From positions 16,126 to 80,125 of the forward strand of contig JBBEBI010000041.1 in NCBI GenBank assembly GCA_040882365.1: a stretch of 64,000 nt of DNA, written 5' to 3'. The position numbers were made by a program, and so were the translations under genes. This document shows positions 1 through 64,000 of this stretch, in pieces (positions within the stretch are counted from its first letter, which is position 1; each line of letters opens with the position of its first letter). This stretch comes from Anaerolineales bacterium (GTDB taxonomy: Bacteria; Chloroflexota; Anaerolineae; Anaerolineales; UBA11579). The notes under the pieces were generated by a model that made no database searches, had not been told where the DNA came from, and worked only from the letters and a program-made list of their open reading frames with translations.

Positions 1-659
1 CACGAAAATTCGTCGTCTTTGAAATTCGAAGCAATCTGACGCAACAACTCAAGGTCCTCGGACGTGTCTACCGTCCAGCGATAGTGACCATAATTGGGGC
101 TGTGCTTGATATGCAAAATGCGGAAGCGATCGGGGTGCTCGTAAAAGAAAGGCATCACATGTTCGCGCTGGTGGGGTTCCTGAGCTTCGCGCCAGGCGAT
201 CTCCAGCGCCGCCATGGTGCAGAATTCGGCATCCAAACCAATGGGGATGGTGCGGTCGCTCGGCAGCCGGTTGGCCGCAAAATCCAGCGGCGGTTGCGCC
301 TCCAGGAAGGTCCGCAGGTTGTCAGCCAACATCTCGGGGTCAATGAAGGGGCAATCCCCGGTGAGACGCACGACAACTTCGGCATCGTATTGGCGCGCAG
401 CGTGCACATAGCGGTCCAGTACATCGTGCAGGTCGCCGCGGCAGCAAGCAAAGCCTTGCTCCTTGCAGAAGGCGGCGATCACGTCATCCTCAGTGGCCAC
501 CGAGGTGGCCACAATGATTTGATGGATGCCAGCCGCCCGGCTGGCGCGGCGCATCACCCAGGCCAATACCGGCTGGCCGCCCAAATGGGCGAGCACCTTG
601 CCCGGCAGGCGGCTGGAAGCCATGCGAGCTTGAATAATGGCAACCACGCGAGGTGCCAT
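1..659 (-). CDS. Cytidylyltransferase, SpsF / CMP-(non)ulosonate synthetase family (partial; 3' end lies beyond the window start)
   Basis: Absent from the ORF track because it has no stop inside the window. Reverse translation from ATG 659-657 gives MAPRVVAIIQARMASSRLPGKVLAHLGGQPVLAWVMRRA...VVRLTGDCPFIDPEM. This shows the ARxxSxRLPGK nucleotide loop and the TGDCP motif of PF02348-type cytidylyltransferases. The listed + ORF 84..803 is its antisense shadow. Confidence 0.75.
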   Translation of the reverse strand, partial: MAPRVVAIIQARMASSRLPGKVLAHLGGQPVLAWVMRRASRAAGIHQIIVATSVATEDDVIAAFCKEQGFACCRGDLHDVLDRYVHAARQYDAEVVVRLTGDCPFIDPEMLADNLRTFLEAQPPLDFAANRLPSDRTIPIGLDAEFCTMAALEIAWREAQEPHQREHVMPFFYEHPDRFRILHIKHSPNYGHYRWTVDTSEDLELLRQIASNFKDDEFS

Positions 660-660
660 G

Positions 661-1716
661 TCAGCCAGCCGCCTCCAAGGCTAAGTCATAAGCCTGGAAA
701 AGTCTTTGCTTGTTTCGGTTCCAGTCCGCACGGGCCTCAGCCACCTGACGGGCTTGGGTGCGCATTTCATTTTGTTGCTTGCCCACCGCGGCATGCAACA
801 TGAAATCAGTAAGAGCCACCTCATCCTTCACGGGAAACCACCATCCCTGTTTGCCCGGCGTCACCCACTCGCGGTTGCCCGGAATATCGGAGACCAGGGC
901 CGGCACCCCGCTGGCCAATGCCTCCATCAGCGATACGGAAGAGCCATCACTTTGCGAAGCGCTGATGTACACATCCGCGGCGCGGTAGTAATTGGACAGG
1001 TCATCCTGTGAAACTTGGCCGGGCATGTGGGCGCGGTCCAGCATACCCGCGCGCTCAAAGACGCGGCTCAGCCTCGACGCCAAGCTGCCATCGCCAGGCA
1101 TCAGCAAACGCAGGGAAGCATCTCTCCGGGCCGCACGTATGAAAGCGCGCCCAATGGTAAGCGGATCGTACAAAGGCTCCCAGGAGCGTACATGCAGGAT
1201 GACAAAATTATTTTGCCAACCAAGTCTGACCCGCAAGTTCCCATTCCCGCCCTTGGGATTGAATTGATTCAAATCGACCCCCCAGGGAAAGATGACAATA
1301 CGATCCGGGTGGACGCCCAGTTCAACGGCAGCATGCCTCACGGTATCGCAATCGCCGATTACGGCATCGGCGCGCTCAAGCGCAAACCGGACGCGGCGGC
1401 GCGTCAAAAAGTTATGGCGCGCTTCCCACAGAATATCAGAACCCCACGACATGAGCACCAGCGGCTGAAAGCCGCTTTTGGCTGCCAGGTAGCCGGGCCC
1501 GGGCAGTGGGCCGGCATGGATCAGATCGGGCTTCACTTCTTCGATCACATCTTTCAACTCTCCGGAAGCCTCTCGCGCTCCTTTTGGAATAGGACGTGTT
1601 TCTGAGGCGCCATGGCTCAGACGCAAAAATGAGGCTTCGTGGCCTGCCTCGGTGATCGCGGACAGGAAACGGTGGTCGTGAGGGGTGTAGCCGCGACTGA
1701 AATACAAGATCTTCAT
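661..1716 (-). CDS. Glycosyltransferase, GT-B fold, GT4 (glycos_transf_1) family
   Basis: 351-aa ORF. The C-terminal half carries the GT4 donor-binding signature YISASQSDGSSVSLMEALASGVPALVSDIPGNREWV. Its stop abuts the start of the downstream cytidylyltransferase gene. Confidence 0.8.
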   Translation of the reverse strand: MKILYFSRGYTPHDHRFLSAITEAGHEASFLRLSHGASETRPIPKGAREASGELKDVIEEVKPDLIHAGPLPGPGYLAAKSGFQPLVLMSWGSDILWEARHNFLTRRRVRFALERADAVIGDCDTVRHAAVELGVHPDRIVIFPWGVDLNQFNPKGGNGNLRVRLGWQNNFVILHVRSWEPLYDPLTIGRAFIRAARRDASLRLLMPGDGSLASRLSRVFERAGMLDRAHMPGQVSQDDLSNYYRAADVYISASQSDGSSVSLMEALASGVPALVSDIPGNREWVTPGKQGWWFPVKDEVALTDFMLHAAVGKQQNEMRTQARQVAEARADWNRNKQRLFQAYDLALEAAG

Positions 1717-1729
1717 TCAAGGAATCGGG

Positions 1730-2794
1730 CTACTTTAGATCCTCATGGCGCAATTCCTTGCCAAAAGGCAGGTCCGCCGCGGCCCTTTTTCCGACGACAT
1801 CGAGGATATCCCAGGCCATCAGCGCCCCCGGGGTCGCCGGGCGCAGCACCTCAATCATGTCCTCAGTAAATGCCTCGCCGGCTTTTATATTGCGCGCGGC
1901 GCGCAGGCAATGTCGCTGGACGATGTAAGTTTCCTTTTCGTTCTCAGCCACAAATTTTTCGGCAGAGCCCAGGGCGCGCTCGAGGATACGAACTTCTTCC
2001 ACCATGTGCGCCCAGTTGTCGGGATTGAGAGCGAACTTGTGATCAGGGCCCTCGCGCCCATTGCTATCCGTAAAATGCCGTTCAATAACGCGCCCGCCCA
2101 GGGCGACGGCGCCCACTACCGGCGCGGCGCTCTGGGTGTGATCCGAGAGGCCCAGGATCACATCTGGCCAGAGGCTGGCATAGGTCTTGAGCACGTTTAG
2201 GTGCAAATGGTCGTAATTGCTTTCGCTGGCTGTGTAGTTGGTATTACACTGCATCAGGACGACCTGCTTATTCACAGGCAAGACCATATCCATGGCTCGT
2301 TTCACATCGTTGATGTCGGAGTCGCCGGTGGCAATCAAGATCGGCTTGCTGAATTGAGCCATGCGCACGATAGCTTGTGGCCATGACATGAGGCTAGAGC
2401 CCGCCTTATAGGCGGGCACGTATGGATCAAGCATGTCGATGGCTTCGTAGTCGTACGGGGATGAGAAGTAATGGATGTCGAATTCGTCGCAAGCATCTTT
2501 TAGTGTGGGCGTCCATTCGAAGGGAATCGAGGCGTCTTCGTACACTTCGAACACGCTCTTTTTCCATTTCGCCTGGTGGGAGAGCTGCCCGCCCAGCGAC
2601 TTAAACCCGTAATCGGAGACGATCTTAGGAGCGCGGAAATTCTGGAACTTGGCGGCATCGGCGCCGGCCTGCTTGGCCAGGCGAATTAAGGCCACAGCGC
2701 GCTTCAGGTCGCCATCGTGGTTAGCGGCGATATCGGCGATGAAGTAGGTGGGATGCCGGGGGCCAACTTTGCGCCCCTGGATCTCAATCTCCAT
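1730..2794 (-). CDS. NeuB-family nonulosonic acid synthase, divergent copy (PseI/LegI/NeuB-like)
   Basis: FIADIAANHDGDLKRAVALIRLAKQAGADAAKFQNF (NeuB TIM-barrel N-terminal motif), LGLSDHT, and a C-terminal SAF-like segment NIKAGEAFTEDMIEVLRP. It differs from the canonical copy at 49533..50579 by an insertion of roughly 40 aa after KFQNF. It also has AGSSLMSWPQ in place of ASGEVTNLPLL. Confidence 0.75.
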   Translation of the reverse strand: MEIEIQGRKVGPRHPTYFIADIAANHDGDLKRAVALIRLAKQAGADAAKFQNFRAPKIVSDYGFKSLGGQLSHQAKWKKSVFEVYEDASIPFEWTPTLKDACDEFDIHYFSSPYDYEAIDMLDPYVPAYKAGSSLMSWPQAIVRMAQFSKPILIATGDSDINDVKRAMDMVLPVNKQVVLMQCNTNYTASESNYDHLHLNVLKTYASLWPDVILGLSDHTQSAAPVVGAVALGGRVIERHFTDSNGREGPDHKFALNPDNWAHMVEEVRILERALGSAEKFVAENEKETYIVQRHCLRAARNIKAGEAFTEDMIEVLRPATPGALMAWDILDVVGKRAAADLPFGKELRHEDLK

Positions 2795-2797
2795 GGC

Positions 2798-3736
2798 TTA
2801 TCCTTTCACCGGCTCAGGCGCGGCCGCCAGATTTTGCAACTTGGCGCGGTAGCCAGATTGGAGCTGTTCGTGTAACCGCTCTATACCCTCAGCGATAGTG
2901 GGCGGCCTGCGTTCAAGTGCCTTCGCCAGCCTGCCGGTCCGCAAGGTCAGGTTAAGGGCGCGCCGCGCAGCGACTTCCACCGCCGAGGTGGTGGTTGGCT
3001 GGACCAGGCCTGCATCTAATCCGAATCGATTGGCAATGGCCACGCCGAACTCATATTTGCTCATGTGATCGGCACTGACGACGTGATAGAGGCCGCGCAA
3101 ATTTTTCTCCAATAGCTGCAGCATGATTACGGCCAGGTCAGTCACCAGCAATGGGCAAAAAGTGCGGTCCGTAAAGCCCAGCACCGCGTTTCCCGCAGTA
3201 AGATTGTTATGGAAAAATTCCGCCAGGCTGTGGCGGCCGCTCACGCTCCAGCCGAAGAAGTTGGGGCGCACGATGAGCACATGGGGATGGGCGGCTTTCA
3301 CTGCCAGCTCGGCCAGCCGCTTGGTGCGGCCATAGACACTGATTGGCACAGGGGCGTCCTCTTCGTTATAGTCGCCCTTGGCGCCATCGAAGACTGCGTC
3401 GGTGGATACCTGAAGAAAACGCAGGCCTCGTTTGGCGCTCTCAGAAGCCAGGCGACCGGGCAACTCCGCATTCAGGCGCTGGGCCAGTTCGGGCTGACGA
3501 TCGCAGGTGTCCAAGTTGGCCAGCGCAGCACAATTGATCACCCAATCGGTCTTAGCCTCATCGAGCACGCGGGAGATGGCGCCAGGCGCCAATAGATCAG
3601 CGTGCATGGTCTCAAAACCGGGATCACGCAATGGCTGCTCGTGCACTACGCCGATGACCTCATGACGTTTGGCAGCCTCAAGGGCGAGGTTGATACCCAA
3701 TAAACCGCTAACCCCGGTGATCAGGATGCGAGTCAC
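2798..3736 (-). CDS. RmlD-like NAD(P)-dependent sugar-nucleotide 4-reductase (SDR)
   Basis: N-terminal Rossmann ILITGVSGLLG, catalytic YGRTK (YxxxK), about 310 aa with RmlD-type layout. 4-nt ATGA-type overlap with the upstream dehydratase gene (3733-3736). Confidence 0.7.
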   Translation of the reverse strand: MTRILITGVSGLLGINLALEAAKRHEVIGVVHEQPLRDPGFETMHADLLAPGAISRVLDEAKTDWVINCAALANLDTCDRQPELAQRLNAELPGRLASESAKRGLRFLQVSTDAVFDGAKGDYNEEDAPVPISVYGRTKRLAELAVKAAHPHVLIVRPNFFGWSVSGRHSLAEFFHNNLTAGNAVLGFTDRTFCPLLVTDLAVIMLQLLEKNLRGLYHVVSADHMSKYEFGVAIANRFGLDAGLVQPTTTSAVEVAARRALNLTLRTGRLAKALERRPPTIAEGIERLHEQLQSGYRAKLQNLAAAPEPVKG

Positions 3737-4752
3737 GCCGACTTGCCTGCCTTAATCTCAGCCTCGATAGGATCGACCATGGCGCGGATCTGCGCCGCAG
3801 TCAGAGTTAGCGGGTTTTCGTTGCTGGCATAATAAAAGCCTTCGGGAAGCGGCTTGCCTTTTTTATCCCAAGAACGCACGAAATATGGCCCCTGAGCCGG
3901 TTGGATGACATACATATCTTCGAGCTCGACCGCGGTGCGGGCTTCATCTTCGGAAATGAGCACCTCATGCAATTTTTCCCCGGGCCGGATGCCGATCACT
4001 TCGAGCGCGGCTTTGGGTGCGATGGCCTTGGCCAGATCCATGATCGAAGTACTCGGCAGCTTGGGCACGAAGACCTCACCACCCTGCATCACCTCGATGC
4101 AACTCAAGACGAAATGCACTCCTTGCTCAAGCGACAACCAGAATCGGGTCATGCGCTCATCGGTGATGTGCAATTTCCCGTTCGAGCGCTGGCGTAAGAA
4201 AATGGGCACCACGCTGCCACGGCTGCCAATAACGTTGCCGTAGCGCACGCAGCTAAACCGAGCCGGCCGATCGCCGGAATAGGCGTTGCTCTGCACGGTG
4301 AGTTTCTCGGCGGCCAGCTTGGTGGCCCCGTACAAGTTGACCGGGCTGACAGCCTTGTCGGTACTGAGCGCCAAGACTTTGCTAACGCCAGTTTCCAGTG
4401 CCCCTTCCACCACGTTGGCGGTCCCAAGTATGTTGGTCTTGATGGCCTCCATGGGGTTGTATTCGCAGGCGGGCACCTGCTTTAGCGCCGCGGCGTGGAT
4501 GACAATGGTCACGCCATCCATGGCGCGCTTGAGGCGCCCCAGGTCGCGCACGTCGCCGATGAAATAGCGCAAATTCGGCTGGTCGAAACCTGCCTCGCGC
4601 ATTTCGTGCTGCTTGAGTTCGTCGCGGCTGAAGACAATCACCTTGGCCGGTTTGTACTCCTCCAACAGAATGCGCGTGCACTCCCTGCCGAAGGAGCCGG
4701 TCCCGCCCGTGATCAACACAACCTGCTTTTTCCAATCCATCGTCGTCTCCAT
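3733..4752 (-). CDS. UDP-N-acetylglucosamine 4,6-dehydratase, PseB/FlaA1/CapD family
   Basis: VVLITGGTGSFG...VFSRDELKQHEM...YGATKLAAEK...RYGNVIGSRGSVVPIF...DERMTRFWLSLEQGVHFV...GGEVFVPKLPS...GIRPGEKLHE. Together these are the characteristic motif string of short PseB/CapD-type dehydratases. Confidence 0.85.
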   Translation of the reverse strand: METTMDWKKQVVLITGGTGSFGRECTRILLEEYKPAKVIVFSRDELKQHEMREAGFDQPNLRYFIGDVRDLGRLKRAMDGVTIVIHAAALKQVPACEYNPMEAIKTNILGTANVVEGALETGVSKVLALSTDKAVSPVNLYGATKLAAEKLTVQSNAYSGDRPARFSCVRYGNVIGSRGSVVPIFLRQRSNGKLHITDERMTRFWLSLEQGVHFVLSCIEVMQGGEVFVPKLPSTSIMDLAKAIAPKAALEVIGIRPGEKLHEVLISEDEARTAVELEDMYVIQPAQGPYFVRSWDKKGKPLPEGFYYASNENPLTLTAAQIRAMVDPIEAEIKAGKSA

Positions 4753-5586
4753 CTATTTGCTGATCACCACCAGAGGATACAGCCCTTTTTCTCCAAAGAA
4801 ACGAGGAAACCACTCCTCCAAGCGATAAAGCAGGCGCAGCCAGACCCGGCCGAGCCATTCCTCGCGGATGAAGAAGCGCAGCACGTTGGTGCTGGCGCTG
4901 CGCCAGACCAGGATCTGGAAATCCATCTTGCCGCGCAATACGTTCTTCAACCAACGCGCGTCCTGCTTGTTCACGAAGGTCCCCTTGCCCAGCTCCAGTT
5001 CTTCAGGCAGCGTGCCATTCACCGGGCCCACACCTTTGCGTCCCTTAATCCAGGCCTTGATGCGATCGAAGAATCTATTCAGGGAGGAATCACCCCAGCC
5101 GTTTACCACCACAGCGCGCCGACCCGGGGTGAGCACGCGCCGCAATTCCATATACGCCTGCACGTGCTGGCTGACCGGCAGATGATGGATGGTATGCAAA
5201 GAAACCACCGCGTCGAACGCATCTGCCACGAAAGGAAGACGGGAAACATCGCTTACAACGTATGAGCCCTGACTGCCGATGCGTTCTCGCGCCGCCTTGA
5301 GCGCGGTAATGGAAACATCCGCGCAGATGCGCTTTTGATAGCCCTTGGAATAATCCAGATATTCCGGATATTGGATGGGCCCCGAGCCAGCGTCCAGAAA
5401 GAGGCGCCCCGTAGGAATTAGATGGCGCCCCACCCGCAGATGGCAGCGATGGATGTATTCCTGGGACACCGGACGCAAATCCTCGTAGCGTGCGTTCTGG
5501 TACAGGCCGTCGGAAACTTCCTTCCAGCCCACTCGGTCGTAGAACTCGCGCACCTGGCGCTTGATCTCGCGTTCGGAGTCGATCAT
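4753..5586 (-). CDS. Class I SAM-dependent methyltransferase
   Basis: Motif I FLDAGSGP, post-I and motif II region AFDAVVSLHTIHHL, then LTPGRRAVVV. The track start is 5601. The ATG at 5586 forms an ATGA overlap with the upstream stop (5583-5586 = tcat on the + strand) and matches the coupling pattern used elsewhere in the locus. Confidence 0.7.
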   Translation of the reverse strand: MIDSEREIKRQVREFYDRVGWKEVSDGLYQNARYEDLRPVSQEYIHRCHLRVGRHLIPTGRLFLDAGSGPIQYPEYLDYSKGYQKRICADVSITALKAARERIGSQGSYVVSDVSRLPFVADAFDAVVSLHTIHHLPVSQHVQAYMELRRVLTPGRRAVVVNGWGDSSLNRFFDRIKAWIKGRKGVGPVNGTLPEELELGKGTFVNKQDARWLKNVLRGKMDFQILVWRSASTNVLRFFIREEWLGRVWLRLLYRLEEWFPRFFGEKGLYPLVVISK

Positions 5587-7172
5587 CGCGCTGTATCCCA
5601 ATCAAAGGGCCGGCCCAGCAAATAATCAAAGGTGCGGGCGTATCGCGCCTGACCTTCATCAGAAAAAATCGCGCTCAAAGGCGTAGTCTCTACGTCTTTC
5701 CAGAAATGCAGAAGGTGCCAGGGGAATGGTTGAGGATAATCGAAAAAGAAACGGTATGCGTAATGCCAGGCCGTGTCCACTTGTTGCGGGTTGAGCCGCG
5801 CCGCCGTCAGATCCCAAAGGCAAGAGTCCAATGTGGAGAAATATTCATCCCACGATTCGGGGTCGTGGGTAAATCCTTTGCCGCGGTAATGCGTGCGGCC
5901 GGCCACGATCACCGGCAGGCTGCTCATCGCCATCTCCAGGCCAACCGTGGTCGTGTACACCAGGCCCAGGTCGGCAATGTCGAGCAAGTCGTATGTATTC
6001 ACAGGGTCCTCAGCGGCCACCAAATGCAGATTGCCCGGCAACTCGGGCAAGACCTGATGCACGATTTCGGTCACTGAAGGGCCGTCCAGGTTGCGCTCGC
6101 CGGGGTGGGCGCGCAGAACGAACTGCACATCCTTCCGTGCCGCAAAATATGCCAGCGTCCTACGCAGCCAGGTACTCATATCACCGGTGAATGCCGCGCG
6201 ACCCAGAGTGAGGCTGTCGCCGATCACATTGGCCGCCAGCAGCACCATTGGCCGTTGGTCCAGGCCCAGCTTGGCGCGCACTTGCTCGCCGCCTTCGGCG
6301 GGTAGGTTCTGCCAGCGGCGGTAGAAGTTGCGGAAGAGGCCGGCGGCTTGGCGAGTAGCGAAGAGCTCTTCTACATGGCCGCGCTGCTCCGGGTTGAACG
6401 GCTCGTCTTTCTTCGCTTGCCAGAGAGCATCCGTCTCCTGCAACATCACCGGCGTGTTGCGCGAGAGCCAGATGCGGTCGCGTTGTTCGCCGAACTCATA
6501 ACTGACCACAGGAATGTCCAGATAGCGGGCGGCATGGAACACAGCGCCGAATTCCATAATCAACCCGTTGGGCAGGATCACCATATCCGGGCGCTCGTCT
6601 TTAAGCCAGGCCAGCGCGGCAGCTGCGGCAGCTCGGTTGCGCTGCAAGCGCAACTGGAAAAGCTCGCTGCTTTTGACGATCTCCTCTACCTGAAGCGTGT
6701 ATTGCGTATCCATAAGGGAAACGTGTTCTACTGCCTCAGCCAAGGAGTTGGGAAGTGAGGTGGGGGTAGTATTCGAAAAAGACTTACTATCAATCAAAGT
6801 CCCCGCCGGTTTGAAGACACTGCGCGTGTAGGCTTCACGGCGGCGCAGGTCGAATTTCGAGAGCGGCCCTTTCCAGGTGGCATAAGGCAAGTAAGCCAAC
6901 GTGGCCTGGTGACCCAGACCCGCCAGCCCCAAGGACAGCAACGCGGCGTGCCCGATCCAATAGTGAAGGGTGGCGAAAAGCAGAACCTTGCTGCCTTTAC
7001 GGCCGCGCAACGGAGAAGTCTTCACCTGCCGGCACCAATCCGGCAATGCAGCTTTCAGTTCCTCGAGCTTGAAACCACTCACCGGGGCGCGCCCGCCGCG
7101 TAGCGCCCAATCCAGTTCGGCCGCCAGCGGCAGCTCGGCCAGCACGCGTTTGATCTTCGTTCCGCTCAACAT
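5583..7172 (-). CDS. Capsule_synth (KpsS/KpsC-like) GT-B glycosyltransferase candidate
   Basis: 529 aa. The C-terminal half reads ...RPMVLLAANVIGDS...VQFVLRAHPGERN...YDLLDIADLGLVYTTTVGLEMAMSSLPVIVAGRTHY. This follows the xxHP...(T/S)VNSTxGLEA...PVxxxGxxxY pattern I recall for PF05159 capsule biosynthesis proteins. No HMM was run. Confidence 0.45.
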   Translation of the reverse strand: MLSGTKIKRVLAELPLAAELDWALRGGRAPVSGFKLEELKAALPDWCRQVKTSPLRGRKGSKVLLFATLHYWIGHAALLSLGLAGLGHQATLAYLPYATWKGPLSKFDLRRREAYTRSVFKPAGTLIDSKSFSNTTPTSLPNSLAEAVEHVSLMDTQYTLQVEEIVKSSELFQLRLQRNRAAAAAALAWLKDERPDMVILPNGLIMEFGAVFHAARYLDIPVVSYEFGEQRDRIWLSRNTPVMLQETDALWQAKKDEPFNPEQRGHVEELFATRQAAGLFRNFYRRWQNLPAEGGEQVRAKLGLDQRPMVLLAANVIGDSLTLGRAAFTGDMSTWLRRTLAYFAARKDVQFVLRAHPGERNLDGPSVTEIVHQVLPELPGNLHLVAAEDPVNTYDLLDIADLGLVYTTTVGLEMAMSSLPVIVAGRTHYRGKGFTHDPESWDEYFSTLDSCLWDLTAARLNPQQVDTAWHYAYRFFFDYPQPFPWHLLHFWKDVETTPLSAIFSDEGQARYARTFDYLLGRPFDWDTAR

Positions 7173-7173
7173 C

Positions 7174-8457
7174 TCAGGCTTTCACGACCTCGACCTGTTC
7201 AATGCGCCAATCCAGCAGGGGGCGCATCAATCCCTGGCGCGGCTCCGGCCACTGCATGCCGGGCGCACCCATGGCATCTACGACGAAGGCGAGGGCACGC
7301 TCCTCCTGGAAGTAGCGGCGCACACGGAACGAGCTGGCATTCAGACCCAACACATACTGGCCTTCGTTCAAGGTGTTTGCCGGTATCTGGGCGCGGCTGA
7401 CGTAATGCCCTGCCGGGCGGGTAGCAAATTTGTCGTATTGCTGCGGGGCGTCGGTATCGAACGAGGTAAACAGCACCTCGCCGCGAATCGTCTGCAAATA
7501 CATCCCCACCCGTAGCCCCTGGATCGGCTTCTCGACTTCGTATTCGATCTCGATCTCGAGCGGCTGCCGTGATTGCACCGTCTCAACCACTTTGCCTTGC
7601 GGGTCGCGCACGCGCATGGCAATGGGCTTGAACGGCGCAGCGTCGCCGGGGATCTCGTCCACCGTCCAGATGCGTTCGCCGCTTTGTGACAGGCCGGAAG
7701 CCATGTAGTAATCCACCGCCTGGCGCGTAGTTGACCTGTAGACCAGCTCGCCCTTTTCCAGCACAATGGATTCTTCGGTGAGGCGCAGGATGGCAGACAT
7801 GTTATGACTGACAAAGAGCACCGTGCGCCCGGCCTGGGCCACATCGCTCATCTTGCCCAGGCATTTGCGCTGGAACTCCGCGTCCCCCACGGCCAGGACC
7901 TCATCCACGACGAGGATCTCGGGCTCCAGATGAGCGGCCACCGAGAAGGCCAGCCGCAAATACATGCCGCTCGAATAATGTTTTACCGGTGTATCGATGA
8001 ATTTTGAGACCCCGGAGAAATCGACGATCTCTTCGAACTTGGCGGCGATCTCTCGGCGCTTCATGCCCAGCACCGCGCCGTTAAGATAGATATTCTCGCG
8101 GCCCGTCAGCTCCGGATGGAAGCCTGTGCCCACCTCGAGTAAAGCGCCTACCCGCCCGCGAATCTCGGCGTAGCCGGTGGTCGGGTCGGTGACACGGGAA
8201 AGGATCTTGAGCAGGGTGCTTTTCCCAGCCCCGTTGCGGCCGATAACACCAAGCACCTGTCCCTGCTCCAAATCGAACGAAACGTTCCGCAAGGCCCAGA
8301 TCTTCTCAGCGTGCCGGCGTAGTTCACCTTTTAGCATACGCACCGGCCACTTAAAGGTGTCGCTTATTGTGTCGCGCAGTGTGCGATAGCGCTGCTCTGC
8401 TTTCCCTCCCAGGCGATACTGCTTGCCAAGATCCTCAACCTTGATAGCGTAAGTCAT
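7174..8457 (-). CDS. wzt: O-antigen/teichoic-acid-type ABC exporter ATPase with C-terminal glycan-binding extension
   Basis: Walker A GRNGAGKST, signature YSSGMYLRLAF, Walker B ILVVDEVLAVGD. An extra C-terminal region of about 170 aa (IWTVDEIPGD...YVLGLNASSF...) is typical of Wzt_C beta-sandwich domains. It lies next to an ABC-2 permease gene. Confidence 0.9.
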   Translation of the reverse strand: MTYAIKVEDLGKQYRLGGKAEQRYRTLRDTISDTFKWPVRMLKGELRRHAEKIWALRNVSFDLEQGQVLGVIGRNGAGKSTLLKILSRVTDPTTGYAEIRGRVGALLEVGTGFHPELTGRENIYLNGAVLGMKRREIAAKFEEIVDFSGVSKFIDTPVKHYSSGMYLRLAFSVAAHLEPEILVVDEVLAVGDAEFQRKCLGKMSDVAQAGRTVLFVSHNMSAILRLTEESIVLEKGELVYRSTTRQAVDYYMASGLSQSGERIWTVDEIPGDAAPFKPIAMRVRDPQGKVVETVQSRQPLEIEIEYEVEKPIQGLRVGMYLQTIRGEVLFTSFDTDAPQQYDKFATRPAGHYVSRAQIPANTLNEGQYVLGLNASSFRVRRYFQEERALAFVVDAMGAPGMQWPEPRQGLMRPLLDWRIEQVEVVKA

Positions 8458-8463
8458 TGCGCC

Positions 8464-9318
8464 CTACACCACATCCGCAAACGTGCGTTCCATGCGCCGA
8501 AAATAGATGAGGCCGGTGATCAACAAAACAAATGAAGTGACGATAGAGACCCATAGCAGGCCGGTCGAATAAATCGGTGTGCCCACTAAGACGTTGCGGA
8601 ATCCTTCGATCACACCCACCATCGGATTGAGCGCGTAGAGCCAATCGAAACCTTGCGGTAGGCGATCAAAGATTTCGTTGGCCTCGTATGCGATCGGGGT
8701 GGCCAACATCCAGAATTGCGTCAGAAACGGGATAATGTGGCGTACGTCGCGGTAGTGCACGTTGAGCGCCGAGAGCCAGAGACCAACACCAAGCGCTGTT
8801 ACCAGGGATAGGATCAAGTAAAAGGGAAGGCCCCAAATGCCCGAGGTGGGCGCCACGCCGTAGTACACCATCATGCCGGCAAGGACGAGGAACGCAATGG
8901 CAAAGTCCACCACACCACTCAAAACGGAAGACAAGGGGATAACCACGCGGGGGAAATAGACCCTCGTGATCATGTTGCGGTTAGTCACTAGGGAGCGTCC
9001 TGCCTCACCAATGGCTGTAGAGAACAGGTTCCACGGTAACAAGGCAGCGTAAGTAAACAGAGGACGGGGAATGCCGCCGCTGGAGAGCCCGGCGATATCG
9101 CCGAAAAGCACATTGAAAATGAGCATCTGTAACAGAGGTTGGATGATCGCCCAGGTGCCGCCAAGCAGGGTCTGCTTGTAGCGCACCAGAATATCGCGCC
9201 AGGTGAGAAAGAAGATCAATTCGCGGAAGCGCAACAGCTCATGCAGGTCGAGTCCCACCAAGCCGCGCTGCGGCCTGATCACGATAGTTGGAGCCGCCTG
9301 GCCTTTGACGATACTCAC
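8464..9318 (-). CDS. wzm: ABC-2 type polysaccharide exporter permease
   Basis: 284 aa with about 6 hydrophobic spans. N-terminal [37 protein letters not shown] is the conserved ABC-2 (Wzm/TagG/KpsM) entry motif. Confidence 0.85.
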
Positions 9319-10280
9319 CGCACGGCCTCTTTACGATGCTCGCGAAACCAAGTGATACTCTTGCGTAGCCCCTCATCGAAATCCATGCCGGCGCGGAATC
9401 CAAAATACTTTTCAGCCCGGCCGACATCCAACAGGCGGCGCGGCTGGCCATTAGGCTTGTCCGTGTCCCAAACATACTCCCCGCTATATCCGGTCAGCCT
9501 ACCGATAGTCTCTGCCAGATCTTTGATGCTGATCTCCCGCCCCGAGCCTAGATTCACCGGCTCGGGCCCGTTGTAGCGTTCGGCGGCCAGGATCACGCCT
9601 TCAGCGGCGTCGTCTACATAGAGGAATTCACGCGTCGGCGACCCGTCGCCCCACAATTCCACCTGTTTGTTACCCCGCTCCTCGGCCTCGATGAATTTGC
9701 GGATCAGGGCAGGGATCACATGAGAGCTTTCGAGATCGAAGTTATCGCCCGGGCCATAGAGGTTCACGGGCAGCAAGAAGATCGCATTGAACCCGTATTG
9801 CTGGCGATAGGCTTGCGCTTGTACCAGCAGCATCTTCTTGGCAAGACCATAAGGAGCGTTGGTTTCTTCGGGATAGCCATCCCAGAGATCCTTTTCACGG
9901 AATGGCGTGGGCGCGAATTTGGGATAGGAGCAAATGGTGCCCAGGGCCACAAATTTCTTCACGCCGCGCTCCCAAGCCTGATGCATCAATGGCACACCCA
10001 TCATCAAGTTGGTGTAGAAAAATTCGGCGGGACGAGTCCGATTGACGCCGATGCCGCCGGCCAGGGCAGCGACGTGGATGACCAGGTCGGGCTTGGCATC
10101 ATCCAGCATACGGGAAATATCTGACGGCTGGGCGAGGTCGTAATTCTTTTTGCGGGGCACGAAAATATCGGTTGCGCCGCGGGCGCGCAGCTTGTCCACT
10201 ATCACCGAACCCAGGAAGCCTGCCCCGCCGGTCACGGTCACTCGTTTGCCCTGCCAAAAATTAGTATCCGTCATCATCAC
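9315..10280 (-). CDS. fcl: GDP-L-fucose synthase-like 3,5-epimerase/4-reductase
   Basis: [12 protein letters not shown]...NYDL...[14 protein letters not shown]...[12 protein letters not shown]...GTICSYPKF...[21 protein letters not shown]...[27 protein letters not shown] matches the Fcl/WcaG motif order. Confidence 0.8.
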
Positions 10281-10283
10281 CTG

Positions 10284-11321
10284 TCATTGCACTATAAAGT
10301 GAGCGTTGCGAAAACGGTCATCTTGTGGATTCTTGATCAGGCCATCCTGTAAGGCGTGCAGCACCTCGCGCACGCCATCATCCACGGTGAGCAGGGCTTT
10401 ATACCCCAGTTCGCGGCGAACCTTCTCGAAAGACACGCTGATATCGCGCATGTCTCCGCCGAAGGTCAGGTCCTTATACCGCACGGTTGTTTCAGGCAGG
10501 CGCTTGAGTACAAAATCCACGATCTGATCCTTACGATAATTGCCTTGCTCAGTTCCCAGGTTGAAGACCTGGCCGCGCACTTTCGCTTCCGGCGCCTCCA
10601 GAGCGAGCTGGAAACCGTTGACGATGTCGCGCACGTGCACAAACGAGCGCGAATAGCCGCGTTGGTAGATGAGCAGTTCGCGTTTGGTATAAGCATCCAA
10701 CACAAATTGGTTCACGATAAGGTCAAAACGAGTGCGAGGAGAAATTCCATATAAAGTGGCCAAACGGAAGATCAAAGGCGCACAGCCGGCATTCTTTTGC
10801 CTGAGCAGATATTCTTCTGCCGCGATCTTCGTTTCAGCATACAAAGATTGAGGATTGAGTGGTGTTTCCTCAGTGACCAAGTCTCCATTCAGCGACAGGC
10901 CGTAATTGCTATACGTAGAAGCAAACAAAAAACGTTTGATGCCTAATTCTTCTGCCTGGTCGAACACGTGCTGCGTGGCTTCCACGTTGTACCGCCACGC
11001 CACCTGGTGGCCCACCGCTTGGCAAGCCGGGAACCCGACAATGGCCGCCAAGTGGACTACGGCATCGGGCACGCGATGCTGGGCTTTCAATACCTCGCGC
11101 AAGGCGCGCGCCTCCCACACGTCCACTTTGGCGAAAGAAAAATTGGGATGCGCTAGATAATTGATGAGCGAATCGCCGCCAAACAGCAATTTGTCCATTA
11201 CGGTGACGTGATAACCGTTGCACAGGAGCTCACCGGTCAGCAGCGAACCGATATAGCCAGCGCCACCGGTGATCAGCACATGCTTTGCATCGGGTTGCCG
11301 ACCGTTCGGGTTAGTGCTCAC
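10284..11321 (-). CDS. Extended SDR, NAD-dependent sugar-nucleotide epimerase/dehydratase (substrate unknown)
   Basis: VLITGGAGYIGS Rossmann motif and catalytic YAETK. 345 aa. It lacks the GMD-type N-terminus, so I do not call it gmd. Confidence 0.7.
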   Translation of the reverse strand: MSTNPNGRQPDAKHVLITGGAGYIGSLLTGELLCNGYHVTVMDKLLFGGDSLINYLAHPNFSFAKVDVWEARALREVLKAQHRVPDAVVHLAAIVGFPACQAVGHQVAWRYNVEATQHVFDQAEELGIKRFLFASTYSNYGLSLNGDLVTEETPLNPQSLYAETKIAAEEYLLRQKNAGCAPLIFRLATLYGISPRTRFDLIVNQFVLDAYTKRELLIYQRGYSRSFVHVRDIVNGFQLALEAPEAKVRGQVFNLGTEQGNYRKDQIVDFVLKRLPETTVRYKDLTFGGDMRDISVSFEKVRRELGYKALLTVDDGVREVLHALQDGLIKNPQDDRFRNAHFIVQ

Positions 11322-11811
11322 GTAGGGGATCCCATTCCAATTGCACCTTGTGGCCTTGCACCCGCAGCGAGGGTCCGGGTTGGTCTTCTTTCAATAAGGT
11401 TAGGCCTTGCTCCAGGCAGGTGAGCTTGCAGATGTCGGCGATGTCTTCGGGATCGCCATTTAACTTATCGACGTGGACGCCGTTGTAACCAGCAGCCCGT
11501 ACCTGCACAAGCAGCTGCTGCACACGGCGCCGTGTTTTGCGATAAAGCTGCATGGAATGCTCGACGTAGTTGACTGTCAGGCGGGCGCGGCGGCTGATGC
11601 CCTGCGGGGTGATGATGTAGCGCAGCTTGCGGCGTTGGGCGCGCTTGACCTTCACATAGCCTTTGGCCACCAAGCGCTTCAAGTGCCAGTTAACCGTACC
11701 CACGGCCACTCCCAGTTGGGAGGCCAGGGAGGCCTGCGTAATATCGGGGTCGCTCTCGATCTGCTCCAAGAGCAGCATGTCGCGCGCGGTATCGGCTTTA
11801 GGGTCCGTCAT
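11311..11811 (-). CDS. Winged-helix regulator, EPS-associated MarR-like, with extra C-terminal domain of about 60 aa
   Basis: LLEQIESDPDITQASLASQLGVAVGTVNWHLKRLVAKGYVKVKRAQRRKLRYIITPQGISRRARLT fits the GxVNxxLKxLxxKGYVKV...KLxYxxTPxG pattern of EPS-locus MarR regulators. It is a paralogue of 51254..51712 and the first gene after a 50-bp gap. Confidence 0.6.
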   Translation of the reverse strand: MTDPKADTARDMLLLEQIESDPDITQASLASQLGVAVGTVNWHLKRLVAKGYVKVKRAQRRKLRYIITPQGISRRARLTVNYVEHSMQLYRKTRRRVQQLLVQVRAAGYNGVHVDKLNGDPEDIADICKLTCLEQGLTLLKEDQPGPSLRVQGHKVQLEWDPLREH

Positions 11812-11832
11812 TATCTAAAATTCAGCCGTTGA

Positions 11833-11841
11833 ATTATAACA
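11833..11841 (-). promoter_or_regulatory. Putative extended -10 promoter element (TGTTATAAT) upstream of the regulator gene
   Basis: The minus strand reads ...cgtTGtTATAATtcaacgg..., 21 nt upstream of ATG 11811. The -35 region is poor (TCTCAA). Confidence 0.3.
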
Positions 11842-11861
11842 ACGATTTTATGGTTTTGAGA

Positions 11862-13415
11862 CTATTCTTTGTGCATCCAATCCCAGAGCACGAACAGTAC
11901 TGCACTTAACAGCCCCAGGCCGATGACCTGATATAAATCCACGATAGGCCAGTCGAAATTCGTGTAGCGCCGTAGATACCAGGGGATGAACCAGGCTATC
12001 ATCAAAACGGCGCCTCCCATGGCCCGGCGTAACCAGGGGTCCCTTGTTTCGCGATACCACACCCAGGCCCAGGCGGCCAGGGCGATCTGGATGGCAGCAA
12101 AAGCGCTACGGTAACGCGGGCTATCCCAAAGGTCTCCCCCACCGCGATAGGAAGCGGTGAAACTCACCACCCAACTCGAGAGAAGCAACGCTCCGGGAAG
12201 GCGGTGCCATTCCTTTGAGCGCAAGGCCAAGAAAGTCGTATATAGCAGAAGGGCCAGAAGCAGGGTCCAGCCCACAGCCCGCCAAACGCCTATAGCAGTC
12301 CAAACCGTCGGCCCCGTGGCTACTACAGCTGCCGGTAATAGAGGGCGTAAGATCCCATAGGCAACCAGAAAAGGAATTTGCCCAAATAGCGGAAGGCGTT
12401 CGAACTGGCGCGCCACCCAACCCGAAGCGTTCTCGCTGACGTACGCTTGCCATCGGGCAGACTGGATCAACCAAAGGTTCTGCTCATCGGCGAGAAGAAT
12501 GAATCCGATCAGTATGACAAACGCAGCAGCAGCCAATCCGATCCAGACTTTGGGTGAGCGTAACCAGCGCCATTCGTCCAATGCCAACGCCGCCACGACC
12601 AACATAAAAATCAGCGAAGGCGTGAAAGCCCAGGTAAGCGGAATAGATAATAAGACCGGCGCCGCTAGCAATGCCAGTTTACCAATAGATCGCTTTTCAC
12701 GGAGGCGCAGAAGACCATACAGGGCAAGCGGCACCAAGAAAACGGTAAAGGCCTCGCGCATTTGCGAGGAACCCAGCAGCACGGCCTCAGGATACAGAGC
12801 CAATCCCCAGGCCGCTAAGTAGGCGACCTTCTCGCCCCATACACGCCGCGAAAAAGCCCAGGTGAAGGCGACCGCCAATCCCGAGACAGCCGCGGCCAGC
12901 GCGAGCACCAATAGCGGCTGATGCTCAGTACCGCCCAGATAGCGGTAGACAGCGGCGCTCAAGAACAGCAAACCCCCGTATTGATCGGTGGAACTAATTC
13001 CTTGAAATGAACTTAGCAGAGGTTGATCCGAGCGAGCAAGATTCCAGGCTGCCACGTCACGGTTATAGGCATCTTCCATCACATAGCCGGCCTGCTGCAC
13101 TGCAGTGTCATAGCCACCGGCGGGCAACGCAAATAACCACAGTGCGCCCATCGCGAGGCGAAGCAAAGCCGCGCCAATGGTTAACACCAGGAGCCATCTG
13201 GGTGGCCTTTCGCGGCGCAGAATCCGGCATGCGATCCAAAACAGCAGGGCGGCAAGAGCCAGTAGTGCCAGAAAGGACAGCCAGCTATTTACATTGGAAA
13301 AACGCGATGAAAACCAGGCTAAAAGAAATGCCAAGACTAATATTCCCCAACCAACCATGGCAATAAAGCTCCACGAATATTTTCTTGTTTTTGCGCGCGC
13401 TTTTCGTTTTGGCAT
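11862..13415 (-). CDS. Polytopic membrane protein, possible GT-C-type glycosyltransferase
   Basis: 517 aa with more than 10 hydrophobic spans. An early extracytoplasmic-loop acidic motif YVMEDAYNRDVAAWNLA resembles the DAxxxD loop motif of the two large paralogues below. An O-antigen polymerase/ligase-like role cannot be excluded. Confidence 0.35.
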   Translation of the reverse strand: MPKRKARAKTRKYSWSFIAMVGWGILVLAFLLAWFSSRFSNVNSWLSFLALLALAALLFWIACRILRRERPPRWLLVLTIGAALLRLAMGALWLFALPAGGYDTAVQQAGYVMEDAYNRDVAAWNLARSDQPLLSSFQGISSTDQYGGLLFLSAAVYRYLGGTEHQPLLVLALAAAVSGLAVAFTWAFSRRVWGEKVAYLAAWGLALYPEAVLLGSSQMREAFTVFLVPLALYGLLRLREKRSIGKLALLAAPVLLSIPLTWAFTPSLIFMLVVAALALDEWRWLRSPKVWIGLAAAAFVILIGFILLADEQNLWLIQSARWQAYVSENASGWVARQFERLPLFGQIPFLVAYGILRPLLPAAVVATGPTVWTAIGVWRAVGWTLLLALLLYTTFLALRSKEWHRLPGALLLSSWVVSFTASYRGGGDLWDSPRYRSAFAAIQIALAAWAWVWYRETRDPWLRRAMGGAVLMIAWFIPWYLRRYTNFDWPIVDLYQVIGLGLLSAVLFVLWDWMHKE

Positions 13416-13421
13416 GGTTAG

Positions 13422-16004
13422 CTAAGAGTCAGGAGCGGAACAGTTATCAAGTTTAGCGGATACCAGTAAAACTAGGGAGCCATCGGATTCCTTGACGATT
13501 ACGGCCGCAGCATCCAGGGTTTTGCCGCAATGAAAAACGTAAACATCCGAACTGGCGGGGAATTCCGCGTCTAGACTATCCAAGGGGAGGATAACCTCGC
13601 CCGGTTCCGGCCCTAGCAGGTAAAAAGTGAGGCGCGCGAAATCCATCGGCGAAACGAGGAGGAAATTTCTATCGGGTAAACCTTCATGCACGCGATAGTA
13701 ACGAGGGTGCAGGGCGCGGCCGCCAATTACATTTAGCCCGCCAGCCGTAAATAAATTAAGCACCCGTTGCTTATCCGTTGAATTCCCCAACGTGACGCGG
13801 GAGAGCGCATCGAGTACATGCTGCGATGATACCTTTGCGTAGCGCGGCACGTTTAGCGCTTCGATGATCGAAAACGAGGAACCTGCCATCAGGAGCAATA
13901 AAGCCGCGATAACAAGGGGCCAACGCCCAATGGATTGCGATTTGGGTTTTACTCGAGATTTCGGCTCAATGGGGACCAGCTTGGCAAGGAATTGTTTTAC
14001 TCGTGGGAGATTATGGAATAACAACAGGATCCAAATTACCAATTGCCCCAGCCCTAGGGTGTAATACAGGAGCACAGACCAATCCATGGGCAGGTTGTAC
14101 CGCCAGCCCGATACCCGGGCCAGCGCCAAATTGATTGTGAAGCCCAGACTGATGAACAGGGGCACCAATCCGACCCAGCCCACCTTCTTCCAAGCCACCG
14201 CCAGGCCGATCGCCACCAAAAGCAAGTTTGCAGCCATTGGTAAAACCGTTTCTCCCGGCAAATCCCCTTCCCAGCCGGGCCAAAAGGGTAATTCACGAAC
14301 ATGGGATTCCAGGTCTCTCAACTGCAGTGAAAGGGGCATCGCCATGAAGTTGAGCATCTGATTGCGCACGTAATTATCGGCCACAAAGCCGGCCACATAA
14401 CCCGGGTTCTGCAAGGTGAACTCGCGCACCCGCCCCATCTGGCGCGCGTAATACTCGCCCTCGCTCTCGCCAGGCAGGAAGGGGAGCACATAAGTGCCGG
14501 GCGTGAAGCTGTAGCGATTGGCCAGGAACCCGGACACCACCGCGTCTTCGATGGCCCATTGGCCTATGAGGGCGCGGTTGCGCAGGATCCAAGGACTGGC
14601 AACGAGAAGAACCCCCAACACAAACAAGGCGGCTGGCCGCCATGCCAGTCGCCAACCCCAAACCAAAACAACCAATAGCAAAACGAAGGGGATAAGAGTC
14701 AGGCTTTGCGAGCGCAACAGGATGGACCAGCCCAGCAGGCCCCCAACCAACAACGCTGCCATCCAGTTGCGGGGCGAACTCCGCAGCCAGCTTACGACTG
14801 CCAGCGCTAACGCGGCCATTAACATCGCCGTGGGCAAATCGGCCATCAACAGTCTTGCGTGCGAGGTATTGATCACATTCCCGAGGACAATTGAGTTCGC
14901 TTCGCGCAGAATGACGATTCCCGCTAACAATAAACCGGAAAAACGATTGTGGAGCTTCGCGCCGAGCAAATAGAGAAATGCAGGAAATAGCGCCAGGCCG
15001 AGCACTTGGCCGATAACCACCCCGTCGTAATCGCCTCCCAAAAATCCTTCCAGCCCTGCCAGGAAAAGCACGTAGGCCGGGCGCCGAATAGCCACCTGAT
15101 CACCAAAACGAAAACCTTCACCGATGAGCACGTTGTTGGCGATCGCATCGTGATTGAAGGCATCCGAGAGTGGGAAACTCTGATAGTTCGGTGCCACTGG
15201 TGGTGAACTGTAATACGTGGAAGGCGCTGGTTGCATAAGCCAAATGCCTGCAGCGATGAGCCACACCATGCCCGCCAGGATCAGGTCAAGCCGCTGCTCC
15301 AGAAACCTTCCCTTTCGCCACCGTCGCCAAATGGCAATTGCCACCAAGAGGATCAGCGCTGCGATCAACAAACACAGAAGCACTTGACTGCTCAGGATCG
15401 GCGTCCCGGGAGCATTCCAAACAGTGGCATCGAACCCCAGACCGAGGCCGGTCAGCGCAACCAGCACAACAAATAAGATGAGAAACGTGAAAACGAAAAG
15501 CCCTAACCGTAATTTTTCTTTTTCTTGGTCAAGTCCCCGCGTGTTAATTCCATAACGCATAACCAAAAACGTGGGCAACCAAAAAAGGGATACCACAATT
15601 CCATAAAAAAATAGGGGGCGAATTCGAATGATGTATAACGAGATCGAACCAAAGAGGCTAACTGCTCGCGCTTGAGGCAGGAAGAACAGGGCCCAGCAAA
15701 AAACCAGAACTGCGCAAACAAGCAACAATGAAAACCAGAACCGGCTTGTGGAGCGCAAAAATGAACTTAGCCGATCAATTGCATTCTTTATCCATTTCCC
15801 TCGGGTTACGCTGATAACTGCGAAACTAAAAATGAGTGCGAGGGCGAACAGTAATAAGGCCAGAAGGATACGCTCAAGTGAATAGCCAAGAACAACAGCC
15901 CTGGAAGCTTCGCTTGGCTCGGCCAGCGACCAGGCAAAACAAAACCAACCGACCAGCGCAGAGACGGTCATGCTGACGCGCAGGGCTATTCGTTTTGCCG
16001 GCAT
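13422..16004 (-). CDS. Large polytopic GT-C-like (PMT_2/ArnT-like) glycosyltransferase candidate with C-terminal soluble domain
   Basis: 860 aa. An N-terminal multi-TM module of about 270 aa is followed by the loop motif FPLSDAFNHDAIANNVLIGEGF, more TM spans, and a C-terminal non-membrane domain (GRALHPRYY...FARLTFYLLGPEPGEVILPLD...). Clear paralogue of 21547..24180. Confidence 0.5.
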   Translation of the reverse strand: MPAKRIALRVSMTVSALVGWFCFAWSLAEPSEASRAVVLGYSLERILLALLLFALALIFSFAVISVTRGKWIKNAIDRLSSFLRSTSRFWFSLLLVCAVLVFCWALFFLPQARAVSLFGSISLYIIRIRPLFFYGIVVSLFWLPTFLVMRYGINTRGLDQEKEKLRLGLFVFTFLILFVVLVALTGLGLGFDATVWNAPGTPILSSQVLLCLLIAALILLVAIAIWRRWRKGRFLEQRLDLILAGMVWLIAAGIWLMQPAPSTYYSSPPVAPNYQSFPLSDAFNHDAIANNVLIGEGFRFGDQVAIRRPAYVLFLAGLEGFLGGDYDGVVIGQVLGLALFPAFLYLLGAKLHNRFSGLLLAGIVILREANSIVLGNVINTSHARLLMADLPTAMLMAALALAVVSWLRSSPRNWMAALLVGGLLGWSILLRSQSLTLIPFVLLLVVLVWGWRLAWRPAALFVLGVLLVASPWILRNRALIGQWAIEDAVVSGFLANRYSFTPGTYVLPFLPGESEGEYYARQMGRVREFTLQNPGYVAGFVADNYVRNQMLNFMAMPLSLQLRDLESHVRELPFWPGWEGDLPGETVLPMAANLLLVAIGLAVAWKKVGWVGLVPLFISLGFTINLALARVSGWRYNLPMDWSVLLYYTLGLGQLVIWILLLFHNLPRVKQFLAKLVPIEPKSRVKPKSQSIGRWPLVIAALLLLMAGSSFSIIEALNVPRYAKVSSQHVLDALSRVTLGNSTDKQRVLNLFTAGGLNVIGGRALHPRYYRVHEGLPDRNFLLVSPMDFARLTFYLLGPEPGEVILPLDSLDAEFPASSDVYVFHCGKTLDAAAVIVKESDGSLVLLVSAKLDNCSAPDS

Positions 16005-16020
16005 TACCGCGACGCTGCCA

Positions 16021-17442
16021 TTAGTCTACAATCTTGTAATCGGCTACCCGTCTTTCCAGGGCACGCCAGATGTCGGGGGGCGCCTCCCCGGCCGCCAAGT
16101 GCTCGGCGATGAAACGGCCCATGTCGGCGCAATGGTCTGAGTTGTTGTAGTTATACATCCCGATGCGGCCCGTGGTCAGCAAATTAGGTACTTGTCGTAA
16201 TTTATCGCTAACCAGTTTCATCTTATCCGCATAAGCCAAATCGTAACGCGGGTAGAAATTCTTTCTCCGAATCACAAAGCTGCCCAGTACTTCTTCACGG
16301 CTTATCAATCCCGTTTGAACCAACCCGGCGACTACACGTTCAGTCAAATCCGCATCGCTGGCCAGCCACAGTTCGCTGCCTTCCGCGGCGGTGAAATCTG
16401 CCGTGATCACCGTGCGGTCCGCAGGTCCCAGCTCTGGATTCATTTGCTTTTGCTCAAACAGGCGGCTGAACACCACATTGCGTTGAGGAAAGAAGATCCA
16501 TTGATCCGCGAAGACCAGGGGGCGCTTGATTTGTATGTAAGCCAAGATGAGATGGCGGAACTGCAGCCCATCCACCGCCTGGTTGAATTCGGCATCCACC
16601 TCGCCAAACACCATGCGCCCTATAACAGGAAGGGGAAGGGAAGAGACCAGGTAGTCGCATTCGAATTGCCTAAGCTGGCCTTGATGGTTCGCTGTAACAC
16701 TGGCAACTTTGCCCGCCTTCATTTTCAAGCCTTTTACATCGACTGAAGTGAGCACTTCCCCGCCGTGGGCGCGGATGCCTTCCGCCAGCGCCTGCGGCCA
16801 ATCCCCAAAACCGGCGCGGGGGTAATAGAAGAACTCGGCATTTGTATCCGCAGTTTCCTTCTTCAACCCCAGCAACTTCAGGATGAGTTCCAAGCCGCCC
16901 GAAGCCGGAAGGCGCGTACGCGCCATTTCGGGATGCAAGCTTGCCGGGTCGCCCCATACCTTATCTGCCAGAGGTTCGAAGACCAATTCGTAGGTCGGGC
17001 GACCGAACCGGCGGATGATGTATTCCTCGTAGGAACGCGGTGCGCGGCGATCCAACAGGCCTTTGACGAGTTCTACCCCATAACCCAGGCCGAGGCTCAG
17101 GAATCGGGCTGGGCCGAGCACTATTGCCAGGTTGCCAAGCTTCAATGGGTAATCTACCAAATGACCCTCGATGTACAGCCGGTTCTTTTTTGGTAGTTTG
17201 AGCAACCGGTCGCCCATCAAGCTAGTGACTTCGTCGAGGACGCCGGGGATGACGGAATACAGCTTGTGGGCGCCGTAATCCAGCACAAAGCCGTCGCGCT
17301 CAAAGCTGGCGCAAAGCCCGCCGATGACGGATTCCTTCTCGAGAACCGTCACCTGGTATTTGCCTGTTCGGGCGAGGAAGTAACCGGCGGCCAGCCCTCC
17401 CACTCCGGCGCCGAGGATGACGATCTTGTCTTTACTTGCCAA
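16021..17442 (-). CDS. FAD/NAD(P)-binding oxidoreductase (amine-oxidase / UDP-galactopyranose-mutase-like fold)
   Basis: N-terminal KIVILGAGVGGLAAGYFLAR...VTVLEKESVIGGLCASFERDGFVLDYGAHKL (GxGxxG plus the GG motif). TTG start at 17442 is preceded by GGAG. Confidence 0.7.
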   Translation of the reverse strand: MASKDKIVILGAGVGGLAAGYFLARTGKYQVTVLEKESVIGGLCASFERDGFVLDYGAHKLYSVIPGVLDEVTSLMGDRLLKLPKKNRLYIEGHLVDYPLKLGNLAIVLGPARFLSLGLGYGVELVKGLLDRRAPRSYEEYIIRRFGRPTYELVFEPLADKVWGDPASLHPEMARTRLPASGGLELILKLLGLKKETADTNAEFFYYPRAGFGDWPQALAEGIRAHGGEVLTSVDVKGLKMKAGKVASVTANHQGQLRQFECDYLVSSLPLPVIGRMVFGEVDAEFNQAVDGLQFRHLILAYIQIKRPLVFADQWIFFPQRNVVFSRLFEQKQMNPELGPADRTVITADFTAAEGSELWLASDADLTERVVAGLVQTGLISREEVLGSFVIRRKNFYPRYDLAYADKMKLVSDKLRQVPNLLTTGRIGMYNYNNSDHCADMGRFIAEHLAAGEAPPDIWRALERRVADYKIVD

Positions 17443-17451
17443 CGTATCTCC

Positions 17452-17478
17452 AGAAATAGAGCGGCTCAGAGCCGCCCT
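17452..17478 (-). terminator. Putative intrinsic terminator / RNA-stability hairpin between the methyltransferase and FAD genes
   Basis: Minus strand: AGGGCGGC-TCTGA-GCCGCTCT (8-bp stem including one G-U) followed by ATTTCT. It sits immediately 5' of the GGAG-TTG start of the FAD gene. Confidence 0.35.
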
Positions 17479-17509
17479 CGGAATTCACCGACGCAAATGA
17501 TAACTGGGA

Positions 17510-18439
17510 TTACTGCTTTTCGGCGATGACCAACACCTGTCCCATCCAATAAGGGATCTGCAGATAAGTTAATCCCAGGCGTTTTACCAGCCATCCTGCG
17601 GCCTTGGCGACCGGCTTCAGGTAAGCCTCCATGCGGAAGAGGATGTAGCCTAGCTCTAAGGTTTGCCAATGGCGGCGGGTTTGCACTACCCGGAAACCTA
17701 ATTCCCCCAGCATGCGCGCCAGGGTTGGGCGCGTAAAGTAATAAAGGTGTACGGAAAGTAAAAACACCCAGCGGCGCCCCATTAGGCGGGCGACAAAGGA
17801 GCGAATGTCCGGGTAATTGACCACCAATAACCCACCCGGCTTAAGCGCGCGGGCGCATTCGCCCAACGTGGCTTTGGGATCAGGCGTATGCTCCAGCACG
17901 TCCCAAAGGGTGACCACATCGAAAGAAGCCGAAGACAGCTTCATATCGAAAATGGTCCCAGGAACGATGTGTAGGCCGTAATTCCGATTGCCCCATTCAC
18001 ACAGCCAGCGGTTGGGCTCGCAGCCGGCCATCTCCCAACCAGTTTTCTGCGCCACCGAAAGGAAGGAGCCGCCCGCCGTTCCTACATCCAGCAGGCGGCC
18101 GCGCTGCGGTCGAAAGTGTTCGATGATCTTCAGCGCCTTGGCAAAGGTGCGCTCGCGCCCGGCCGCCTGCGAAACGAACAACTCATCGCTGCCAGCGCTG
18201 TAACCCTCTAAGACGACATCACTGCGCAGGCGGGGGTTGAGGTACATCAGCCCGCAGCGTTCGCAGCGGACCAGCTGATCCAAAAGAACTTCATCGCCTG
18301 AGGAGCGGAAGGTGTTAGTGATCTCCTCCGGTTTGGCCTCTTCGTAGCGCGGCGGATAAATGACCTCATAATCATCCGTCCCACATAAATTGCATGGGAC
18401 GGATTCGAGGAGGGTTTGATATTGTTGGGCCTTTGTCAT
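17510..18439 (-). CDS. Class I SAM-dependent methyltransferase with N-terminal zinc ribbon
   Basis: CNLCGTDDY...CERCGLMYLNPR (two CxxC pairs) followed by motif I LLDVGTAGGSFL and VVTLWDVLEHT. Paralogue of 47444..48376. Confidence 0.8.
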   Translation of the reverse strand: MTKAQQYQTLLESVPCNLCGTDDYEVIYPPRYEEAKPEEITNTFRSSGDEVLLDQLVRCERCGLMYLNPRLRSDVVLEGYSAGSDELFVSQAAGRERTFAKALKIIEHFRPQRGRLLDVGTAGGSFLSVAQKTGWEMAGCEPNRWLCEWGNRNYGLHIVPGTIFDMKLSSASFDVVTLWDVLEHTPDPKATLGECARALKPGGLLVVNYPDIRSFVARLMGRRWVFLLSVHLYYFTRPTLARMLGELGFRVVQTRRHWQTLELGYILFRMEAYLKPVAKAAGWLVKRLGLTYLQIPYWMGQVLVIAEKQ

Positions 18440-19377
18440 TGATTGCGGCTGCGGCGAAGGAAATTTTTGACTTCCTGAAAGCGAGTATTGATCGCATTGA
18501 GGGAAAGGCCGATGCCCAGGGCAATCAGACCGGTAGGAAGGCTAAAGAGTATGATGCCACCCAAGATGCTGTTGGGCAAGCCTTCCTGACCAAATAGATT
18601 CATCAACCGCAATACACCAGCAACGGCAGCCATCAGCCAGAAAACCACCGCCACGGCGCCGAACACGCGCAGCGGGCGGTGGTCGCGCAGCAAGATTGCG
18701 GCGGTCAACATGATGCGATACCCATCGGCAAAGGGGCGCAATTTGGAATGGCTATCCTCCGGGCGGCTGCGGTAACGGATCGGCACCTCCACGACGCGCA
18801 ATCCCTCGGCCAGCGCTTGCAAAGTGATTTCGGTTTCCACCTCAAAGCCAGAGGTAAGCACTGGCACGCTCTCTACGAAACGGCGATTTACGGCGCGGTA
18901 GCCGGAAAGCACATCGCGGAATTTGGTACCGAAGAGCCGATTGATGTAGCTGACGATCATGCGGTTGCCAAACTGGTTCATGCGTTTCATGTTGGCGTCC
19001 GACGCGGCCGCCAGGCGCTCCCCAACCACCATATCAGCCTCGCCCGCCAACACGGGCGCGATCAGCGCGTGGATGTCGTCCGCAAAATAGGTGTCATCCC
19101 CGTCCACAACGACGATCACATCTTCTCTCAGCTCATCGAAGATGGCGCGTAAGACATTTCCTTTCCCCAGGGCCGCCACCCGGCGCACCTCCGCGCCGGC
19201 ATTGCTTGCCAGTTCCGTGCTCGCGTCGGTGGAGGCATTGTCGAATACGTATATGGCGGCATCGGGAAGCGCCTTGTGAAAACCCTGCACCACACCCGTG
19301 ATCGTAGTCGCCTCGTTATGGCAAGGAATGGCGACTGCCAATTGTTGTTTGCGGGAGAAAATCCTGCGCGGGGCCAT
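18436..19377 (-). CDS. GT2 polyprenyl-phosphate glycosyltransferase (GtrB/ArnC/DPM1-like)
   Basis: LAVAIPCHNEATTI...YVFDNASTDAS...VVVDGDDTY (DxD). Two C-terminal TM helices (VFGAVAVVFWLMAAVAGVL; ILGGIILFSLPTGLIALGIGLSL) give the GtrB/ArnC architecture. The start is moved to ATG 19377 (MAPRRIF...), directly after the upstream stop at 19380-19382. The track start at 19458 would overlap that gene by 79 nt. Confidence 0.8.
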   Translation of the reverse strand: MAPRRIFSRKQQLAVAIPCHNEATTITGVVQGFHKALPDAAIYVFDNASTDASTELASNAGAEVRRVAALGKGNVLRAIFDELREDVIVVVDGDDTYFADDIHALIAPVLAGEADMVVGERLAAASDANMKRMNQFGNRMIVSYINRLFGTKFRDVLSGYRAVNRRFVESVPVLTSGFEVETEITLQALAEGLRVVEVPIRYRSRPEDSHSKLRPFADGYRIMLTAAILLRDHRPLRVFGAVAVVFWLMAAVAGVLRLMNLFGQEGLPNSILGGIILFSLPTGLIALGIGLSLNAINTRFQEVKNFLRRSRNQ

Positions 19378-19379
19378 GC

Positions 19380-20009
19380 CTAAGCCTTCCTGAGCAGCAT
19401 CCATTGATTCATGCCCATTGAGAATTCCTGATATTGCTCGACCGACAATCCGGCACAATCGGCCAGAGCCTTCAGGCCTGTTTGTGTAAGGTACAGCTTA
19501 TGGTCTTTGATCTCCTGACGATCGAAAATTCCAAGGCGCGCCAACTTCTTCAATACAAAATGGCCTTGCGGAGCCGGCGTGGTCAGGCCGGCCAAACCGT
19601 CCTTGCGTAAACACTTTGCGATCAAATCAAAATGCGCCTGCGGATCAAGGAGATGCTCGATGACGGCCAGGGAGAGAACTCCATCATAGGTTACTTTTGG
19701 TATCCACGTAGTGAGGTCCGCTTCGATGAGGTCAAATCCGTGGGTTTCGCTGGTAACCGATAAATCCACTCCAGTGAACTCGACTCCAGGATAGCCTTGG
19801 CTTAAGGCAGCCAAATTGCGTCCCCAAAATCCGCACCCCAATTCGAGGCACTGGAGTTCCTTGCCCGGGTTCTCGGAAACCAACAGGTCGAGAAACGAAC
19901 GAGCCCGAAACAAGCGGCGGCGGATGGCGAAATCTTCCAGGCCACGGAAGGTACGCTGCTGACCGTATGAATGAGACCGCTTTGCAGTGGAAATCTGTTT
20001 GGCCATCAT
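19380..20009 (-). CDS. Small class I SAM-dependent methyltransferase
   Basis: Motif I CLELGCGFWGRN, then YDGVLSLAVIEHL. ATGA overlap (20006-20009) with the radical SAM gene. Confidence 0.7.
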   Translation of the reverse strand: MMAKQISTAKRSHSYGQQRTFRGLEDFAIRRRLFRARSFLDLLVSENPGKELQCLELGCGFWGRNLAALSQGYPGVEFTGVDLSVTSETHGFDLIEADLTTWIPKVTYDGVLSLAVIEHLLDPQAHFDLIAKCLRKDGLAGLTTPAPQGHFVLKKLARLGIFDRQEIKDHKLYLTQTGLKALADCAGLSVEQYQEFSMGMNQWMLLRKA

Positions 20010-21490
20010 CTACTTAGCCAGCGCAACATCAACGCCCGATAGGGCACCATTTCCATCTTGGTTTCAAAGCGGCGCCTCAGAAAATTCCAGGGCTGACGCA
20101 GCAATTTGAAAGGATGATAACGCAATTTCCACCACAGGAAATGGGCGTATAGGCGCACACGATAACGATTAAGGCGGGCATAGTCGGCGCGCCAGGTGGG
20201 GCTGAAGTTCAATTCTGAGAGCGTCGTATAACCCGAGAACTGCTCATGGATCGACGAACCGGGCACCGGAGTAATGACAAACAGCGCAATCTCATCTACG
20301 CCCACGCGGGTAAGGTCCCGCGCAAGATCCCAGGTCGTTTGCAGATCCTCATCCGTTTCACCCGGATATCCGAGAACAAAGCAGGCCTGCGAGCGGATGC
20401 CCACCTGGTTCATGCGCTTGACCAACCGGACCGCATGCTCAAGGTTGAACGGCTTGCGCATCAGTTTCAGCAGGCGCGGTGAGCCCGTCTCCGGAGAGAT
20501 AGAAATATAGCGGCACCCCGCCTTGGCCATCAGGTCGATGGTTTCCTCGTCGCGCATGGTTTCCACTTTTGTGCCCGCCGCGATCTTCCAGGTCACCTTC
20601 AACCGGCGACAGATGAGCTCGTTGCACATCTCGCGAATGCGTCGATCGGAAATTGTGGGATCCAAATCTTCGATGTGGAATTCGTGCACATGCAGCGTCT
20701 TAGCAAAATGCTCGATCTCGGCGACCACGTTGCCAGCGGAACGCGGGCGCCACTTCTGGTTGTTGGTGGCTGGGACTACGCAGAAGCCGCACGGGTAGGG
20801 GCAGCCGCGCGAGGTCAGCAGTGGCAGATAGCGGCGCGCCGATACGGGCCCGTGGGCGAAGCGCAAAGACCAGTAATTATCGAGGGGGAATAGATCCCAG
20901 GCTGGGAAGGGCAACGCGTTAAGTTCCTCTTCAGAAAGATATCCGTTTGGAGGGCTGTAGAACTTAGACGAACCCAGCCCGTCGATCCCACGTAGAGTTT
21001 CCTCGGGCGCCGAGGGATTCAGCGCTCCCAGCAACCGGATCGCCCTACGCTCAGACTCGCCGGTAAGAATGAAATCGGCGCCTGCCGCGTAGAATTCCGC
21101 TGCCACGTGGGAGAGCGCATAGGCGGTCACCGCTTGGGTGTTCTCCACCACGATCACCGGCACCTGGGGGAGCGCCTGCTTTATGGCGCGGACGATCGAC
21201 ACCGTGGAAATATGGTTGGTCAGGTTTATGGCGTAGACAAAAACCGCGATGACCTCTTTGGGCAATTGCTCGACGATCTGCGCCTCGGCGAGACCGAAGA
21301 ACTGGAATTTGCCTTCCGCACGGTTCCGGCGCGGGGCCGCTGCATAAGCGTCGATCACCTGAACTAGGTAACCGCCCTGCCTCAGCGCGGCCGCCAGGTA
21401 AGCAAGACTGATGGGCATGTACACGATCCCGGTCGTGAACGGGTCGCTACGCTGCACAACGAGATTGGGATTGATCAGGGCAATGGACAT
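20006..21490 (-). CDS. Cobalamin-binding radical SAM enzyme (class B, methylase-like)
   Basis: The N-terminal region of about 150 aa has a B12-binding-domain layout (IALINPN...PISLAYLAAALRQGGYLVQVIDAY...PVIVVENTQ...). The radical SAM cluster motif is LLTSRGCPYPCGFCVVP (CxxxCxxC), followed by ISISPETGS and FVLGYPGETDED. Confidence 0.85.
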   Translation of the reverse strand: MSIALINPNLVVQRSDPFTTGIVYMPISLAYLAAALRQGGYLVQVIDAYAAAPRRNRAEGKFQFFGLAEAQIVEQLPKEVIAVFVYAINLTNHISTVSIVRAIKQALPQVPVIVVENTQAVTAYALSHVAAEFYAAGADFILTGESERRAIRLLGALNPSAPEETLRGIDGLGSSKFYSPPNGYLSEEELNALPFPAWDLFPLDNYWSLRFAHGPVSARRYLPLLTSRGCPYPCGFCVVPATNNQKWRPRSAGNVVAEIEHFAKTLHVHEFHIEDLDPTISDRRIREMCNELICRRLKVTWKIAAGTKVETMRDEETIDLMAKAGCRYISISPETGSPRLLKLMRKPFNLEHAVRLVKRMNQVGIRSQACFVLGYPGETDEDLQTTWDLARDLTRVGVDEIALFVITPVPGSSIHEQFSGYTTLSELNFSPTWRADYARLNRYRVRLYAHFLWWKLRYHPFKLLRQPWNFLRRRFETKMEMVPYRALMLRWLSR

Positions 21491-21514
21491 AACAAGAACG
21501 CCTCATACGAGGCG
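21491..21514 (-). promoter_or_regulatory. Hairpin immediately 5' of the radical SAM start codon (SD-sequestering or terminator-like)
   Basis: Minus strand: CGCCTC-GTAT-GAGGCG followed by TTCTTGTT-ATG. The only GAGG near the start lies in the 3' arm of the stem. A TATAAT hexamer lies 10 nt upstream of the hairpin. Confidence 0.3.
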
Positions 21515-21546
21515 CGGGAGAGAATTATACCTAGTACGAGATACGA

Positions 21547-24180
21547 CTATTGAGGCGCACAAATGAACGCATCGGAGTCGTCCGCCAGTAAGTCGTGCCC
21601 GCCGTCATCGAGAAAGACAACCGCGGCCGCCCGAAAGTAAGTGCTTTCTGAACAACCCAGTACCAGCACGTTTACCGCGTTCGGAAAATACCCGGGCGGG
21701 GCTTCGAGTGGCAGGGCCACTTGATCATTCTCTGGACCAACGACCCAAAAAGCCATCCTTGAGAAGGGCAATGGATTGTATGCCGATTCGCCTCCCGACT
21801 CCCCAATCCCGGCGGGATAGAAACGCGGGTAAAGGGCGCGCCCCCATAGGGCTTTCGCTCCTCCTTGCCGCAAGAAGCCTTGCAGGTCCAAGCCGGTTAG
21901 CTGGGCCAACTCGGAATCCTCCCATTGAGCTTGGGCAGTGGCCGCATCCAAATCGAGGAAGCGGGCGGGCAACACAAGCTCTGACAAGGGGAGCAGCAGG
22001 CCGGCCAGCAGGATAGCGGCGGCCCAGCGCGGCAGCTTCTGTTGGCGCCAGGAAGGCGCTTTTTGCTGCCTGGCAGCCTTACCCTTAGCCAGCCTCGACC
22101 CAAAAAAGTAAGCCCAGAGCCACAAAGTGAGCTGCGCCAAACCCGCACAGTAGAACAAGATCAGCACCCAATCTACGGGAAGAATCAAGCGCCAACCGGA
22201 TACGCGGGCTACAGCCGTGCTTAGGTTGTAGAAGACATGTATTCCAATTGGCACCAGGGTTAGCCAGCCGGCTTTCTTCCACACAGCCCCAACGCCGATA
22301 GCGACCAGTGTCAGGTTGAACACCAGGGGCAGCCAGGCTTCACTTGGGAAGGTGCCATCCCAGGTTTGCCAATAAGGCGTCTCGCCGATATAGGTGTCCA
22401 GCGAGCAGCATTCGCTCCACAGGCGATCCTCAGCACCCAGCCAATAGGGCCGCAGGTTATAGAACGTGACGATCTTGTCGGCTAGATCGAAACGCACGGG
22501 CAAGGCCAGCAAGGAAGACACTTCATTGTGGAAGAAGTGAGCGGTGACAAAGGTCGCGACTTCTCCGGGATGTGTGAATGTGAATTGGGCCACTTTGGAA
22601 AAACCGAGCGATACATAATCAGCAACCGCCGTGCCCTCGGGGAATCCGGGGTCGGCCAATTCGGGCGTGAGGCTATATTGCTTGGCCAGGTACAAAGCCT
22701 GCAAGGGCTGCGAATATCCAAATTGACCCGTGTATTGATAGTTTCTCCACATCCATGGGAGCGCCGCAAGCAGGAACCCCAGCAAGAGAAGCCCTGCATA
22801 CGCCAGCCTGCGCACAGTTCTTCCCGCCTGCCAAAGAGCCAGAAACAAGGCGATTGGCAGAAAGATTATCGTTTGCGAACGAAGCAGCATCAGCAATCCC
22901 AGGGCGCCGCCTACCCAAAGCGGCCAGTGCAGGACGCGCCGATCTGATTGCAGCCAGCAAAGGACGAGCAGGGTGAACAGCGCAATGCCCAGCGCGGCCG
23001 GCAGATCCGTCATCAACAATTTTGAATGAGAGACATTGATGTCTCCGGAAAGGGCGATCGCATTCTGCTCACGGAAAATCATAGCCAGCGCTAGCAGAAA
23101 CCCCGTCAGGCGGTGATGCAGGAAGCTCGCCAAGGAAAAGAGAACTGCGGGAAAAAGAGCTAGTACCATGATTTGGGCCGCAATTACATTCAAATAGTTC
23201 TGGCCTACCAGCGCGTGGAGCACACCCAGGAAGAAGCTGTAGAGCGGCTTCTCGATGACGTCGTTAAAGCCTTCGCCGACCAAGAGGCTCTGCGCAGAAA
23301 GATCGTGAGTGGCGGCATCCGAGTGTGGGTAATACTCGAAATTCGGCGGGCGGGGAGTTGGGGAAAAGAAAGTGGGAGTGAGCGTTTGCGTTTGCCACGT
23401 CCAGATAGCAAAAACCCACAAGACCAGCGCGGCCAGCAAGTCAATGCGGGAAAGCCGCCAGCCAAACCTTTTCTCAATGAAACGCAAGACAAAATAAAGC
23501 AGACCCGCGCCCAACCATGCCAGCAAGACTTGCGTGGCTAGCAGGGGAACTCCCGGGGTGTCCCAGCCGGCGCGGTCGGGAACCAGCCCGAATCGGGTAC
23601 CCCACATGAAGACGGCGATGACAGCGATAGCGCCCAAAGCAGCGACAGTCGGAAGCCAGGCTTTGAAATCAAATGTGGAACGCTTGGGTCTGCGAAGCAA
23701 AGGGGCACAGATTAATATTTGAATGCTGAACAAGAAAAGCCACATCAGAGCAGGAAATAGCCGAAGCAGCCAGGCGCGTACGAAATTGTCGGTGAACTTG
23801 AAGGTGAGGAAACATAAATATAAAGAAAGGACGGAAAAAAATAAAGCAGCACCAATAATGGCTGCATAGACGACCGGATTATTTACCGCGGCCAGGATTT
23901 TCCTTTCAATGGATGGCAAGGCCTTGTGTCTTTTCCATCTCAACCAGAACAGAAGGGCAAACAGTACAGCGATAGCTAATAACCCTACTACTAGTAGCCA
24001 TCTGGTTGGTGAAAGGCCCAGCAGCCAGGCTGACGCGCCTTCGCTGGGCGCGCCGAAAACGAGGGTTATCGCCCCCAGTGCTTCCAGCGCCGGCAGCAGC
24101 AAAAAGAGCCCCAGCAACCTGGCCGTGCCTTTTTGCTCTCTGCGAGATTCTAGGTTACGGGCAGTCAAAGCTGCGCTCAA
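21547..24180 (-). CDS. Large polytopic GT-C-like glycosyltransferase candidate, paralogue of 13422..16004
   Basis: 877 aa with the same tripartite layout. Loop motif YPHSDAATHDLSAQSLLVGEGF. C-terminal domain GRALYPRFY...FSRMAFWVVGPENDQVALPLE... aligns by eye with the 860-aa protein. Confidence 0.5.
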   Translation of the reverse strand: MSAALTARNLESRREQKGTARLLGLFLLLPALEALGAITLVFGAPSEGASAWLLGLSPTRWLLVVGLLAIAVLFALLFWLRWKRHKALPSIERKILAAVNNPVVYAAIIGAALFFSVLSLYLCFLTFKFTDNFVRAWLLRLFPALMWLFLFSIQILICAPLLRRPKRSTFDFKAWLPTVAALGAIAVIAVFMWGTRFGLVPDRAGWDTPGVPLLATQVLLAWLGAGLLYFVLRFIEKRFGWRLSRIDLLAALVLWVFAIWTWQTQTLTPTFFSPTPRPPNFEYYPHSDAATHDLSAQSLLVGEGFNDVIEKPLYSFFLGVLHALVGQNYLNVIAAQIMVLALFPAVLFSLASFLHHRLTGFLLALAMIFREQNAIALSGDINVSHSKLLMTDLPAALGIALFTLLVLCWLQSDRRVLHWPLWVGGALGLLMLLRSQTIIFLPIALFLALWQAGRTVRRLAYAGLLLLGFLLAALPWMWRNYQYTGQFGYSQPLQALYLAKQYSLTPELADPGFPEGTAVADYVSLGFSKVAQFTFTHPGEVATFVTAHFFHNEVSSLLALPVRFDLADKIVTFYNLRPYWLGAEDRLWSECCSLDTYIGETPYWQTWDGTFPSEAWLPLVFNLTLVAIGVGAVWKKAGWLTLVPIGIHVFYNLSTAVARVSGWRLILPVDWVLILFYCAGLAQLTLWLWAYFFGSRLAKGKAARQQKAPSWRQQKLPRWAAAILLAGLLLPLSELVLPARFLDLDAATAQAQWEDSELAQLTGLDLQGFLRQGGAKALWGRALYPRFYPAGIGESGGESAYNPLPFSRMAFWVVGPENDQVALPLEAPPGYFPNAVNVLVLGCSESTYFRAAAVVFLDDGGHDLLADDSDAFICAPQ

Positions 24181-26227
24181 TAGGCATGAATAGTTCTATC
24201 GCCGCGTCCTTGTAATCGGCCACCGATTCATAATACGCCAACAGCGGGGTTGTTACCCAAGTAACCCAGGCATTGTTTTCTTCATTCAGACTGTCCCCAA
24301 CGCTTTCGATGTCGGGCTCTTTATACAAAATAGCCTCGCGCTCAGACACGATGAGCGAAAAGCGGCCGGAAGCCAGGTCGGAACGGACCTCCTCAAAAAA
24401 AAGTTCGTTGCCCGCCAAGGCCTGATCCATAACATATTTTTTTTCGTAATCAACAACCAACGGCACGTCACCCACCAGCCCAAAGGTAATGAGCTGGCGC
24501 TGATCCATAAAAAGGACCTCGCCATATTGGCGTGCGCAGGCTACATAGTCCTGAATGCGGCCGAGGACAAATTCGGTGCGCTCCTGAGACGGCCGCTCAA
24601 GCGGCTTGCCCGCCACCATTGGCATGAAAGCCGGAATGATGACAATGATTGCAAGTAGCCAGCGCACAGTCACCGCGCTTTTTTGCAGCCTAGAGAGATT
24701 GGGTGCCAGCCCTCCTTCCCAGGCCATCGCGGCCACCAGCACTAGGCCCACCAGGAACATGTCCATGTTATGCAAGTCTGTGCCTCCGCCCACCTTGACG
24801 CTGGCGATAACGCCTACGACCAGGAGGGACCCCAAGCCCAGCACGGTCACAATACGCTGCCACTGCACTGTCTTCCATAGCTTTTCCTTCGCCAAGTAAA
24901 TAAGCAAAACGATCAAGGGCAGCGTGGCAAGGGCAAGGCCTAGCAGGATGCCTGGGGGATAGATCGAATTGGGAAGCAAACGTTCCCAGAGGAAGGGCTG
25001 CTGGGTGGAAACGGCCTGCAAACCCTGCAGGGTTTCCACGGACGGGGTCGCAGGAACAGGGGCAGCATCACCTGCCACCAGGAAGGGGAAAAAGCCCACG
25101 ACGATACCAACAAGGATGGGCAGCCCTTTGCTCCAGATTCCAGCCAGCCCAAGGGCCAAGGCGCTGAGCCAATCGCGCCAAACTAATCTGCCCCGCTCAA
25201 GGACGGCGTCTCCGAAAGCCAACAAGACAACCCAAATGCCAGCCGCAAATCTCCAGCTGTAGCGGCTGAGGCCCGCGTAATGGCCGGCGATGTAGGCCAA
25301 CGGCAAGGCTAGCCAGATGGGTTTGCGCCGCGCCACCGCCACTAGCATCGCCGCCAGCACCAGCGGCGAGTAGACGGGCCCCTGGTTTAGGAAAATGAGT
25401 GCCCACAGGCCAGCCAGCAGCCACTGATTTCGCCACCTGATCCCCGGCCAGAACGCGGCCCACCCCAACACCGCATAAGGCACGGTCACCAGGATGGCGC
25501 CCCACAGGCGAACAGCCCAGATGGGAACATGCGGAATGAGAAAAGGGAGACCCCACAGCGTTTGCCGACCGGGATCGATCCAGGCAAATATGGGCTCTTC
25601 TCCGGAAATGTTGTAACGCTCGCTGCCAAAAGCGATTGAATAGTCCCAAAGGCGATTCCCTTCGGACCAGTGCAGAGCAAACGGATAATCGCTAACCAAA
25701 ACGAATGATTCGGCCAATACCAATATTGCTCCCAGCACAAGGCCAGCCACCAGGAACGTTGGCCACTCAACAATTTCCTTTTTGGAGGTGGTAAGCAAAA
25801 AGGCACTAACAATCAACACAAGGCTGAATAGAAAAAGACGGAAAAACAATCCAGTGAAGAGCCCGCCCCAAGAGGAGTAAAACACAAACCAGGCCAGGAA
25901 CAATAGTACGAGAAGTATTAGGGGCCAGCGCCAACCACCAAGGTTTCGCCGCCAAGCCAACAAGCGATTTTCCAACACTTTCCAGCCTGGCAGGTAGAGC
26001 CAGGCGAATACCAAGGACAACAATCCGGCGAAAAATAGATAGAAGGCCAGTAAGGCAGCTGCCCATTTTATTGATAATCTCCCCAACCAGGAGCCAGACC
26101 CCCAGCCGAGGGAAAATAGCTCAATCCCGGCCAGAATTAACAAAAGGGCAACCGCGGCAAGCAAAATTGCCCGCTGATAGGGTGGCATCGCAGCCGGTCG
26201 ATTAGGGACGGAGTTCTTATGCGCCAT
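24155..26227 (-). CDS. Polytopic membrane protein with C-terminal soluble domain (function unknown, possibly glycan transferase/polymerase)
   Basis: 690 aa, with more than 12 hydrophobic spans and a C-terminal non-membrane region of about 170 aa (EVLFMDQRQLITFGLVGDVPLVVDYEKKYV...). 26-nt overlap with the downstream 877-aa gene. Confidence 0.35.
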   Translation of the reverse strand: MAHKNSVPNRPAAMPPYQRAILLAAVALLLILAGIELFSLGWGSGSWLGRLSIKWAAALLAFYLFFAGLLSLVFAWLYLPGWKVLENRLLAWRRNLGGWRWPLILLVLLFLAWFVFYSSWGGLFTGLFFRLFLFSLVLIVSAFLLTTSKKEIVEWPTFLVAGLVLGAILVLAESFVLVSDYPFALHWSEGNRLWDYSIAFGSERYNISGEEPIFAWIDPGRQTLWGLPFLIPHVPIWAVRLWGAILVTVPYAVLGWAAFWPGIRWRNQWLLAGLWALIFLNQGPVYSPLVLAAMLVAVARRKPIWLALPLAYIAGHYAGLSRYSWRFAAGIWVVLLAFGDAVLERGRLVWRDWLSALALGLAGIWSKGLPILVGIVVGFFPFLVAGDAAPVPATPSVETLQGLQAVSTQQPFLWERLLPNSIYPPGILLGLALATLPLIVLLIYLAKEKLWKTVQWQRIVTVLGLGSLLVVGVIASVKVGGGTDLHNMDMFLVGLVLVAAMAWEGGLAPNLSRLQKSAVTVRWLLAIIVIIPAFMPMVAGKPLERPSQERTEFVLGRIQDYVACARQYGEVLFMDQRQLITFGLVGDVPLVVDYEKKYVMDQALAGNELFFEEVRSDLASGRFSLIVSEREAILYKEPDIESVGDSLNEENNAWVTWVTTPLLAYYESVADYKDAAIELFMPIERSFDCP

Positions 26228-27368
26228 GTAGCGCCGCCTGCATCAGTGCCTCATAGGCCTTGCACATCTTCTCAATACTGTAGTCAGCCGTCGCTCGTTC
26301 TTGGCCAGCGCGCCCAAGCCGCTGGCGCAACTTTTCATCTTCGATGATGCGCTCCAGCGCTGCAGCTAGCGCGCCAGCGTCACCGGGCGGGACAAGCAAG
26401 GCGCTCTTCCCCTCCTCGACCACGTCCACAACCCCCTCGACGCGGGTGGCGACGACAGGCAGGCCCGCGAAAAGCGCCTCAAGCAATGCGAGAGACAGGC
26501 CTTCCCACAACGAGGGCTGTACAAATACATCCGCTGCAAATAGCAGGTTAGCAACGTCATCGCGCACGCCTAAGAACAAAACCTTATCGACAATTCCCAG
26601 ATCCGTTGCCTTCTTTTCTAAGTCGATTCTTTGCGGTCCATCCCCAGCAAACACGAACCTGAGTTCGGAATGTCCGGGCGCAACTAAAGCAATAGCATCA
26701 AGCAAATGGGTATGCCCTTTTTGATTCGTTAACCGCCCCAAAGTCAAGAACAGAAGGCCATTGGCAGGAATCCCAAGTTCTTTTCGAGCGATACCTGCAT
26801 CCTTCTTTTTGGATAGCGGTTCAATTCCGTTTGGGATCACAACCAAGCGGCTCGCCCGCGCGCCCTCGCGTTGCACTGCATATTCGCGCACCTGTGAGGA
26901 GACTGCTACCATCACACTACACAAGCGCGAATTAGTAAGCCGCCCGTGCAGCCAGGCCATGACGTTGGAAGATCCCTCGATATATCCGTGGTGCGTTCCA
27001 ATGCGAACGGGCACCCGTGCCAGCCAGGCCACCGGCAACCCCAACAAGTTACTATGTGGCGTAAACGTGACAATTACATTAGCATGGCCCTTGAGCACAT
27101 TGTAAAGCCTGCGCAACGCGCCGAATACATGGAACAGATTGAAAAGCGCAAAGGTTTTTAGCCGCCAGCCATTTAACGAAACGACGGGAAACTCGCATCT
27201 GACCTGCCATTTGTCCCTCAATCCCTGCTTGTCGTAGAAGAATACTGCCGTGACCTGATGACCTTGTTGATGAAACCAGCGCGCCTGCGAAAGCAACATC
27301 TTCTGAGCCCCGGCCACTTCCATTTGTGTACCCAGGAAGACAATAGAGAGCTTCTCAGTTGCAGCCAT
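26217..27368 (-). CDS. Glycosyltransferase GT4
   Basis: VFVQPSLWEGLSLALLEALFAGLPVVATRVEGVVDVVEEG (E-x7-E region of glycos_transf_1). Confidence 0.85.
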   Translation of the reverse strand: MAATEKLSIVFLGTQMEVAGAQKMLLSQARWFHQQGHQVTAVFFYDKQGLRDKWQVRCEFPVVSLNGWRLKTFALFNLFHVFGALRRLYNVLKGHANVIVTFTPHSNLLGLPVAWLARVPVRIGTHHGYIEGSSNVMAWLHGRLTNSRLCSVMVAVSSQVREYAVQREGARASRLVVIPNGIEPLSKKKDAGIARKELGIPANGLLFLTLGRLTNQKGHTHLLDAIALVAPGHSELRFVFAGDGPQRIDLEKKATDLGIVDKVLFLGVRDDVANLLFAADVFVQPSLWEGLSLALLEALFAGLPVVATRVEGVVDVVEEGKSALLVPPGDAGALAAALERIIEDEKLRQRLGRAGQERATADYSIEKMCKAYEALMQAALHGA

Positions 27369-27386
27369 AGCGCCCGGCGATTATAG

Positions 27387-28337
27387 CTACCCAGTTCCCA
27401 GCTTTTGATAGCGCAGCCGCCTGAGCCAATTCACAAAATTGCTCCGCAGGCCCAACGGCAAGTAAGACGCCAGCCATGCAAGTGCCGCGCCCAATTGAAG
27501 CGGCCACGCAGCCAGCGCTTTTGCGCTGTGATCGCGGACCTGCTTCATCTCTCGCGGTCCGCCCTCACCCAGTAAATTCTGTCCCAGTTTTTCATGCATT
27601 TTTGCCCTGGCATGCCGCTTGAAGGACGCCGGAAGACTACTGTCCTCGGCAAACGCCTTTTCCAGGTAACGCTCAAAACCTTGGGCACCGCCGCTCCGTG
27701 CAAATGTGGTGCTGGACGCATGTACGCGTACCCGCACCAAAGGTTCGGGGACCACGGCCACTGGATAACGGCGTGCAATGCGCCGCCACAGGTCCAGATC
27801 CTCCGCCCAAGTCATGCTCTCATCGAAGCCCCCTATTGCCCGCAAGGCATCCCTCCTCATCAACATGCAAGGCATGGCCATGAGCACCGACCATTCCTGG
27901 AGCATGTCGGGGTAAATCCAGCCCTGGAAGCGGGACGTATCGCGCACACCCAGGTCTCTTCCCTGATCATCGAACTTGGAAAAACTGCAATGCACATAGC
28001 CGGCATCCGGGTTTTTTGCGAACACGCCCATTTGCTTTTGCAGCTTCTCCGGCAGAAACAAATCATCCGCATCTAGAAAAGCGATATACGGGGCTTGAGC
28101 CAACCGGATACCGTGATTCCGCGCGGCTGAGACCCCCGCCGGTTTCTGGAGGACATAGCGAATCTTCTTGGTTTCGACAAAGGGCGCAAGTTTCCTGCCC
28201 GTATCGTCTGTGGATCCATCATCGATAACAATGACTTCGTAATCGGTATAAGTCTGCGCGAACACGCTTTGTACCGCTTCAGTAATGTACGGCGCGGTAT
28301 TGCGCGTGGGAATTACGACGCAAACAGATGGGGACAC
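27387..28337 (-). CDS. Glycosyltransferase GT2
   Basis: VCVVIPTRNTAPYITEAVQSVFAQTYTDYEVIVIDDGSTDDT...IAFLDADD (GT-A DxD). Confidence 0.85.
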   Translation of the reverse strand: MSPSVCVVIPTRNTAPYITEAVQSVFAQTYTDYEVIVIDDGSTDDTGRKLAPFVETKKIRYVLQKPAGVSAARNHGIRLAQAPYIAFLDADDLFLPEKLQKQMGVFAKNPDAGYVHCSFSKFDDQGRDLGVRDTSRFQGWIYPDMLQEWSVLMAMPCMLMRRDALRAIGGFDESMTWAEDLDLWRRIARRYPVAVVPEPLVRVRVHASSTTFARSGGAQGFERYLEKAFAEDSSLPASFKRHARAKMHEKLGQNLLGEGGPREMKQVRDHSAKALAAWPLQLGAALAWLASYLPLGLRSNFVNWLRRLRYQKLGTG

Positions 28338-28338
28338 G

Positions 28339-29289
28339 CTAAATTTCCCGCTTCAAGTATTTTTCTTGTGCACGGTACACGACCGGTAAAATTCCCAGCC
28401 GCTGCAATATGCTGCGAATTGCGTTCCTGATCCAGCCCAGCGCCCAGAGAGACTTCCTGGTTTGCAGATAGACCGCATGTTGCGGCAAGTAATTGCCCAG
28501 CGGTTTCCAATCCTGCGTAACATTGATCGCCTCGAGACGATATTGCCGCGCAGCTTTCATAAATTCCCAGCGCACCTTATCAAAGACTCCATAGCGCAGT
28601 TGAATGGCGGTTCGCTCCACAGCAGAATCGCTAGCGCCCTGGCAAGTGCTTAGGCCCTTAGCCGCGTTCGTGAAGTAGCCCGCCAAGCCTTCAGCCCGGA
28701 CCATGGTCAGCCCGCGGACCGCTATGCGGAAGGAGTACTCCATATCGGGGCCGATCCGGAATTGTTCATCGAAAAATCCAATTTGCTCCGACACACTACT
28801 GCGAAGCAGCCAAAACGCGCCTCCTTGAGCGAAGGCACGGCGAAAGTGGTTTATCCGAAAAGCAGGGGTGTGGCGGCGAGCGCCTTCCTCTTCGCCGTAA
28901 TTTTCCACGGCTATGTAATCCGCATAGCACAGTGCAGCTTCCGGATGTTGCTTCAAGGCGGCCAATTGGCACTGCAGGGAATCGATCAAGCGCCTATCAT
29001 CCACATTCCAAATGGCCAGGTATGGCGCTTTGGTGGCCTGCCAGGCCCGGTTCCATGAAGCCCCGAGGGTTTCTAACCGGGGCGGGAAGAGGGTGTGCAC
29101 GCGTTCCGAATGCCTGAGTGCAAAATCCTTCGCCAGAGTCTTCTCTCGCATGCTGGGATCATTCAGGACCAGAATTAACTCAAGTTCGGGGAATACCGTT
29201 TGGGCGCGCAGGTTTTCAAAAAAACCTGGCAGGTATTCCTCGCCCCGGTATACCGATGTGAGGACGCTCAGGGAAGGTACAAAAGCCAT
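28339..29289 (-). CDS. Glycosyltransferase GT2
   Basis: LSVLTSVYRGEEYLPGFFENLRAQT...LILVLNDPS...YLAIWNVDD. GT-A fold pattern. 1-nt gap to the next GT2. Confidence 0.75.
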   Translation of the reverse strand: MAFVPSLSVLTSVYRGEEYLPGFFENLRAQTVFPELELILVLNDPSMREKTLAKDFALRHSERVHTLFPPRLETLGASWNRAWQATKAPYLAIWNVDDRRLIDSLQCQLAALKQHPEAALCYADYIAVENYGEEEGARRHTPAFRINHFRRAFAQGGAFWLLRSSVSEQIGFFDEQFRIGPDMEYSFRIAVRGLTMVRAEGLAGYFTNAAKGLSTCQGASDSAVERTAIQLRYGVFDKVRWEFMKAARQYRLEAINVTQDWKPLGNYLPQHAVYLQTRKSLWALGWIRNAIRSILQRLGILPVVYRAQEKYLKREI

Positions 29290-29323
29290 CAGAAGGGATT
29301 ATGCCGTACAGCGAGGAAAAGCA

Positions 29324-30502
29324 TCAGCTTTTCCAGGTACGGCGAATGGGCTCGAAACGGTCCAGGATCTCAAATACACCGCGCACAAAATCCTCAGCGG
29401 TCCAGCTGGCGGCCCGTTTGCGGCCGCGGGCAATCAACTTGCTTCGCAGGCCGTGGTCGCCATGTATCTTTCGGATCGCACCGGCGATTTCATCCGGGCT
29501 GGCTGGGTCCACCAGCAGCGCTGCATTGCCAAATTGCTCCTCGGCCCCGTCCACCCGGGCGGCGATCACCGGGCAACCCAGAGCGAAAGCCTCGAGCGGT
29601 GGCAGGTTCTCGGGCCCGAAAAAACTGACATAGGTCAGTGCCAGCGCGTTTTGATAAAGGGCGACCAATTGTGAGGCATTTACAAAGCCTAGCACCCGAA
29701 CCTGGTCATTCAGTCCCAGCTTGGCAATATTCTCTTCGACAAAGGCTTTGTTGCCAAAATCTGAGCCAGCCAACACCAATGGGATGTTCAATCTCTTGTC
29801 TCGAAGTTTTTTCAACGCCAGGAGTAGATTGACGTGGTTTTTGTGCGCCCAGAATTGAGCTGGATATAAGAGATAACCGGGTTGAAATCCCGCTACCTCC
29901 TCTCTCTCCCCCTTAGCATTCAATGCGTAAGAGGGCGTCGGGTGCGGAAGGACGTGTATGCGTTCCGGCGGCACCTGCAGGAAATTTAGGACCTCTTCTT
30001 TGCCGACCTGTGTGCCCGTAATAATGCCCGCAGCGCGCCTAAGAAAGGGTGTCAGGCGTCGTTCGCGGGTTTCCCATTCGGCGTTCTCGCTCACTTCGGG
30101 GAACCACGGCTGCTTGCGATGCTGCAAATCGAGCACGATGGTCAGATAGGGTAAATCAATTTCCACAGGCCGCGGGCCAAGAAACCACACGAATTCCACT
30201 CCCCCGGCCCGCAGTTTGCGCTCCAGCGCACTACGGCCCGAAAGGCGCTTGCGCCAGCTGGGAAAGGTGCGCGACACGAAAGCGCCAATTCTTTCGCCGA
30301 GTCCTGCGCCACGATAAGGTAACCATTGCAGGCCCGCCCTTTTTGCAGCCGCCCCGATCTCACGACTGGGTGCGGAGATGATGACGAATTGGTGCAGGCT
30401 TTTGGGCTCCAGGGTGCATATGGCACGAAAGATATCGGCCTGCATGGTGTATGCGCCGCCATCTTGCGGACGGTAGTGATCGAGATAAATGCCGACCTTC
30501 AT
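29324..30502 (-). CDS. Glycosyltransferase GT4
   Basis: ALTYVSFFGPENLPPLEAFALGCPVIAARVDGAEEQFG (glycos_transf_1 signature). Confidence 0.8.
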   Translation of the reverse strand: MKVGIYLDHYRPQDGGAYTMQADIFRAICTLEPKSLHQFVIISAPSREIGAAAKRAGLQWLPYRGAGLGERIGAFVSRTFPSWRKRLSGRSALERKLRAGGVEFVWFLGPRPVEIDLPYLTIVLDLQHRKQPWFPEVSENAEWETRERRLTPFLRRAAGIITGTQVGKEEVLNFLQVPPERIHVLPHPTPSYALNAKGEREEVAGFQPGYLLYPAQFWAHKNHVNLLLALKKLRDKRLNIPLVLAGSDFGNKAFVEENIAKLGLNDQVRVLGFVNASQLVALYQNALALTYVSFFGPENLPPLEAFALGCPVIAARVDGAEEQFGNAALLVDPASPDEIAGAIRKIHGDHGLRSKLIARGRKRAASWTAEDFVRGVFEILDRFEPIRRTWKS

Positions 30503-30505
30503 AGA

Positions 30506-31273
30506 CTATGGCCGCCTTGCGACCGCCAAGATGTGCCAGGTATCTTCAGTGATCGCAGCATTTCTCTCATACGCCGGCAGGAACTCCACCGGTTCGAATC
30601 TGCAACTTTCCAAAAATGCCGCCATCTCCTGCACGAGAAAAAAACGGTTAATCTGTGTTTCCTGCAGATGGTTGGCGTGGCTATTCCTGCCCGAATCATC
30701 AATGTCATAGGTGACCTCGGCCAACTGCTTGGCCACATCCAAACGCGTGCTCGATTTCCGAACCACTTCGCCGCCGCCCGTTTTCCAGCGTCGTTCCCGC
30801 ATTGGTTCGAAATTTCTAAGCATGGCCGCGGCATGCCAGAATTCATAAACAAAAAGGCCCTGTGGGATCAACTGGGTTCGCACGCCATCTAAAACCCGAC
30901 GGATACCCGCGTTCGTTTGCACGTAGCCGATGGAGTCAAATAGACAGTAGGCGGCGTCAAAAGGTCCGTCCGGTAGATCAAGTTTTCGCATATCCTGGAA
31001 ACGAAAATCCACATAGGATTTCTTTTCCTTCGCCTTACGTCGAGCGACTTTCAATAGGTCATCCGAGTAATCCGTGGCAACTATACGATAACCCAACCTC
31101 TCTAGCTCGAAGGCATGGCCGCCTGTTCCGCACGCCAGCTCCAGCAATCGATGGCACTTGCCATCGGAATACTTCTGCAGACATTCGTGGACAAATGTAG
31201 CTTCCGCCGCGTACGGTTTATCTTGATAGAAGATATCGTATAACTCGGCGTGCCTGCCGATGTAAGAACTCAT
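30506..31273 (-). CDS. TylM1/DesVI-like SAM-dependent sugar N-methyltransferase candidate
   Basis: AELYDIFYQDKPYAAEATFVHECL...RLLELACGTGGHAFEL...DYSDDLLKVARRK...QDMRKLDL..FDAAYCLFDSIGYV...IPQGLFVYEFWH aligns motif-for-motif with my recollection of TylM1 (AELYDLVHQGKGKDY..EA...LLDVACGTGMHL...LSADMLAIARRR...GDMRDFSL..FSAVTCMFSSIGHL...VVVEPWW). Confidence 0.6.
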   Translation of the reverse strand: MSSYIGRHAELYDIFYQDKPYAAEATFVHECLQKYSDGKCHRLLELACGTGGHAFELERLGYRIVATDYSDDLLKVARRKAKEKKSYVDFRFQDMRKLDLPDGPFDAAYCLFDSIGYVQTNAGIRRVLDGVRTQLIPQGLFVYEFWHAAAMLRNFEPMRERRWKTGGGEVVRKSSTRLDVAKQLAEVTYDIDDSGRNSHANHLQETQINRFFLVQEMAAFLESCRFEPVEFLPAYERNAAITEDTWHILAVARRP

Positions 31274-31279
31274 GCGCCT

Positions 31280-32395
31280 TCAATTATCCCAGTTGGGCGC
31301 CTGGCGAATGGCATCGGCAATGAACGTGATCTTCTCTTCGTCGAGGTTCCAGGTTGAGGGCAAATAGAGCCCGGTCTCCCAGAGCGAATCAGCGACGGGA
31401 CAAGCCACTTCACGAAAACCCGGCATCTTCCGCAGCACCGGTTGCTGGTTCATGGGACAGAAGAAGGTTCGAGTCTGGATGCCGCGTTCGGCGAGTGCCT
31501 CTGTCAGCTTGTCTCGCGAGATACCAAATTCCGGCTGCACCGCGATGCCATACATCCAATAGACGTTCTTGGCCCAGTCCAGTTCAGCCGGCAATTGCAG
31601 GCCCGGCACATCTTTCAACTTCCGGTTGTAGCTGTGGGCCACGCGGCGCTTCTCCCCAACAATCTTGTCGATTTTGCGAAATTGAGCCAAACCCAAGGCA
31701 GCAACAAAGCCAGGCATGCGGAAATTGAAGCCGGCCAACTCGTGCCGGAAGCGTGGCTCGGTAAACGCCAGGTTGCGCAACAGCCTCAAGCGTTCCGCAA
31801 ACGCGGCGGCGTTGGTCGTGACCATGCCACCCTCACCGGTTGTAATGACCTTGTTGGCGTAGAAACTAAAGCAGGCCATGTGCCCGAAGCTACCGGTCAT
31901 ACGGCCGCGCACTGTGGCGCCATGCGATTCTGCGCAATCCTCTATCACAATTAGATTGTGTCGATTGGCGATCTCCATCAGTCGATCCATATCAACGGGA
32001 TGACCATAGAGGTGCACCGGGATAATGGCTTTGGTTCTGGGGGTGATCAGGCCCTCGATCAGATCCAGGTTGAGATTCCAAGTAACAGGTTCTGAATCCA
32101 CCGGGACAGGGATGGCGCCGTTGTGCACGGCTGCCAGCGCAGTGGCGATATTGGTGCTGGCGCTGACCAAGACCTCATCGCCGCGTTGCAGCTCCAGCGC
32201 GGCTACCGCCAAGTGCAACGCCGAGCTGCCGCTATTGACCGCCACGCCGAATTTGCACCCCACATAAGCAGCGAAGTCGTTTTCGAAATCTTCTATGTAG
32301 TTGCCGAAGGTGCCAGAGACCTGCCCCTTACGCAAGGCATCTACCACCATGGCAATTTCATCTTCACTGATGACGGGCTCAAAAACCGGGATCAT
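31280..32395 (-). CDS. DegT/DnrJ/EryC1/StrS-family PLP-dependent sugar aminotransferase
   Basis: MIPVFEPVISEDEI...SGSSALHLA...IIPVHLYGHPVDMD...FSFYANKVITTGEGG (PLP lysine motif). Confidence 0.9.
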   Translation of the reverse strand: MIPVFEPVISEDEIAMVVDALRKGQVSGTFGNYIEDFENDFAAYVGCKFGVAVNSGSSALHLAVAALELQRGDEVLVSASTNIATALAAVHNGAIPVPVDSEPVTWNLNLDLIEGLITPRTKAIIPVHLYGHPVDMDRLMEIANRHNLIVIEDCAESHGATVRGRMTGSFGHMACFSFYANKVITTGEGGMVTTNAAAFAERLRLLRNLAFTEPRFRHELAGFNFRMPGFVAALGLAQFRKIDKIVGEKRRVAHSYNRKLKDVPGLQLPAELDWAKNVYWMYGIAVQPEFGISRDKLTEALAERGIQTRTFFCPMNQQPVLRKMPGFREVACPVADSLWETGLYLPSTWNLDEEKITFIADAIRQAPNWDN

Positions 32396-32804
32396 TTTTC
32401 ACGTCCACGAACACTTTGTCCTGCTCCTCCCCCAAATAAGGGCCTTGTTTCACGCTAATGCACTGCATATCTTCCAGCACGCGGATGGCGTGCACGCCAT
32501 GAATAAGCACGATGGCGTCGCCGGGGTGCATCTCGATCTCGCGCAACAGATTGCCTTCATCACTATAAAGATCGACAACCACTACACCTCGCTGCACCAT
32601 GAACATCTGCTGCAAATCGCTGATCGTACGTGTCACTGGTTTGTGATAGTGAGGAGGCTCAACAAAGCCGGCTGTATGGGCTAGTAGGCCGAATTGAAAG
32701 GATGAATCGGCCGGGGAAAAGAATGTGGTCTTCTCCACTTTCGTATCCGCCCAGATGATCTCGGCGCATTTGATACCGCTAAATTCGACAACTTCGATGG
32801 CCAT
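32379..32804 (-). CDS. Small cupin-fold protein (sugar-nucleotide ketoisomerase/epimerase candidate, FdtA/WbuC-like)
   Basis: 141 aa. Cupin motifs PPHYHKP...MFMVQRGVVVVDLY...MHPGDAIVLIHGVHAIRVLED. 17-nt overlap with the aminotransferase gene. The precise activity cannot be inferred by eye. Confidence 0.45.
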   Translation of the reverse strand: MAIEVVEFSGIKCAEIIWADTKVEKTTFFSPADSSFQFGLLAHTAGFVEPPHYHKPVTRTISDLQQMFMVQRGVVVVDLYSDEGNLLREIEMHPGDAIVLIHGVHAIRVLEDMQCISVKQGPYLGEEQDKVFVDVKNDPGF

Positions 32805-32820
32805 TCTTATCCTTGTCTAT

Positions 32821-33594
32821 TCAATCAGATGACTGAGGTTTCCTGACAATCATGCCATGCTGCCCCCCGTAATAGTCAAACCCATTGGGAACATTCTTAT
32901 GGGAAGACGTAAAACCAAGGACCTGCAACCCTATGGACCGTGCCATTCTTTTCGCGTAGGAGCGCGTAACAACCAAATTCGTGTGGTTCACCTCGGCGGC
33001 AAACTCCAGATACCCTTTTGGCAGCCATAGGTTTTCCAATATAGTATCGAGCGCGAAGAGCATTGGTGATTTTCGATTTATGGAGTGCCTGGCTTTTCGT
33101 CCGAAGTACAGGATCCCATATCCCCGGGGCTTCAGCACACGCATTGAATCTACCAGATATGACTCGAAAACCTGGACTTTCTCCACGTGCTGCAAGACTA
33201 TGAAAGAATAGACAAAATCAATACTGCAATCCGGCAAGGGAATCGTCATTCCATCCGACGAATACAACTCAATATTGTTGATTCCTCTGGCAGCTAATTC
33301 CTTCTTTACTAACTCGGCGTTCTCGTGAATATCGATGCCAACGGCTTTCCCGAAACTTTGGGCAGCGGCGGCCAACAATCTTCCTCCTCCATACCCAATT
33401 TCAAGACTAACTAGGCTCTCGGGAGATTTCAGGTACTTCGCCATCGGGTGGGCGATATGCACGCTGAAATCCCACATCCCTTGAACGAAGGATGCCTCGG
33501 CATCTTGCGCGGTGTCGAACCAGGTGAAAAATGCATCCTTGGATGTCCTGGCTGCCTCGCGGATCTCGCGTTTGAAATCGCCTTGTTGGCTCAT
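32821..33594 (-). CDS. Class I SAM-dependent methyltransferase
   Basis: Motif I LVSLEIGYGGGRLL, then IDFVYSFIVLQHV and LKPRGYGILYF. Confidence 0.75.
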   Translation of the reverse strand: MSQQGDFKREIREAARTSKDAFFTWFDTAQDAEASFVQGMWDFSVHIAHPMAKYLKSPESLVSLEIGYGGGRLLAAAAQSFGKAVGIDIHENAELVKKELAARGINNIELYSSDGMTIPLPDCSIDFVYSFIVLQHVEKVQVFESYLVDSMRVLKPRGYGILYFGRKARHSINRKSPMLFALDTILENLWLPKGYLEFAAEVNHTNLVVTRSYAKRMARSIGLQVLGFTSSHKNVPNGFDYYGGQHGMIVRKPQSSD

Positions 33595-33638
33595 TTAGAA
33601 GGAAGATCCTTAGTATAAATCTTGGATATATCGACTAT

Positions 33639-33875
33639 TTATATCGTACCGGGTTTCCTGCCCAGCGCCCCAATGAACACCCCACCTAGATAGCTCATTT
33701 CCGCCTGGATCTCCAATCCGGCGGAGGCGAGGAGGCTGTGCAATTCGCCTCGGCCATACACACGCCCCAGCCAGGCCCGCATTCGCCGGTTGGGGATGAG
33801 CCGCAGCCAGCCGGCGGGGCCGTACTTGTTAGGTACACCCACAAAAACCCAACCTCCAGGCTTGGCAACCCTGGT
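33639..33875 (-). pseudogene. 3' remnant of a class I methyltransferase gene
   Basis: The frame opens after a stop at 33876-33878 and reads TRVAKPGGWVFVGVPNKYGPAGWLRL...ELHSLLASAGLEIQAEMSYLGGVFIGALGRK. This is only the post-motif-II LKPGG...C-terminal part of a methyltransferase. There is no SAM-binding N-terminus. Confidence 0.55.
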
Positions 33876-34179
33876 TCATAACCTCGGGCGGCATGGTGGC
33901 GTCCGCATCCATCCATCCAATGATGTCTCCACTGGCCTCCAAAATGCCGCGATGGAACGCAGCGGCTAATCTGCGCGCCTTCCGACGGATCAGTCGAAGG
34001 TTTGGATGGCCCAGTCCAGCCACCACATCTGCCGTCCTATCGGGGGAAGCATCGTCTACTACGATGACCTCGAGGGGCGCGTCGATCTTGCCATATAAGT
34101 CATCGATCAGCGCGGCGATATGCTCCCTTTCCTTATAGGTTGGGATAATGATGGAAACTTCGCTTCCGGCGGGGCGCAT
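33829..34179 (-). pseudogene. 5' remnant of a DPM1/GtrB-like GT2 (polyprenyl-phosphate glycosyltransferase) gene
   Basis: VSIIIPTYKEREHIAALIDDL...EVIVVDDASPDRTADVV...IRRKAR..AAAFHRGILEASGDIIGWMDADATMPPEVM matches the first 100 or so residues of DPM1-type GT2. Homology then stops and the frame terminates 15 codons later (116 aa in total). Confidence 0.6.
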
Positions 34180-34193
34180 GACTGGAGCTTACC

Positions 34194-35222
34194 TTAGCCA
34201 GAAGGATGCAGAACGGCCGACCGAATTGCCTTCCAGATCAACCGCAGAGGCCAATAAACCACCAATAGACGGCGCGCGATGATCTGCTGGACCAAGTAGA
34301 GCGGCGATTTCATCAGCCGCTCGATGTCTCCCGCCGCGCGCATAGGTTCATTGAGCTTGCCAACTGCCAAATCGCGTTGCAATGCAATGATTGCTTCAGG
34401 GTGTTCACCCCTATAAGGTTCCAGCCATTGCAAATTTGGCCATCCCTTCTCTCCCAGGAACATGGGCCGCCTCAATCTTTGATAGCTCTCTTCGAACCAG
34501 TGTTTGTTGCGGCGAAAGGCCGAGGTCCAGTCGACGTGAGAATAGTAGCCAACCTTTTGCTGCGCTTGTTTTGGAAAGACGTATGAATAGTGGAATAGCA
34601 ATATAGGTCTGTCCCTATTTTTAGGGGAAGAAATCCAATGCTTTTCTCTTAGATCAACGCCGTAAGTATCGAGAACGGTTGGCGGTCTGTGCGCAAGATA
34701 TCTATATCCAGGATCCCAACGAAATACGCGATGGAAAAGCCTATGCTCGTATAAATGCCATTGCCCAGTAATCAAGCTGTGAAACCCTCCAAAGAACTCG
34801 TGATAAGGAAATGAGATCGTGGCAATTTCATCTTCCCGGTCCAAAATATTGAGGACTGCCTGCATGTCGTCATTCATATAGAATTCATCACTGTCTACTT
34901 GCCATAGCCATTGTCCTGAAATTCTCTTGGCATATGCCTGGGACATTTCGTCTTTTTCCGGCCAAAACCCATCCACAAATCCTTCATCAGCGGCCGTGAT
35001 TACCCGCAGCTTCTTACCCGGGTCATGCCGGGTCCCGAACTCAGCCAACATCTCCCGCGTGCCGTCCGTGGAATGCCCGTCAGAGGTGGCCAGCGACTTC
35101 GCCGCGCGGGTGGCGCCTTCCACCACAATGATCTCGTGGGCGAATGGATACAGGGCGTGCAGGTTGTATTCCAGAAGGGGCTGGGCATTGAGGGCGATAA
35201 TTCCAAAGCTTACGCGAGCCAT
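34194..35222 (-). CDS. GT2-like (GT-A fold) glycosyltransferase, divergent
   Basis: Start set at MARVSFGIIALNAQPLLEYNLHAL (ATG 35222, just after the upstream stop at 35227-35229). EIIVVEGATR...STDGTREML...WQVDSDEF (DxD-like DSD). Confidence 0.5.
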   Translation of the reverse strand: MARVSFGIIALNAQPLLEYNLHALYPFAHEIIVVEGATRAAKSLATSDGHSTDGTREMLAEFGTRHDPGKKLRVITAADEGFVDGFWPEKDEMSQAYAKRISGQWLWQVDSDEFYMNDDMQAVLNILDREDEIATISFPYHEFFGGFHSLITGQWHLYEHRLFHRVFRWDPGYRYLAHRPPTVLDTYGVDLREKHWISSPKNRDRPILLFHYSYVFPKQAQQKVGYYSHVDWTSAFRRNKHWFEESYQRLRRPMFLGEKGWPNLQWLEPYRGEHPEAIIALQRDLAVGKLNEPMRAAGDIERLMKSPLYLVQQIIARRLLVVYWPLRLIWKAIRSAVLHPSG

Positions 35223-35226
35223 ATGG

Positions 35227-36249
35227 CTAGATCCGCTTGCGGCTCCCCTCACGGGTGAGCGCCTTAATTCGGAAATATATCTTCTCAAACACGTTTATCG
35301 CGGCAAACCCACTAAGAGGAGATCTCGCATAGCGTTTCCAAGCCAGTAAACCTAAATCAATATTGACCCGGCAGGCCCCCCACCATCGCCTTTCCAATGT
35401 TCGGCTCAACGCACTAGGAATATAGATCTGCTTCCTCTTGTTTGCCGCGGCTAGTTTCAAAAACCAGCGTTCCATGGCCTGCAATCCGGCGCTCGTATTC
35501 GGGAAATCCCACAGAGCTGTTCGATTATGAATCTTCTTCTCAACAGCCGTCGGGTTTAATCCTAACCTGTAAAGCTCCCTTAAGCGCACCTGGTCGGCCA
35601 CTGCCTGCTGTTCGTGCCCATATTGTCTTCCCACCTGGTGACTGTGGAGACGGTAACGAAGCAACACCGACTGGAGGTTAGCAAACCGGACTCGAGGTGA
35701 AGCCCGTGTCCACAGTTCGTAATCCTGAGCTCGTACCACTTTTTCATCATAGCGCAGCTGCAGTCGTTCGAATGTGGATCTGCGCAGCATGACCGAACTG
35801 TGCACTACCGAAGAATTGAAAATGAATTCGCTGCGAATATCCTCGTCTCGTTCCGGGTACTTCCAGGTTTGTTCGGGTTTCCCGCCTATCGTCTTCGCCC
35901 AGCAGCCGAGCACATCGATGTCCGGATGTTCCTCCATAAAACTGTATTGCGTTTTAAGGCGCCGGGGCAGACTAATATCATCATGGTCCATCCTGGCTAT
36001 ATACTGCCCTGAGGCGATATCAAGACCCTTGTTCAGCGATCGGGATAGCCCAAGCTGTTTTCTATTGAAAACCAGCCGTAACCTTTTATCGGAATATGAA
36101 TTCAGTACTTTCCGGCTGTCATCCGTGGAGGCATCCTCAATGATGACAAACTCAAATTCATCGAACGTCTGTCGAAGCACGCTGTCTATCGCCCCCGCTA
36201 AATAAGGCATCCCATTGCGCACGGCCATCAAGACTGTTACCTTCGGCAT
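35227..36249 (-). CDS. Glycosyltransferase GT2
   Basis: VTVLMAVRNGMPYLAGAIDSVLRQTFDEFEFVIIEDASTDDS...IARMDHDDIS. Confidence 0.85.
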   Translation of the reverse strand: MPKVTVLMAVRNGMPYLAGAIDSVLRQTFDEFEFVIIEDASTDDSRKVLNSYSDKRLRLVFNRKQLGLSRSLNKGLDIASGQYIARMDHDDISLPRRLKTQYSFMEEHPDIDVLGCWAKTIGGKPEQTWKYPERDEDIRSEFIFNSSVVHSSVMLRRSTFERLQLRYDEKVVRAQDYELWTRASPRVRFANLQSVLLRYRLHSHQVGRQYGHEQQAVADQVRLRELYRLGLNPTAVEKKIHNRTALWDFPNTSAGLQAMERWFLKLAAANKRKQIYIPSALSRTLERRWWGACRVNIDLGLLAWKRYARSPLSGFAAINVFEKIYFRIKALTREGSRKRI

Positions 36250-36253
36250 AGGC

Positions 36254-37360
36254 TCAACAGTCCAAGTCGTGCAGCAATGTCATTTCTAGATCAACCACAC
36301 CAGAGAGGGAAAAATTATCTTCGACATGCCTGCGAGCTTTCTTGCCCACTGCATCGCGCAGATCAGAGCCATCTATGGCGCGCTGGATTGCACTGCGCAA
36401 GCTGCCGGCATCGGTATCGCACAGCAGTCCGTTTTCGCCGTCCGTAATCAGTTCCTGTATCCCAGGCACACGCGTGCCGATCACGGGAAGGCCGCAGGCC
36501 ATCGCTTCGAGTAAGGACTTAGGATGACCTTCGTAAAGGGACGGTAACACAAACAGGTCACAAGAATTCAGGAATTGAGGCAACTCCCGGTTGGGGATCT
36601 TCCCCGCGAATCGTGCATTGGCTTTGCTTTGTTTGGCCTGGGTAGAAAGCATGTCCAATTGGGAGCCCTGGCCTACCAACGACAATTCGACATCCATTCC
36701 AGTAATTGCCTCGAGCAAGGCCGACAGATTCTTTTGTGGCTCAAGCCGCCCGACATACCCGATGCGAAATTTCTTTGATGTGGTTCTCACTATTGGCCGA
36801 AAGCGATCTGTTTCTACATAGTTGGGGATGACTCGTAGCCTTTCCCGAGAAACTGCATAGTGACCGGTGACGGATTCGGACATTGCCGCAGTAGTCACTA
36901 CCACGCAGTCGGCATTGGTAAACACTTTCCTTTCCAAACGCCTTGCGGTTTCGGCGGCCGGGGATCCTTCTCCATGCCTTCGTGCCTCGAAATCCGACAA
37001 TAAATAACCGCATCTGGCAATAAACTTCGCTCCCCGCCGGCGGGCCGCTGTCAGCGCGACATCTGCCCCGGAAACCTGGTTACTTTTGAAGATATGGCCT
37101 CGTGGTGGCAGCCATTTCAATTGTCGCTGATACCAGCCTTCGGGTAGACCCCAATGATTGGTGATTAAGTTGATCCCCGGAATCTCCTTTGCCCGCAGCA
37201 TTTCCTCTTTTCCCCCATAGGTCACGAAGGTGACTTCCACCTCTCTCTGCCGCAATGCCTTGTATAGGGCAATTTCCCGCGCGAACATACCGGCTTCTTC
37301 CCAGGTCCCAAGGGAAACTCCTTGGGTGAAAAAAAGGGTTAGGTCGATCGATTTTTGCAT
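36254..37360 (-). CDS. Glycosyltransferase GT4
   Basis: LFVLPSLYEGHPKSLLEAMACGLPVIGTRVPGIQELITDGENG. Confidence 0.85.
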   Translation of the reverse strand: MQKSIDLTLFFTQGVSLGTWEEAGMFAREIALYKALRQREVEVTFVTYGGKEEMLRAKEIPGINLITNHWGLPEGWYQRQLKWLPPRGHIFKSNQVSGADVALTAARRRGAKFIARCGYLLSDFEARRHGEGSPAAETARRLERKVFTNADCVVVTTAAMSESVTGHYAVSRERLRVIPNYVETDRFRPIVRTTSKKFRIGYVGRLEPQKNLSALLEAITGMDVELSLVGQGSQLDMLSTQAKQSKANARFAGKIPNRELPQFLNSCDLFVLPSLYEGHPKSLLEAMACGLPVIGTRVPGIQELITDGENGLLCDTDAGSLRSAIQRAIDGSDLRDAVGKKARRHVEDNFSLSGVVDLEMTLLHDLDC

Positions 37361-37386
37361 GTCCGCGATGGGTCGTTCTGTGGAGG

Positions 37387-38469
37387 CTATTTAGTTATTT
37401 GATCCAATATGGGCTTATAGATTTCCGCATAATAGCGGGCGGCGATCAAAGACCAATCGTAACTCGCAATCGTTTTGAGCCCGCTGGCAATAAACCGAGC
37501 CCGGATGTCGGGATGGTCGATCAACTCTATGACATGAGCCGCCAGCGAAGGTACATCCTCGCTCTCGGCCAAGAATCCATTTTCTCCTGGAATGATCACG
37601 TCCGGCGCCAACCCCACCTTCGTAGCCACCAGCGGCACACCAGTGGCCAGCGATTCGATCACGCCTTTGGGCCCCCCTTCCTCCCTGGATGTAAGCAAAT
37701 ACATGTCAAGCGCCTGATAAAGACGAGGGATCTGCAAATAATCGTCCAAAACCATATGTTTATACGGAATCCCCAGCCGCTCAAGCCCGGCTTTCACATA
37801 ACCGCGGGCGGGGGCGCTGAGCAACACAAATACGGGATGCTGTTTGCTTACTGCCTCTACAACCTTAAGGAAAATGTCAGGGCCCTTGATCAATTTGGGT
37901 TCCGTTCCTTCACCCATCCCGACCCCATCTTTGTGGAACGAGCCTATACAGATAGCTTGCCGGAGTATGCCGAACTCACGGCGCCTCTCTTGTTTTTGTT
38001 CTTCATTTACCGGCGCGAAGACTTTTAGGTCAACCCCAAGGGGTATGCAGATCAGTTTTTCGGCAGGAACTCCCCAAGCTAACAAGCGCTGTTGCATGAC
38101 AGAACTTGCCGTATGGATCTTGTCGAATTCACCTATAGATGAAAGGACCCGATCGAAGGTCTCCTTGAAAAGCGGGTCGTCTTTCAATCCGTGGAATATG
38201 GTTCCAACAATCACGTTGCGTTCATTGTGCCGCGCTCCCACGTTTGCCGCCATATCCCACAAAGACCCATAATGGACGATCTGGCCTGAAAGCCGCTCGG
38301 CAGTGCGGGCCACTCGTGCCTTCAGCCCGAACTGTTTCTCAACCTCACGCGTAGTGTAATACCCATCCCAATCCAGTGACCAGTTGACCCCAGGAGATAT
38401 GTAATAGAGGCCCGGCGGGCCTCGCCGGCGAAATCGCTGAGCTACTTTCCCGAAGAACGAGCGCATCAT
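37387..38469 (-). CDS. Glycosyltransferase GT4
   Basis: YLLTSREEGGPKGVIESLATGVPLVATKVGLAPDVIIPGENG. The start is set at ATG 38469, which forms an ATGA overlap with the upstream stop (38466-38469). The track start is 38523. Confidence 0.8.
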   Translation of the reverse strand: MMRSFFGKVAQRFRRRGPPGLYYISPGVNWSLDWDGYYTTREVEKQFGLKARVARTAERLSGQIVHYGSLWDMAANVGARHNERNVIVGTIFHGLKDDPLFKETFDRVLSSIGEFDKIHTASSVMQQRLLAWGVPAEKLICIPLGVDLKVFAPVNEEQKQERRREFGILRQAICIGSFHKDGVGMGEGTEPKLIKGPDIFLKVVEAVSKQHPVFVLLSAPARGYVKAGLERLGIPYKHMVLDDYLQIPRLYQALDMYLLTSREEGGPKGVIESLATGVPLVATKVGLAPDVIIPGENGFLAESEDVPSLAAHVIELIDHPDIRARFIASGLKTIASYDWSLIAARYYAEIYKPILDQITK

Positions 38470-39455
38470 GCCAAGTCCAGTCTCTGCCTTGCCGGATAGC
38501 TCCAGGCTAGCAGGCTGCGCCAAATCATAGGTAAATGAGTTGGCCTCTTCAATGATTCGTTTATTGCATCGATGTACTGGGAGAAATTTCTTTGCGGATC
38601 GAAGAGCTCAACGGCGCGTTGGCGGGCGGTCTTGGAATAAATCTCCAAATTCGCCAGAATTATTTCGAGTTGCCGCGGGAAGCTTTCCACACTGACTGGC
38701 TGGCCACAATCACCAATCACCTCTTGCATGGCTCCGCTATCCTCGAAAAGCACAGGCAGTCCCGACGCCAGTGCCTCCAGCACATGGTTTGGACACGCCT
38801 CGTTTTTGGAAAAAGTGAGCAACAGGTGACAAGATCGCAAGGCGATTGCGAGATCAGAGCGCTTTAGGTAGCCCTGCCCGTGTACATTCTTCAGATCGGG
38901 CGCATTATCATAACTGCCGCAAAGAATGAAATCCACGTCGGGGTTTCTCTGGGCGACTTCATAAACCTGGCTCATACCCTTTAGGGGATTTTTGCTCCAG
39001 GTTACACAGGCGACCTGTGTGCGGCGCGGGAATTTTCGTCGCCTTCCCTCCGGTGTGAAGACTTGGAGATCCACCGGATTGTGAATGATGGGTCCATCCT
39101 GGGTTATTACGCTAAACATCTCACGCGTGCTATGACGCGCGTATTGGCTTTGGAAGATCGTGAGGTCGGCGAGGCGATTGACCTTGCCCTGGCGCAGGTC
39201 CGCCTCTGCATCCCGTCCGTAATTTTGAGCCGCGCCATCAATACGCTGCACAATGCGTACTCTCGGGTTACTCCTTATAACCAGCATGAGATCCCGATAA
39301 GGGGTCATCCAATGATTAGTGAACAAGACCTCGCATTTGCCTTTTGGATCGCGTATGATCTCCCACCCGATCTTGCGGAGATAATTTGCAAAATTGTCCA
39401 GAAAATAATAGCCGCCTCCCTCTGGGCGAAATTCAATAGGAATACATATGCGCAT
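38466..39455 (-). CDS. Glycosyltransferase, GT4-like
   Basis: LLLTFSKNEACPNHVLEALASGLPVLFEDSGAMQEVIGDCG. GT-B C-terminal domain signature. Confidence 0.7.
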   Translation of the reverse strand: MRICIPIEFRPEGGGYYFLDNFANYLRKIGWEIIRDPKGKCEVLFTNHWMTPYRDLMLVIRSNPRVRIVQRIDGAAQNYGRDAEADLRQGKVNRLADLTIFQSQYARHSTREMFSVITQDGPIIHNPVDLQVFTPEGRRRKFPRRTQVACVTWSKNPLKGMSQVYEVAQRNPDVDFILCGSYDNAPDLKNVHGQGYLKRSDLAIALRSCHLLLTFSKNEACPNHVLEALASGLPVLFEDSGAMQEVIGDCGQPVSVESFPRQLEIILANLEIYSKTARQRAVELFDPQRNFSQYIDAINESLKRPTHLPMIWRSLLAWSYPARQRLDLA

Positions 39456-39457
39456 TC

Positions 39458-40210
39458 TTATTTACCCGACACTGGCACCAGTTCGGACCAGATCTCGCCC
39501 CAGCGCACTTCAATGTGCTGGGGTCTCAATCCGGCCTCATCGATTTCCTGATGGAAGCTCTGCAAGGTGTATTCGATCTTATGGTCCTCATCTAAGCGCC
39601 ATTCGACGCCTAGCTCCTTCTTTAATGGAACGCGCCAATCGCGTTCGAAAAGCGGCACGCGAACAAAAACGCGTTTGGCCTTGGTCATTTCGACCATGTC
39701 GCGCAAGAATTGGGGCCGGCCATTCAAATGCTCCAGCACGTTCGAAAGCAACACTACGTCGTAGAGTATTTTAGTTTCTAGTCTCATTGCGTCCTGGACG
39801 GCATAATGAAGGTCGGGGTGAGAATACCTGCGTTTCGCCTCTACAATATTCTGGAGGCTTAGATCGATTCCGTCCACAACCGCCTTCGATTTCGCAACTA
39901 GATCGTAGGCAACGTCTCCCGTTCCGCAGCCAACATCAAGAACGCGCTCCCCCGCAAAGATCCGGGAGACGAAAAACTCGTGATAAGACGTGTGGCGGTG
40001 TTTCGTATGCTTACCGCCCCCATAAGCTACAGCCAGGGTGCCCTGCAATCCATAGAACGCGGCGTCCAATCGAAAGAGAAAACGCAGCGCTTCATCGGGA
40101 GGGAGGGTTTTGACTTTCCGTTGGACGAGGCGCACTAGAAGTCGTTCGTATGTGGCGCGGTCAAGTAGTTGCGCCAAGCGTATCAGAATTATGGATAGAA
40201 TTTTTCCCAT
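39458..40210 (-). CDS. Class I SAM-dependent methyltransferase
   Basis: Motif I RVLDVGCGTGDVAYDL, then YDVVLLSNVLEHL. Confidence 0.8.
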   Translation of the reverse strand: MGKILSIILIRLAQLLDRATYERLLVRLVQRKVKTLPPDEALRFLFRLDAAFYGLQGTLAVAYGGGKHTKHRHTSYHEFFVSRIFAGERVLDVGCGTGDVAYDLVAKSKAVVDGIDLSLQNIVEAKRRYSHPDLHYAVQDAMRLETKILYDVVLLSNVLEHLNGRPQFLRDMVEMTKAKRVFVRVPLFERDWRVPLKKELGVEWRLDEDHKIEYTLQSFHQEIDEAGLRPQHIEVRWGEIWSELVPVSGK

Positions 40211-40321
40211 TCAGAGCTCAATTTTAGTGAATAAAACAATGTTTATGGAATGAGACGTTTTTTACTCTATCACTTAATAGCCAGATGAAATCTTAGTCAC
40301 TCGCTGGCCTGTATCGTTCAA

Positions 40322-40528
40322 CTAAGGGGTTAAACTCGGCCGACAGTCGCCGAGAGATATAGTCGATGCTGGCCGAATCCATCTCTTCCGTGTATGTTCC
40401 AATTTTTCCTTTGCGCGAGATAACAATACGCGCAACCAAGTTCTTCCCAACTTGGGGTACGAAACGACAAAAACCTTTTCCTCGGGGTTTTTGCTTTCAA
40501 TTTCCAATTGATCGGGTTCAATGCGCAT
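40322..40528 (-). pseudogene. N-terminal remnant of a sulfotransferase gene
   Basis: 68-aa ORF containing VFVVSYPKLGRTWLRVLLSR. This is a degenerate version of the PAPS 5'-phosphosulfate-binding loop (YPKSGTTW). It lies in a 329-bp gap too short for a full sulfotransferase, and the remaining 110 bp are about 30% GC. Confidence 0.45.
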
Positions 40529-40539
40529 GGCAGTATGGG

Positions 40540-41808
40540 TTACGGTCTCGTCTTGCTAATCCGTTCAAAAACTTCCAGAATCCGGTCGCTTGCAAGTTGC
40601 TCCTGCATGCCCAAAAAAGTCCGTGTGTATGTTTTTTGGCGCTCAGGTTCCATCCTTATATCCTCCAGTTTTGCAGATCGCAACCAACTTATTATGCGTC
40701 TCCGATCTACTTTGATGATACAGCCGGAATAATTCATCAGTGATTGGGGATATCCGGAAAGCAATTCATCGAAATAACGCTGTTTAGGCAACGACCATGA
40801 CGCTGCAAGGTCTATATGGGGAACATAAATGTTGATACATGGGGTACCACAAGCCACGGCCTCAACGGCCGCCATACTATTCGCGGTGATACAAACATCC
40901 GCGGCCAACATCAGTTTATAGGATGTGAAAACAGGATAATAGCTGTCATCTAACCCAGTGAGATATGTATCGGCCTCCTCCATTTGATATCGCAGTACCT
41001 CTTGTTTCCCCCTGGATTTGACAATTAATTCTGCGGATTCGCGGTCACAAAACTCGCGTAAGACTCGGACGATCTCCTCAAACGCATGCCCCCTCCAAAT
41101 CTCCCACACAAACTGCGGCTTACCCGCCCGAATAGCGGCTCGAGTTCTAGATAATTTGCTCCCCCGACCCCATACGTAAAATCGCCAAGGTGTGTTCGAC
41201 GAGATAACAGGCGCCATCAATAAGACCACCTTTGCATTGGGGGCAATATCCAGTTCCTTACGGGCATCCTCGCGAGAAATCACACCGATCTGGTCAAACA
41301 TCGCAGAACCCGCGACGGCCCATTGACCGCTTCGGGCGTCTCTTTCGCGCCGCCAATCCATCGAACGACTTTGTAATCTAAAATGAAGATCTCGACAGAA
41401 TTCGCTTGGATATATCGTTAGATCGAAATTATTCAACGCGGCAAGGGAACCTTGAGCAATTTCAAAAAAATGAACCAAGGAGATAACCTTTACTCCAGAT
41501 TTCCTCAATTCAGCTATAACATCCAAATCGGCCCTGAGTGTGTGGAATCCCTCATGGGTTACCAATACATCGAATGATGAACTATCACGTAGTTGAGAAA
41601 GGGCGGTAATTCCGCTGATATTTTTGCGTGGAATCCGAAAATTCGAAAACGTTTCGGCTGTGGCCACCTGATACGATTTGTCCCCCAGCGGGCGAGCAGC
41701 ATCTTCGTAAAAAACAATCACCTCGTGTCCCTGCCTTAATGCCGCTTCAAGCAGACCTCCCATTGTCTTCAAATAGGTTACCCTCTGAAAGTAGAAAGCG
41801 ATACGCAT
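40540..41808 (-). CDS. Hypothetical protein, GT-B/TagF-like fold suspected
   Basis: 422 aa, soluble. ...VAGSAMFDQIG...AKVVLLMAPV... and ...LMLAADVCITANSMAAVEAVACGTPCINIYVP... loosely resemble CDP-glycerol glycerophosphotransferase / GT-B C-terminal motifs. Low-GC gene. Confidence 0.3.
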   Translation of the reverse strand: MRIAFYFQRVTYLKTMGGLLEAALRQGHEVIVFYEDAARPLGDKSYQVATAETFSNFRIPRKNISGITALSQLRDSSSFDVLVTHEGFHTLRADLDVIAELRKSGVKVISLVHFFEIAQGSLAALNNFDLTIYPSEFCRDLHFRLQSRSMDWRRERDARSGQWAVAGSAMFDQIGVISREDARKELDIAPNAKVVLLMAPVISSNTPWRFYVWGRGSKLSRTRAAIRAGKPQFVWEIWRGHAFEEIVRVLREFCDRESAELIVKSRGKQEVLRYQMEEADTYLTGLDDSYYPVFTSYKLMLAADVCITANSMAAVEAVACGTPCINIYVPHIDLAASWSLPKQRYFDELLSGYPQSLMNYSGCIIKVDRRRIISWLRSAKLEDIRMEPERQKTYTRTFLGMQEQLASDRILEVFERISKTRP

Positions 41809-41824
41809 AGCAGCTTGCCAGATC

Positions 41825-42928
41825 CTAAGTAATCGCCTTCGCCAGAATTGCAGTGATTCGATCTGCGGTCTTTCCGTCCCATAGGGGCGGAACTCGACTC
41901 AAAACCGACCCGCGGTCCAGGGCACGGTGAAAACCATCAACAATCCCCTTGCGCTTGTTCCCTACTAGTTGGTTAGTTCCCTGCTTTATCGTAATAGGGC
42001 GTTCGGTGTTGTCACGCAGTGTGAGACAACTAACGCCAAGTACTGTGGTTTCCTCCTGGATGCCACCCGAATCTGTGAGCACCAGCCTGGCGTTAATCAT
42101 TAGATTCAAGAAGTCGAAATAGCCCAACGGTTCCAAGAGCATTATGCGTTGCCCGCTCTTTTGGGAATCAAAGGCCAACGAATCGATTATTTTTCGCGTT
42201 CGCGGGTGGACGGGGAATAAAACGGGCATTTCCCGCCCTATGTCGCCCAGCGCGGCCAGGATTTCCTTCAAGACAGGGATTTGATCGACGTTTGACGGCC
42301 GGTGAAGAGTGACCAAAGCATAACTCCTCTTTTCTACTCCCATCGTTAAATATGTGTCTAATTCGGCCGCCTGGTCTCTGAAGCCCACCAAGCTATCCAC
42401 CATGATGTTACCGACTCTATAAATTCGCCCGTTATCGATGCCTTCATTCAATAAATTCTGGTCAGCGTCTTCCGAGGGGGTAAACAGAAAGTCCGCGAGC
42501 ATATCAGTGACCTTACGATTATGCTCCTCGGGCATACTCCGATCGAAACTGCGCAAGCCTGCTTCCACATGGGCAAGTGGCAAGTTCATCTTGTTAGCCG
42601 CGATAGCTGCAGCCAGCGTAGAATTGACGTCACCAAAAACAACCACCATTCGAGGCCGATAGCCCGTAAATTCGTCGCCTAAAGCGGTGATGACCTGCGC
42701 GATCTGATTGGCCGGCGTGCCTGTATGAATATTCAGGTCGGCATCCGGTTTCGGCAGACCCAGCTGCTCGAAGAACACCTTCGACATGTTTTCGTCGAAG
42801 TGCTGCCCGGTATGGATCAGCCGCACCGTCGCCCGGCCATCATTCTGCAGGGCGCGCCACAGCGGAGCCGCCTTCATGAAGTTGGGCCGCGCCCCTACCA
42901 CCAGTGTTAAATCGTTTTTGCTGCTCAT
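41825..42928 (-). CDS. wecB: UDP-N-acetylglucosamine 2-epimerase (non-hydrolysing)
   Basis: VVGARPNFMKAAPL...IHTGQHFDENMS...VVVFGDVNSTLAAA...HVEAGLRSFDRSMPEEHNR...LTDSGGIQEE. Confidence 0.9.
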   Translation of the reverse strand: MSSKNDLTLVVGARPNFMKAAPLWRALQNDGRATVRLIHTGQHFDENMSKVFFEQLGLPKPDADLNIHTGTPANQIAQVITALGDEFTGYRPRMVVVFGDVNSTLAAAIAANKMNLPLAHVEAGLRSFDRSMPEEHNRKVTDMLADFLFTPSEDADQNLLNEGIDNGRIYRVGNIMVDSLVGFRDQAAELDTYLTMGVEKRSYALVTLHRPSNVDQIPVLKEILAALGDIGREMPVLFPVHPRTRKIIDSLAFDSQKSGQRIMLLEPLGYFDFLNLMINARLVLTDSGGIQEETTVLGVSCLTLRDNTERPITIKQGTNQLVGNKRKGIVDGFHRALDRGSVLSRVPPLWDGKTADRITAILAKAIT

Positions 42929-43872
42929 TCAGGTGTGTGAAAACCAATTTGAGCTTTTTCGTGCTCGTGGAAATAAAGATAATCCTTTACACATTCGTCC
43001 CAATTGATTCCGTATGCATCGGTAATGTCCTGGATCCGCTCTTGGATCTGCAGAATTTGGTCGCTTGAGAACACGAAGCCAGGGTCATGAAAAAGATGAG
43101 AGTTGCGTATTGAGTCTTCTTTTGTGGATCGAAACGGCTTCGCTAGCTGCTCCCCAACGTAGACAAGGAAGCGGTCGACATCAAAACCGAGCCCCAAGAA
43201 ATCGAAGACCCGTTTTGCATATTTGGCATCCTCCGAAAATTTTTCCAATTCCAGGAACTGCATTTTCTTGTCGCCAAAGAAATTGAATTGATCCAGTGCC
43301 ATATGGTAAACATTCGCCCATACATTGGCCGCACCTAAAAAGCCACCCTCTCCAACTAATGATTGGGGACGAATTCGATAAGCCTGTTGCCCAGGTTTGC
43401 GCGCATCTTCGGCGAGATAAATTGCATGTACCGTTTTTAGAGGATTGCGAAAGACAATCAAGCCGCGCGATTCCAGATCTGCTTTTTCTATTTCGTATTC
43501 AATCAGAGGCGTTGCAGCCGTCATCAAGTGGGCCGTATGGATCACATAACCGTCTCTTTCTCGTTTTTGCCTCTGCCTTTGCAGCCGGGCCCAAAATCCG
43601 CGAGGAGACGATTGGGGCTCTCCATTTATCAACCCTGCTACATTGCGCACATACGGCTCAGCAAAATTCGACCGAAAGCTGAAATATCCATCCTTGTCCT
43701 GCTTCCAAAGATCGGCGAGCATATACAGGTACTGCAAGATGGCCGAAGTGGGTTCGCCTACATATAAGTTCTCATGATAGGACACGTATCCCTGATCTTC
43801 GAAAACGCCCGCCAGAAACTTAGTGCCGGCGCGCCCCGTGCTAAGCATTCGAATCAATCGTCCACTCACCAA
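42925..43872 (-). CDS. Sulfotransferase-like protein, divergent
   Basis: LSTGRAGTKFLAGVF (PSB-loop-like) and LIVFRNPLKTVHAIY (3'-PB R-[DN]-P...S/H-like motif). ATGA overlap with wecB. Low-GC gene. Confidence 0.4.
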   Translation of the reverse strand: MVSGRLIRMLSTGRAGTKFLAGVFEDQGYVSYHENLYVGEPTSAILQYLYMLADLWKQDKDGYFSFRSNFAEPYVRNVAGLINGEPQSSPRGFWARLQRQRQKRERDGYVIHTAHLMTAATPLIEYEIEKADLESRGLIVFRNPLKTVHAIYLAEDARKPGQQAYRIRPQSLVGEGGFLGAANVWANVYHMALDQFNFFGDKKMQFLELEKFSEDAKYAKRVFDFLGLGFDVDRFLVYVGEQLAKPFRSTKEDSIRNSHLFHDPGFVFSSDQILQIQERIQDITDAYGINWDECVKDYLYFHEHEKAQIGFHTPE

Positions 43873-43881
43873 GTAATTCCT

Positions 43882-44844
43882 TCAACTGGCATGTTGCATC
43901 ATCTTAACAAGATGATCCCTGAACTCGGGCCGCCGGTGAAATAAGGCCTCAACCATTTCCGCATAGTAGTGCTTAAGGTCGGCATTGTAGGTATAAGGTC
44001 GTTTAAGTTGATAAACGTTTAAGGCGTCGCTGATCCAGCGCGGATCCTCTGCAAGGCCAAGGAACCGTGCCAACCTGCGAAATATATGCGAATCCACCTC
44101 GTCTTGAAAATAATGTAGGAAGTGCTCGGAATGCTCTTCGGCCAGCTCTACAAACCACTTAATCTCTTCCAGTATTGTTTTTAGCAAAGGGAAGAGATCA
44201 TTGTCATTGAATTGGGGATAAAACTTCGATATTCCTATTCGAGAAAGCGACAAACTGCAATCAAGTGGGTTTCGAATAGGCAACAGAAATCTTAACCTCG
44301 GGTTATTTTTCACAAGCTGACCTAGATCAGCGCCGTTCTTCCGTATAAATTCACCCACCTTTTCAGATTCCTTCCAAACTAGGCTTTTTACGCTGCGTTT
44401 GAGTAGGCGAGTGCCAAAGCGCGCCCTATAAGTCCTCCACATTTCAGGGTGCTCGGCAAAAGCGTGGGACAAAACCACCGAACCGCCGTGACCCCCACGC
44501 GCTCCACCCTGCGATAGCGTAAGAGCTACATGGCAAAACCGTCGGAATTTTTCGTCCGAGTAATTAACCAAGAAGTTCCACTCCTCACGCGGAAGGATGC
44601 GCGACCCGGCATGATTGAGCACCTGGCATTCCGGATGCAGAAAGAGTACTGAGGCCGTCAGCGAGGTCAGGTTTCGATAAGGTCCTAGGAATAAACACAC
44701 GCTCCGCAACCCGTCAATCGTTGTCGCCTCGCGCGCTGAAATGCGACCTAATGGTGGCTCCGGCAACTTTTCGGGGTACTTGCGGCGCCAGGTCAGTGCC
44801 CAAAACACCTGGGCGCGTCGCGGCAAACTTTGCAGCCAATCCAT
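43882..44844 (-). CDS. Sulfotransferase-like protein, divergent
   Basis: CLFLGPYRNLTSLTASVLFLHPE (degenerate PSB loop) and FLLPIRNPLDCSLSLSR (3'-PB motif RNPLDxxxS). 1-nt overlap with the ABC exporter gene. Confidence 0.4.
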   Translation of the reverse strand: MDWLQSLPRRAQVFWALTWRRKYPEKLPEPPLGRISAREATTIDGLRSVCLFLGPYRNLTSLTASVLFLHPECQVLNHAGSRILPREEWNFLVNYSDEKFRRFCHVALTLSQGGARGGHGGSVVLSHAFAEHPEMWRTYRARFGTRLLKRSVKSLVWKESEKVGEFIRKNGADLGQLVKNNPRLRFLLPIRNPLDCSLSLSRIGISKFYPQFNDNDLFPLLKTILEEIKWFVELAEEHSEHFLHYFQDEVDSHIFRRLARFLGLAEDPRWISDALNVYQLKRPYTYNADLKHYYAEMVEALFHRRPEFRDHLVKMMQHAS

Positions 44845-46730
44845 CAGCCGTTTACCTCTTTGACCGGTTGCGGGGTTGGGGATTGGCCATCGCTATCTAT
44901 TTGAAATTGCAATTCGCACAGCCGCTTGTACAGTTCGTTGCGAGTAAACAGCTCGTCGTGCCTACCCAGGTCAAGTACCACCCCGCCTTGCATCACAATG
45001 ATCTTGTCGGCGTGGATGACGGTGGAAAGCCGATGGGCCACCACTACCGAGGTTCTCCCTTGAATTACGCGGTCGATTGCTGCCTGCACCAAGCGCTCTG
45101 ACTCGGTGTCCAGTGAACTGGTAGCCTCATCCAGGATTAGGATCTCGGGCTGATGCACGATAGCCCGAGCGATGGCGATGCGTTGGCGTTGCCCGCCAGA
45201 GAGACGGATACCGCGATCCCCAACTAAGGTCTCATAGCCCAAGGGAGTTGCTTCAATGAACTCCGCTGCGTTGGCCACTTCGGCGGCTGCCTTGATCTGC
45301 TCACGAGAAATGCCTTCACGCCCGTAGGCGATATTGTTGGCAATCGTTTCGTTGAACAGCAGGTTCTCTTGGGCCACCACACCAAACAAGCCGCGGTAAG
45401 CATCAACCCTCAGATCGCGCAGATCTTGCCCATCGATGCTGATCGCGCCGGCGGTAGGGTCATAGAACCGCAACAGCAAATCAGTGAAGGTCGATTTCCC
45501 CGCCCCGCTCGGGCCCACGAGAGCTACTGTCTGGCCCTGTTGAATTTCAACGTTTACTCCGCTTAATACGGTCTCATCTCCATACGAGAAAGCAACATCC
45601 TTAAAGTGAATACTGTTCTTAAACTCAGCGATGTCTTTTGCGCCGTTCTTTACCGTCGGCCGCACGTGCAGGATTTCGTAAACTCGCCCAGCCGAGGCAG
45701 CCATTTCTTGGTAATTCACATAGATCTGACCTATCTGGCTGATCGGGTGGATCATGGCCCTCCCCACGTATAAGAACAAGAAAAAGCCGACGATAGTCAA
45801 ATCGCCATTCAATAACTCCCGTGTTGAGAGCAACAGAATAGAAATATTGCCTATTGCATTGACTGTGAGAACGGCCGGTTCCTGCCAGTGTTTGGACAAA
45901 GCTCGTCTTATATGGATGGGGATCATTCCCTGAAATCGTCGGCTAAGGCGATTTTGTTCGTAACGTTCCGCTGCGAACGACTTGACCACGCGGATATTTT
46001 GAAATATCTCCGTCAAATAGGCATGCACAGCCGCAATCAGATCAAATTCTGCCGTCACGTATTTTCTAACCTGTGTACGCAGCACCCGGGCAATGCCCCA
46101 CTGGATCGCAGCGATCAGGGAAACCAATATCATAAGCTGCAGATTGGTACGCACTAGCATTACGCCATAGATCAGCGCCATCACCGGAGCTACTGTGGCT
46201 GACTTCAGGATGCCGGCTAGGCTGTTCACACTGGCCGCTGCATCCTGCTCCAGGCGGGACACCAAGCTGCCTGCCCGCTGATGATTGAAAAAATCCATGG
46301 AGAGGGAAAGCAGATGCTTAAACACATGCTCTTGCAGCGCGCGCAACGTATTCACTCTGGCCAGTGTGAATACATAGAAAGCAATAGTTTCCAGAGCCGT
46401 CCCCACAATAACCAGGGACAAGAAAATCCCGGAAAGCATTAGAACGATATCCCAAGGCTGAAGGGAGCCCAACCCAAGCACACTACTGATTAACTGATCC
46501 GCATTATTAAGATCCACGTTAGATATCGATACAGAAGCGCCCGTCCCGCCAGAGGAAATCCCCGCCTGGCCAAGGGCCACTTGCATCATCGGGGCCATGA
46601 TCAGCGGCTGCGCTGCTGCGACCCCGGCCGCCCCGAGCCACAGAATGACAAGGATTACCAGGTACGTCTTGTACTGGAACAGAAAAGCAAGAATAAGCCG
46701 GGTGGGCGAGCTAAAATCTTGTGTTTTCAT
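44844..46730 (-). CDS. Fused TMD-NBD ABC exporter, MsbA/PglK-like (candidate lipid-linked glycan flippase)
   Basis: N-terminal six-span TMD. NBD with Walker A GPSGAGKST, signature LSGGQRQRIAIARA, Walker B ILILDEATSSLD. Confidence 0.8.
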   Translation of the reverse strand: MKTQDFSSPTRLILAFLFQYKTYLVILVILWLGAAGVAAAQPLIMAPMMQVALGQAGISSGGTGASVSISNVDLNNADQLISSVLGLGSLQPWDIVLMLSGIFLSLVIVGTALETIAFYVFTLARVNTLRALQEHVFKHLLSLSMDFFNHQRAGSLVSRLEQDAAASVNSLAGILKSATVAPVMALIYGVMLVRTNLQLMILVSLIAAIQWGIARVLRTQVRKYVTAEFDLIAAVHAYLTEIFQNIRVVKSFAAERYEQNRLSRRFQGMIPIHIRRALSKHWQEPAVLTVNAIGNISILLLSTRELLNGDLTIVGFFLFLYVGRAMIHPISQIGQIYVNYQEMAASAGRVYEILHVRPTVKNGAKDIAEFKNSIHFKDVAFSYGDETVLSGVNVEIQQGQTVALVGPSGAGKSTFTDLLLRFYDPTAGAISIDGQDLRDLRVDAYRGLFGVVAQENLLFNETIANNIAYGREGISREQIKAAAEVANAAEFIEATPLGYETLVGDRGIRLSGGQRQRIAIARAIVHQPEILILDEATSSLDTESERLVQAAIDRVIQGRTSVVVAHRLSTVIHADKIIVMQGGVVLDLGRHDELFTRNELYKRLCELQFQIDSDGQSPTPQPVKEVNG

Positions 46731-46736
46731 CAGAGG

Positions 46737-47447
46737 CTAAGTCCTCACCGGCTGTGCCGCACGGGCGCCAAGGATCTCCTCGGCCCGCTGCCAATCAACC
46801 ATCGTATCCAAGCTCAGCGCCTCTCCGCGAGAGATGATCAGTGGAAGACACTTTTCGCCATATAGGCTCCCCCTTTCCATCAATACATCCCGCCGGCAGG
46901 CATACACGGTGCCTTCACGCGCGTAAGCAGATACCACCTGCTGTCGCCGCGTGATCGCCTTCCCGCCGTCCGTCAAAAAAACGAGAAATCCGTCCTGGAC
47001 CTTCATCGCTTTTTGGGGCGAATACAGATCCGGTATTTCAACCACGCTAACCACCGAATCGCACCCCTTGCTCTCCAGTAATTCCACGGCTTTCCGAACG
47101 CGCCCCCCGCGCCGCAGCGGTGAGGTCGGCTGAAGGAGCACAATAATATCCGCCCGCCATCCTTGGCGTTCCAGCTCTCCCACCGCATGCTGCGCAACGG
47201 CCAGCATCGGGCTGTCATCCGCAGCCAGCTCCGCCGGCCGCAAGAAGGGGATCTCCAATCCCAGTTTGCGTCCCAATTCGGCGATCTCTTGGGAGTCAGT
47301 GCTTAGTACCAATCGATCGATTACTCCAGAAGCATTCGCGGCTTCGAGGGTATACGCGAGCAATGGCTTGCCAGCCAACTCGCGCAGATTCTTATTGGGG
47401 ATGCCCTTGGAGCCGCCCCGCGCCGGAATGATCCCCAGCACGCTCAT
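46737..47447 (-). CDS. neuA: N-acylneuraminate cytidylyltransferase (CMP-sialic acid synthetase)
   Basis: LGIIPARGGSKGIPNKNLRELAGKPLLAYT...LSTDS...FLRPAELAADDSPM...LLQPTSPLR. Confidence 0.85.
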   Translation of the reverse strand: MSVLGIIPARGGSKGIPNKNLRELAGKPLLAYTLEAANASGVIDRLVLSTDSQEIAELGRKLGLEIPFLRPAELAADDSPMLAVAQHAVGELERQGWRADIIVLLQPTSPLRRGGRVRKAVELLESKGCDSVVSVVEIPDLYSPQKAMKVQDGFLVFLTDGGKAITRRQQVVSAYAREGTVYACRRDVLMERGSLYGEKCLPLIISRGEALSLDTMVDWQRAEEILGARAAQPVRT

Positions 47448-48376
47448 AGGGCCATGCCTCGCGGCGCGTTTTGCACAGTGCGGATTTCGCGCAACAAAAG
47501 CTCAACGCTTTCGGGCGACGGCAGATGGCCGGAGTCGGGTGCGATCGAGGCGCACACATAACTGATATGCAGCCGGTCGGCCGCATATCCCTTGCGCAGC
47601 ACGGTGAACCCCTTTTGACGCAGGAATGCTTCTGTGGTCTCTTGCGTCAAATAGTAAGGATGGTCGATCTTGATCACCTCGTTGATGTTCCAGTGGCGCA
47701 GGTAAGCAGCCCTGAGATCGACGATATCAAAGAAGAAGATCCCGCCTTCTGTTAAACATTCCCTCACTTTTGTCAGGGTGACGGAAATGTCTAATAGATG
47801 GTCGATCGTTTGGCACAACAGCAGCAGATCGAATTTCTCAGATCCAAAATCAGTCCCTTCAAAGAGCCCGTGAATGGTGGAGAGCCCACGCGCTTTTGCC
47901 TCACGCAGTTCCTCGGCCGAGGGATCCAGCACAACTCCGGCGTAGCCGAAGCGCTGGGAGAAATGCTGCGCTACCACCCCCGTCGAACCACCGATATCCA
48001 ACAGTCGGCCCCCGGGCCGTCGTCCTAAAAAGGGCGCAGCGAACTCAGCGCGTTCCCTGGCATACTCGCCCTGCTCGCCTTGAATGCTCTTGGCATCGAT
48101 GACCCGCCCGTGATAGGCGCTAACCAGCGGCCGATAGACCCGAGCGTAGAAGTCGCTATAGGCAGTGCCGGTTAGCCGCGGGTTCAGGAATACCAGCCCG
48201 CAGCGGCCACAGGCATAGGCGTTGGCAGTGAACCCGTAGCGGTCGCGGTCACATAACTGCACAAAGTAATTGCCCACACACAGATTGCACAGCTCTACCC
48301 ATTCTTTGGGTTGGTCGGCATAACGGTAGGCCAGTGCCTGGATTCGGTCAGTACGATCGGCTTGAATGGTGACCAT
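47444..48376 (-). CDS. Class I SAM-dependent methyltransferase with N-terminal zinc ribbon
   Basis: CNLCVGNYF...CGRCGLVFLNPR, motif I RLLDIGGSTGVVA, then FDLLLLCQTIDHL. ATGA overlap with neuA. Paralogue of 17510..18439. Confidence 0.8.
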   Translation of the reverse strand: MVTIQADRTDRIQALAYRYADQPKEWVELCNLCVGNYFVQLCDRDRYGFTANAYACGRCGLVFLNPRLTGTAYSDFYARVYRPLVSAYHGRVIDAKSIQGEQGEYARERAEFAAPFLGRRPGGRLLDIGGSTGVVAQHFSQRFGYAGVVLDPSAEELREAKARGLSTIHGLFEGTDFGSEKFDLLLLCQTIDHLLDISVTLTKVRECLTEGGIFFFDIVDLRAAYLRHWNINEVIKIDHPYYLTQETTEAFLRQKGFTVLRKGYAADRLHISYVCASIAPDSGHLPSPESVELLLREIRTVQNAPRGMAL

Positions 48377-48378
48377 AT

Positions 48379-49533
48379 CTAATACGCAATCTGTTTGGCG
48401 ATGCTGAGCTCAACCTTCGCCAACAAATCGGCGATGCGCTTGCCGGCGCCGCCATCACCGTAAATCGATTCGGACGGGTAGCGGCCATTCGCCAAGTGTC
48501 GTTTGAGTGCGCCTTCGATTTTCGCCGCATCATAAGGTACATCCGCCACATTCTTACCGCGCTCGCGGCCCGCTTGCCGGCCGCCAATGTTCACCGCGGG
48601 CACTCCCAGGAAGGAACATTCGCGAATGCCAACGCTGGAGTTCCCCACGATGGCTTTGCTGTTGTAGATCAGGCGCAGGAAGTCTTCCGGCTCCATGTTC
48701 TTAAAGTAATGGAACTTAGCCCCCCGCCCCTTCTCGCGGAAGATGCGAATGCCGCGCGAGATGCCATCGGAACCCGCATCCACATTGGGCCAGAACCACA
48801 AAGCGGGCAGGTCAAAAGCTTCTACGGCTTCCAACGTTTCCGTGATCTGAGCGCGCGATCCGGCAATCTGCGTCGTGACCGGATGCTGCATCACCACCAC
48901 ATAGCCATCCGAGAGCTCGCTGATGGCTCCCACGCCGCCGTATTTCACGAACGGATCGAAGTCCAATTCAGGTTGCTTTAGCACCTCGGCTGCCAAGTCA
49001 ATCGACGGACATCCGGTGACGAAAACAGATTGGGGAGCCTCGCCCATACGGATCAGCCGCTCAGCCGCGCCTTTGGTGGCTGCGAAATGCAGATTGGCCA
49101 GCTTGCTTACCGCGTGGCGCACCTTCTCGTCAATGGAGCCGGTCACTTCGCCGCCCTGCACGTGGGCCAGCGGAATATTCATGTAGGATGCTGCCACCGC
49201 CGTGGCCAGGGTTTCGTAGCGATCCGCTACGGTGACCACCACATCAGGCTGCAGGTTATCGAAGATCGTAGCCAATTCCATGATGCCGAGGCCCGTGGAT
49301 TTGGCGGAAGTGATTAGATTCTCGCCTTCCAGCACAATGAAAACCCGCGCCGCAATCTTGAAACCATCCTGCTCGATGTATTCCACGATGCTGCCATAGC
49401 GATCCAACAGCGCCGAGGCGGCCACAATGAGTTGGAGTTCCAGATCGCCGTGCTGTTGCATGGCGCGCAGCGCCGTTTTGATCCGCGCGTAGCTAGGCCG
49501 TGCCGTCACTACCAGTCCGACTTTGCGCGTCAT
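48379..49533 (-). CDS. neuC: UDP-N-acetylglucosamine 2-epimerase (hydrolysing)
   Basis: VVTARPSYARIK...VVTVADRYETLATAVAASYMNIPLAHVQGGEVTGSIDEKVRHAVSKLANLHF is the GGE-x-TG-x-ID...RHA motif of NeuC-type epimerases. Confidence 0.85.
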   Translation of the reverse strand: MTRKVGLVVTARPSYARIKTALRAMQQHGDLELQLIVAASALLDRYGSIVEYIEQDGFKIAARVFIVLEGENLITSAKSTGLGIMELATIFDNLQPDVVVTVADRYETLATAVAASYMNIPLAHVQGGEVTGSIDEKVRHAVSKLANLHFAATKGAAERLIRMGEAPQSVFVTGCPSIDLAAEVLKQPELDFDPFVKYGGVGAISELSDGYVVVMQHPVTTQIAGSRAQITETLEAVEAFDLPALWFWPNVDAGSDGISRGIRIFREKGRGAKFHYFKNMEPEDFLRLIYNSKAIVGNSSVGIRECSFLGVPAVNIGGRQAGRERGKNVADVPYDAAKIEGALKRHLANGRYPSESIYGDGGAGKRIADLLAKVELSIAKQIAY

Positions 49534-50579
49534 CAGGCCAGATCCTCTTCGGCTAGTAACTGGTCGCGCTTTAGGTTACGCGCCAACTTGCGGCCGATCA
49601 GCTCACCCAAACGTTCAGTGGCAATGCCGGTCCCGGGCTTTTTAGTCGTCAAATCCTCTTTGGCAAGCACGGTTCCCGCCGGCAGATCGCGCCTGGCGAC
49701 TACGCTATGGAAGAACAAGAGCCGCAATTCATTTCTTTCTGCCGCGGCCTTATCTTTATCTACAGGAGATTCTAAAGCGGTTTCGATGAACCGTACGCCC
49801 TCAACCAATTGTCCCAATTCAGTTGGCGTGAGCGAGGCGGGCACATCCGGGCCGAACATGTCTCGGCTCAAGGTCACGTGCACCTCTATTATGTTGGCTC
49901 CCAAGCTGGCTGCGGCCAAGCCGGCGTAAATCTTCCCGGAGTGATCTGAAAGCCCCACCGGAACGTCATAACGCTCCCGCATCTCATGCATAACATTCAA
50001 CCCAAGTTCCTCTGGGGGGCACGGGTAGGCAGTAGTGCACTGAAAAATAGCTAGTGGCGCCTTCGGTTTAATTGCGGCAACCGCCTTATCCAATTCCTCC
50101 CAGGAACTCATCCCCGCCGATAACAACACCGGCCTTCTCGTGGCAAGTATCTTTTCCAACAAAGGGAGGTTGGTTACTTCGCCGGAGGCCACTTTCCACG
50201 CGGGGACCCCCACGCGCTCCAGCAGCTCCACCGCTTCGATCGAGAAAGGCGAGCTGAGGAAGAGCAGCTTGCCCTCATCGGCGTGTTGCGCCAGGCCGCG
50301 CCATTGCTCTTCGCTGAATTCCATACGCCTCCAATATTCCAAGCGCGTGCCATCTTGTTTGCTAAAGGATACGCGGAATTTTTCCTCCAGCGTGCTCTCG
50401 GCTTCGGCTATGTGCGTCTGGAATTTCACCGCGTCTGCTCCGGCCGCGGCGATGGCGTCGATGAAGGCATGTGCCATTCCCAAGCTGCCCTCGTGGGCCT
50501 GCGCCACCTCGCCGATGATCAGGGCTGGGTGACCCGACCCGATCCTGCGGTTGCCAATCGCGATCTCAGTTTGCGTCAC
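49533..50579 (-). CDS. neuB: N-acetylneuraminate (sialic acid) synthase, canonical
   Basis: LIIGEVAQAHEGSLGMAHAFIDAIAAAGADAVKFQTH...KVASGEVTNLPLLEKI...PVLLSAGMSS...GLSDHSG. C-terminal SAF domain (...LPAGTVLAKEDL...KKPGTGI). Confidence 0.9.
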   Translation of the reverse strand: MTQTEIAIGNRRIGSGHPALIIGEVAQAHEGSLGMAHAFIDAIAAAGADAVKFQTHIAEAESTLEEKFRVSFSKQDGTRLEYWRRMEFSEEQWRGLAQHADEGKLLFLSSPFSIEAVELLERVGVPAWKVASGEVTNLPLLEKILATRRPVLLSAGMSSWEELDKAVAAIKPKAPLAIFQCTTAYPCPPEELGLNVMHEMRERYDVPVGLSDHSGKIYAGLAAASLGANIIEVHVTLSRDMFGPDVPASLTPTELGQLVEGVRFIETALESPVDKDKAAAERNELRLLFFHSVVARRDLPAGTVLAKEDLTTKKPGTGIATERLGELIGRKLARNLKRDQLLAEEDLA

Positions 50580-51250
50580 GCTTTGGACTCTTTCACAAAG
50601 TAAGCCGTGGGACTCTTTGCCCAGGGGAAGGCGAGTAGCCTGACTTGCCTGCCCGTGAGGAATTCGTCAACTGCATCGGTTTCTCCGGCGCCGGCAACCG
50701 CATATTCATCCAATGCCACCACCCCGCCAGCGACCACGCAAGGGTACAGATGGGTCAAAGCTGTCATGGTGGGCTCGTATAAGACGAAATCCAGGTTGAG
50801 CAAGGCGGCTCGAAAACCTGGATTTTCTTTGATGTACTTCGGCATGCTTTCTTCAGCCTTGCCATGCACCAATTCAATGCGATGACTCAAGCCCTGTTGC
50901 TCGGCTATGCCTTGGATGGTTGCCATGGCCACATCGCTCCCGTCCTTGATCTGAACCTGCTTAAAATCCCTGGCTGTCTTACGGTCATGACCCTTGGCCC
51001 CGTCTTGAGGATATCCCTCAAATGTATCGAAGCCGATTACCTTGCGGCGCGACTGGGGATTAAAGATCTCGATCAGCTTGGCCCACAGTAGCAAACCGGC
51101 GCCCTTCAACACGCCGCCCTCGACAATATCGCCGGGCTTATCCGCGATAAGCTTGAACAATTCATAGCGAGCCAGCAGCTTTGTGAATCGATCCAGGTCT
51201 CCCCACAGGGAAAACTGGTTATACAGGTCCCAGCGCGCTTGTTCTTCCAT
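50576..51250 (-). CDS. TylF/macrocin-type SAM-dependent O-methyltransferase
   Basis: GDIVEGGVLKGAGLLLWAKL...VIGFDTFEGYP...LLNLDFVLYEPTMTALTHLYPCVVAGGVVALDEY follows the PF05711 motif order. ATGA overlap with neuB. Confidence 0.7.
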   Translation of the reverse strand: MEEQARWDLYNQFSLWGDLDRFTKLLARYELFKLIADKPGDIVEGGVLKGAGLLLWAKLIEIFNPQSRRKVIGFDTFEGYPQDGAKGHDRKTARDFKQVQIKDGSDVAMATIQGIAEQQGLSHRIELVHGKAEESMPKYIKENPGFRAALLNLDFVLYEPTMTALTHLYPCVVAGGVVALDEYAVAGAGETDAVDEFLTGRQVRLLAFPWAKSPTAYFVKESKA

Positions 51251-51253
51251 GGC

Positions 51254-51712
51254 CTAAGGGTTATTTTCCTTCAATTCGTAGCCGCGGCCATTGCGTTTGA
51301 CCGTCCACTTGCCCGGTTTGTCCTCTACTCGAATCCCCTCCTCAATACAGGTAAGGCGAAGGATGTCCATCACCTCATCGCCTCCCTCCAGGTAAACCTG
51401 CCGAACCCCGCTATGTTGCATCAGAATAGCCATATCCTTAGCCTGCTGCCGCAGGTCGCGGTACACCTGCAAGGAATCCCGCAGGTATTGCAGCGCATTC
51501 CGCGTGAAGGCTGACATTCCTTCCGGGGTTAGGTTGTAACGCAACCGGGTGCGGTCCATTCGCGTCGCCTTCAAATAGCCGCGGTTGATCAAGCGTTTGA
51601 TATACCAGTTCACGCTACCCACGGCGATATCCAAATGTGTAGCTAACCCCGCTTGAGTGACGCTTTCATCTGCAGAAATAGCCTCCAAAAGGCGGTATTC
51701 ACGTTCCTTCAT
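51254..51712 (-). CDS. Winged-helix regulator, EPS-associated MarR-like, paralogue of 11311..11811
   Basis: LLEAISADESVTQAGLATHLDIAVGSVNWYIKRLINRGYLKATRMDRTRLRYNLTPEGMSAFTR, plus a shared C-terminal LTC(I/L)E(E/Q)G segment. About 40% identity to the other copy by eye. Confidence 0.6.
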   Translation of the reverse strand: MKEREYRLLEAISADESVTQAGLATHLDIAVGSVNWYIKRLINRGYLKATRMDRTRLRYNLTPEGMSAFTRNALQYLRDSLQVYRDLRQQAKDMAILMQHSGVRQVYLEGGDEVMDILRLTCIEEGIRVEDKPGKWTVKRNGRGYELKENNP

Positions 51713-51731
51713 ATCAGCATTCAGGAAATGA

Positions 51732-51760
51732 ATTCTGACACATTAAAAACGGAATGTCAA
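51732..51760 (-). promoter_or_regulatory. Putative sigma-70-type promoter for the regulator/neu sub-operon
   Basis: Minus strand: TTGACA (51760-51755), 17-nt spacer, CAGAAT (51737-51732). It lies 20 nt upstream of ATG 51712. Confidence 0.5.
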
Positions 51761-51795
51761 TGGACATCGTCCGGGCCTTCGAATATGGGGGAAAG

Positions 51796-52620
51796 CTATT
51801 TTTGGGCTTCCAGGAAGATCCCGACCTCGGGTTCACGAGATTCCAACAATTGCGTATCCCGCAACACCGGGCACCGGCTTTGGCCATACCCGGATCGATA
51901 CACCTGGGTAAAGCCATCTGTGCCTACCATGGCACTCAACTTGGCTGCATTAAACCAATTGATGTGATTCTCAGGATGGCGTCTCTGGCTCAGCAATGAA
52001 TATTTCGCCGTGCAGTAGTTCAAAGCGTCTTCAAGGCTGGGTTCTGCCAGAACCCTGCGCAGCTCCGCGTCTGATACCTTCTTGGCGGCCCCATCAGCGT
52101 GCAATTCGCTGGCGCTGCTGGCGAAACTCCACAGGAATTTCTGCTCGAATGACGCCTGGTTGATGTTGGCGAGGAAATCCTTGTTCGGAAAAGTGTTCAG
52201 ATCGTGTTTCGGTCGATAAAAAAAGGCCTCGTCTTTCAGCTCGTAGGCCGCGTAATAAATATCGATGTCGGGCACCACCAACCGCAAAAAGCCATCCTTG
52301 GCTAGGGCACGGTAAGCTTCAGCCAGGAAGTGCTGCACCATTTCATCAGTAATATGCTCTAGCGTGTACCGCGAGAAAATTACTTTCGCCTTTTTATCTT
52401 CAACCGGAAAGCGAGTCCCGGCCATTAACTCCCAGTGAATACCAATATTCTCACTGCCATAATGCTCGCTGGGGTGATTGACCCTCGTCCACGCGGGATG
52501 GCTGAATTGTGCTTCCGCACCCACATTGTAGAAACGCCTTTCGCGCAAGGCTTCCTCGCCAAACCAGCGCGATAGGCTTCTAGGTTTTTGCTCCCCAATT
52601 TGGCTATTGGAGGCGGGCAT
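51796..52620 (-). CDS. Methyltransferase-fold protein with degenerate SAM motif I (possibly frameshifted at its 5' end)
   Basis: SRYTLEHITDEMVQHFLAEAYRALAKDGFLRLVVPD is the Methyltransf_11-type motif II/III region. The expected motif I reads FYNVGAEAQFSHPAWTRVN (no GxG). See the finding on 51796..52721. Confidence 0.5.
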   Translation of the reverse strand: MPASNSQIGEQKPRSLSRWFGEEALRERRFYNVGAEAQFSHPAWTRVNHPSEHYGSENIGIHWELMAGTRFPVEDKKAKVIFSRYTLEHITDEMVQHFLAEAYRALAKDGFLRLVVPDIDIYYAAYELKDEAFFYRPKHDLNTFPNKDFLANINQASFEQKFLWSFASSASELHADGAAKKVSDAELRRVLAEPSLEDALNYCTAKYSLLSQRRHPENHINWFNAAKLSAMVGTDGFTQVYRSGYGQSRCPVLRDTQLLESREPEVGIFLEAQK

Positions 52621-52728
52621 GGCAAAGGAGCTGAAACCCTTGGCCTCCTAAGCGGGACAATGTCATAGCCAAATGGATTGAAGAAGGCTTTACGAATCAG
52701 ATCTTTGAACACCTTAATCATTAAGGGA

Positions 52729-52758
52729 AATATAACCTCAAAAACTTGACTCTGTCTA
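52729..52758 (-). promoter_or_regulatory. Putative divergent promoter (minus strand)
   Basis: Minus strand: TAGACA (52758-52753), 18-nt spacer, TATATT (52734-52729). The predicted start site falls at about 52722, next to ATG 52721 (leaderless geometry). Confidence 0.4.
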
Positions 52759-52774
52759 TTCCATCCCGTACAAT
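52746..52774 (+). promoter_or_regulatory. Sigma-70-type promoter of the riboswitch/btuFCD operon
   Basis: TTGACT (52746-52751), exactly 17 nt, TACAAT (52769-52774). It lies upstream of the cobalamin riboswitch. Confidence 0.65.
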
Positions 52775-52789
52775 ACGCCCTACAGCTTT

Positions 52790-53012
52790 AACATTGCATT
52801 TGGGTGGCCGCTTTCATAGCGGCAACTGCGAAGCCGGTGAGACTCCGGCGCTGTCCCGCAACTGTGATCCGCCTCGAGCGGCAAGCCAGGTCGCCGGCCC
52901 AGATGCCCACGCGCACCAGCGCAGCATCGCACAACCTCGCGGAAGGGGGGTGCGGCGGCCGCAACAAGTTGCGGCTTGCCTCTCCCCTGCCATCGAGCAG
53001 GGGATTTTCTTT
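52790..53012 (+). promoter_or_regulatory. Cobalamin (B12) riboswitch with terminator-type expression platform
   Basis: Conserved core GAAGCCGGTGAGACTCCGGCGCTGTCCCGCAACTGTGA (52830-52867), corresponding to GAAnnnGGUGnnAnUCCnnnnCnGnCCCGCnACUGU including the B12 box. Downstream AGCCAGGTCGCCGGCC. Flanking hairpins GCCGCT/AGCGGC and CCGC/GCGG. A G-run (AAGGGGGG) can compete with the terminator 5' arm. Confidence 0.8.
52983..53012 (+). terminator. Intrinsic terminator (riboswitch expression platform)
   Basis: TCCCCTGC-CATCGA-GCAGGGGA (8-bp stem) followed by TTTTCTTT. It ends 25 nt before the btuF-like start. Confidence 0.65.
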
Positions 53013-53037
53013 AACTCTGCATATTAAAGGAGCAACC

Positions 53038-54015
53038 ATGAAGCCTATGAAATTTCCCGTATTGTTTCTTGTCGCTTTGCTCGCCGCCGCTTGCGCCGCC
53101 CCTACGCCACAGCCGACTCTGCCCGCGCCGGCAGTGAGCGTCGCGCAGGCCACGGCCACGCCCATTCCGCCGGTCACATTTCCGCTCACGCTTGTGGATG
53201 GCCTGGGGCGCACCATCACGCTGGAGGCTCCTGCCCAACGCATCATTTCCCTGGCGCCTTCCAATACGGAGATACTCTTTGCCCTGGGCGCCAATGCTCA
53301 GTTGGTGGGCCGTGACGACGGCTCTGACTTCCCGGAGGCAGCTCTCCAAGTTGCCAGCATTGGCGATACCTTTTTGGAACTCAACGCCGAATTGATCATC
53401 AGCTTGGAACCCGATCTCGTACTGGCCGCACAAATAACCCCGATCGAGCAGGTGACGCAATTGGAACAACTCGGTATCAATGTATTCTGGTTGGCCAACC
53501 CTGTTGATTTCGAAGGCCTCTACGCAAATCTCGCCACCGTCGGCCAAATGGTCGGCCGCGAACAAGAAGCGGCCGCTTTGGCGCCATCGCTGCAAAGTCG
53601 CGTCGCCGCTGTCGATGAAGCCCTGGCCGGCGTGACCGACAAGCCAACCGTGTTCTACGAGATCGATGCCAGTGACCCGGCCGCACCCTGGACCACGGGT
53701 ACCGGAACCTTCCTCGATTTGCTGATTACCCGCGCTGGCGGCCAAAACGCGGCCGCCGCACTGCAAGGCGACTATGCCCAGATAAGCATCGAGGAGCTGC
53801 TGGTTCAGGATCCTGATTTCATCCTCTTGGGCGATGCGCTCTACGGCGTGACCGTGGAATCGGTAGGCCAACGCGCCGGTTGGAGCGATCTTTCTGCGGT
53901 GCGGAATGGAAACGTTGTCCCCTTCGACCCAAACAAGGCCACCCGCCCCGGCCCGCGCCTCGTGGATGCCCTCGAGGAGTTGGCCCGGCTGTTACACCCG
54001 GACCTGTTCAACTAA
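53038..54015 (+). CDS. btuF: Cobalamin/siderophore-type periplasmic binding protein (PBP8), lipoprotein
   Basis: AAAGGAG RBS, then MKPMKFPVLFLVALLAAAC (signal peptide plus lipobox Cys). RIISLAPSNTEILFALGANAQLVGRDDGSDFPEAA is the BtuF/FhuD-family entry motif. The track ORF start at 52804 runs through the riboswitch and is rejected. Confidence 0.75.
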   Translation: MKPMKFPVLFLVALLAAACAAPTPQPTLPAPAVSVAQATATPIPPVTFPLTLVDGLGRTITLEAPAQRIISLAPSNTEILFALGANAQLVGRDDGSDFPEAALQVASIGDTFLELNAELIISLEPDLVLAAQITPIEQVTQLEQLGINVFWLANPVDFEGLYANLATVGQMVGREQEAAALAPSLQSRVAAVDEALAGVTDKPTVFYEIDASDPAAPWTTGTGTFLDLLITRAGGQNAAAALQGDYAQISIEELLVQDPDFILLGDALYGVTVESVGQRAGWSDLSAVRNGNVVPFDPNKATRPGPRLVDALEELARLLHPDLFN

Positions 54016-54068
54016 GTTCTGATGGAGAAGGGATGCCAATCCTGCTTCCCTTCTAAAACGAGCGGCCA

Positions 54069-55067
54069 TTGCGCAAGCATCCATTTCTGCTTAACTCACT
54101 GCTCTTGGCGATCGCCGTCATCCTAAGTGTGGCGATCGGCTCTGTGTTCATTCCGCCTGCGGTCTTGCTAAGTGCGCTTTTTGGCGGCGCCGTGGAAAGC
54201 GCCCAGACCACTATCATCTTCGACATCCGCTTGCCGCATACGCTCTTGGTTGCCATCACCGGGGCGGCCCTGGCCGGCAGCGGCACTGCTTATCAGGGCC
54301 TCTTCCGCAATCCATTGGCCGATCCTTATCTCATCGGGGTTGCGTCTGGAGCCGGGTTGGGCGCTGTGTTCGTCATGGCCAGCGCCTGGCCCAAGACTCT
54401 CCTCGGCTTCTACACCATCCCCGCAGCTGCCTTCCTGGGCGCGCTGCTGGCTGTCGCCGTCGTCCTGAGCATTGCTCGTCTGGGCAAGACCATTCCGGTC
54501 ACCACGCTCTTGCTGGCGGGTGTTGCGGTGAGCTCGTTCACCACAGCGCTCAGTTCTTTTCTAATGCTGCAATCGGAAAGCGAGCTGCGCCGCGCCATCA
54601 GTTGGCTGCTCGGTGGTTCCGCGCTAAGCGGCTGGCAGCCAGTCATCGCCATTCTTCCTTATGTGGCGGTCGGCCTTGGCATCCTTTTGTTTTCGGGCCA
54701 CCAACTCAACGTACTGCAATCTGGGGAGGAACAGGCGCAGCAATTGGGCATGCCCGTGGAGCGCGTCAAACTACTTTTGATTGGCGCCGCGTCCTTGGCG
54801 GCAGCCGCCGCCGTCGCCTTCTCCGGCATGATCGGTTTTATCGGCCTCATCGTGCCGCATGCCCTTCGCCTGGTCTGGGGAGCCGACCACCGGCGCCTCC
54901 TCCCCTTGTCAGTCCTTGGGGGCGCAACAGCGCTCCTGCTGGCGGATGTATTGGCGCGCTCTCTTTTTGCGCCCGAAGTGTTGCCGGTCGGCATCCTTAC
55001 CGCCCTGGCGGGCGTGCCATTTTTCTTGTGGCTCCTCCGCCGTGCCCGCGCACAGATGATCTGGTAG
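54069..55067 (+). CDS. btuC: FecCD-family ABC permease
   Basis: 332 aa with about 9-10 TM spans. ...LAGSGTAYQGLFRNPLADPYLIGVASGAGLGAV... is the FecCD/BtuC signature. TTG start as in the track. Confidence 0.75.
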   Translation: MRKHPFLLNSLLLAIAVILSVAIGSVFIPPAVLLSALFGGAVESAQTTIIFDIRLPHTLLVAITGAALAGSGTAYQGLFRNPLADPYLIGVASGAGLGAVFVMASAWPKTLLGFYTIPAAAFLGALLAVAVVLSIARLGKTIPVTTLLLAGVAVSSFTTALSSFLMLQSESELRRAISWLLGGSALSGWQPVIAILPYVAVGLGILLFSGHQLNVLQSGEEQAQQLGMPVERVKLLLIGAASLAAAAAVAFSGMIGFIGLIVPHALRLVWGADHRRLLPLSVLGGATALLLADVLARSLFAPEVLPVGILTALAGVPFFLWLLRRARAQMIW

Positions 55068-55069
55068 CC

Positions 55070-55834
55070 ATGCTTTACGCCAATTCGCTAACCGTCTCTT
55101 ATGGGAAACTCGAGGTGCTCCGCAACCTTGATATCGAGATCCTTTCTGGGATGCTGCTGGGCGTCATAGGCCCCAATGGTTCAGGAAAAACTACGTTGAT
55201 TCGGGCTTTGAGCGGCGTGATTGAACATACGTTAGGATCCGTCCAACTTTCAGGAAAAGAGCTGGCCGAGTTCTCCGAAGCTGAACGCGCCCGCCACATT
55301 GCCGTCGTCCCTCAGTCTGCCTCGTTACCTCCGGCCTTCACCGTCTTCGAATGCGTGGCTTTGGGCCGTACGCCGCATTTGAATTGGCTCGGCAGGTTGG
55401 GTTCGCACGATCTTGACCAGATCCAGCGTGCCATGCACGCCTGCGAAATCAGCCACTTGGCCGAGCGCCGCGCCGCCGAACTCTCCGGCGGCGAACAGCA
55501 GCGCGTGCTTCTGGCCCGCGCCCTAGCTCAGGACTGCCCTATCTTGCTCCTCGATGAACCAACCGCCCATCTGGATCTCCATCACCAGGTCGCCTTGCTC
55601 AACCTCATGCGCCGCATGGCGAAAGAGAACAGCCTTGCTGTTCTCGTCGCAATGCACGACCTGAATCTGGCGGCCCTCTATGCAGACCAGTTGGTGTTGC
55701 TGGTCAACGGGCGCGTACGCGCCTCCGGCTCCCCGGCCGAAGTCTTGACCGCAGACATCTTGCAGGAAGCCTACCGCGTCCCCTTGCAGGTGCATCCGAA
55801 TCCCCGGCACGGGATGCCGTGGATCGTCCTGTAG
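55070..55834 (+). CDS. btuD: ABC transporter ATPase of the BtuD/FepC type
   Basis: ATG 55070, 3 nt after the permease stop. MLYANSLTVSYGK...GPNGSGKTTL (Walker A), LSGGEQQRVLLARAL, ILLLDEPTAHLD. The track ORF start at 54602 is an out-of-frame read-through of the permease gene. Confidence 0.8.
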   Translation: MLYANSLTVSYGKLEVLRNLDIEILSGMLLGVIGPNGSGKTTLIRALSGVIEHTLGSVQLSGKELAEFSEAERARHIAVVPQSASLPPAFTVFECVALGRTPHLNWLGRLGSHDLDQIQRAMHACEISHLAERRAAELSGGEQQRVLLARALAQDCPILLLDEPTAHLDLHHQVALLNLMRRMAKENSLAVLVAMHDLNLAALYADQLVLLVNGRVRASGSPAEVLTADILQEAYRVPLQVHPNPRHGMPWIVL

Positions 55835-55880
55835 TCAGCTGAATTCGCAGCCTTCCTTTATCGCTCGTCGCGGCCCTTGG

Positions 55881-55889
55881 TGCTAGAAT
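55881..55889 (+). promoter_or_regulatory. Putative extended -10 promoter (TGcTAGAAT) of the response-regulator gene
   Basis: TGCTAGAAT ends 9 nt before ATG 55899, so the transcript would be leaderless or nearly so. No Shine-Dalgarno sequence is present. Confidence 0.35.
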
Positions 55890-55898
55890 GCCCGCATT

Positions 55899-56942
55899 AT
55901 GCCGTCAAGACGGATTCTCCTCGTTGAGGATCAAAAGGAAAGCGCCGAGGTATTCCGCGCTGGTCTGGAAAGCCTGGAACAGGATTTTGATGTCGTTACG
56001 GTCGCCTCAGCGGAAGAAGCCCTCCATGCTCTGGATGCCTCTGAGTTCGATCTGCTAATGGCCGACGTGCTGCTTCCTGGCATCTCGGGCCTGGAGTTGA
56101 TGGTCCGTTTCCGCCGCCGCAATCCAGATACCAAAGCCATCTTAGTCAGCGGAGTGCGCGACCCGGAGATTCGCAAGCAGGTTGCCCGCTCTGGGGCAGA
56201 TGCCTTTTTCTTCAAGCCCGTGGAGCTCTCCGACTTGCTGGATGCAGTCGAGCGCCTATTTGGGCTGGCCTCCAGCTTCCTGCCTTCCGAGCTTTCGGCA
56301 GTCAAAGGTGAAGGCACGCCGGCGGACGGTTCGGCCAAGCACGTTTCCGACCAGCTTGCTGAATTGCGCTTTCACTTGCAGGCGCTGAGTGTGGCGCTGA
56401 TCAATGAGCGCGGCCAAATTCTGGCGCGCGCTGGCGCCTTGCCAGATGGAGAAATCGAAACATCCCTTATGCCCCATCTCATGTCAGCCTTCTTTGCCGC
56501 CGGGCGCATCGCCGCCTTCGCCAAATCGGCTCAGCCGGACGACTTCCTGCTTTTCCGCGGCAAGCGTTACCACCTGCATCTGTGCAGCGTGAGCCCGATG
56601 TACGCTCTGCTGGTGGCCACCAAGCCGCTAAGAGCGGCGCGCATGGCCGCCACCGCCGAAGCCCTGCAGAAAGCCGTTTTACGCGTGAGCAGCGAGCTAG
56701 GGAAATTGGAGAAGGCGGCCCTGGCCAGCGCGGTGGTTGTGGAAAAGGCGCCCAAGAAAATGGGCGACACGGATCCCCAGCTTGAGCGCCTCATGGATAA
56801 GGCCGAAACCAAACCTATGAGCCGCAGCCAGACCGATAAATATTGGAAGAAGAAGGAAATGGAGCCCCAGCCTGTTTCCCGGCCCGGCGCTCTTACTTAT
56901 GAGCAAGCCGTGCAGCTCGGCCTGGCCCCGCGGGAAAATTAG
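55899..56942 (+). CDS. Response regulator: REC domain plus uncharacterised C-terminal domain
   Basis: RILLVEDQKE...DLLMADVLLPGISGLEL...AILVSGV...ADAFFFKPV (CheY-like D-D-T/S-K pattern). The C-terminal 200 or so aa have no DNA-binding motif I recognise (possibly Roadblock/LC7-like: ALINERGQILARAG...). The tail is Lys/Glu-rich. Confidence 0.7.
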   Translation: MPSRRILLVEDQKESAEVFRAGLESLEQDFDVVTVASAEEALHALDASEFDLLMADVLLPGISGLELMVRFRRRNPDTKAILVSGVRDPEIRKQVARSGADAFFFKPVELSDLLDAVERLFGLASSFLPSELSAVKGEGTPADGSAKHVSDQLAELRFHLQALSVALINERGQILARAGALPDGEIETSLMPHLMSAFFAAGRIAAFAKSAQPDDFLLFRGKRYHLHLCSVSPMYALLVATKPLRAARMAATAEALQKAVLRVSSELGKLEKAALASAVVVEKAPKKMGDTDPQLERLMDKAETKPMSRSQTDKYWKKKEMEPQPVSRPGALTYEQAVQLGLAPREN

Positions 56943-57100
56943 CTATTTACTGCCAACTATCGGATAGACAAACAAATAGCCCGCCTTCCATCGCTTATCC
57001 AACAATCCACTAATTCCGGAACATGCCTATAACCCTCTAATCGGCACGTTGTTCGACATGTTACAATTTGCCCTCTTTGCCTGACCGCGCACGGGAAAAT

Positions 57101-57171
57101 TGGGGCGTGGTGCAATGGTAGCACACCGGCCTTTGAAGCCGTGGATCCTGGTTCGAGCCCAGGCGCCCCGA
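57101..57171 (+). tRNA. tRNA-Gln (anticodon UUG)
   Basis: Manual cloverleaf: acceptor TGGGGCG/CGCCCCG (U1-G72), D stem GTGC/GCAC, anticodon stem CCGGC/GCCGT with loop CTTTGAA (anticodon TTG), T arm CCTGG-TTCGAGC-CCAGG, discriminator A. CCA is not encoded. Close to E. coli tRNA-Gln in layout. Confidence 0.85.
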
Positions 57172-57262
57172 CCTGGTTCATTGAACAAATGCCAATCTCA
57201 ACTTCTGAAGAACCACCTTTAGCTCTTACATTCCGATTCACCACCGAAATGGGTCACTGCCG

Positions 57263-58618
57263 GTGAGCGCCCGCGTTGTCTTGCTGGCCGCAGGCAAGGG
57301 TACCCGCATGCGTTCGCGGCTTCCCAAGCTCTTGCACCCGTTGGGTGGCCAGCCCATGGTTCTGCATGGCCTCCAAGCCGCCGAAGGGGTTGGCGACGGG
57401 CTGCCGGTCCTGGTCGTAGGGCACGGGGCTGAGGGTGTTCGTGCTGTGGTGGGGCCTCGCGCAGAATTTGTAGAGCAGGCCGAACTACTTGGCACAGGCC
57501 ATGCCTTGCTTCAAACAAAGTCGCTCTTGGCCGGCCGCGCTGATCTGATCGTGGTTTCCAACGCCGATCTTCCCCTGCTTCAGGCTCAAACCCTCAAGCT
57601 CTTACTTGCCAAACAAAAGGCGAACAAAGGCCCTTTCACCATGCTCACGCTCAAGCAAAAAGAGGCACGTGGATTTGGTCGCGTGAAACGCAACAAATCC
57701 GGCCGCGTTGCGGTAATCATTGAGGAGGCAGAAGCGACTCCCAGACAATTGGCCATCGATGAACTGAACGTTGGCGCTTATTGCTTCCGCGCCGAATGGC
57801 TGTGGCCGGCACTCGAGAAGCTAAAACCCTCGCCAAAGAAAAAGGAATACTATTTGACTGATCTGCTTGAGCTCGCCGTGAAATCCGGTAAGCGCGTAGA
57901 GACCGTTGCCCTGGACGATCCTGATGAAGCCATTGGCATCAACACCCGCGAGCACCTGGCCGAGGCCGAAGCCGCCTTGCGCAGGCGCATCAACCGGCAT
58001 TGGATGCTCGCGGGCGTCACGCTGATAGACCCACAGTCCACTTACATCGAAAGCGGTGTGACCATCGGGCAGGATACGAAAATCTGGCCGAACACGATGC
58101 TGCTTGGCAACACGCACATTGGCCAGGATTGCGCGGTAGGGCCAAACACGGTGGTACGCGACAGCCGTATCGGCGATGCCTGCAAGATAGAAGCCGCCGT
58201 TGTGGAGACCGCAATAATCGAAAATAACGTGGACATCGGCCCCTTTGCCCATTTGCGCAAAGGCGCCAAGCTCGGTGATGGCGTGCACATAGGCAATTTC
58301 GGCGAAGTGAAAGATTCGGCCCTTGGGCCCGGTGTTAAGATGGGCCACTTTTCCTACATCGGGGATGCCACCATCGGCGCCAACGTGAACATCGGCGCCG
58401 GCACCATCACCGCCAACTATGATGGCGTCAACAAAAACAAGACCGTAATCGAAGAAGGCGTGTTCATCGGCAGTGACACGATGCTGGTGGCTCCTCTGCA
58501 TATCGGCAAAGGCGCCCGCACCGGCGCGGGCGCCGTCGTCACCAAAGACGTGCCCGCTCACACGGTGGTGGTTGGCGTGCCAGCCCGTGCTATCCGTAAA
58601 TTGGAGGGATCTGATTAG
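57263..58618 (+). CDS. glmU: Bifunctional UDP-N-acetylglucosamine pyrophosphorylase / glucosamine-1-phosphate N-acetyltransferase
   Basis: GTG start. VVLLAAGKGTRMRSRLPKLLHPLGGQPMV, then C-terminal left-handed beta-helix hexapeptide repeats (...IGDACKIEAAVVETAIIENNVDIGPFAHLRKGAKLGDGVHIGNFGEVK...). Confidence 0.9.
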   Translation: MSARVVLLAAGKGTRMRSRLPKLLHPLGGQPMVLHGLQAAEGVGDGLPVLVVGHGAEGVRAVVGPRAEFVEQAELLGTGHALLQTKSLLAGRADLIVVSNADLPLLQAQTLKLLLAKQKANKGPFTMLTLKQKEARGFGRVKRNKSGRVAVIIEEAEATPRQLAIDELNVGAYCFRAEWLWPALEKLKPSPKKKEYYLTDLLELAVKSGKRVETVALDDPDEAIGINTREHLAEAEAALRRRINRHWMLAGVTLIDPQSTYIESGVTIGQDTKIWPNTMLLGNTHIGQDCAVGPNTVVRDSRIGDACKIEAAVVETAIIENNVDIGPFAHLRKGAKLGDGVHIGNFGEVKDSALGPGVKMGHFSYIGDATIGANVNIGAGTITANYDGVNKNKTVIEEGVFIGSDTMLVAPLHIGKGARTGAGAVVTKDVPAHTVVVGVPARAIRKLEGSD

Positions 58619-58625
58619 TTCGCTT

Positions 58626-59891
58626 GTGGTTCTGCTCGTCTTTCTGTTAGCCATCGACTTGATCATTACCGCCACGCGGGCGGGCATCCTGAACGCCCGC
58701 TATGCCCGGCTGGCCTCGCTCAGCGAAGAACTGGGCAAGCAAGTCGATCGCGCCCTTGAACTGTTGAGGCGGCGCGCCAGTCTGCGGGATAGCTTGCGCT
58801 TGGCGCTCACCTTGTTGCGTTTCATGATCGCCGGCCTCGCCCTGGCGCTGCTCATACCGCTCGAGGCCGCTGTCATTCCTCTCCAAAACCTCATCGTCCT
58901 CCTGCTTCTCGTTGGCTTGTTCATTTGGTTGTTTGAATACTTCGTCGAGCGCCGAGTGGCTCGCAACCCGGAGGATTGGGCATTGCGCCTCACGCCCTTG
59001 GCCCGCGTCATCGCCCTCGTGATGCGCCCTCTCTTGGCGCTTCCCGCTCGTCTCTCCACTCGCAGCGGCGGAGAGCCTCAACAATTGGTCACCATCACCG
59101 AAGAGGAACTCCGTTCCTTTGTGGATGCCAGCCAGCGCCAGGGCGTCTTGGAACAGGATGAACGAAAGATGATCTTTTCCATTTTCGAATTCAGTGACAC
59201 CCTGGTCAGAGAGATCATGGTGCCCCGCATCGATATCTTCGCCCTGGATGTAGGAATACCGGTTCAGGAAGCGGGCGCCGCTTTGCTCGCATCTGGTTAT
59301 TCCCGCGTGCCGGTGTTCAAAGAAAATATCGATAATATCGTGGGCCTGCTTTACGCTAAAGACCTGCTCAAGGTATGGCGCTCACCTGGTCAAATCACAT
59401 CGCTGCGCGAGTTGCTGCGCCCAGCCAACTTCGTCCCCGAATCGAAGAAGCTCGATGACTTGTTGGGCGAAATGCAGGGAGGCAGCATTCACATCGCCAT
59501 TGTGGTGGATGAATACGGGGGAGTGGCGGGCCTGGTCACCCTGGAAGATATCGTCGAAGAGATTGTGGGCGAGATCCAGGACGAGTACGATCAAGGGGAA
59601 GAGTCCTCTTATCAGCAGATCTCGGAGCATGAATTCCTCTTTCATGGGCGCATCAACCTGGACGACTTCAACGAAGTCGTGGGCAGCCAGTTAAGCAGTG
59701 AGGATGCCGATACGCTCGGTGGCTATCTTTTCAGCCGTATCGGCCGCGTCCCCAAGGCGGGAGACAAGTTGGAAGAAGGGGGCGTGACATTGACCATCGA
59801 GCAAATTGCCGGGCGCCGTATTCGCCGCGTGCGCGCCCAACATGCGGTAAGCGCAAGCTCATCCACAGAGAAGGAAACAAATGCTAAATAA
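58626..59891 (+). CDS. CNNM/CorC/HlyC-family protein (DUF21 TM domain + CBS pair + CorC_HlyC)
   Basis: TM N-terminus, ...ITEEELRSFVDASQRQGVLEQDERKMIFSIFEFSDTLVREIMVPR... (CBS entry), ...HIAIVVDEYGGVAGLVTLEDIVEEIVGEIQDEYD..., and the C-terminal CorC_HlyC domain. The start is uncertain (GTG 58626 chosen). The track start at 58473 overlaps glmU. Confidence 0.8.
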   Translation: MVLLVFLLAIDLIITATRAGILNARYARLASLSEELGKQVDRALELLRRRASLRDSLRLALTLLRFMIAGLALALLIPLEAAVIPLQNLIVLLLLVGLFIWLFEYFVERRVARNPEDWALRLTPLARVIALVMRPLLALPARLSTRSGGEPQQLVTITEEELRSFVDASQRQGVLEQDERKMIFSIFEFSDTLVREIMVPRIDIFALDVGIPVQEAGAALLASGYSRVPVFKENIDNIVGLLYAKDLLKVWRSPGQITSLRELLRPANFVPESKKLDDLLGEMQGGSIHIAIVVDEYGGVAGLVTLEDIVEEIVGEIQDEYDQGEESSYQQISEHEFLFHGRINLDDFNEVVGSQLSSEDADTLGGYLFSRIGRVPKAGDKLEEGGVTLTIEQIAGRRIRRVRAQHAVSASSSTEKETNAK

Positions 59892-60291
59892 GACCCAGCG
59901 AGCGGAACTGATAAACGCGGCCAAGCAGGCACGCGCCAGTGCCTACGCACCTTACTCCAAATACCACGTTGGCGCCGCGCTGCTCACCGCCTCCGGCAAG
60001 ATCTACCTGGGCGCCAACATCGAGAACGCCGCCTACCCGGATTCGATCTGCGCAGAGCGCGTGGCCATATTCACCGCGGTAACCGAAGGCGAGCGTGCCT
60101 TCCAGGCGATTGCCGTGGTCACTTCGGATGGCGGCACGCCCTGCGGCTCCTGCCGCCAGGTCCTCGCCGAATTCTCTCTGGATGCCAACGTGCTGATCGC
60201 CAACGAAAAGGGCGAGATAGTGCGCGAAGAAACCGTAGCTAGTCTCCTGCCCGGGGCTTTTGGCCCACAGAATCTAAAAGCCACGCTCTAG
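59881..60291 (+). CDS. cdd: Cytidine deaminase
   Basis: YAPYSKYHVGAALL...NIENAAYP..ICAERVAIF...PCGSCRQVLAEF (CAE and PCGxCRQ zinc motifs). Confidence 0.9.
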   Translation: MLNKTQRAELINAAKQARASAYAPYSKYHVGAALLTASGKIYLGANIENAAYPDSICAERVAIFTAVTEGERAFQAIAVVTSDGGTPCGSCRQVLAEFSLDANVLIANEKGEIVREETVASLLPGAFGPQNLKATL

Positions 60292-60307
60292 CTTCAAGAT
60301 TCCTTCG

Positions 60308-61030
60308 ATGCGCACGCTCATTATCAGCGACATTCACGCCAATGCGTCTGCATTGGATAGCGTGTTGAAGGCTGCCGGTGAGGTGGATGCCGTCTGGTGT
60401 CTGGGGGATGTGGTGGGCTATGGCCCCGACCCGAACGAGTGTATTGCCCGCTTGAAAGACCTTCGGGGCTTGGTTTGTTTGCAGGGCAACCACGACGCTG
60501 CCGCCATTGGCAACCTGAGCTTGGATGGCTTCAACGTCGAGGCGCGGAGCTCCATCGAATGGCTCCGCAACTGCCTGTCGCCCGACGACCAGGCCTTCCT
60601 GAAAAAGTTACAGCCTCGCAGCGAAGAGAACGGCGTGACCCTAGCGCACGCCAGCCCGCGCCAGCCCGTTTTGGAATATTTATTGGACAGCTATTCCGCA
60701 AGCGAGAATTTCAATTACTTCAGCACCGACTATTGCTTCGTTGGCCACACGCATGTTCCCGTGCTTTTCTTCCTCCGCAGCAAAGTGGTGGATTTGCAGG
60801 TGCCGCTCGCCAATACCCAGACTGAGCTGAAACGCCGCTGCATTGCCAATCCGGGCTCGGTGGGCCAGCCCCGCGATCGCGATCCACGCGCCGCTTTTGC
60901 CGTCTTCGATAATGAGACCGAAGCCTGGGATTATCGCCGGGTGGAATACGATATTGCCTCTGTGCAGGCTCGTATGCGCGCCGCCGGATTGCCGGACAGG
61001 CACATTGCCCGCCTCGCCAGCGGCTGGTAA
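60308..61030 (+). CDS. Metallophosphoesterase (calcineurin-like, YfcE/MJ0936-type)
   Basis: IISDIHAN...WCLGDVVGYGPDP...LQGNHD...VGHTH...NPGSVGQPRD. Confidence 0.8.
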   Translation: MRTLIISDIHANASALDSVLKAAGEVDAVWCLGDVVGYGPDPNECIARLKDLRGLVCLQGNHDAAAIGNLSLDGFNVEARSSIEWLRNCLSPDDQAFLKKLQPRSEENGVTLAHASPRQPVLEYLLDSYSASENFNYFSTDYCFVGHTHVPVLFFLRSKVVDLQVPLANTQTELKRRCIANPGSVGQPRDRDPRAAFAVFDNETEAWDYRRVEYDIASVQARMRAAGLPDRHIARLASGW

Positions 61031-61040
61031 CTAGCCTAAT

Positions 61041-61922
61041 ATGAAACAGAAACTCGTCTTTATTGCATCCCTCTCCCATTCAGGTTCGACCCTGATCAAC
61101 TTATTACTTGGTAACCATCCTCAATTGGTAGGACTGGGAGAAGTGGACACGGTGCTACAAATGAATTCAGCCGAATTGGAGAGCGAGAAGGTCATGCGCT
61201 GCTCCTGTGGCCACCGCGTGGCCAACTGCCAATTCTGGACGCGTGCCATTACCGCCCTGCAATCTCGGCCCAGCGCCAACTTGGTTGATCGATACCGCAT
61301 CTTGTTCGCAACTTTCCAACGCCTGTACACCCCGGATTTCCAGATCGTTGATTCATCCAAATACCTGGAGCAATTGCGTACGGTCATATCACTCCCAAAT
61401 ACGGACCTCAAAGTCATTCATCTTATCAAAGATGTGCGCGGGTTCGCTGTGTCTCAACGCGATGCTACCAACGCAGAACTTAAATACCATCACCTGCCTG
61501 TCCTATTTGGCTCTGTGCCTCTCAGTCGATGGTTATATTTACACACATTGAAGACAGCCACCTACCTGTTTTGGAAATGGTATTTGCGCAATGTGGCAAT
61601 TCAGCGTCTTCTGAAAAGAAACAGGATTGCCCACATTTGTGTCGGCTACGATCAATTGGCCCAAGACCCCAGGCGAATCCTCTCGCGTATCTATGAGTTT
61701 TTAGGACTTGAAACGCCGCGTAAGATGTCCTTGGTGCCAAAGTTAACTAATAGCCACGCCTTCATGGGTAATCCAATGTTGGGCGATTCCACAAAAATGA
61801 GCTCGATTATCTATGACGATCGCTGGGAAAAACGCTCGGATTGGCGCTTGGCGGCCCTGCTTTTTCCCCACATCCTTGCTTTTAATGCCGGCACCGTTTA
61901 TTCGAATAGTCTGTCGAACTAG
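61041..61922 (+). CDS. Sulfotransferase family protein
   Basis: VFIASLSHSGSTLINLLLGNHPQ (PSB loop) and KVIHLIKDVRGFAVSQ (3'-PB-like). Confidence 0.65.
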   Translation: MKQKLVFIASLSHSGSTLINLLLGNHPQLVGLGEVDTVLQMNSAELESEKVMRCSCGHRVANCQFWTRAITALQSRPSANLVDRYRILFATFQRLYTPDFQIVDSSKYLEQLRTVISLPNTDLKVIHLIKDVRGFAVSQRDATNAELKYHHLPVLFGSVPLSRWLYLHTLKTATYLFWKWYLRNVAIQRLLKRNRIAHICVGYDQLAQDPRRILSRIYEFLGLETPRKMSLVPKLTNSHAFMGNPMLGDSTKMSSIIYDDRWEKRSDWRLAALLFPHILAFNAGTVYSNSLSN

Positions 61923-61990
61923 TGCCCTTATGGAACCTTTCTCTATCCATAATCGTCTTATGGCCAACTAAGGATTCTGAGGAGCAAACC

Positions 61991-62917
61991 ATGAAGAGGA
62001 CCTCGCTATTTCTTTCCGCCCTGGCTTTGTTGGCCGTCCTGGTTTCCGCTTGTGGAGCGGCGGCCACCCTCCCAACAGAGAGCCAAGAGTTCTATCCCCT
62101 GCCCACTCCGATGGTGGGCGCGCCTGCGGCCATCTCTGCGGATTACACCGTGGAAGAATCGGGGCGCGCAGAACTCCCAGCCGCCGAGGCGCCGGCCGCC
62201 CAGGCGCCTGACCGCCTGGTGATCAAGACCGCCAGCCTTTCAATTGTTGTGGATGCCCCCGAGCAGCGCATGAACGAACTGGCCGCCATGGCCGAGCGGA
62301 TGGGCGGCTTTGTGGTTAGTTCCAGCGTTTATAAGACCGGCTGGGAACGCGGCCTTGAAGTACCCAGCGCGTACATCACCATCCGTGTCCCTAGTCAGGC
62401 ATTCCAGCAGGCTCTGGACGAGATCCGCGCCGGGGCCATCGATGTGCCCTCCGATACCCAGTCCGGGCAAGACGTGACCGCTGAATACACCGACCTGCAA
62501 TCCAGGCTGCGCAATCTGGAAAGCGCCGAAGTGCTATTGCGCCAGATCATGGAAGAGGCCACCGATACCGAGGATGTCCTGGCTGCCTTCGACCAACTCA
62601 ACTACATCACCGAACAGATTGAAGTTCTCAAGGGCCAGATCAAATATTACGAGGAATCAGCCGCCTTTTCCGCCATCTCCGTTGAGCTCATCGCCAACGA
62701 GGCCGTGCAACCTATCGTAGTCGGCCCCTGGAATGTTACTGGCGTCGCTAAAGACGCCATCGAAGCCCTCGTTAAAGCTCTCCAAGGTATTGCGGAGGCG
62801 CTTGTTTGGTTCTTCTTTTACGTGCTTCCCGTCCTCTTGGTGCTTGGCGTTCCCTTGTTGCTAATTGGTCTTGGTCTGCGATCCTGGTGGCTGAAGCGGG
62901 CAAGAACCGCAAAATAG
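61991..62917 (+). CDS. DUF4349-like lipoprotein with C-terminal TM anchor
   Basis: ATG 61991 after GGAG. MKRTSLFLSALALLAVLVSAC (lipobox). ...LVIKTASLSIVVD...ITIRVPSQAFQQALDEI...DVTAEYTDLQSRLRNLESAE...LKGQIKYYEE... and a terminal TM segment (FFFYVLPVLLVLGVPLLLIGLGL). The track start at 61922 is rejected. Confidence 0.6.
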   Translation: MKRTSLFLSALALLAVLVSACGAAATLPTESQEFYPLPTPMVGAPAAISADYTVEESGRAELPAAEAPAAQAPDRLVIKTASLSIVVDAPEQRMNELAAMAERMGGFVVSSSVYKTGWERGLEVPSAYITIRVPSQAFQQALDEIRAGAIDVPSDTQSGQDVTAEYTDLQSRLRNLESAEVLLRQIMEEATDTEDVLAAFDQLNYITEQIEVLKGQIKYYEESAAFSAISVELIANEAVQPIVVGPWNVTGVAKDAIEALVKALQGIAEALVWFFFYVLPVLLVLGVPLLLIGLGLRSWWLKRARTAK

Positions 62918-62931
62918 CCCCATAGATGAAA

Positions 62932-62964
62932 GCGCCAATGCAATGTTGGCGTTTTCGTTATTTT
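62932..62964. terminator. Intrinsic terminator between convergent genes
   Basis: GCGCCAA-TGCAATG-TTGGCGT stem-loop followed by TTTCGTTATTTT on the + strand. On the minus strand the same hairpin is followed by a weaker TTTCATC. Confidence 0.6.
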
Positions 62965-62974
62965 ATCCTTTGGG

Positions 62975-63925
62975 TTATTTCCTTTGCAAAACAACCCTAT
63001 TGGCAACCTTTTTTTCAATGATCAAACGGAAGAAGAGAAGGGCCTCTTCGAATGAGCCGTCATGGCTTTTATGGCCGATGCCCGGATAGACTCTTAACCC
63101 CAGCCACGCCCTTTTTTCCTGATATGTCTGGACCAAGGGGAGAGCGTGCATGGAAAATTCATTGACCGCATCATATTGCGATTGAATGAGAAAAAGTGGC
63201 GGCAATTCATCCTTGGATCTCGCTAAATTGTAAAGATCTGGAAGACCGCCCCTGTCCTTCCCGCCCAAAAAGGCGTAGGCATTTTCTTTGACATCCCCAT
63301 AATCCTCGATTTTGCGTACAAGGTCGATCTGGGGGGAAGTCACATAAATCCCCGTACAATCATATTTGATGCCGTGCCATAGAGCTCCAAATCCGCCCAT
63401 GGATCCACCGTACGTGAACCATGGCTGATCCACTCCTTCTGCCCTGGTCTCATTTATGAGATCAACAATCATTCGCTCTACAAACCCATCGCCATGTTCT
63501 CCCCAAAACCAGCTCCCGAGGCGTCTATATCCAAATGTATCCCAAGGCGCCAAAATATCGAAATCTTCACACGGGCTCGGGGGTAAATCCCCGCCGTGAC
63601 CGTGGAAAAATACAACAAGGGCCTTGGCCTGATTTAAGGCCGGCATGAAGGCGTAACGGAGAAAACGATTGCCGGAGTGGAAGATGAGAGGATATTGCTG
63701 TTCAAGAGAGGAAGCGGCGAAAATAAAACCCGAATTTTTCCTTCTTTTCTTTTCCTCCCCCTCAGCATCATCTAGATTTGTATTAAATAGAAAGAATGGA
63801 TCGATATTTCCGAGCGGCAAAAAGGGGCCTCTTATCGTTTTTCTTAAGAAGGAGCGGCGAATTCCCTCTCGAAAACCGAGCGCGCGTAATTTTCCAAAAA
63901 ACCGTCGTAGATTCATGTTCTGCAT
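62975..63925 (-). CDS. Alpha/beta hydrolase (esterase/peptidase-like)
   Basis: VVFFHGHGGD (oxyanion region) and nucleophile elbow GGSMGGFGA (GxSxG). A late His is in GIGHKSHDG. Confidence 0.6.
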   Translation of the reverse strand: MQNMNLRRFFGKLRALGFREGIRRSFLRKTIRGPFLPLGNIDPFFLFNTNLDDAEGEEKKRRKNSGFIFAASSLEQQYPLIFHSGNRFLRYAFMPALNQAKALVVFFHGHGGDLPPSPCEDFDILAPWDTFGYRRLGSWFWGEHGDGFVERMIVDLINETRAEGVDQPWFTYGGSMGGFGALWHGIKYDCTGIYVTSPQIDLVRKIEDYGDVKENAYAFLGGKDRGGLPDLYNLARSKDELPPLFLIQSQYDAVNEFSMHALPLVQTYQEKRAWLGLRVYPGIGHKSHDGSFEEALLFFRLIIEKKVANRVVLQRK

Positions 63926-64000
63926 ATCATTTTTTTAATCCGATCATGTTCCCTATGCATAGCATATCCATGTCCGTATTGAGGAATGTACGTACAGCAT

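Follow-up and report, generated by a model that had tools for sequence, protein, structure and literature searches.

A putative modular envelope-glycan island on one strand of an Anaerolineales (Chloroflexota) genome

Does the run of closely packed, same-strand genes that occupies most of this 64,000-nucleotide stretch of DNA (hereafter the window; C41:16126–80125) form a single operon for one heteroglycan, or is it composed of several separately expressed modules? A first-pass annotation had described one glycan "factory" read from very long transcription units. We favour, with moderate confidence, a different reading, in which the locus would be a modular envelope-glycan island consisting of a core export cassette, a unit for decoration by lipid-linked sugars and GT-C enzymes, and a variable sialic-acid-type head. 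All of the genes and gaps described below for positions 1 to 52,721 lie on the minus strand.

Extent and Conservation of the Gene Run

Six-frame ORF tiling places all 48 ORFs from base 1 to 52,620/52,721 on the minus strand, with a strand change at 52.7–52.8 kb, and five further genes left of the window extend the run to 53 genes and 58,049 bp. The single-strand run of 52 kb reported earlier was thus, if anything, understated, whereas its count of 47 genes is replaced by 48. By a crude tiling of the whole 2.2-Mb MAG, the runner-up same-strand run has 22 genes (mean 2.75) and about 5e-8 runs of at least 53 genes are expected. The coding fraction of 1–52721 is 97.9%, compared with 90.8% genome-wide, which agrees with the earlier statement that there is almost no intergenic DNA. 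Contigs C41 and C4 abut, as indicated by a 15-nt end overlap and by synteny in five congeners; with C4 included, the glycan region comprises ~90 kb and ~79 genes and makes up 4% of the assembly, and all but two of these genes share the same strand. The analysed stretch covers about the upstream two-thirds of this ~90-kb island.

Comparative genomics of the locus, one of the checks named in the first-pass annotation, reveals a colinear gene order in five congeners (G004, G022, G019, G021, and G010; 41–93% amino acid identity) and in the closed genome G011, except for one five-gene block that sits 475 kb away in the latter. An assembly artefact as the source of the island is therefore ruled out.

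The gaps of >30 bp listed earlier were reproduced (11812–11861, 17443–17509, 21491–21546, 29290–29323, 51713–51795, and 40211–40539), and that at 33595–33638 is real only if the remnant ORF at 33639–34179 is counted as a gene. This ORF was rejected as a true gene: it is a deletion scar that joins the N-terminal 103 residues of a GT2 (241 aa in full) to the C-terminal 67 residues of another protein, of 204 aa, and both parent genes are intact in a congener. All nine of the 4-nt start/stop overlaps are present, of which only six are ATGA (5583, 18436, 20006, 38466, 42925, and 47444), those at 3733, 9315, and 50576 being GTGA rather than ATGA as first noted; the 1-nt overlaps noted at 44844 and 49533 were confirmed, and both read TGATG. 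The head methyltransferase at 51796–52721 occupies two frames here and one 331-aa ORF in a congener, due to either a frameshift or a sequencing error in the MAG. Because two genes are broken in the MAG, this genome may be unable to yield the complete product.

Promoter-Like Boxes and Proposed Segmentation

Conservation within the gaps was judged from a 6-species alignment. The gap at 11812–11861, a likely promoter and operator, contains an invariant TATAAT within the inverted repeat AATTCAAC..TTGAAT. Only three TATAAT occur on the minus strand in 52.8 kb, this one (at 11838) among them, and two of the three fall in gaps (0.06 expected). The gap at 17443–17509 carries a conserved GTTATCATT box followed by a conserved, terminator-like GC hairpin with a T-rich tail, and that at 21491–21546 an invariant GGTATAAT followed by the conserved hairpin GCGCCTC-N4-GAGGCG. 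GG(C/T)ATAAT is kept in five of the six species at 29290–29323, and 51713–51795 holds a promoter-like site with conserved TTGACATT-N17-TGTCAGAAT. Hence -10-like boxes are kept across species in gaps of 34–83 bp, one of which also has a -35-like box; a generic promoter/terminator scan found no enrichment over shuffled sequences. Two paralogous HTH_24/MarR-like regulators (40% identity) are encoded at 11311–11811, at the head of the cassette (PF13412, 51.9 bits), and at 51254–51712.

The conserved gap boxes, together with the terminator-like hairpin at 17.45 kb, the two regulators, two exporters, the relocated five-gene block, and the head that is lower in GC and differs between species, lead us to read the island as a series of eight or more co-directional, apparently separately promoted units rather than as one operon. 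Neither the single heteroglycan "factory" nor the very long transcription units with fixed stoichiometry are supported in the form first proposed, although units of up to 17 genes are still long. Read-through transcripts could still span several units, as the co-orientation and tight packing of the genes would allow.

A Predicted Chain-Building Block

The block at 26217–40210 begins with a GT4 (26217–27368) and two GT2 enzymes (27387–28337 and 28339–29289), followed by another GT4 (29324–30502; PF00534, 97 bits). A candidate TylM1/DesVI-like sugar N,N-dimethyltransferase (30506–31273), with full-length matches to 3pfg (1.6e-15) and 3bxo (1.3e-12), adjoins a DegT/PseC/LegC-family sugar aminotransferase (31280–32395; PF01041, 377.7 bits; LegC/PseC models below cut-off), a pairing that upholds the proposed N-methylated amino sugar. 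They are succeeded by a 141-aa protein (32379–32804) that is 82–92% identical in congeners and has no match in Pfam or PDB, a SAM methyltransferase (32821–33594) whose only ortholog among the five congeners is in G004, and a region of lower GC (34194–40210), also chain-building, with a GT2-like protein of 364 aa, a GT2, three GT4s, and a SAM methyltransferase. The GT2/GT4 enzymes would build the chain in the cytoplasm, with a TylM1-type dimethylamino-sugar branch.

The Conserved Export Cassette

As judged from its sequences, the cassette from 11811 to −5428 is the order-wide conserved, predicted "cap-then-export" Wzm/Wzt core of the island, and it is colinear in a Ca. Villigracilis affinis MAG at 35–71% identity. 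Next to its regulator are two SDR enzymes of 6-deoxyhexose type, namely an SDR sugar-nucleotide epimerase/dehydratase (10284–11321; PF01370 144 bits, PF16363 98 bits) and a GDP-L-fucose-synthase-like SDR of the 6-deoxyhexose 3,5-epimerase/4-reductase type (9315–10280; PF01370 191 bits; NF047922 309.8 bits, below the cut-off of 500), the latter in keeping with the fucose-type 6-deoxyhexose suggested earlier. The exporter comprises a Wzm ABC-2 permease (8464–9318; PF01061 79 bits and hydropathy peaks) and a Wzt ABC ATPase (7174–8457; PF00005 74 bits) with a C-terminal carbohydrate-binding domain (PF14524 Wzt_C, 41.7 bits, above the cut-off of 30.4).

The adjoining gene, present in 21 of 22 congeners, encodes a KpsC/WbbB-like GT-B enzyme of 529 aa (5583–7172; PF05159 28 bits) with >4,400 unnamed homologues, which is a candidate cap transferase using a CMP-ulosonate. 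Its AF2 model (pLDDT 91) has its top TM scores with the beta-Kdo transferases KpsC and WbbB, and its RxHPG motif is invariant; an HP motif is common to beta-Kdo transferases and CMP-sialic-acid transferases (PMC10148158). The protein could instead be a sugar-nucleotide hydrolase or epimerase, since its lowest Foldseek E-values are with UDP-GlcNAc 2-epimerases and none of its TM scores exceeds 0.5.

Beyond this candidate transferase are a SAM methyltransferase (4753–5586; PF08241 54.7 bits), which overlaps its neighbour by ATGA when started from the ATG at 5586 (alternative TTG at 5601), and a PseB-type inverting UDP-GlcNAc 4,6-dehydratase (3733–4752; TIGR03589 465.9 bits, above the cut-off of 407.75), whose homologues at 68–87% identity are all from Anaerolineales/Chloroflexota and occur throughout Anaerolineales. 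Coupled to it by GTGA is an RmlD-like 4-ketoreductase (2798–3736; PF04321 191 bits; TIGR01214 169 bits, below cut-off), followed by a NeuB-family nonulosonate synthase with a SAF domain (1730–2794; PF03102 205 bits), of ambiguous type (NeuB 240 and PseI 228 bits, both under cut-off), a GT4 (661–1716; PF00534 78.6 bits; 57–79% conserved in congeners), and a cytidylyltransferase of the CMP-ulosonate synthetase type (1–659, the whole gene of 252 aa reaching window position −99; PF02348 CTP_transf_3 122.7 bits; weak KdsB/PseF NCBIfam matches under cut-off). This module has PseB and no recognisable PseC, PseH, or PseG, and we infer a non-canonical route from PseB through the RmlD-like reductase and NeuB-type synthase to the cytidylyltransferase.

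In the proposed scheme, whose enzymatic steps, cap, carrier, and final acceptor are all predictions, the chain would be assembled on a lipid in the cytoplasm, terminated by the KpsC/WbbB-like enzyme with an acidic nine-carbon sugar that may be methylated, and exported after recognition of this cap by the Wzt tail. [quoted passage not shown]

A Proposed Outer-Face Decoration Unit

The unit at 11862–26227 encodes a polytopic, PMT_2-like GT-C of 517 aa (11862–13415; PF13231 26.9 bits, above the cut-off of 26.1; ~11 TM segments) and an 860-aa membrane protein whose C-terminal domain is rich in beta structure (13422–16004). The latter has no sequence match in Pfam or PDB, and PF13231 is present in its distant homologues; the confident Foldseek matches of its AF2 model (pLDDT 89) are all GT-C enzymes, and the model indicates that it has a GT-C fold, with distant matches (TM 0.27–0.30). 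A paralogue of 877 aa (21547–24180; 35% identity over 705 aa; hhalign probability 100%) has a weak PMT_2 match (2e-4). The GT-C outer-face enzymes postulated earlier are thus recovered, and the GT-C pair occurs in 18 of 22 congeners. A 690-aa polytopic protein (24155–26227; ~14 TM segments) has no Pfam match and no profile link to the other membrane proteins; its gene adjoins a GT-C also in Villigracilis and Longilinea MAGs.

Between these lie a FAD/NAD(P)-binding amine-oxidase-like oxidoreductase (16021–17442; PF01593, PF13450; PRK07208 263 bits, below cut-off), two SAM methyltransferases (17510–18439, PF13489 99.5 bits; and the small 19380–20009, PF13489 45 bits), a GT2 of the polyprenyl-phosphate sugar synthase type with two C-terminal TM helices (18436–19458, likely start ATG 19377; PF00535 60 bits; match to Dol-P-Man synthase 5mlz, 5e-8), and a B12-binding (class B) radical SAM enzyme (20006–21490; PF04055 79 bits) whose top NCBIfam matches, under cut-off, are B12-rSAM methyltransferases. 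The GT2 would load a sugar onto polyprenyl phosphate, the radical SAM enzyme, methyltransferases, and oxidoreductase may tailor it, and the GT-C enzymes would carry out its transfer outside the membrane. In total, nine SAM methyltransferases and the one B12 radical SAM enzyme accord with the extensive methylation proposed for the locus.

The Species-Variable Head

The 329-bp gap at 40211–40539, which marks the core/variable boundary, retains a 68-aa remnant ORF with a sulfotransferase-like N-terminus (SYPKLGRTWL). The head beyond it (40540–52721), whose end varies between species and whose GC is lower, reads as a species-variable segment in which a probable NeuC/NeuB/NeuA operon of the sialic-acid type is accompanied by WecB and by a second exporter, of MsbA type. 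It comprises a divergent GT4-like protein (422 aa) and a WecB-type UDP-GlcNAc 2-epimerase (40540–42928), two ORFs of 315 and 320 aa (42925–44844), a fused type-IV ABC exporter resembling the half-transporters Sav1866/MsbA (44844–46730), and, at 46737–51250, a NeuA-type cytidylyltransferase, a methyltransferase, a NeuC-type epimerase, a NeuB-type synthase (NeuB model 324 bits, PseI 225 bits), and a TylF-type O-methyltransferase; this last block is retained in only two of the five congeners (G004 and G022). The WecB- and NeuC-type 2-epimerases support ManNAc chemistry. The two nonulosonate routes proposed are matched by two NeuB-family synthases and two cytidylyltransferases in the window, and a third such synthase is encoded just outside, downstream of it.

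Support for sulfation is weak within the stretch. The 315- and 320-aa ORFs, possibly very divergent sulfotransferases, have no such support in Pfam, PDB, or hhalign profiles; among the 120 homologues listed for the 320-aa protein, only 3 carry PF13469, and the motifs LGPYRNLT..L and PIRNPLD..S are conserved. The strong evidence lies outside the stretch, in genes for a PAPS synthase and for five sulfotransferases with Pfam support.

Product and Significance

Downstream of the window are also a Maf-like protein, a PMT-like GT-C, a Wzy_C ligase-like protein, and two lipoprotein proteases with Thr/Pro-rich linkers. No priming phosphoglycosyltransferase was found in the island, and no LpxC (lipid A), flagellin, or SLH-domain protein in the host assembly; elsewhere it encodes three Bac_transf primers, one MraY/WecA-family gene, and five LCP genes. 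Glycopolymers would be attached to peptidoglycan, for which the LCP genes are candidates, and/or to proteins. The Pfam and NCBIfam matches support a surface-glycan locus of unusually diverse chemistry. Within Anaerolineales (Chloroflexota), the island is conserved across a genus that has not been cultured, and its likely product there is at least one polyanionic, methylated, sulfated, and nonulosonate-bearing glycopolymer.

Organization of the same-strand gene run

Six-frame tiling of the window from base 1 to 52,721 with ORFs of at least 90 aa places 48 of 48 ORFs on the minus strand, in agreement with the single-strand run that the first-pass annotation had described here, and the strand switch at the right end of the run lies at 52.7–52.8 kb. 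The run extends by five genes leftward on the contig beyond the window and thus comprises 53 co-directional genes over 58,049 bp; the second-longest same-strand run in the genome contains 22 genes, and about 5e-8 runs of this length are expected at the genome's rate of strand switching. The genes are closely packed, with 45 of the 52 junctions being 30 nt or shorter and 20 overlapping, and the near-absence of intergenic DNA that had been remarked upon is borne out by a coding fraction of 97.9%, compared with 90.8% genome-wide by the same crude tiling. Reported gaps of 50, 67, 56, 34, and 83 bp and a 329-bp gap were all reproduced, and another reported at 33595–33638 exists only if a remnant ORF is counted as a gene. 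The nine junctions reported as ATGA overlaps are all real 4-nt overlaps, although three of them (at 3733, 9315, and 50576) read GTGA, and both reported 1-nt overlaps are TGATG.

Two gene calls of the first-pass annotation do collapse, viz. those at 33639–34179 and 51796–52721. The former is a deletion scar in which a GT2 gene, cut off after its 5' part, runs into the 3' end of another gene. Codons 1–103 correspond to a 241-aa GT2 of the congener G004; the final 67, read in a different frame, correspond to the end of a distinct 204-aa protein that G004 encodes about 0.85 kb beyond the GT2, and about 1.6 kb of the G004 sequence is absent here. The latter encodes the methyltransferase that heads the run; it is spread over two frames here, whereas G004 has one uninterrupted 331-aa ORF; the split is either a true frameshift or a sequencing error in the metagenome-assembled genome (MAG). 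Plus-strand GC skew stays below zero over nearly all of window 1–64000, even at plus-strand genes, and hence the run may be co-oriented with replication. AT skew is strongly positive at 12–16 and 22–26 kb, which are occupied by membrane-protein genes.

Extent of the island and its flanks

In total, the glycan island spans some 89.5 kb, or 4% of the assembly, and comprises about 79 genes, which, with two exceptions, share one strand. To the left of the window, contig C41 encodes, in this order and among others, a sulfotransferase, two plus-strand PMT_2-like membrane proteins with a mutual identity of 51%, an ATP-sulfurylase/APS-kinase fusion, an SDR, a cytidylyltransferase-HAD fusion, a third NeuB-family synthase, and a second Capsule_synth-like protein. 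The tandem PMT_2-like paralogues (L001:7477–10706 in a stretch of C41), each with roughly 8–10 predicted TM segments, are the only opposite-strand genes of the island; they are kept in five congeners, but no counterpart was seen in the stretch fetched from the closed relative genome G011.

The ends of C41 and of contig C4 overlap by 15 nt, and the C4 genes come directly next in five congeners. They encode, on the same strand, an aaRS-class-II-like protein, GNAT and Antibiotic_NAT-like acyltransferases, a DUF4910 protein, two sulfotransferases, a GT2, a fourth cytidylyltransferase, a 2-hydroxyacid dehydrogenase, an SDR, a Maf-like PF01973 protein, a PMT/PMT_2 GT-C protein, a GT2-sulfotransferase fusion, another GT2, a 2-TM protein that is weakly Wzz-like, a Wzy_C ligase-like protein, two paralogous InhA-like lipoprotein proteases with Thr/Pro-rich linkers, and a further sulfotransferase. 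The island is terminated by same-strand pantothenate/CoA genes (panB, panE, panC, a type III pantothenate kinase, an ATP-grasp protein, and coaBC; L039:1088–6616, C4:20088–25616). To the right of the run, window 52804–62917 carries on the plus strand genes for a periplasmic-binding/FecCD/ABC iron-type importer, a response regulator, GlmU, a CNNM/CorC transporter, a cytidine deaminase, and a metallophosphoesterase, and also a stand-alone sulfotransferase (61041–61922) adjoining a DUF4349 protein.

Host and conservation of the island

The source MAG (2.21 Mb, 67 contigs, 88% complete) contains no 16S gene, and homologues of its PseB protein at 68–87% identity all come from Anaerolineales/Chloroflexota MAGs, including those of Ca. 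Villigracilis, Bellilinea, Longilinea, Brevefilum, and Anaerolinea thermolimosa. An archaeal source, which the HTH_24 regulators had suggested, was rejected on account of these homologues. No LpxC, flagellin, or SLH domain was found in this 88% complete MAG; a flagellin glycosylation island and an SLH/S-layer-anchored polymer were each ruled out as explanations, as neither a flagellin nor an SLH domain was found in it. Outside the island, the MAG encodes five LCP wall ligases, three Bac_transf priming enzymes, and one MraY/WecA-family protein.

Every island protein was compared by tblastn with 80–120-kb stretches of five congeners. This comparison, which the first-pass annotation had called for, recovered one colinear block in all five, from the C4 part to window 40210, and within the window the island proteins share 41–93% identity with their counterparts; the sugar-nucleotide enzymes are the best conserved and the glycosyltransferases and GT-C proteins the least. 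The head of the run (40540–52620) is complete only in two of the five congeners, G004 and G022, and for its NeuC, TylF-type methyltransferase, and head methyltransferase no counterpart is present in the fetched stretches of G019, G021, and G010. It coincides with the lower-GC part of the run (0.48–0.52 vs. 0.55–0.60), and the 329-bp gap at the boundary of core and head contains a 68-aa sulfotransferase-like remnant. In the closed genome G011, the island is colinear except for a five-gene block (window 16021–24180, encoding an 877-aa GT-C protein, a radical-SAM enzyme, a GT2, a methyltransferase, and a FAD oxidoreductase) that sits 475 kb away.

Among the 22 species genomes of the genus, the gene for a 529-aa protein discussed below is present in 21 and the GT-C pair in 18. 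Conservation also reaches another genus, in that a Ca. Villigracilis affinis MAG preserves the order of a 14-gene cassette that extends from the regulator at 11811 to the GT2 at window −1975, at 38–71% identity, with homologues of the GT-C proteins and of a 690-aa protein (24155–26227) nearby.

These results bear upon the suggestion that the long run is a binning or assembly artefact, a chimera of glycan loci from several organisms. The MAG is incomplete and in 67 contigs, GC falls from 0.55–0.60 to 0.48–0.52 at 34–46 kb, and two genes are disrupted, all of which might be expected of a chimera; however, the identical order recurs in six other species genomes, one of them closed, at 41–93% protein identity, and the lower-GC head is itself syntenic in G004 and G022. 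An artefact is thus extremely improbable, and an assembly chimera is ruled out by synteny.

The core cassette and a candidate capping enzyme

The core cassette, which runs leftward from window 11811 on the minus strand, encodes an HTH_24 regulator, an SDR, an Fcl-like SDR, Wzm, Wzt, the 529-aa protein, a methyltransferase, PseB, an RmlD-like reductase, a NeuB-family synthase, a GT4, and a cytidylyltransferase. Wzm (8464–9318) matches PF01061 with 79 bits and the adjacent Wzt ATPase (7174–8457) matches PF00005 with 74 bits; residues 281–393 of Wzt form a C-terminal carbohydrate-binding domain (PF14524 Wzt_C, 41.7 bits, above the cut-off of 30.4). PseB, an inverting 4,6-dehydratase, scores 465.9 bits against TIGR03589, above the equivalog cut-off of 407.75. 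No match to the aminotransferase PseC, the acetyltransferase PseH, or the hydrolase PseG of the canonical pseudaminic acid pathway was found in the cassette, where the RmlD-like reductase comes after PseB, and the route to the nonulosonate is therefore non-canonical; the single DegT gene, 27 kb from PseB, scores below the PseC and LegC cut-offs. If amination does not take place, PseB, the RmlD-like reductase, the NeuB-type synthase, and the cytidylyltransferase would be predicted to yield a 7-hydroxy, 9-deoxy product.

The 529-aa protein (5583–7172) belongs to a family with more than 4,400 unnamed homologues, in which an RxHPG motif is invariant. Its match to PF05159 is weak, and its AF2 model (pLDDT 91) has a GT-B fold for which the top TM scores (0.39–0.50) are to the beta-Kdo transferases KpsC and WbbB and the lowest E-values to UDP-GlcNAc 2-epimerases. 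The retaining beta-Kdo transferases of families GT99 and GT107 (WbbB, KpsC, and KpsS) have a modified GT-B fold with a reduced N-terminal domain, a helical insert, catalytic Asp and Glu residues, and an HP motif, the last of which is present in the 529-aa protein. The HP motif is common to beta-Kdo transferases and CMP-sialic-acid transferases (PMC10148158). [quoted passage not shown] From this precedent of stopping and reading a chain, and the likeness of the 529-aa protein to WbbB, we propose a similar step here, in which the 529-aa enzyme would add a nine-carbon acid as a chain cap, and the Wzt tail would read the cap, leading to export.

Nonulosonate, amino-sugar, and sulfation genes

All three NeuB-family genes of the MAG lie inside the island. 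The protein encoded at 49533 is NeuB-type (324 bits, below the NeuB equivalog cut-off of 399.65, vs. 225 for PseI), and the segment 46737–50579 to which it belongs yields Epimerase_2, NeuB, and CTP_transf_3 Pfam matches of 244.7, 240.5, and 89 bits, respectively. This segment is a candidate for a sialic acid (NeuC-NeuB-NeuA) route, in which the epimerase may be of either the hydrolysing or the non-hydrolysing kind. The exporter encoded at 44844 is a generic half-transporter of the Sav1866/MsbA type. An N-methylated amino sugar, as had been proposed, gains support from the methyltransferase at 30506, which is a full-length match to TylM1/DesVI and is adjoined by a DegT aminotransferase gene. 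No match to RmlA, RmlB, or RmlC was found in the island, where only RmlD-like and Fcl-like reductases are encoded.

The sulfation that had been read from the sequence stands at the level of the locus, since an ATP-sulfurylase/APS-kinase fusion for PAPS supply and five genes with Sulfotransfer_1/3 domains lie outside the run in the window; however, the 315-aa and 320-aa ORFs within the stretch at 42925–44844 fail the Pfam, PDB, and hhalign comparisons. Against the real sulfotransferases of the island, their hhalign probability is below 4%, and their sulfotransferase link consists of transitive hints. PDB sequence searches returned nothing useful for the 529-aa, 860-aa, 141-aa, 315-aa, and 320-aa proteins, nor did a PDB search with a 32-sequence profile of the 320-aa family.

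The proposed decoration unit and possible sites of attachment

The GT2 encoded at 18436 matches the Dol-P-Man synthase 5mlz (5e-8) and has two C-terminal TM helices; two methyltransferases, a B12-type radical-SAM enzyme, and a FAD oxidoreductase are encoded on either side of it. The 517-aa protein (11862–13415) matches PMT_2 just above the cut-off. For 13422–16004, the public gene call has only 712 aa, and homologues of 840–870 aa favor the start that gives an 860-aa protein. This protein has no Pfam match and no PDB sequence match; every high-probability fold match of its AF2 model (pLDDT 89) is to a GT-C protein (viz. AglB, STT3, PglB, ALG3, ArnT, AftA, PimE, and Pmt, the top ones being oligosaccharyltransferases), at TM scores of about 0.3, and its distant homologues carry the annotation GT39/PF13231. 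The 877-aa protein (21547–24180) is its paralogue. When the membrane-protein families were compared by hhalign, with shallow alignments, significance was reached by the 860/877 pair alone; the 690-aa protein, which has 14 TM segments, showed no link. The 517-aa, 860-aa, and 877-aa proteins belong to the GT-C glycosyltransferases and are predicted to use lipid-phosphate donors.

Two lipoproteins of 55% identity are encoded directly downstream of the Wzy_C gene (L039:8031–12175, C4:27031–31175), each with a lipobox, a Thr/Pro/Ala-rich linker, a HEFQH zinc-protease motif, and an InhA-like MAM domain, and they are possible targets of glycosylation. The Maf-like gene (L040:4578–5390, C4:37578–38390), for which the PF01973 match was obtained on a 77%-identical ortholog in G010, lies in a genome where flagellin was not found, and its target would therefore have to differ.

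The island might accordingly serve mainly general protein O-glycosylation, in which glycans would be moved from lipid carriers by a Wzy_C-family ligase and/or PMT-like GT-C enzymes onto Thr/Pro-rich surface proteins or lipoproteins and not onto the wall, a reading that partly overlaps the explanation preferred here. The downstream part of the island does encode a Wzy_C protein and a PMT/PMT_2 GT-C protein, adjoined by the two lipoproteins with their lipobox, T/P/A-rich linker, and HEXXH protease domain; a Maf-like protein is present though flagellin was not found, and oligosaccharyltransferases head the fold matches of the 860-aa protein. These matches are, however, weak (TM about 0.3) and include the lipid- or glycan-directed ArnT, AftA, and PimE; Wzy_C proteins also act as polymerases or as ligases for non-protein acceptors, and five LCP wall ligases are encoded. 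We regard protein O-glycosylation as the main function, and the Wzy_C or PMT-like enzymes as its transfer step, as rather doubtful; the products may be attached to peptidoglycan, to proteins, or to both, the neighboring Wzy_C and PMT-like enzymes and Thr/Pro-rich lipoproteins leaving room for a protein route.

Transcription units

In a generic scan for sigma-70 promoters and terminators, counts were no higher than in shuffled sequences, although its two best minus-strand promoter matches fall in the two gaps of the head. Information came from aligning the gaps across species, each taken from the stop codon that precedes it; six species were compared, or three at the head gap. The gap at 11812, upstream of the HTH regulator, contains an invariant TATAAT within a conserved inverted repeat (AATTCAAC..TTGAATT; window 11826–11850), which is likely an autoregulatory operator. 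In the gap at 21491, before the radical-SAM gene, an invariant GGTATAAT is directly followed in six species by a hairpin (GCGCCTC-N4-GAGGCG) and TTCTT (21498–21535), which could be a 5'-terminal stabilizing stem or an attenuator. The gap at 29290 has G(C/T)ATAAT in five of six species, that at 51713 has TTGACATT-N17-TGTCAGAAT in the three-species alignment, and that at 17443 has a TTATCAT box followed by a conserved GC hairpin with a T-rich tail. TATAAT occurs three times on this strand in 52.8 kb, two of them in gaps, where 0.06 would be expected. The conserved boxes and hairpin suggest that the run is made of several units, most likely at least eight, with predicted sizes of 1, 11, 7, 5, 5, 4, 3, and 17 genes.

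This arrangement bears directly on the first-pass reading of the whole run as one factory, in which one or two very long coupled operons would fix enzyme ratios for a single heteroglycan. Such a reading draws on the 53 co-directional genes with their short junctions (45 of 52 at most 30 nt, 20 overlaps), the coding density of 97.9%, the gene order kept in five congeners, and the lack of a terminator excess in the generic scan. We consider it unlikely, in view of the conserved promoter-like boxes in gaps of 34–83 bp and the terminator-like hairpin at 17.45 kb, the two regulators, the two exporters of different classes, the three nonulosonate synthases of different types, the five-gene block 475 kb distant in G011, and a head found in only two of five congeners; stop/start overlaps, moreover, indicate coupling and not stoichiometry. 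The island appears best read as a modular accretion around an old cap-and-export cassette rather than as a single fixed-ratio factory.

Comparison with known systems

The closest working analogues of the island are the capped Wzm/Wzt O-polysaccharide pathways and the bipartite wall-polysaccharide loci of Gram-positive cocci, and as it has no lipid A acceptor and no rhamnose genes, it belongs to neither class. In the capped ABC systems, the terminator is the beta-Kdo added by WbbB (K. pneumoniae O12 and R. terrigena) or the methyl-phosphate cap added by WbdD (Escherichia coli O9a). The island shares with them Wzm and a Wzt that carries a Wzt_C domain; next in line, immediately, come a KpsC/WbbB-like GT-B protein with an HP motif, a methyltransferase, and a route of CMP-ulosonate supply, and its gene order is compatible with the logic that a cap stops growth and licenses export. 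It differs from them in that its host apparently has no LPS (LpxC was not found in the 88% complete MAG) and no WaaL or lipid A acceptor, so that the acceptor of the island's Wzy_C protein cannot be lipid A-core; in that the candidate cap would be a nine-carbon NeuB-type acid and not Kdo; and in that the 529-aa enzyme is a separate protein of low structural similarity (TM score of 0.5 or below).

The coccal loci (viz. cwps of Lactococcus lactis, epa of Enterococcus faecalis, and streptococcal rgp/gac) combine an ABC-exported conserved backbone, a variable second chain, GT2/GT-C decoration on the outside, and a Wzz-like helper, with LCP ligases encoded elsewhere (PMC9574508). The island likewise has conserved and species- or strain-variable parts (the core in five of five congeners, the head in two of five), and it is predicted to share ABC export of a backbone, a second lipid-linked chain with its own exporter, and decoration by a polyprenyl-P-sugar GT2 and GT-C enzymes; a Wzz-like 2-TM protein is encoded in it, and LCP genes lie elsewhere. 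Unlike the rhamnose-rich coccal loci, it lacks rmlABC and rhamnosyltransferase genes for a rhamnan backbone, is about three times larger, belongs to a different phylum, and goes beyond them with three routes to nonulosonates, sulfation from PAPS, a radical-SAM enzyme, and some ten methyltransferases.

The flagellin glycosylation island of Campylobacter jejuni, which has about 50 genes, maf genes among them, and both a Pse and a Leg route, is similar in being a large region with several nonulosonate routes, modifying enzymes, and a Maf-family PF01973 protein; in contrast to it, no flagellin gene was found in the MAG, the Pse route is non-canonical, and Wzm/Wzt, GT-C enzymes, and many polymer-type GT2 and GT4 proteins are present. 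In mycobacterial arabinogalactan and LAM assembly, a lipid-linked chain undergoes Wzm/Wzt-type export, after which GT-C enzymes use polyprenyl-P-sugar donors; a GT2 makes the lipid-P-sugar, and a FAD oxidoreductase tailors the sugar while it is lipid-bound. The island has in common with this logic a cytoplasmic chain, ABC export, a tailored lipid-P-sugar, and several large GT-C proteins, but the sugars differ and no sequence relation was seen beyond the fold class; no Emb or Aft orthologue was identified in the island, AftA being a weak fold match only.

Significance for the Anaerolineales

Chloroflexota have multilayered envelopes without LPS or outer-membrane assembly genes, and the composition of the outer layer is open (PMC7332563, PMC13319060). 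Literature searches for nonulosonic acids in Anaerolineae/Chloroflexi or for envelope pseudaminic acid returned essentially nothing relevant, and no paper found in the literature searched ties nonulosonic acids to the Anaerolineales' own glycan genes. The island is conserved in the genus and occupies about 4% of a 2.2-Mb genome, and its combination of a putative cap-reading exporter, three routes to nine-carbon acids, sulfation, heavy methylation, and several GT-C enzymes marks it as a concrete candidate, at the genetic level, for this layer. We tentatively suggest, as a reading that may well prove wrong, that it encodes the outer envelope layer of the Anaerolineales, a wall- or protein-anchored, sulfated, methylated, and nonulosonate-capped heteropolymer that would replace LPS or teichoic acids and whose length would be set by the Wzt-read cap. 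The 529-aa family, with its more than 4,400 unnamed environmental homologues, and the 860-aa GT-C family provide marker handles for this group, which is abundant in sludge and sediments. If the suggestion is true, the surface of an entire lineage, uncultured and very abundant, would be determined by one conserved locus that makes up 4% of the genome, and the variable head of this locus would be a hotspot of diversification, e.g., as a phage receptor.

Follow-up and report, generated by a model that had tools for sequence, protein, structure and literature searches.

We favor, with moderate confidence, a division of nine consecutive genes from an uncultured Anaerolineales bacterium into two parts: a core of three GT-C glycosyltransferases, and a portable donor-supply cassette for extracytoplasmic glycosylation by a modified polyprenyl-phosphate sugar. 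The cassette most likely yields an unusual, modified sugar bound to a lipid carrier in the membrane, from which enzymes outside the cell would decorate surface polymers. This sugar is probably a furanose and methylated. We established the families and folds of the encoded proteins, the presence or absence of the cassette as a block, its gene order across phyla, and its recurrent adjacency to GT-C genes; by these observations, the cassette is a portable, uncharacterized unit with representatives in eight or more bacterial phyla.

Organization of the locus

The nine open reading frames (ORFs) lie in a row on the minus strand at 11862–26227 of the window, i.e., the whole 64-kb stretch of DNA that was analyzed. 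Their lengths along the locus are 517, 860, 473, 309, 340, 209, 494, 877, and 690 aa. An earlier note on this DNA had described this run with these sizes and families, and every ORF was found as it had reported. The block is part of a large gene cluster for a cell-surface sugar polymer:

5583..11811, minus strand: context genes (Pfam assignments), comprising a KpsC/S-like transferase, Wzt, Wzm, two NDP-sugar epimerase/dehydratases, and a MarR-like regulator
11862..13415, minus strand: 517-aa GT-C, PMT_2 type (Pfam PMT_2), core
13422..16004, minus strand: 860-aa GT-C, core clade, found with or without the cassette
16021..17442, minus strand: 473-aa UDP-galactopyranose-mutase (UGM)-like flavoenzyme, core cassette member (alignment to UGMs)
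17510..18439, minus strand: 309-aa zinc-ribbon SAM methyltransferase (MT309), core cassette member (Methyltransf_23, 99.5 bits)
18436..19377, minus strand: predicted GT2 of the polyprenyl-phosphate sugar synthase type (ArnC/DPMS/GtrB/AglJ-like), ~313 aa (Glycos_transf_2)
19380..20009, minus strand: 209-aa class I SAM methyltransferase (MT209), optional cassette member (Methyltransf_23)
20006..21490, minus strand: 494-aa radical SAM enzyme (rSAM) with an N-terminal B12-binding-type domain (Radical_SAM, 79 bits)
21547..24180, minus strand: 877-aa GT-C, cassette-linked clade, paralog of the 860-aa protein
24155..26227, minus strand: 690-aa GT-C-fold protein, STT3/AftA-like, core (AF2 and Foldseek)

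Most Anaerolineales loci show the context block in synteny. The Wzt it encodes has a C-terminal carbohydrate-binding domain (Wzt_C, Pfam). Translational coupling of several genes had also been proposed. The tight spacing is consistent with it: the GT2 and MT309 genes overlap by 4 nt (18436–18439), as do those of rSAM and MT209 (20006–20009), and further overlaps occur between the 690-aa and 877-aa genes (24155–24180) and by the upstream end of the 690-aa gene (26217–26227). Many other methyltransferases are encoded in the window besides the cassette members.

A portable cassette

The unit comprises an 877-type GT-C, the B12-domain rSAM, optionally MT209, GT2, MT309, and the mutase-like enzyme. 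Among Anaerolineales, these six genes, from the 877-aa gene to that of the flavoenzyme, are present or missing as one piece, and the 690/860/517 trio is kept without them. Two loci, L003 and L004, retain the order GT4-690-860 ortholog-517-MarR-...-Wzm-Wzt, with the 690-type gene adjoining the 860-clade gene, and lack exactly these six genes at the locus, the 877-aa gene included. Conversely, L021 keeps the cassette and the 877-aa gene and is missing the 860-aa gene, and the 877-aa gene and four-gene core occur in L010, L012, and L014, where homologs of the remaining cluster genes were not detected in the available sequence. Thus, the functional unit is narrower than the nine genes. The tailoring genes had been thought to serve up to four GT-Cs; of these, only the 877 clade co-varies with them, and the trio persists in their absence.

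The four-gene core rSAM-GT2-MT-mutase recurred in the same order and on the same strand in 30 of the 32 independent genome loci that had enough flanking sequence to be informative. MT309 and GT2 likewise kept their order and close spacing in 30 of 32. Because the order recurs on one strand so consistently, the arrangement is far beyond chance. Identity among core loci was 43–87%, and at least eight phyla are represented: Chloroflexota, Planctomycetota, Nitrospirota, Omnitrophota, Lentisphaerota, Acidobacteriota, and Desulfobacterota, as well as Cyanobacteria through one MAG. Reciprocally, when close rSAM orthologs (at least 52% identity) served as the anchor, cassette genes followed in five of six loci: GT2 came next in four, with MT309 and the flavoenzyme as far as the contig reached, and MT209 in the fifth. 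The same four families are also found in diverged versions with a permuted gene order. The earlier note had made its proposal depend on the gene set co-occurring outside the source genome, and the cassette proved widespread. It had also known of no characterized system with this combination; in the literature searched, we found no paper describing one.

The GT-C families next to the cassette differ between phyla. Neighbors matched PMT/PMT_2 at or above the cut-off in L028, L038, L039, L040, and L043, and GT87 in L046; YfhO matches in L037, L045, L050, and L052 were sub-threshold (19.5–27.7 bits vs. 28.5). Two cassette-adjacent polytopic proteins had no Pfam match. Overall, a protein of at least 400 aa with at least seven hydrophobic segments lay within 4 kb in 32 of 41 cassette loci; L018 and L033 had no large polytopic neighbor within that distance.

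The cassette enzymes

The 473-aa protein matched Amino_oxidase, NAD_binding_8, and GLF in Pfam (GLF, 28.8 bits vs. a cut-off of 26.3) and aligned over its full length with the eukaryote-type UGMs 4dsg and 3ute. The UGM-equivalent residues H59, R177, R327, Y397, R426, Y432, and N434, which represent the His loop, both diphosphate-binding Arg residues, and the active-site Tyr/Asn residues, were invariant in 51 sequences. It differs from UGM (Glf) in its weak match to the solved enzymes (E 4.6e-12, 48.7 bits), in missing the TIGR00031 cut-off (34.9 bits vs. 303.75), and in falling into the uncharacterized PRK07208 group. Public records name it “FAD-dependent oxidoreductase” or “protoporphyrinogen oxidase”; a generic oxidoreductase was ruled out by the full-length UGM relationship and the invariant catalytic residues. 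The earlier note had called it a redox enzyme; from a UGM-type enzyme, ring contraction is expected rather than net oxidation.

The best NCBIfam matches of the GT2 were AglJ (220 bits vs. a cut-off of 325), a Dol-P-hexose transferase model, and PpgS; both this protein and the mutase-like enzyme fall under the NCBIfam equivalog cut-offs. Its ortholog profile matched DPMS 5mlz (4e-13) and GtrB 5ekp, and aligned with ArnC from end to end (7–293 against 8–296), membrane helices included. The D92-G-D94 motif is invariant in the orthologs. These matches bear out the proposed GtrB/ArnC/DPM1 type with two C-terminal hydrophobic (transmembrane) helices, and by sequence we class the protein with the polyprenyl-phosphate sugar synthases. 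No other membrane-anchored GT2 is encoded in the window. Although the longest ORF (340 aa) reaches TTG 19458, the start is most likely ATG 19377 (313 aa), because in orthologs the conserved IAVAIPC motif is preceded by only ~12 residues. This ATG lies 2 nt past the stop of the small methyltransferase gene.

Of the two methyltransferases that had been proposed as members, only MT309 belongs to the core. Its N-terminal C16, C19, C59, and C62 were invariant in 24 of 24 orthologs, and its identity between phyla is 54–70%. MT209, by contrast, is optional across loci: tblastn of the genome loci found it only in some Chloroflexota (L005, L006–L008, L013, L017, and L021), and a 463-aa unknown protein takes its place in L002.

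The identification of a cobalamin-radical SAM enzyme held up. The CxxxCxxC motif (C230/C234/C237) is invariant; the protein's own B12-binding match was sub-threshold (22.7 bits vs. 32.1), and 21 of 27 orthologs matched at E ≤ 0.01. With a best NCBIfam match of 148 bits against a 575-bit cut-off, it belongs to no named subfamily. Its PDB relatives are AprD4, TsrM, OxsB, CysS, and TokK, and it partially matched HpnJ (107.6 bits, residues 220–418). The closest solved relative is AprD4, which is a diol dehydratase, not a methylase.

The GT-C glycosyltransferases

As had been suggested, each of the four large membrane proteins is a GT-C glycosyltransferase. The assignment rests on predicted fold for the 860- and 690-aa proteins, on paralogy for the 877-aa protein, and on a Pfam PMT_2 match for the 517-aa protein. 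The AF2 model of the 860-aa protein (pLDDT 90.1) had STT3/AglB/PglB, AftA, ALG3, ArnT, and PimE as its top Foldseek matches. The 690-aa protein matched no Pfam family; the best 14 Foldseek matches of its model (pLDDT 89.7) were all GT-C: STT3 (TM 0.42–0.43), AftA, and ArnT. TM-scores for these models were low (0.29–0.43), but the confident matches were nonetheless all GT-C. The 517-aa protein has about nine hydrophobic segments and scored 26.9 bits for PMT_2 (cut-off 26.1), a family matched by 13 of 13 orthologs (best E 5e-8).

The 877-aa protein, with a PMT_2 match below the cut-off (21.9 bits), is 34% identical to the 860-aa protein (E 8e-99). In a neighbor-joining tree, all members of the 877 clade are encoded directly upstream of the rSAM gene; the second clade, of the 860 type, includes the orthologs from the cassette-less L003 and L004. 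We propose that the 877-aa protein is the cognate extracytoplasmic transferase of the cassette.

Proposed function and alternatives

The substrate, order of steps, furanose product, type of methylation, and acceptor are given here as we infer them. The core GT-Cs (690, 860, and 517 aa) would belong to the ABC-transporter-dependent (Wzm/Wzt) surface-glycan pathway of Anaerolineales. The mutase-like flavoenzyme would convert a nucleotide-hexopyranose to its furanose form, and the membrane-anchored GT2 would place the sugar on polyprenyl phosphate. On the cytoplasmic side, before or after loading, MT309, the optional MT209, and the B12-domain rSAM would modify the sugar, most likely by O-methylation plus C-methylation at an unactivated carbon. 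A flippase would flip the lipid-linked sugar (we recognized none of the GtrA/SMR/MATE type in or beside the cassette in the window), and the 877-type GT-C would move it onto the exported glycan. A sugar that a GT-C has added on the outer side of the membrane is beyond the reach of SAM-dependent methylation; the donor is thus the expected target of methyltransferases co-varying with the synthase/GT-C pair.

Could the methyltransferases and rSAM instead modify the polymer while it grows in the cytoplasm, for example by methylating a chain terminus read by the carbohydrate-binding domain of Wzt, with GT2 and GT-C forming a separate, ordinary side-chain system? The Wzt of the window has a Wzt_C domain, there is precedent in E. 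coli O8/O9a for such domains recognizing terminal modifications, often methyl groups, and the many other methyltransferases in the window suggest that methylation is common in the glycan. Yet L003 and L004, devoid of the cassette, still have Wzt with Wzt_C and a neighboring methyltransferase; outside Chloroflexota, tblastn detected no homolog of the window's Wzm or Wzt within 10 kb of rSAM-GT2-MT-FAD; and MT309 and GT2 remain closely spaced and in the same order in 30 of 32 loci. We thus regard this explanation as rather unlikely.

It also seems improbable that the cassette makes a membrane glycolipid as its end-product, with adjoining GT-C genes being unrelated envelope genes. The model would be HpnI/HpnK/HpnJ, which tailor the sugar head group on bacteriohopanepolyols and likewise pair a GT2 (HpnI) with a B12-type rSAM (HpnJ); the partial HpnJ match and the lack of a recognized flippase comport with it. 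At least three different GT-C families adjoin the cassette in different phyla, however, the 877 clade co-varies strictly with it, and the GT2 can be aligned with ArnC over its whole length and hits models of Dol-P/Und-P sugar synthases. Finally, the flavoenzyme and rSAM might saturate or methylate the polyprenol, yielding a dedicated pathway carrier. The FAD-binding N-terminus is common to CrtI/HpnE-type isoprenoid desaturases, and the rSAM family matches include the lipid-methylating B12-type enzymes HpnP and HpnR, but the desaturase similarity is confined to about the first 70 residues, the UGM similarity spans the full length, and the sugar-nucleotide-binding and catalytic UGM residues are all invariant. 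This makes carrier modification very improbable.

Relation to known systems

The donor-supply cassette has partial counterparts. In the three-component extracytoplasmic glycosylation systems GtrA/GtrB/GtrC (Shigella/Salmonella), CsbB/GtcA/YfhO, and GacI/GacL (Gram-positives), a membrane-anchored GT2 likewise makes a polyprenyl-P-monosaccharide that a GT-C adds to an already exported polymer, including polymers from Wzm/Wzt-type ABC transporters. Their sugar is an unmodified hexose or HexNAc, and a small flippase is part of the set; the cassette, by contrast, has no recognizable flippase but includes a B12-domain rSAM, a mutase-like flavoenzyme, and either one or two methyltransferases. Cobalamin-dependent (class B) rSAMs acting on sugars or lipid-linked sugars (GenK, Fom3, OxsB, and HpnJ) share the B12-type Rossmann domain and CxxxCxxC core of the cassette enzyme, as does the B12-independent relative AprD4, in which the Rossmann domain is also N-terminal.

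In the Arn pathway (ArnC, ArnD, ArnE/F, and ArnT), ArnD deformylates the lipid-linked sugar ahead of GT-C transfer. There, too, a GT2 of the type with which the cassette GT2 aligns at full length loads a modified sugar on undecaprenyl phosphate (ArnC structures: PMC12690121). The sugar (Ara4FN), the edit (deformylation), and the acceptor (lipid A) are all unlike those of the cassette, which contains no ArnD-like deacylase.

Tailoring of a lipid-linked donor ahead of GT-C transfer is thus not a new concept, being known from ArnD, DprE1/E2, and the Citrobacter ORF13 epimerase (PMC11127046). The Citrobacter youngae O1/O2 pentofuranose system (PPPRS, MATE, and GT136, with ORF13) and the mycobacterial decaprenyl-P-arabinose system (UbiA, DprE1/E2, and Emb/Aft) (PMC11127046) resemble the cassette, as we propose it to work, in having a furanose on polyprenyl phosphate that is remodeled while lipid-linked by cytoplasmic auxiliaries and added by a GT-C to an ABC-exported glycan; AftA is also among the structural neighbors of the 690- and 860-aa proteins. 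In those systems, the donors derive from PRPP via a UbiA-type synthase and the tailoring is epimerization, whereas the cassette has a nucleotide-sugar GT2 synthase, a furanose that we propose arises via a UGM-type mutase, and tailoring by methyltransferases and an rSAM.

Setting of the nine-gene run

The nine minus-strand ORFs that the earlier note had listed are present in this uncultured Anaerolineales bacterium, with the lengths it gave. They sit within about 45 same-strand genes, and their spacing is tight, with several 4-nt overlaps.

661–52620, minus strand: same-strand run of about 45 genes
11862–26227, minus strand: nine-gene run encoding, in this order, proteins of 517, 860, 473, 309, 340, 209, 494, 877 and 690 aa
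13422–16004, minus strand: 860-aa protein
24155–26227, minus strand: 690-aa protein

The larger run encodes a Wzm/Wzt ABC exporter (Wzm matches ABC2_membrane; Wzt combines ABC_tran with a Wzt_C carbohydrate-binding domain) alongside a KpsC/S-like transferase, many GT1/GT2 enzymes and methyltransferases, NDP-sugar epimerases/dehydratases, an aminotransferase, and two NeuB-type nonulosonic-acid synthases. The Wzm/Wzt pair, encoded with multiple GT1/GT2 genes, is the arrangement of ABC-transporter-dependent glycan assembly; no initiating phosphoglycosyltransferase was seen within the window. The NCBI MAG protein WEA61_07045 matches the 860-aa protein at 100% identity, and a Logan assembly contains exactly the same contig.

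Four GT-C-type membrane proteins

The proposal that all four large membrane proteins are GT-C enzymes was borne out: by fold for the 860- and 690-aa proteins, by paralogy for the 877-aa protein, and by a PMT_2 match for the 517-aa protein. Structure comparison, which the earlier note had suggested, was run for the 860- and 690-aa proteins, and the confident matches were all GT-C. For the 860-aa AlphaFold model (pLDDT 90.1), the top fold matches were STT3, AglB, PglB, AftA and ALG3 (probability 0.99–1.0); its confident PDB neighbours, which also include ArnT and PimE, were GT-C without exception, at TM-scores of ~0.3 that are likely low because about 230 additional residues form a helical bundle at the N-terminus and a beta domain sits at the C-terminus. 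The 690-aa model (pLDDT 89.7) had only GT-C proteins (STT3, AftA, ArnT) among its 14 best fold matches, with TM-scores up to 0.43. The 877- and 860-aa proteins are paralogs (34% identity, E = 8e-99).

The HMM check gave a mixed picture: the 517-aa protein exceeded the PMT_2 cut-off (26.9 vs. 26.1 bits), as part of a family in which 13/13 orthologs match, the 877-aa protein fell below it (21.9 bits), and the remaining two had no match. PMT_2 is matched by 9 of the 40 members of the 860-aa family, the 860-aa protein itself having no Pfam GT-C match; no Pfam family was found for the 690-aa protein. PDB sequence searches with the 860-aa protein and with the 517-family profile found nothing, and the information on GT-C identity comes from fold comparison and Pfam only. 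Both of these families have conserved acidic residues: S280-D281-A282 and D286 are at least 90% conserved in the 860/877 family, at the start of the loop helix that follows TM helix 234–257, and D115 and D120 are invariant in a long loop of the 517 family.

Profile–profile comparison of either the 517- or the 690-aa protein with the 860/877 family gave no significant relation; the four GT-Cs fall into three unrelated lineages, and these are not recent duplicates of one another. One may speculate that the 690-aa STT3/AftA-like protein could equally be a polymer ligase.

The NCBI gene models at 13422–16004 and 24155–26227 are N-terminally shorter (712 and 622 aa) than the ORFs used here. The longer forms (860 and 690 aa) are supported by homologs of full length and by the confidence of the models, which is high at the N-termini.

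Putative donor synthase, mutase-like flavoenzyme and tailoring enzymes

Six of the nine genes, from the 877-aa GT-C through the mutase-like enzyme, are referred to here as the cassette; its four-gene core comprises the radical SAM enzyme (rSAM), the GT2, the 309-aa methyltransferase (MT309) and the mutase-like flavoenzyme. Public annotations of the cassette proteins are generic or wrong (“hypothetical”, “FAD-dependent oxidoreductase”, “protoporphyrinogen oxidase”).

The GT2 scores 60 bits against Glycos_transf_2. With an invariant DxD motif (D92-G-D94) and two C-terminal TM segments, it has the polyprenyl-phosphate glycosyltransferase architecture of a GT-A domain, then interface helices and a TM hairpin, and the profile of its orthologs aligns with ArnC over 7–293 of 308 positions, membrane helices included, as well as with DPMS and GtrB. 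It stays under the cut-offs of the named models: AglJ (220.5 vs. 325 bits), the Halo Dol-P-hexose transferase (91.9 vs. 375 bits) and PpgS (64.8 vs. 370 bits). Having missed these equivalog cut-offs, the GT2 is best described as of polyprenyl-phosphate synthase type and an ortholog of no named enzyme. By comparison with its orthologs, its start is most likely at 19377, not 19458.

The 473-aa FAD protein had been called Glf/amine-oxidase-like. The Glf half of that description stands; the chemistry to expect is ring contraction, not net oxidation. The protein aligns end to end with eukaryote-type UDP-galactopyranose mutases (UGMs; residues 5–449 vs. 10–451 of 4dsg), giving it a full-length UGM architecture, and exceeds the Pfam GLF cut-off (28.8 vs. 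26.3 bits). Eight positions (H59, R177, R327, Y397, R426, Y432, N434 and D436) do not vary across 51 orthologs; they include the His loop of UGM, its flap and core arginines, and the Tyr/Asn residues of the active site. The protein is far under the Glf cut-off (TIGR00031, 34.9 vs. 303.75 bits), and its best models, also under cut-off, are of the PRK07208 “hypothetical protein” type. Its sequence marks it as a mutase-type enzyme, not an oxidase. We considered whether the flap arginine was missing, as its absence would have argued against a nucleotide-sugar substrate; this idea was rejected, for R177 aligns with R182 of AfUGM and R176 of TcUGM and is invariant. The conserved diphosphate-binding residues favor a nucleotide sugar as the substrate of the mutase-like step.

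MT309 has an invariant four-Cys zinc ribbon. Its PDB matches are generic class I methyltransferases and, marginally, a sugar 3-C-methyltransferase (E = 0.005), a match that is not strong enough to tell O-methylation from C-methylation. The 209-aa methyltransferase occurs in some loci only; in L002, one of the genome or metagenome loci compared with the window (handles L002–L120), a 463-aa protein without assigned function takes its place. The rSAM enzyme (Radical_SAM, 79 bits) has invariant CxxxCxxC cysteines (C230/C234/C237). In the window protein, the match of the N-terminal B12-binding domain is under the cut-off (22.7 vs. 32.1 bits), and 21 of 27 orthologs match at E ≤ 0.01 (best 3.1e-9). 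It is a member of no named subfamily; its solved relatives include the B12 methylases TsrM, CysS and TokK, the ring-contracting OxsB, and, nearest, the B12-independent dehydratase AprD4. Values from an amphipathic-helix scan of the methyltransferases, the rSAM enzyme and the flavoenzyme for membrane association were unremarkable.

The cassette as a unit in Anaerolineales

The gene order of the window is kept in L002 and L006–L016. Two other Anaerolineales loci, L003 and L004, retain the series GT4, 690-aa gene, 860-aa ortholog, 517-aa gene, MarR, epimerases, Wzm, Wzt and KpsC/S-like gene; exactly the six cassette genes are absent from both loci. L004 comes from the 2.24-Mb record CP075526.1. 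The GT-C trio of 690, 860 and 517 aa thus persists without the cassette, and these core GT-Cs must take their donors from elsewhere. The complementary states also occur: L021 has the cassette with its 877-type gene and is without an 860-type gene, and L010, L012 and L014 have the 877-type gene and the four core genes, with homologs of the remaining cluster genes undetected on the available sequence.

A neighbor-joining tree splits the paralogs cleanly. In the 877 clade, every gene immediately precedes an rSAM gene; the 860 clade comprises the cassette-less orthologs together with the genes that follow the mutase-like gene. An origin of the cassette-less loci by chimeric deletion, through recombination between the 877 and 860 paralogs, was rejected, since the match to the 860 clade extends across the entire L003 and L004 proteins.

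In one lineage of Chloroflexota (L005/L017), two inserted genes separate the rSAM gene from the remaining cassette; they encode a sulfatase-family (LtaS/EptA-like) protein and a polytopic protein of 666 aa (insertion coordinates 2862–4505 and 749–2749).

Conservation in other phyla

Whether the gene set occurs together beyond this genome was a point on which the earlier reading depended, and it does so in several phyla. A scan with the mutase-like protein, using one genome per GTDB species, gave 49 loci. Among the 32 with at least 4.5 kb of upstream sequence, 30 have rSAM, GT2, MT309 and mutase in the same order and on the same strand; one of the remaining two has its rSAM gene 9.5 kb off, and the other has the flavoenzyme alone. 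Hosts include Planctomycetales, Nitrospirota (including Ca. Magnetobacterium), Lentisphaerae, Acidobacteriota, Omnitrophota, Desulfobacterota and a cyanobacterial MAG; the Rokubacteria locus is incomplete.

A polytopic protein (at least 400 aa, at least seven hydrophobic segments) lies within 4 kb in 32 of 41 cassette loci, and a contig end cuts short seven of the nine that lack one. Outside Chloroflexota, five loci have large neighbors that reach or exceed the PMT/PMT_2 cut-off; GT87 is found beside one locus, and sub-threshold YfhO matches in four. By these family matches, the large polytopic neighbors in other phyla appear to be GT-Cs of different families. No sugar-nucleotide synthesis gene or flippase gene was found consistently beside the cassette in these phyla.

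In the reciprocal direction, a scan of metagenomes with the rSAM enzyme as anchor gave 80 loci. Close rSAM orthologs (≥52% identity) have cassette genes following them in five of six loci: four carry the GT2, plus MT309 and the mutase-like gene up to the contig end, and the fifth the small methyltransferase. B12-rSAM proteins of less than ~31% identity, a rough negative control, mostly lack these partners, L114 being an exception.

Some loci depart from the common arrangement:

L066, 2904–7564 (metagenome): diverged, permuted methyltransferase, mutase-like, rSAM and GT2 genes
L073, 4687–9168 (metagenome): likewise diverged and permuted
L037, 11440–15573: rSAM-SPASM protein between the cassette and a YfhO-like polytopic protein, with an extra methyltransferase
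L045, 11417–14739: rSAM-SPASM protein in the same position
L050, 11939–15324: rSAM-SPASM protein in the same position

The permuted versions are at 25–47% identity; the association predates the conserved order. The SPASM insertions, in Planctomycetales and Omnitrophota, point to further donor tailoring. Four metagenome loci (L078, L092, L105 and L120) hold arrays of three to five paralogous B12-domain rSAM genes; GT2 homologs were detected in L092 and L120.

A candidate donor-supply module

The polyprenyl-phosphate synthase-type GT2 has strict linkage to three predicted sugar-tailoring enzymes and a recurrent one to a GT-C. Homology, predicted folds and gene-neighborhood statistics, on which the functional statements made here are based, support the cassette as a putative donor-supply module for extracytoplasmic glycosylation. 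No SAM is available on the outer side of the membrane, where GT-Cs add their sugars, so the enzymes that co-vary (the methyltransferases and the rSAM enzyme) should act on the donor. They could do so on a nucleotide sugar or, at the cytoplasmic face, on a lipid-linked one. The product would be a polyprenyl-phosphate hexofuranose with O- and/or C-methyl groups, which the 877-type GT-C would transfer to the polymer exported by Wzm/Wzt. The earlier interpretation, in which a lipid- or nucleotide-linked sugar is modified before transfer, is thus supported in part and sharpened. A bolder version strikes us as possible but rather doubtful: that a methyl-modified hexofuranose is built on polyprenyl phosphate, that the rSAM enzyme C-methylates or rearranges it while lipid-linked, and that the mobile core has been recruited by at least three GT-C families (877-type/PMT_2, GT87 and YfhO-like) in at least eight phyla. 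The four-gene unit would then be a horizontally mobile “donor factory” decorating surface polymers.

Sugars added by GT-Cs outside the cytoplasm drive surface diversity, as in O-antigen serotype conversion, mycobacterial arabinan and polymyxin resistance. The donors described so far are, to our knowledge, plain hexoses, Ara4N, GalN(Ac) and PRPP-derived pentofuranoses. Gtr-type three-component systems follow a logic like that of the cassette, although their local flippase is absent here: no small polytopic ORF (GtrA/SMR/MATE type) accompanies the GT2 and GT-C in the cassette, and intergenic gaps of at most 67 nt leave no room for one. Elsewhere in the window's minus-strand cluster, transporter-type proteins are limited to Wzm and, at a distance of 20 kb, an exporter of PglK/MsbA type. 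In the Arn pathway, ArnD edits the ArnC product before ArnT acts; the cassette shares this logic of a lipid-linked edit ahead of the GT-C. Structures of ArnC have been described (PMC12690121). In the pentofuranose systems of Kelly et al., a polyprenyl-P-furanose is epimerized, and a GT-C then adds the sugar to an ABC-exported glycan (PMC11127046). Mycobacterial DPA synthesis has the same logic, with a polyprenyl-P-furanose epimerized before the GT-C step. Both draw the furanose from PRPP and a UbiA-type synthase, whereas a UGM-type mutase and the GT2 are proposed for the cassette; tailoring is by epimerization in those systems and by SAM and radical SAM enzymes in this one.

Literature searches, with incomplete journal coverage, found no description of the cassette combination or of lipid-linked hexofuranose donors, and nothing relevant on PRK07208 or lipid-linked galactofuranose donors. 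We regard the cassette as a widespread, uncharacterized variant of a known strategy, not as a new category. If a UGM-type mutase, SAM methyltransferases and a B12-domain rSAM enzyme are indeed coupled beside the synthase, the chemistry of lipid-linked donors would be widened; the large uncharacterized PRK07208 flavoenzyme group and a new B12-rSAM subfamily would gain a testable function, and there would be a first handle on how Anaerolineales and other poorly cultured phyla assemble their envelope glycans.

Other features of the surrounding cluster

1730–4752 and 41825–50579, minus strand: two NeuB-type synthases, two UDP-GlcNAc 2-epimerase-like genes, a CMP-sugar cytidylyltransferase and a PseB-like dehydratase
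5583–7172, minus strand: KpsC/KpsS-type Capsule_synth protein, 529 aa
11311–11811 and 51254–51712, minus strand: MarR/HTH_24-type regulators
40001–46730: lower-GC stretch (0.48–0.52 vs. 0.55–0.60 elsewhere)
42925–44844: two ORFs with no Pfam family, in the lower-GC stretch
44844–46730: PglK/MsbA-type fused ABC exporter, in the lower-GC stretch
52785–55067, plus strand: BtuF/FecCD-type uptake operon

The 529-aa protein directly follows Wzt, is syntenic in nearly all related Anaerolineales loci, and suggests a Kdo-like or ulosonic-acid linker or terminator. The NeuB, 2-epimerase, cytidylyltransferase and PseB-like genes make one or two nonulosonic acids probable constituents of the glycan. The lower-GC stretch may be a separately acquired sub-cluster, and its exporter is a possible lipid-linked-sugar flippase. 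Of the two regulators inside the same-strand run, that at 11311–11811 is kept between the GT-C and sugar-nucleotide genes in related loci. The uptake operon is led by a cobalamin riboswitch (Rfam, 57.5 bits) and is transcribed divergently from the glycan cluster, which encodes the B12-domain rSAM enzyme.
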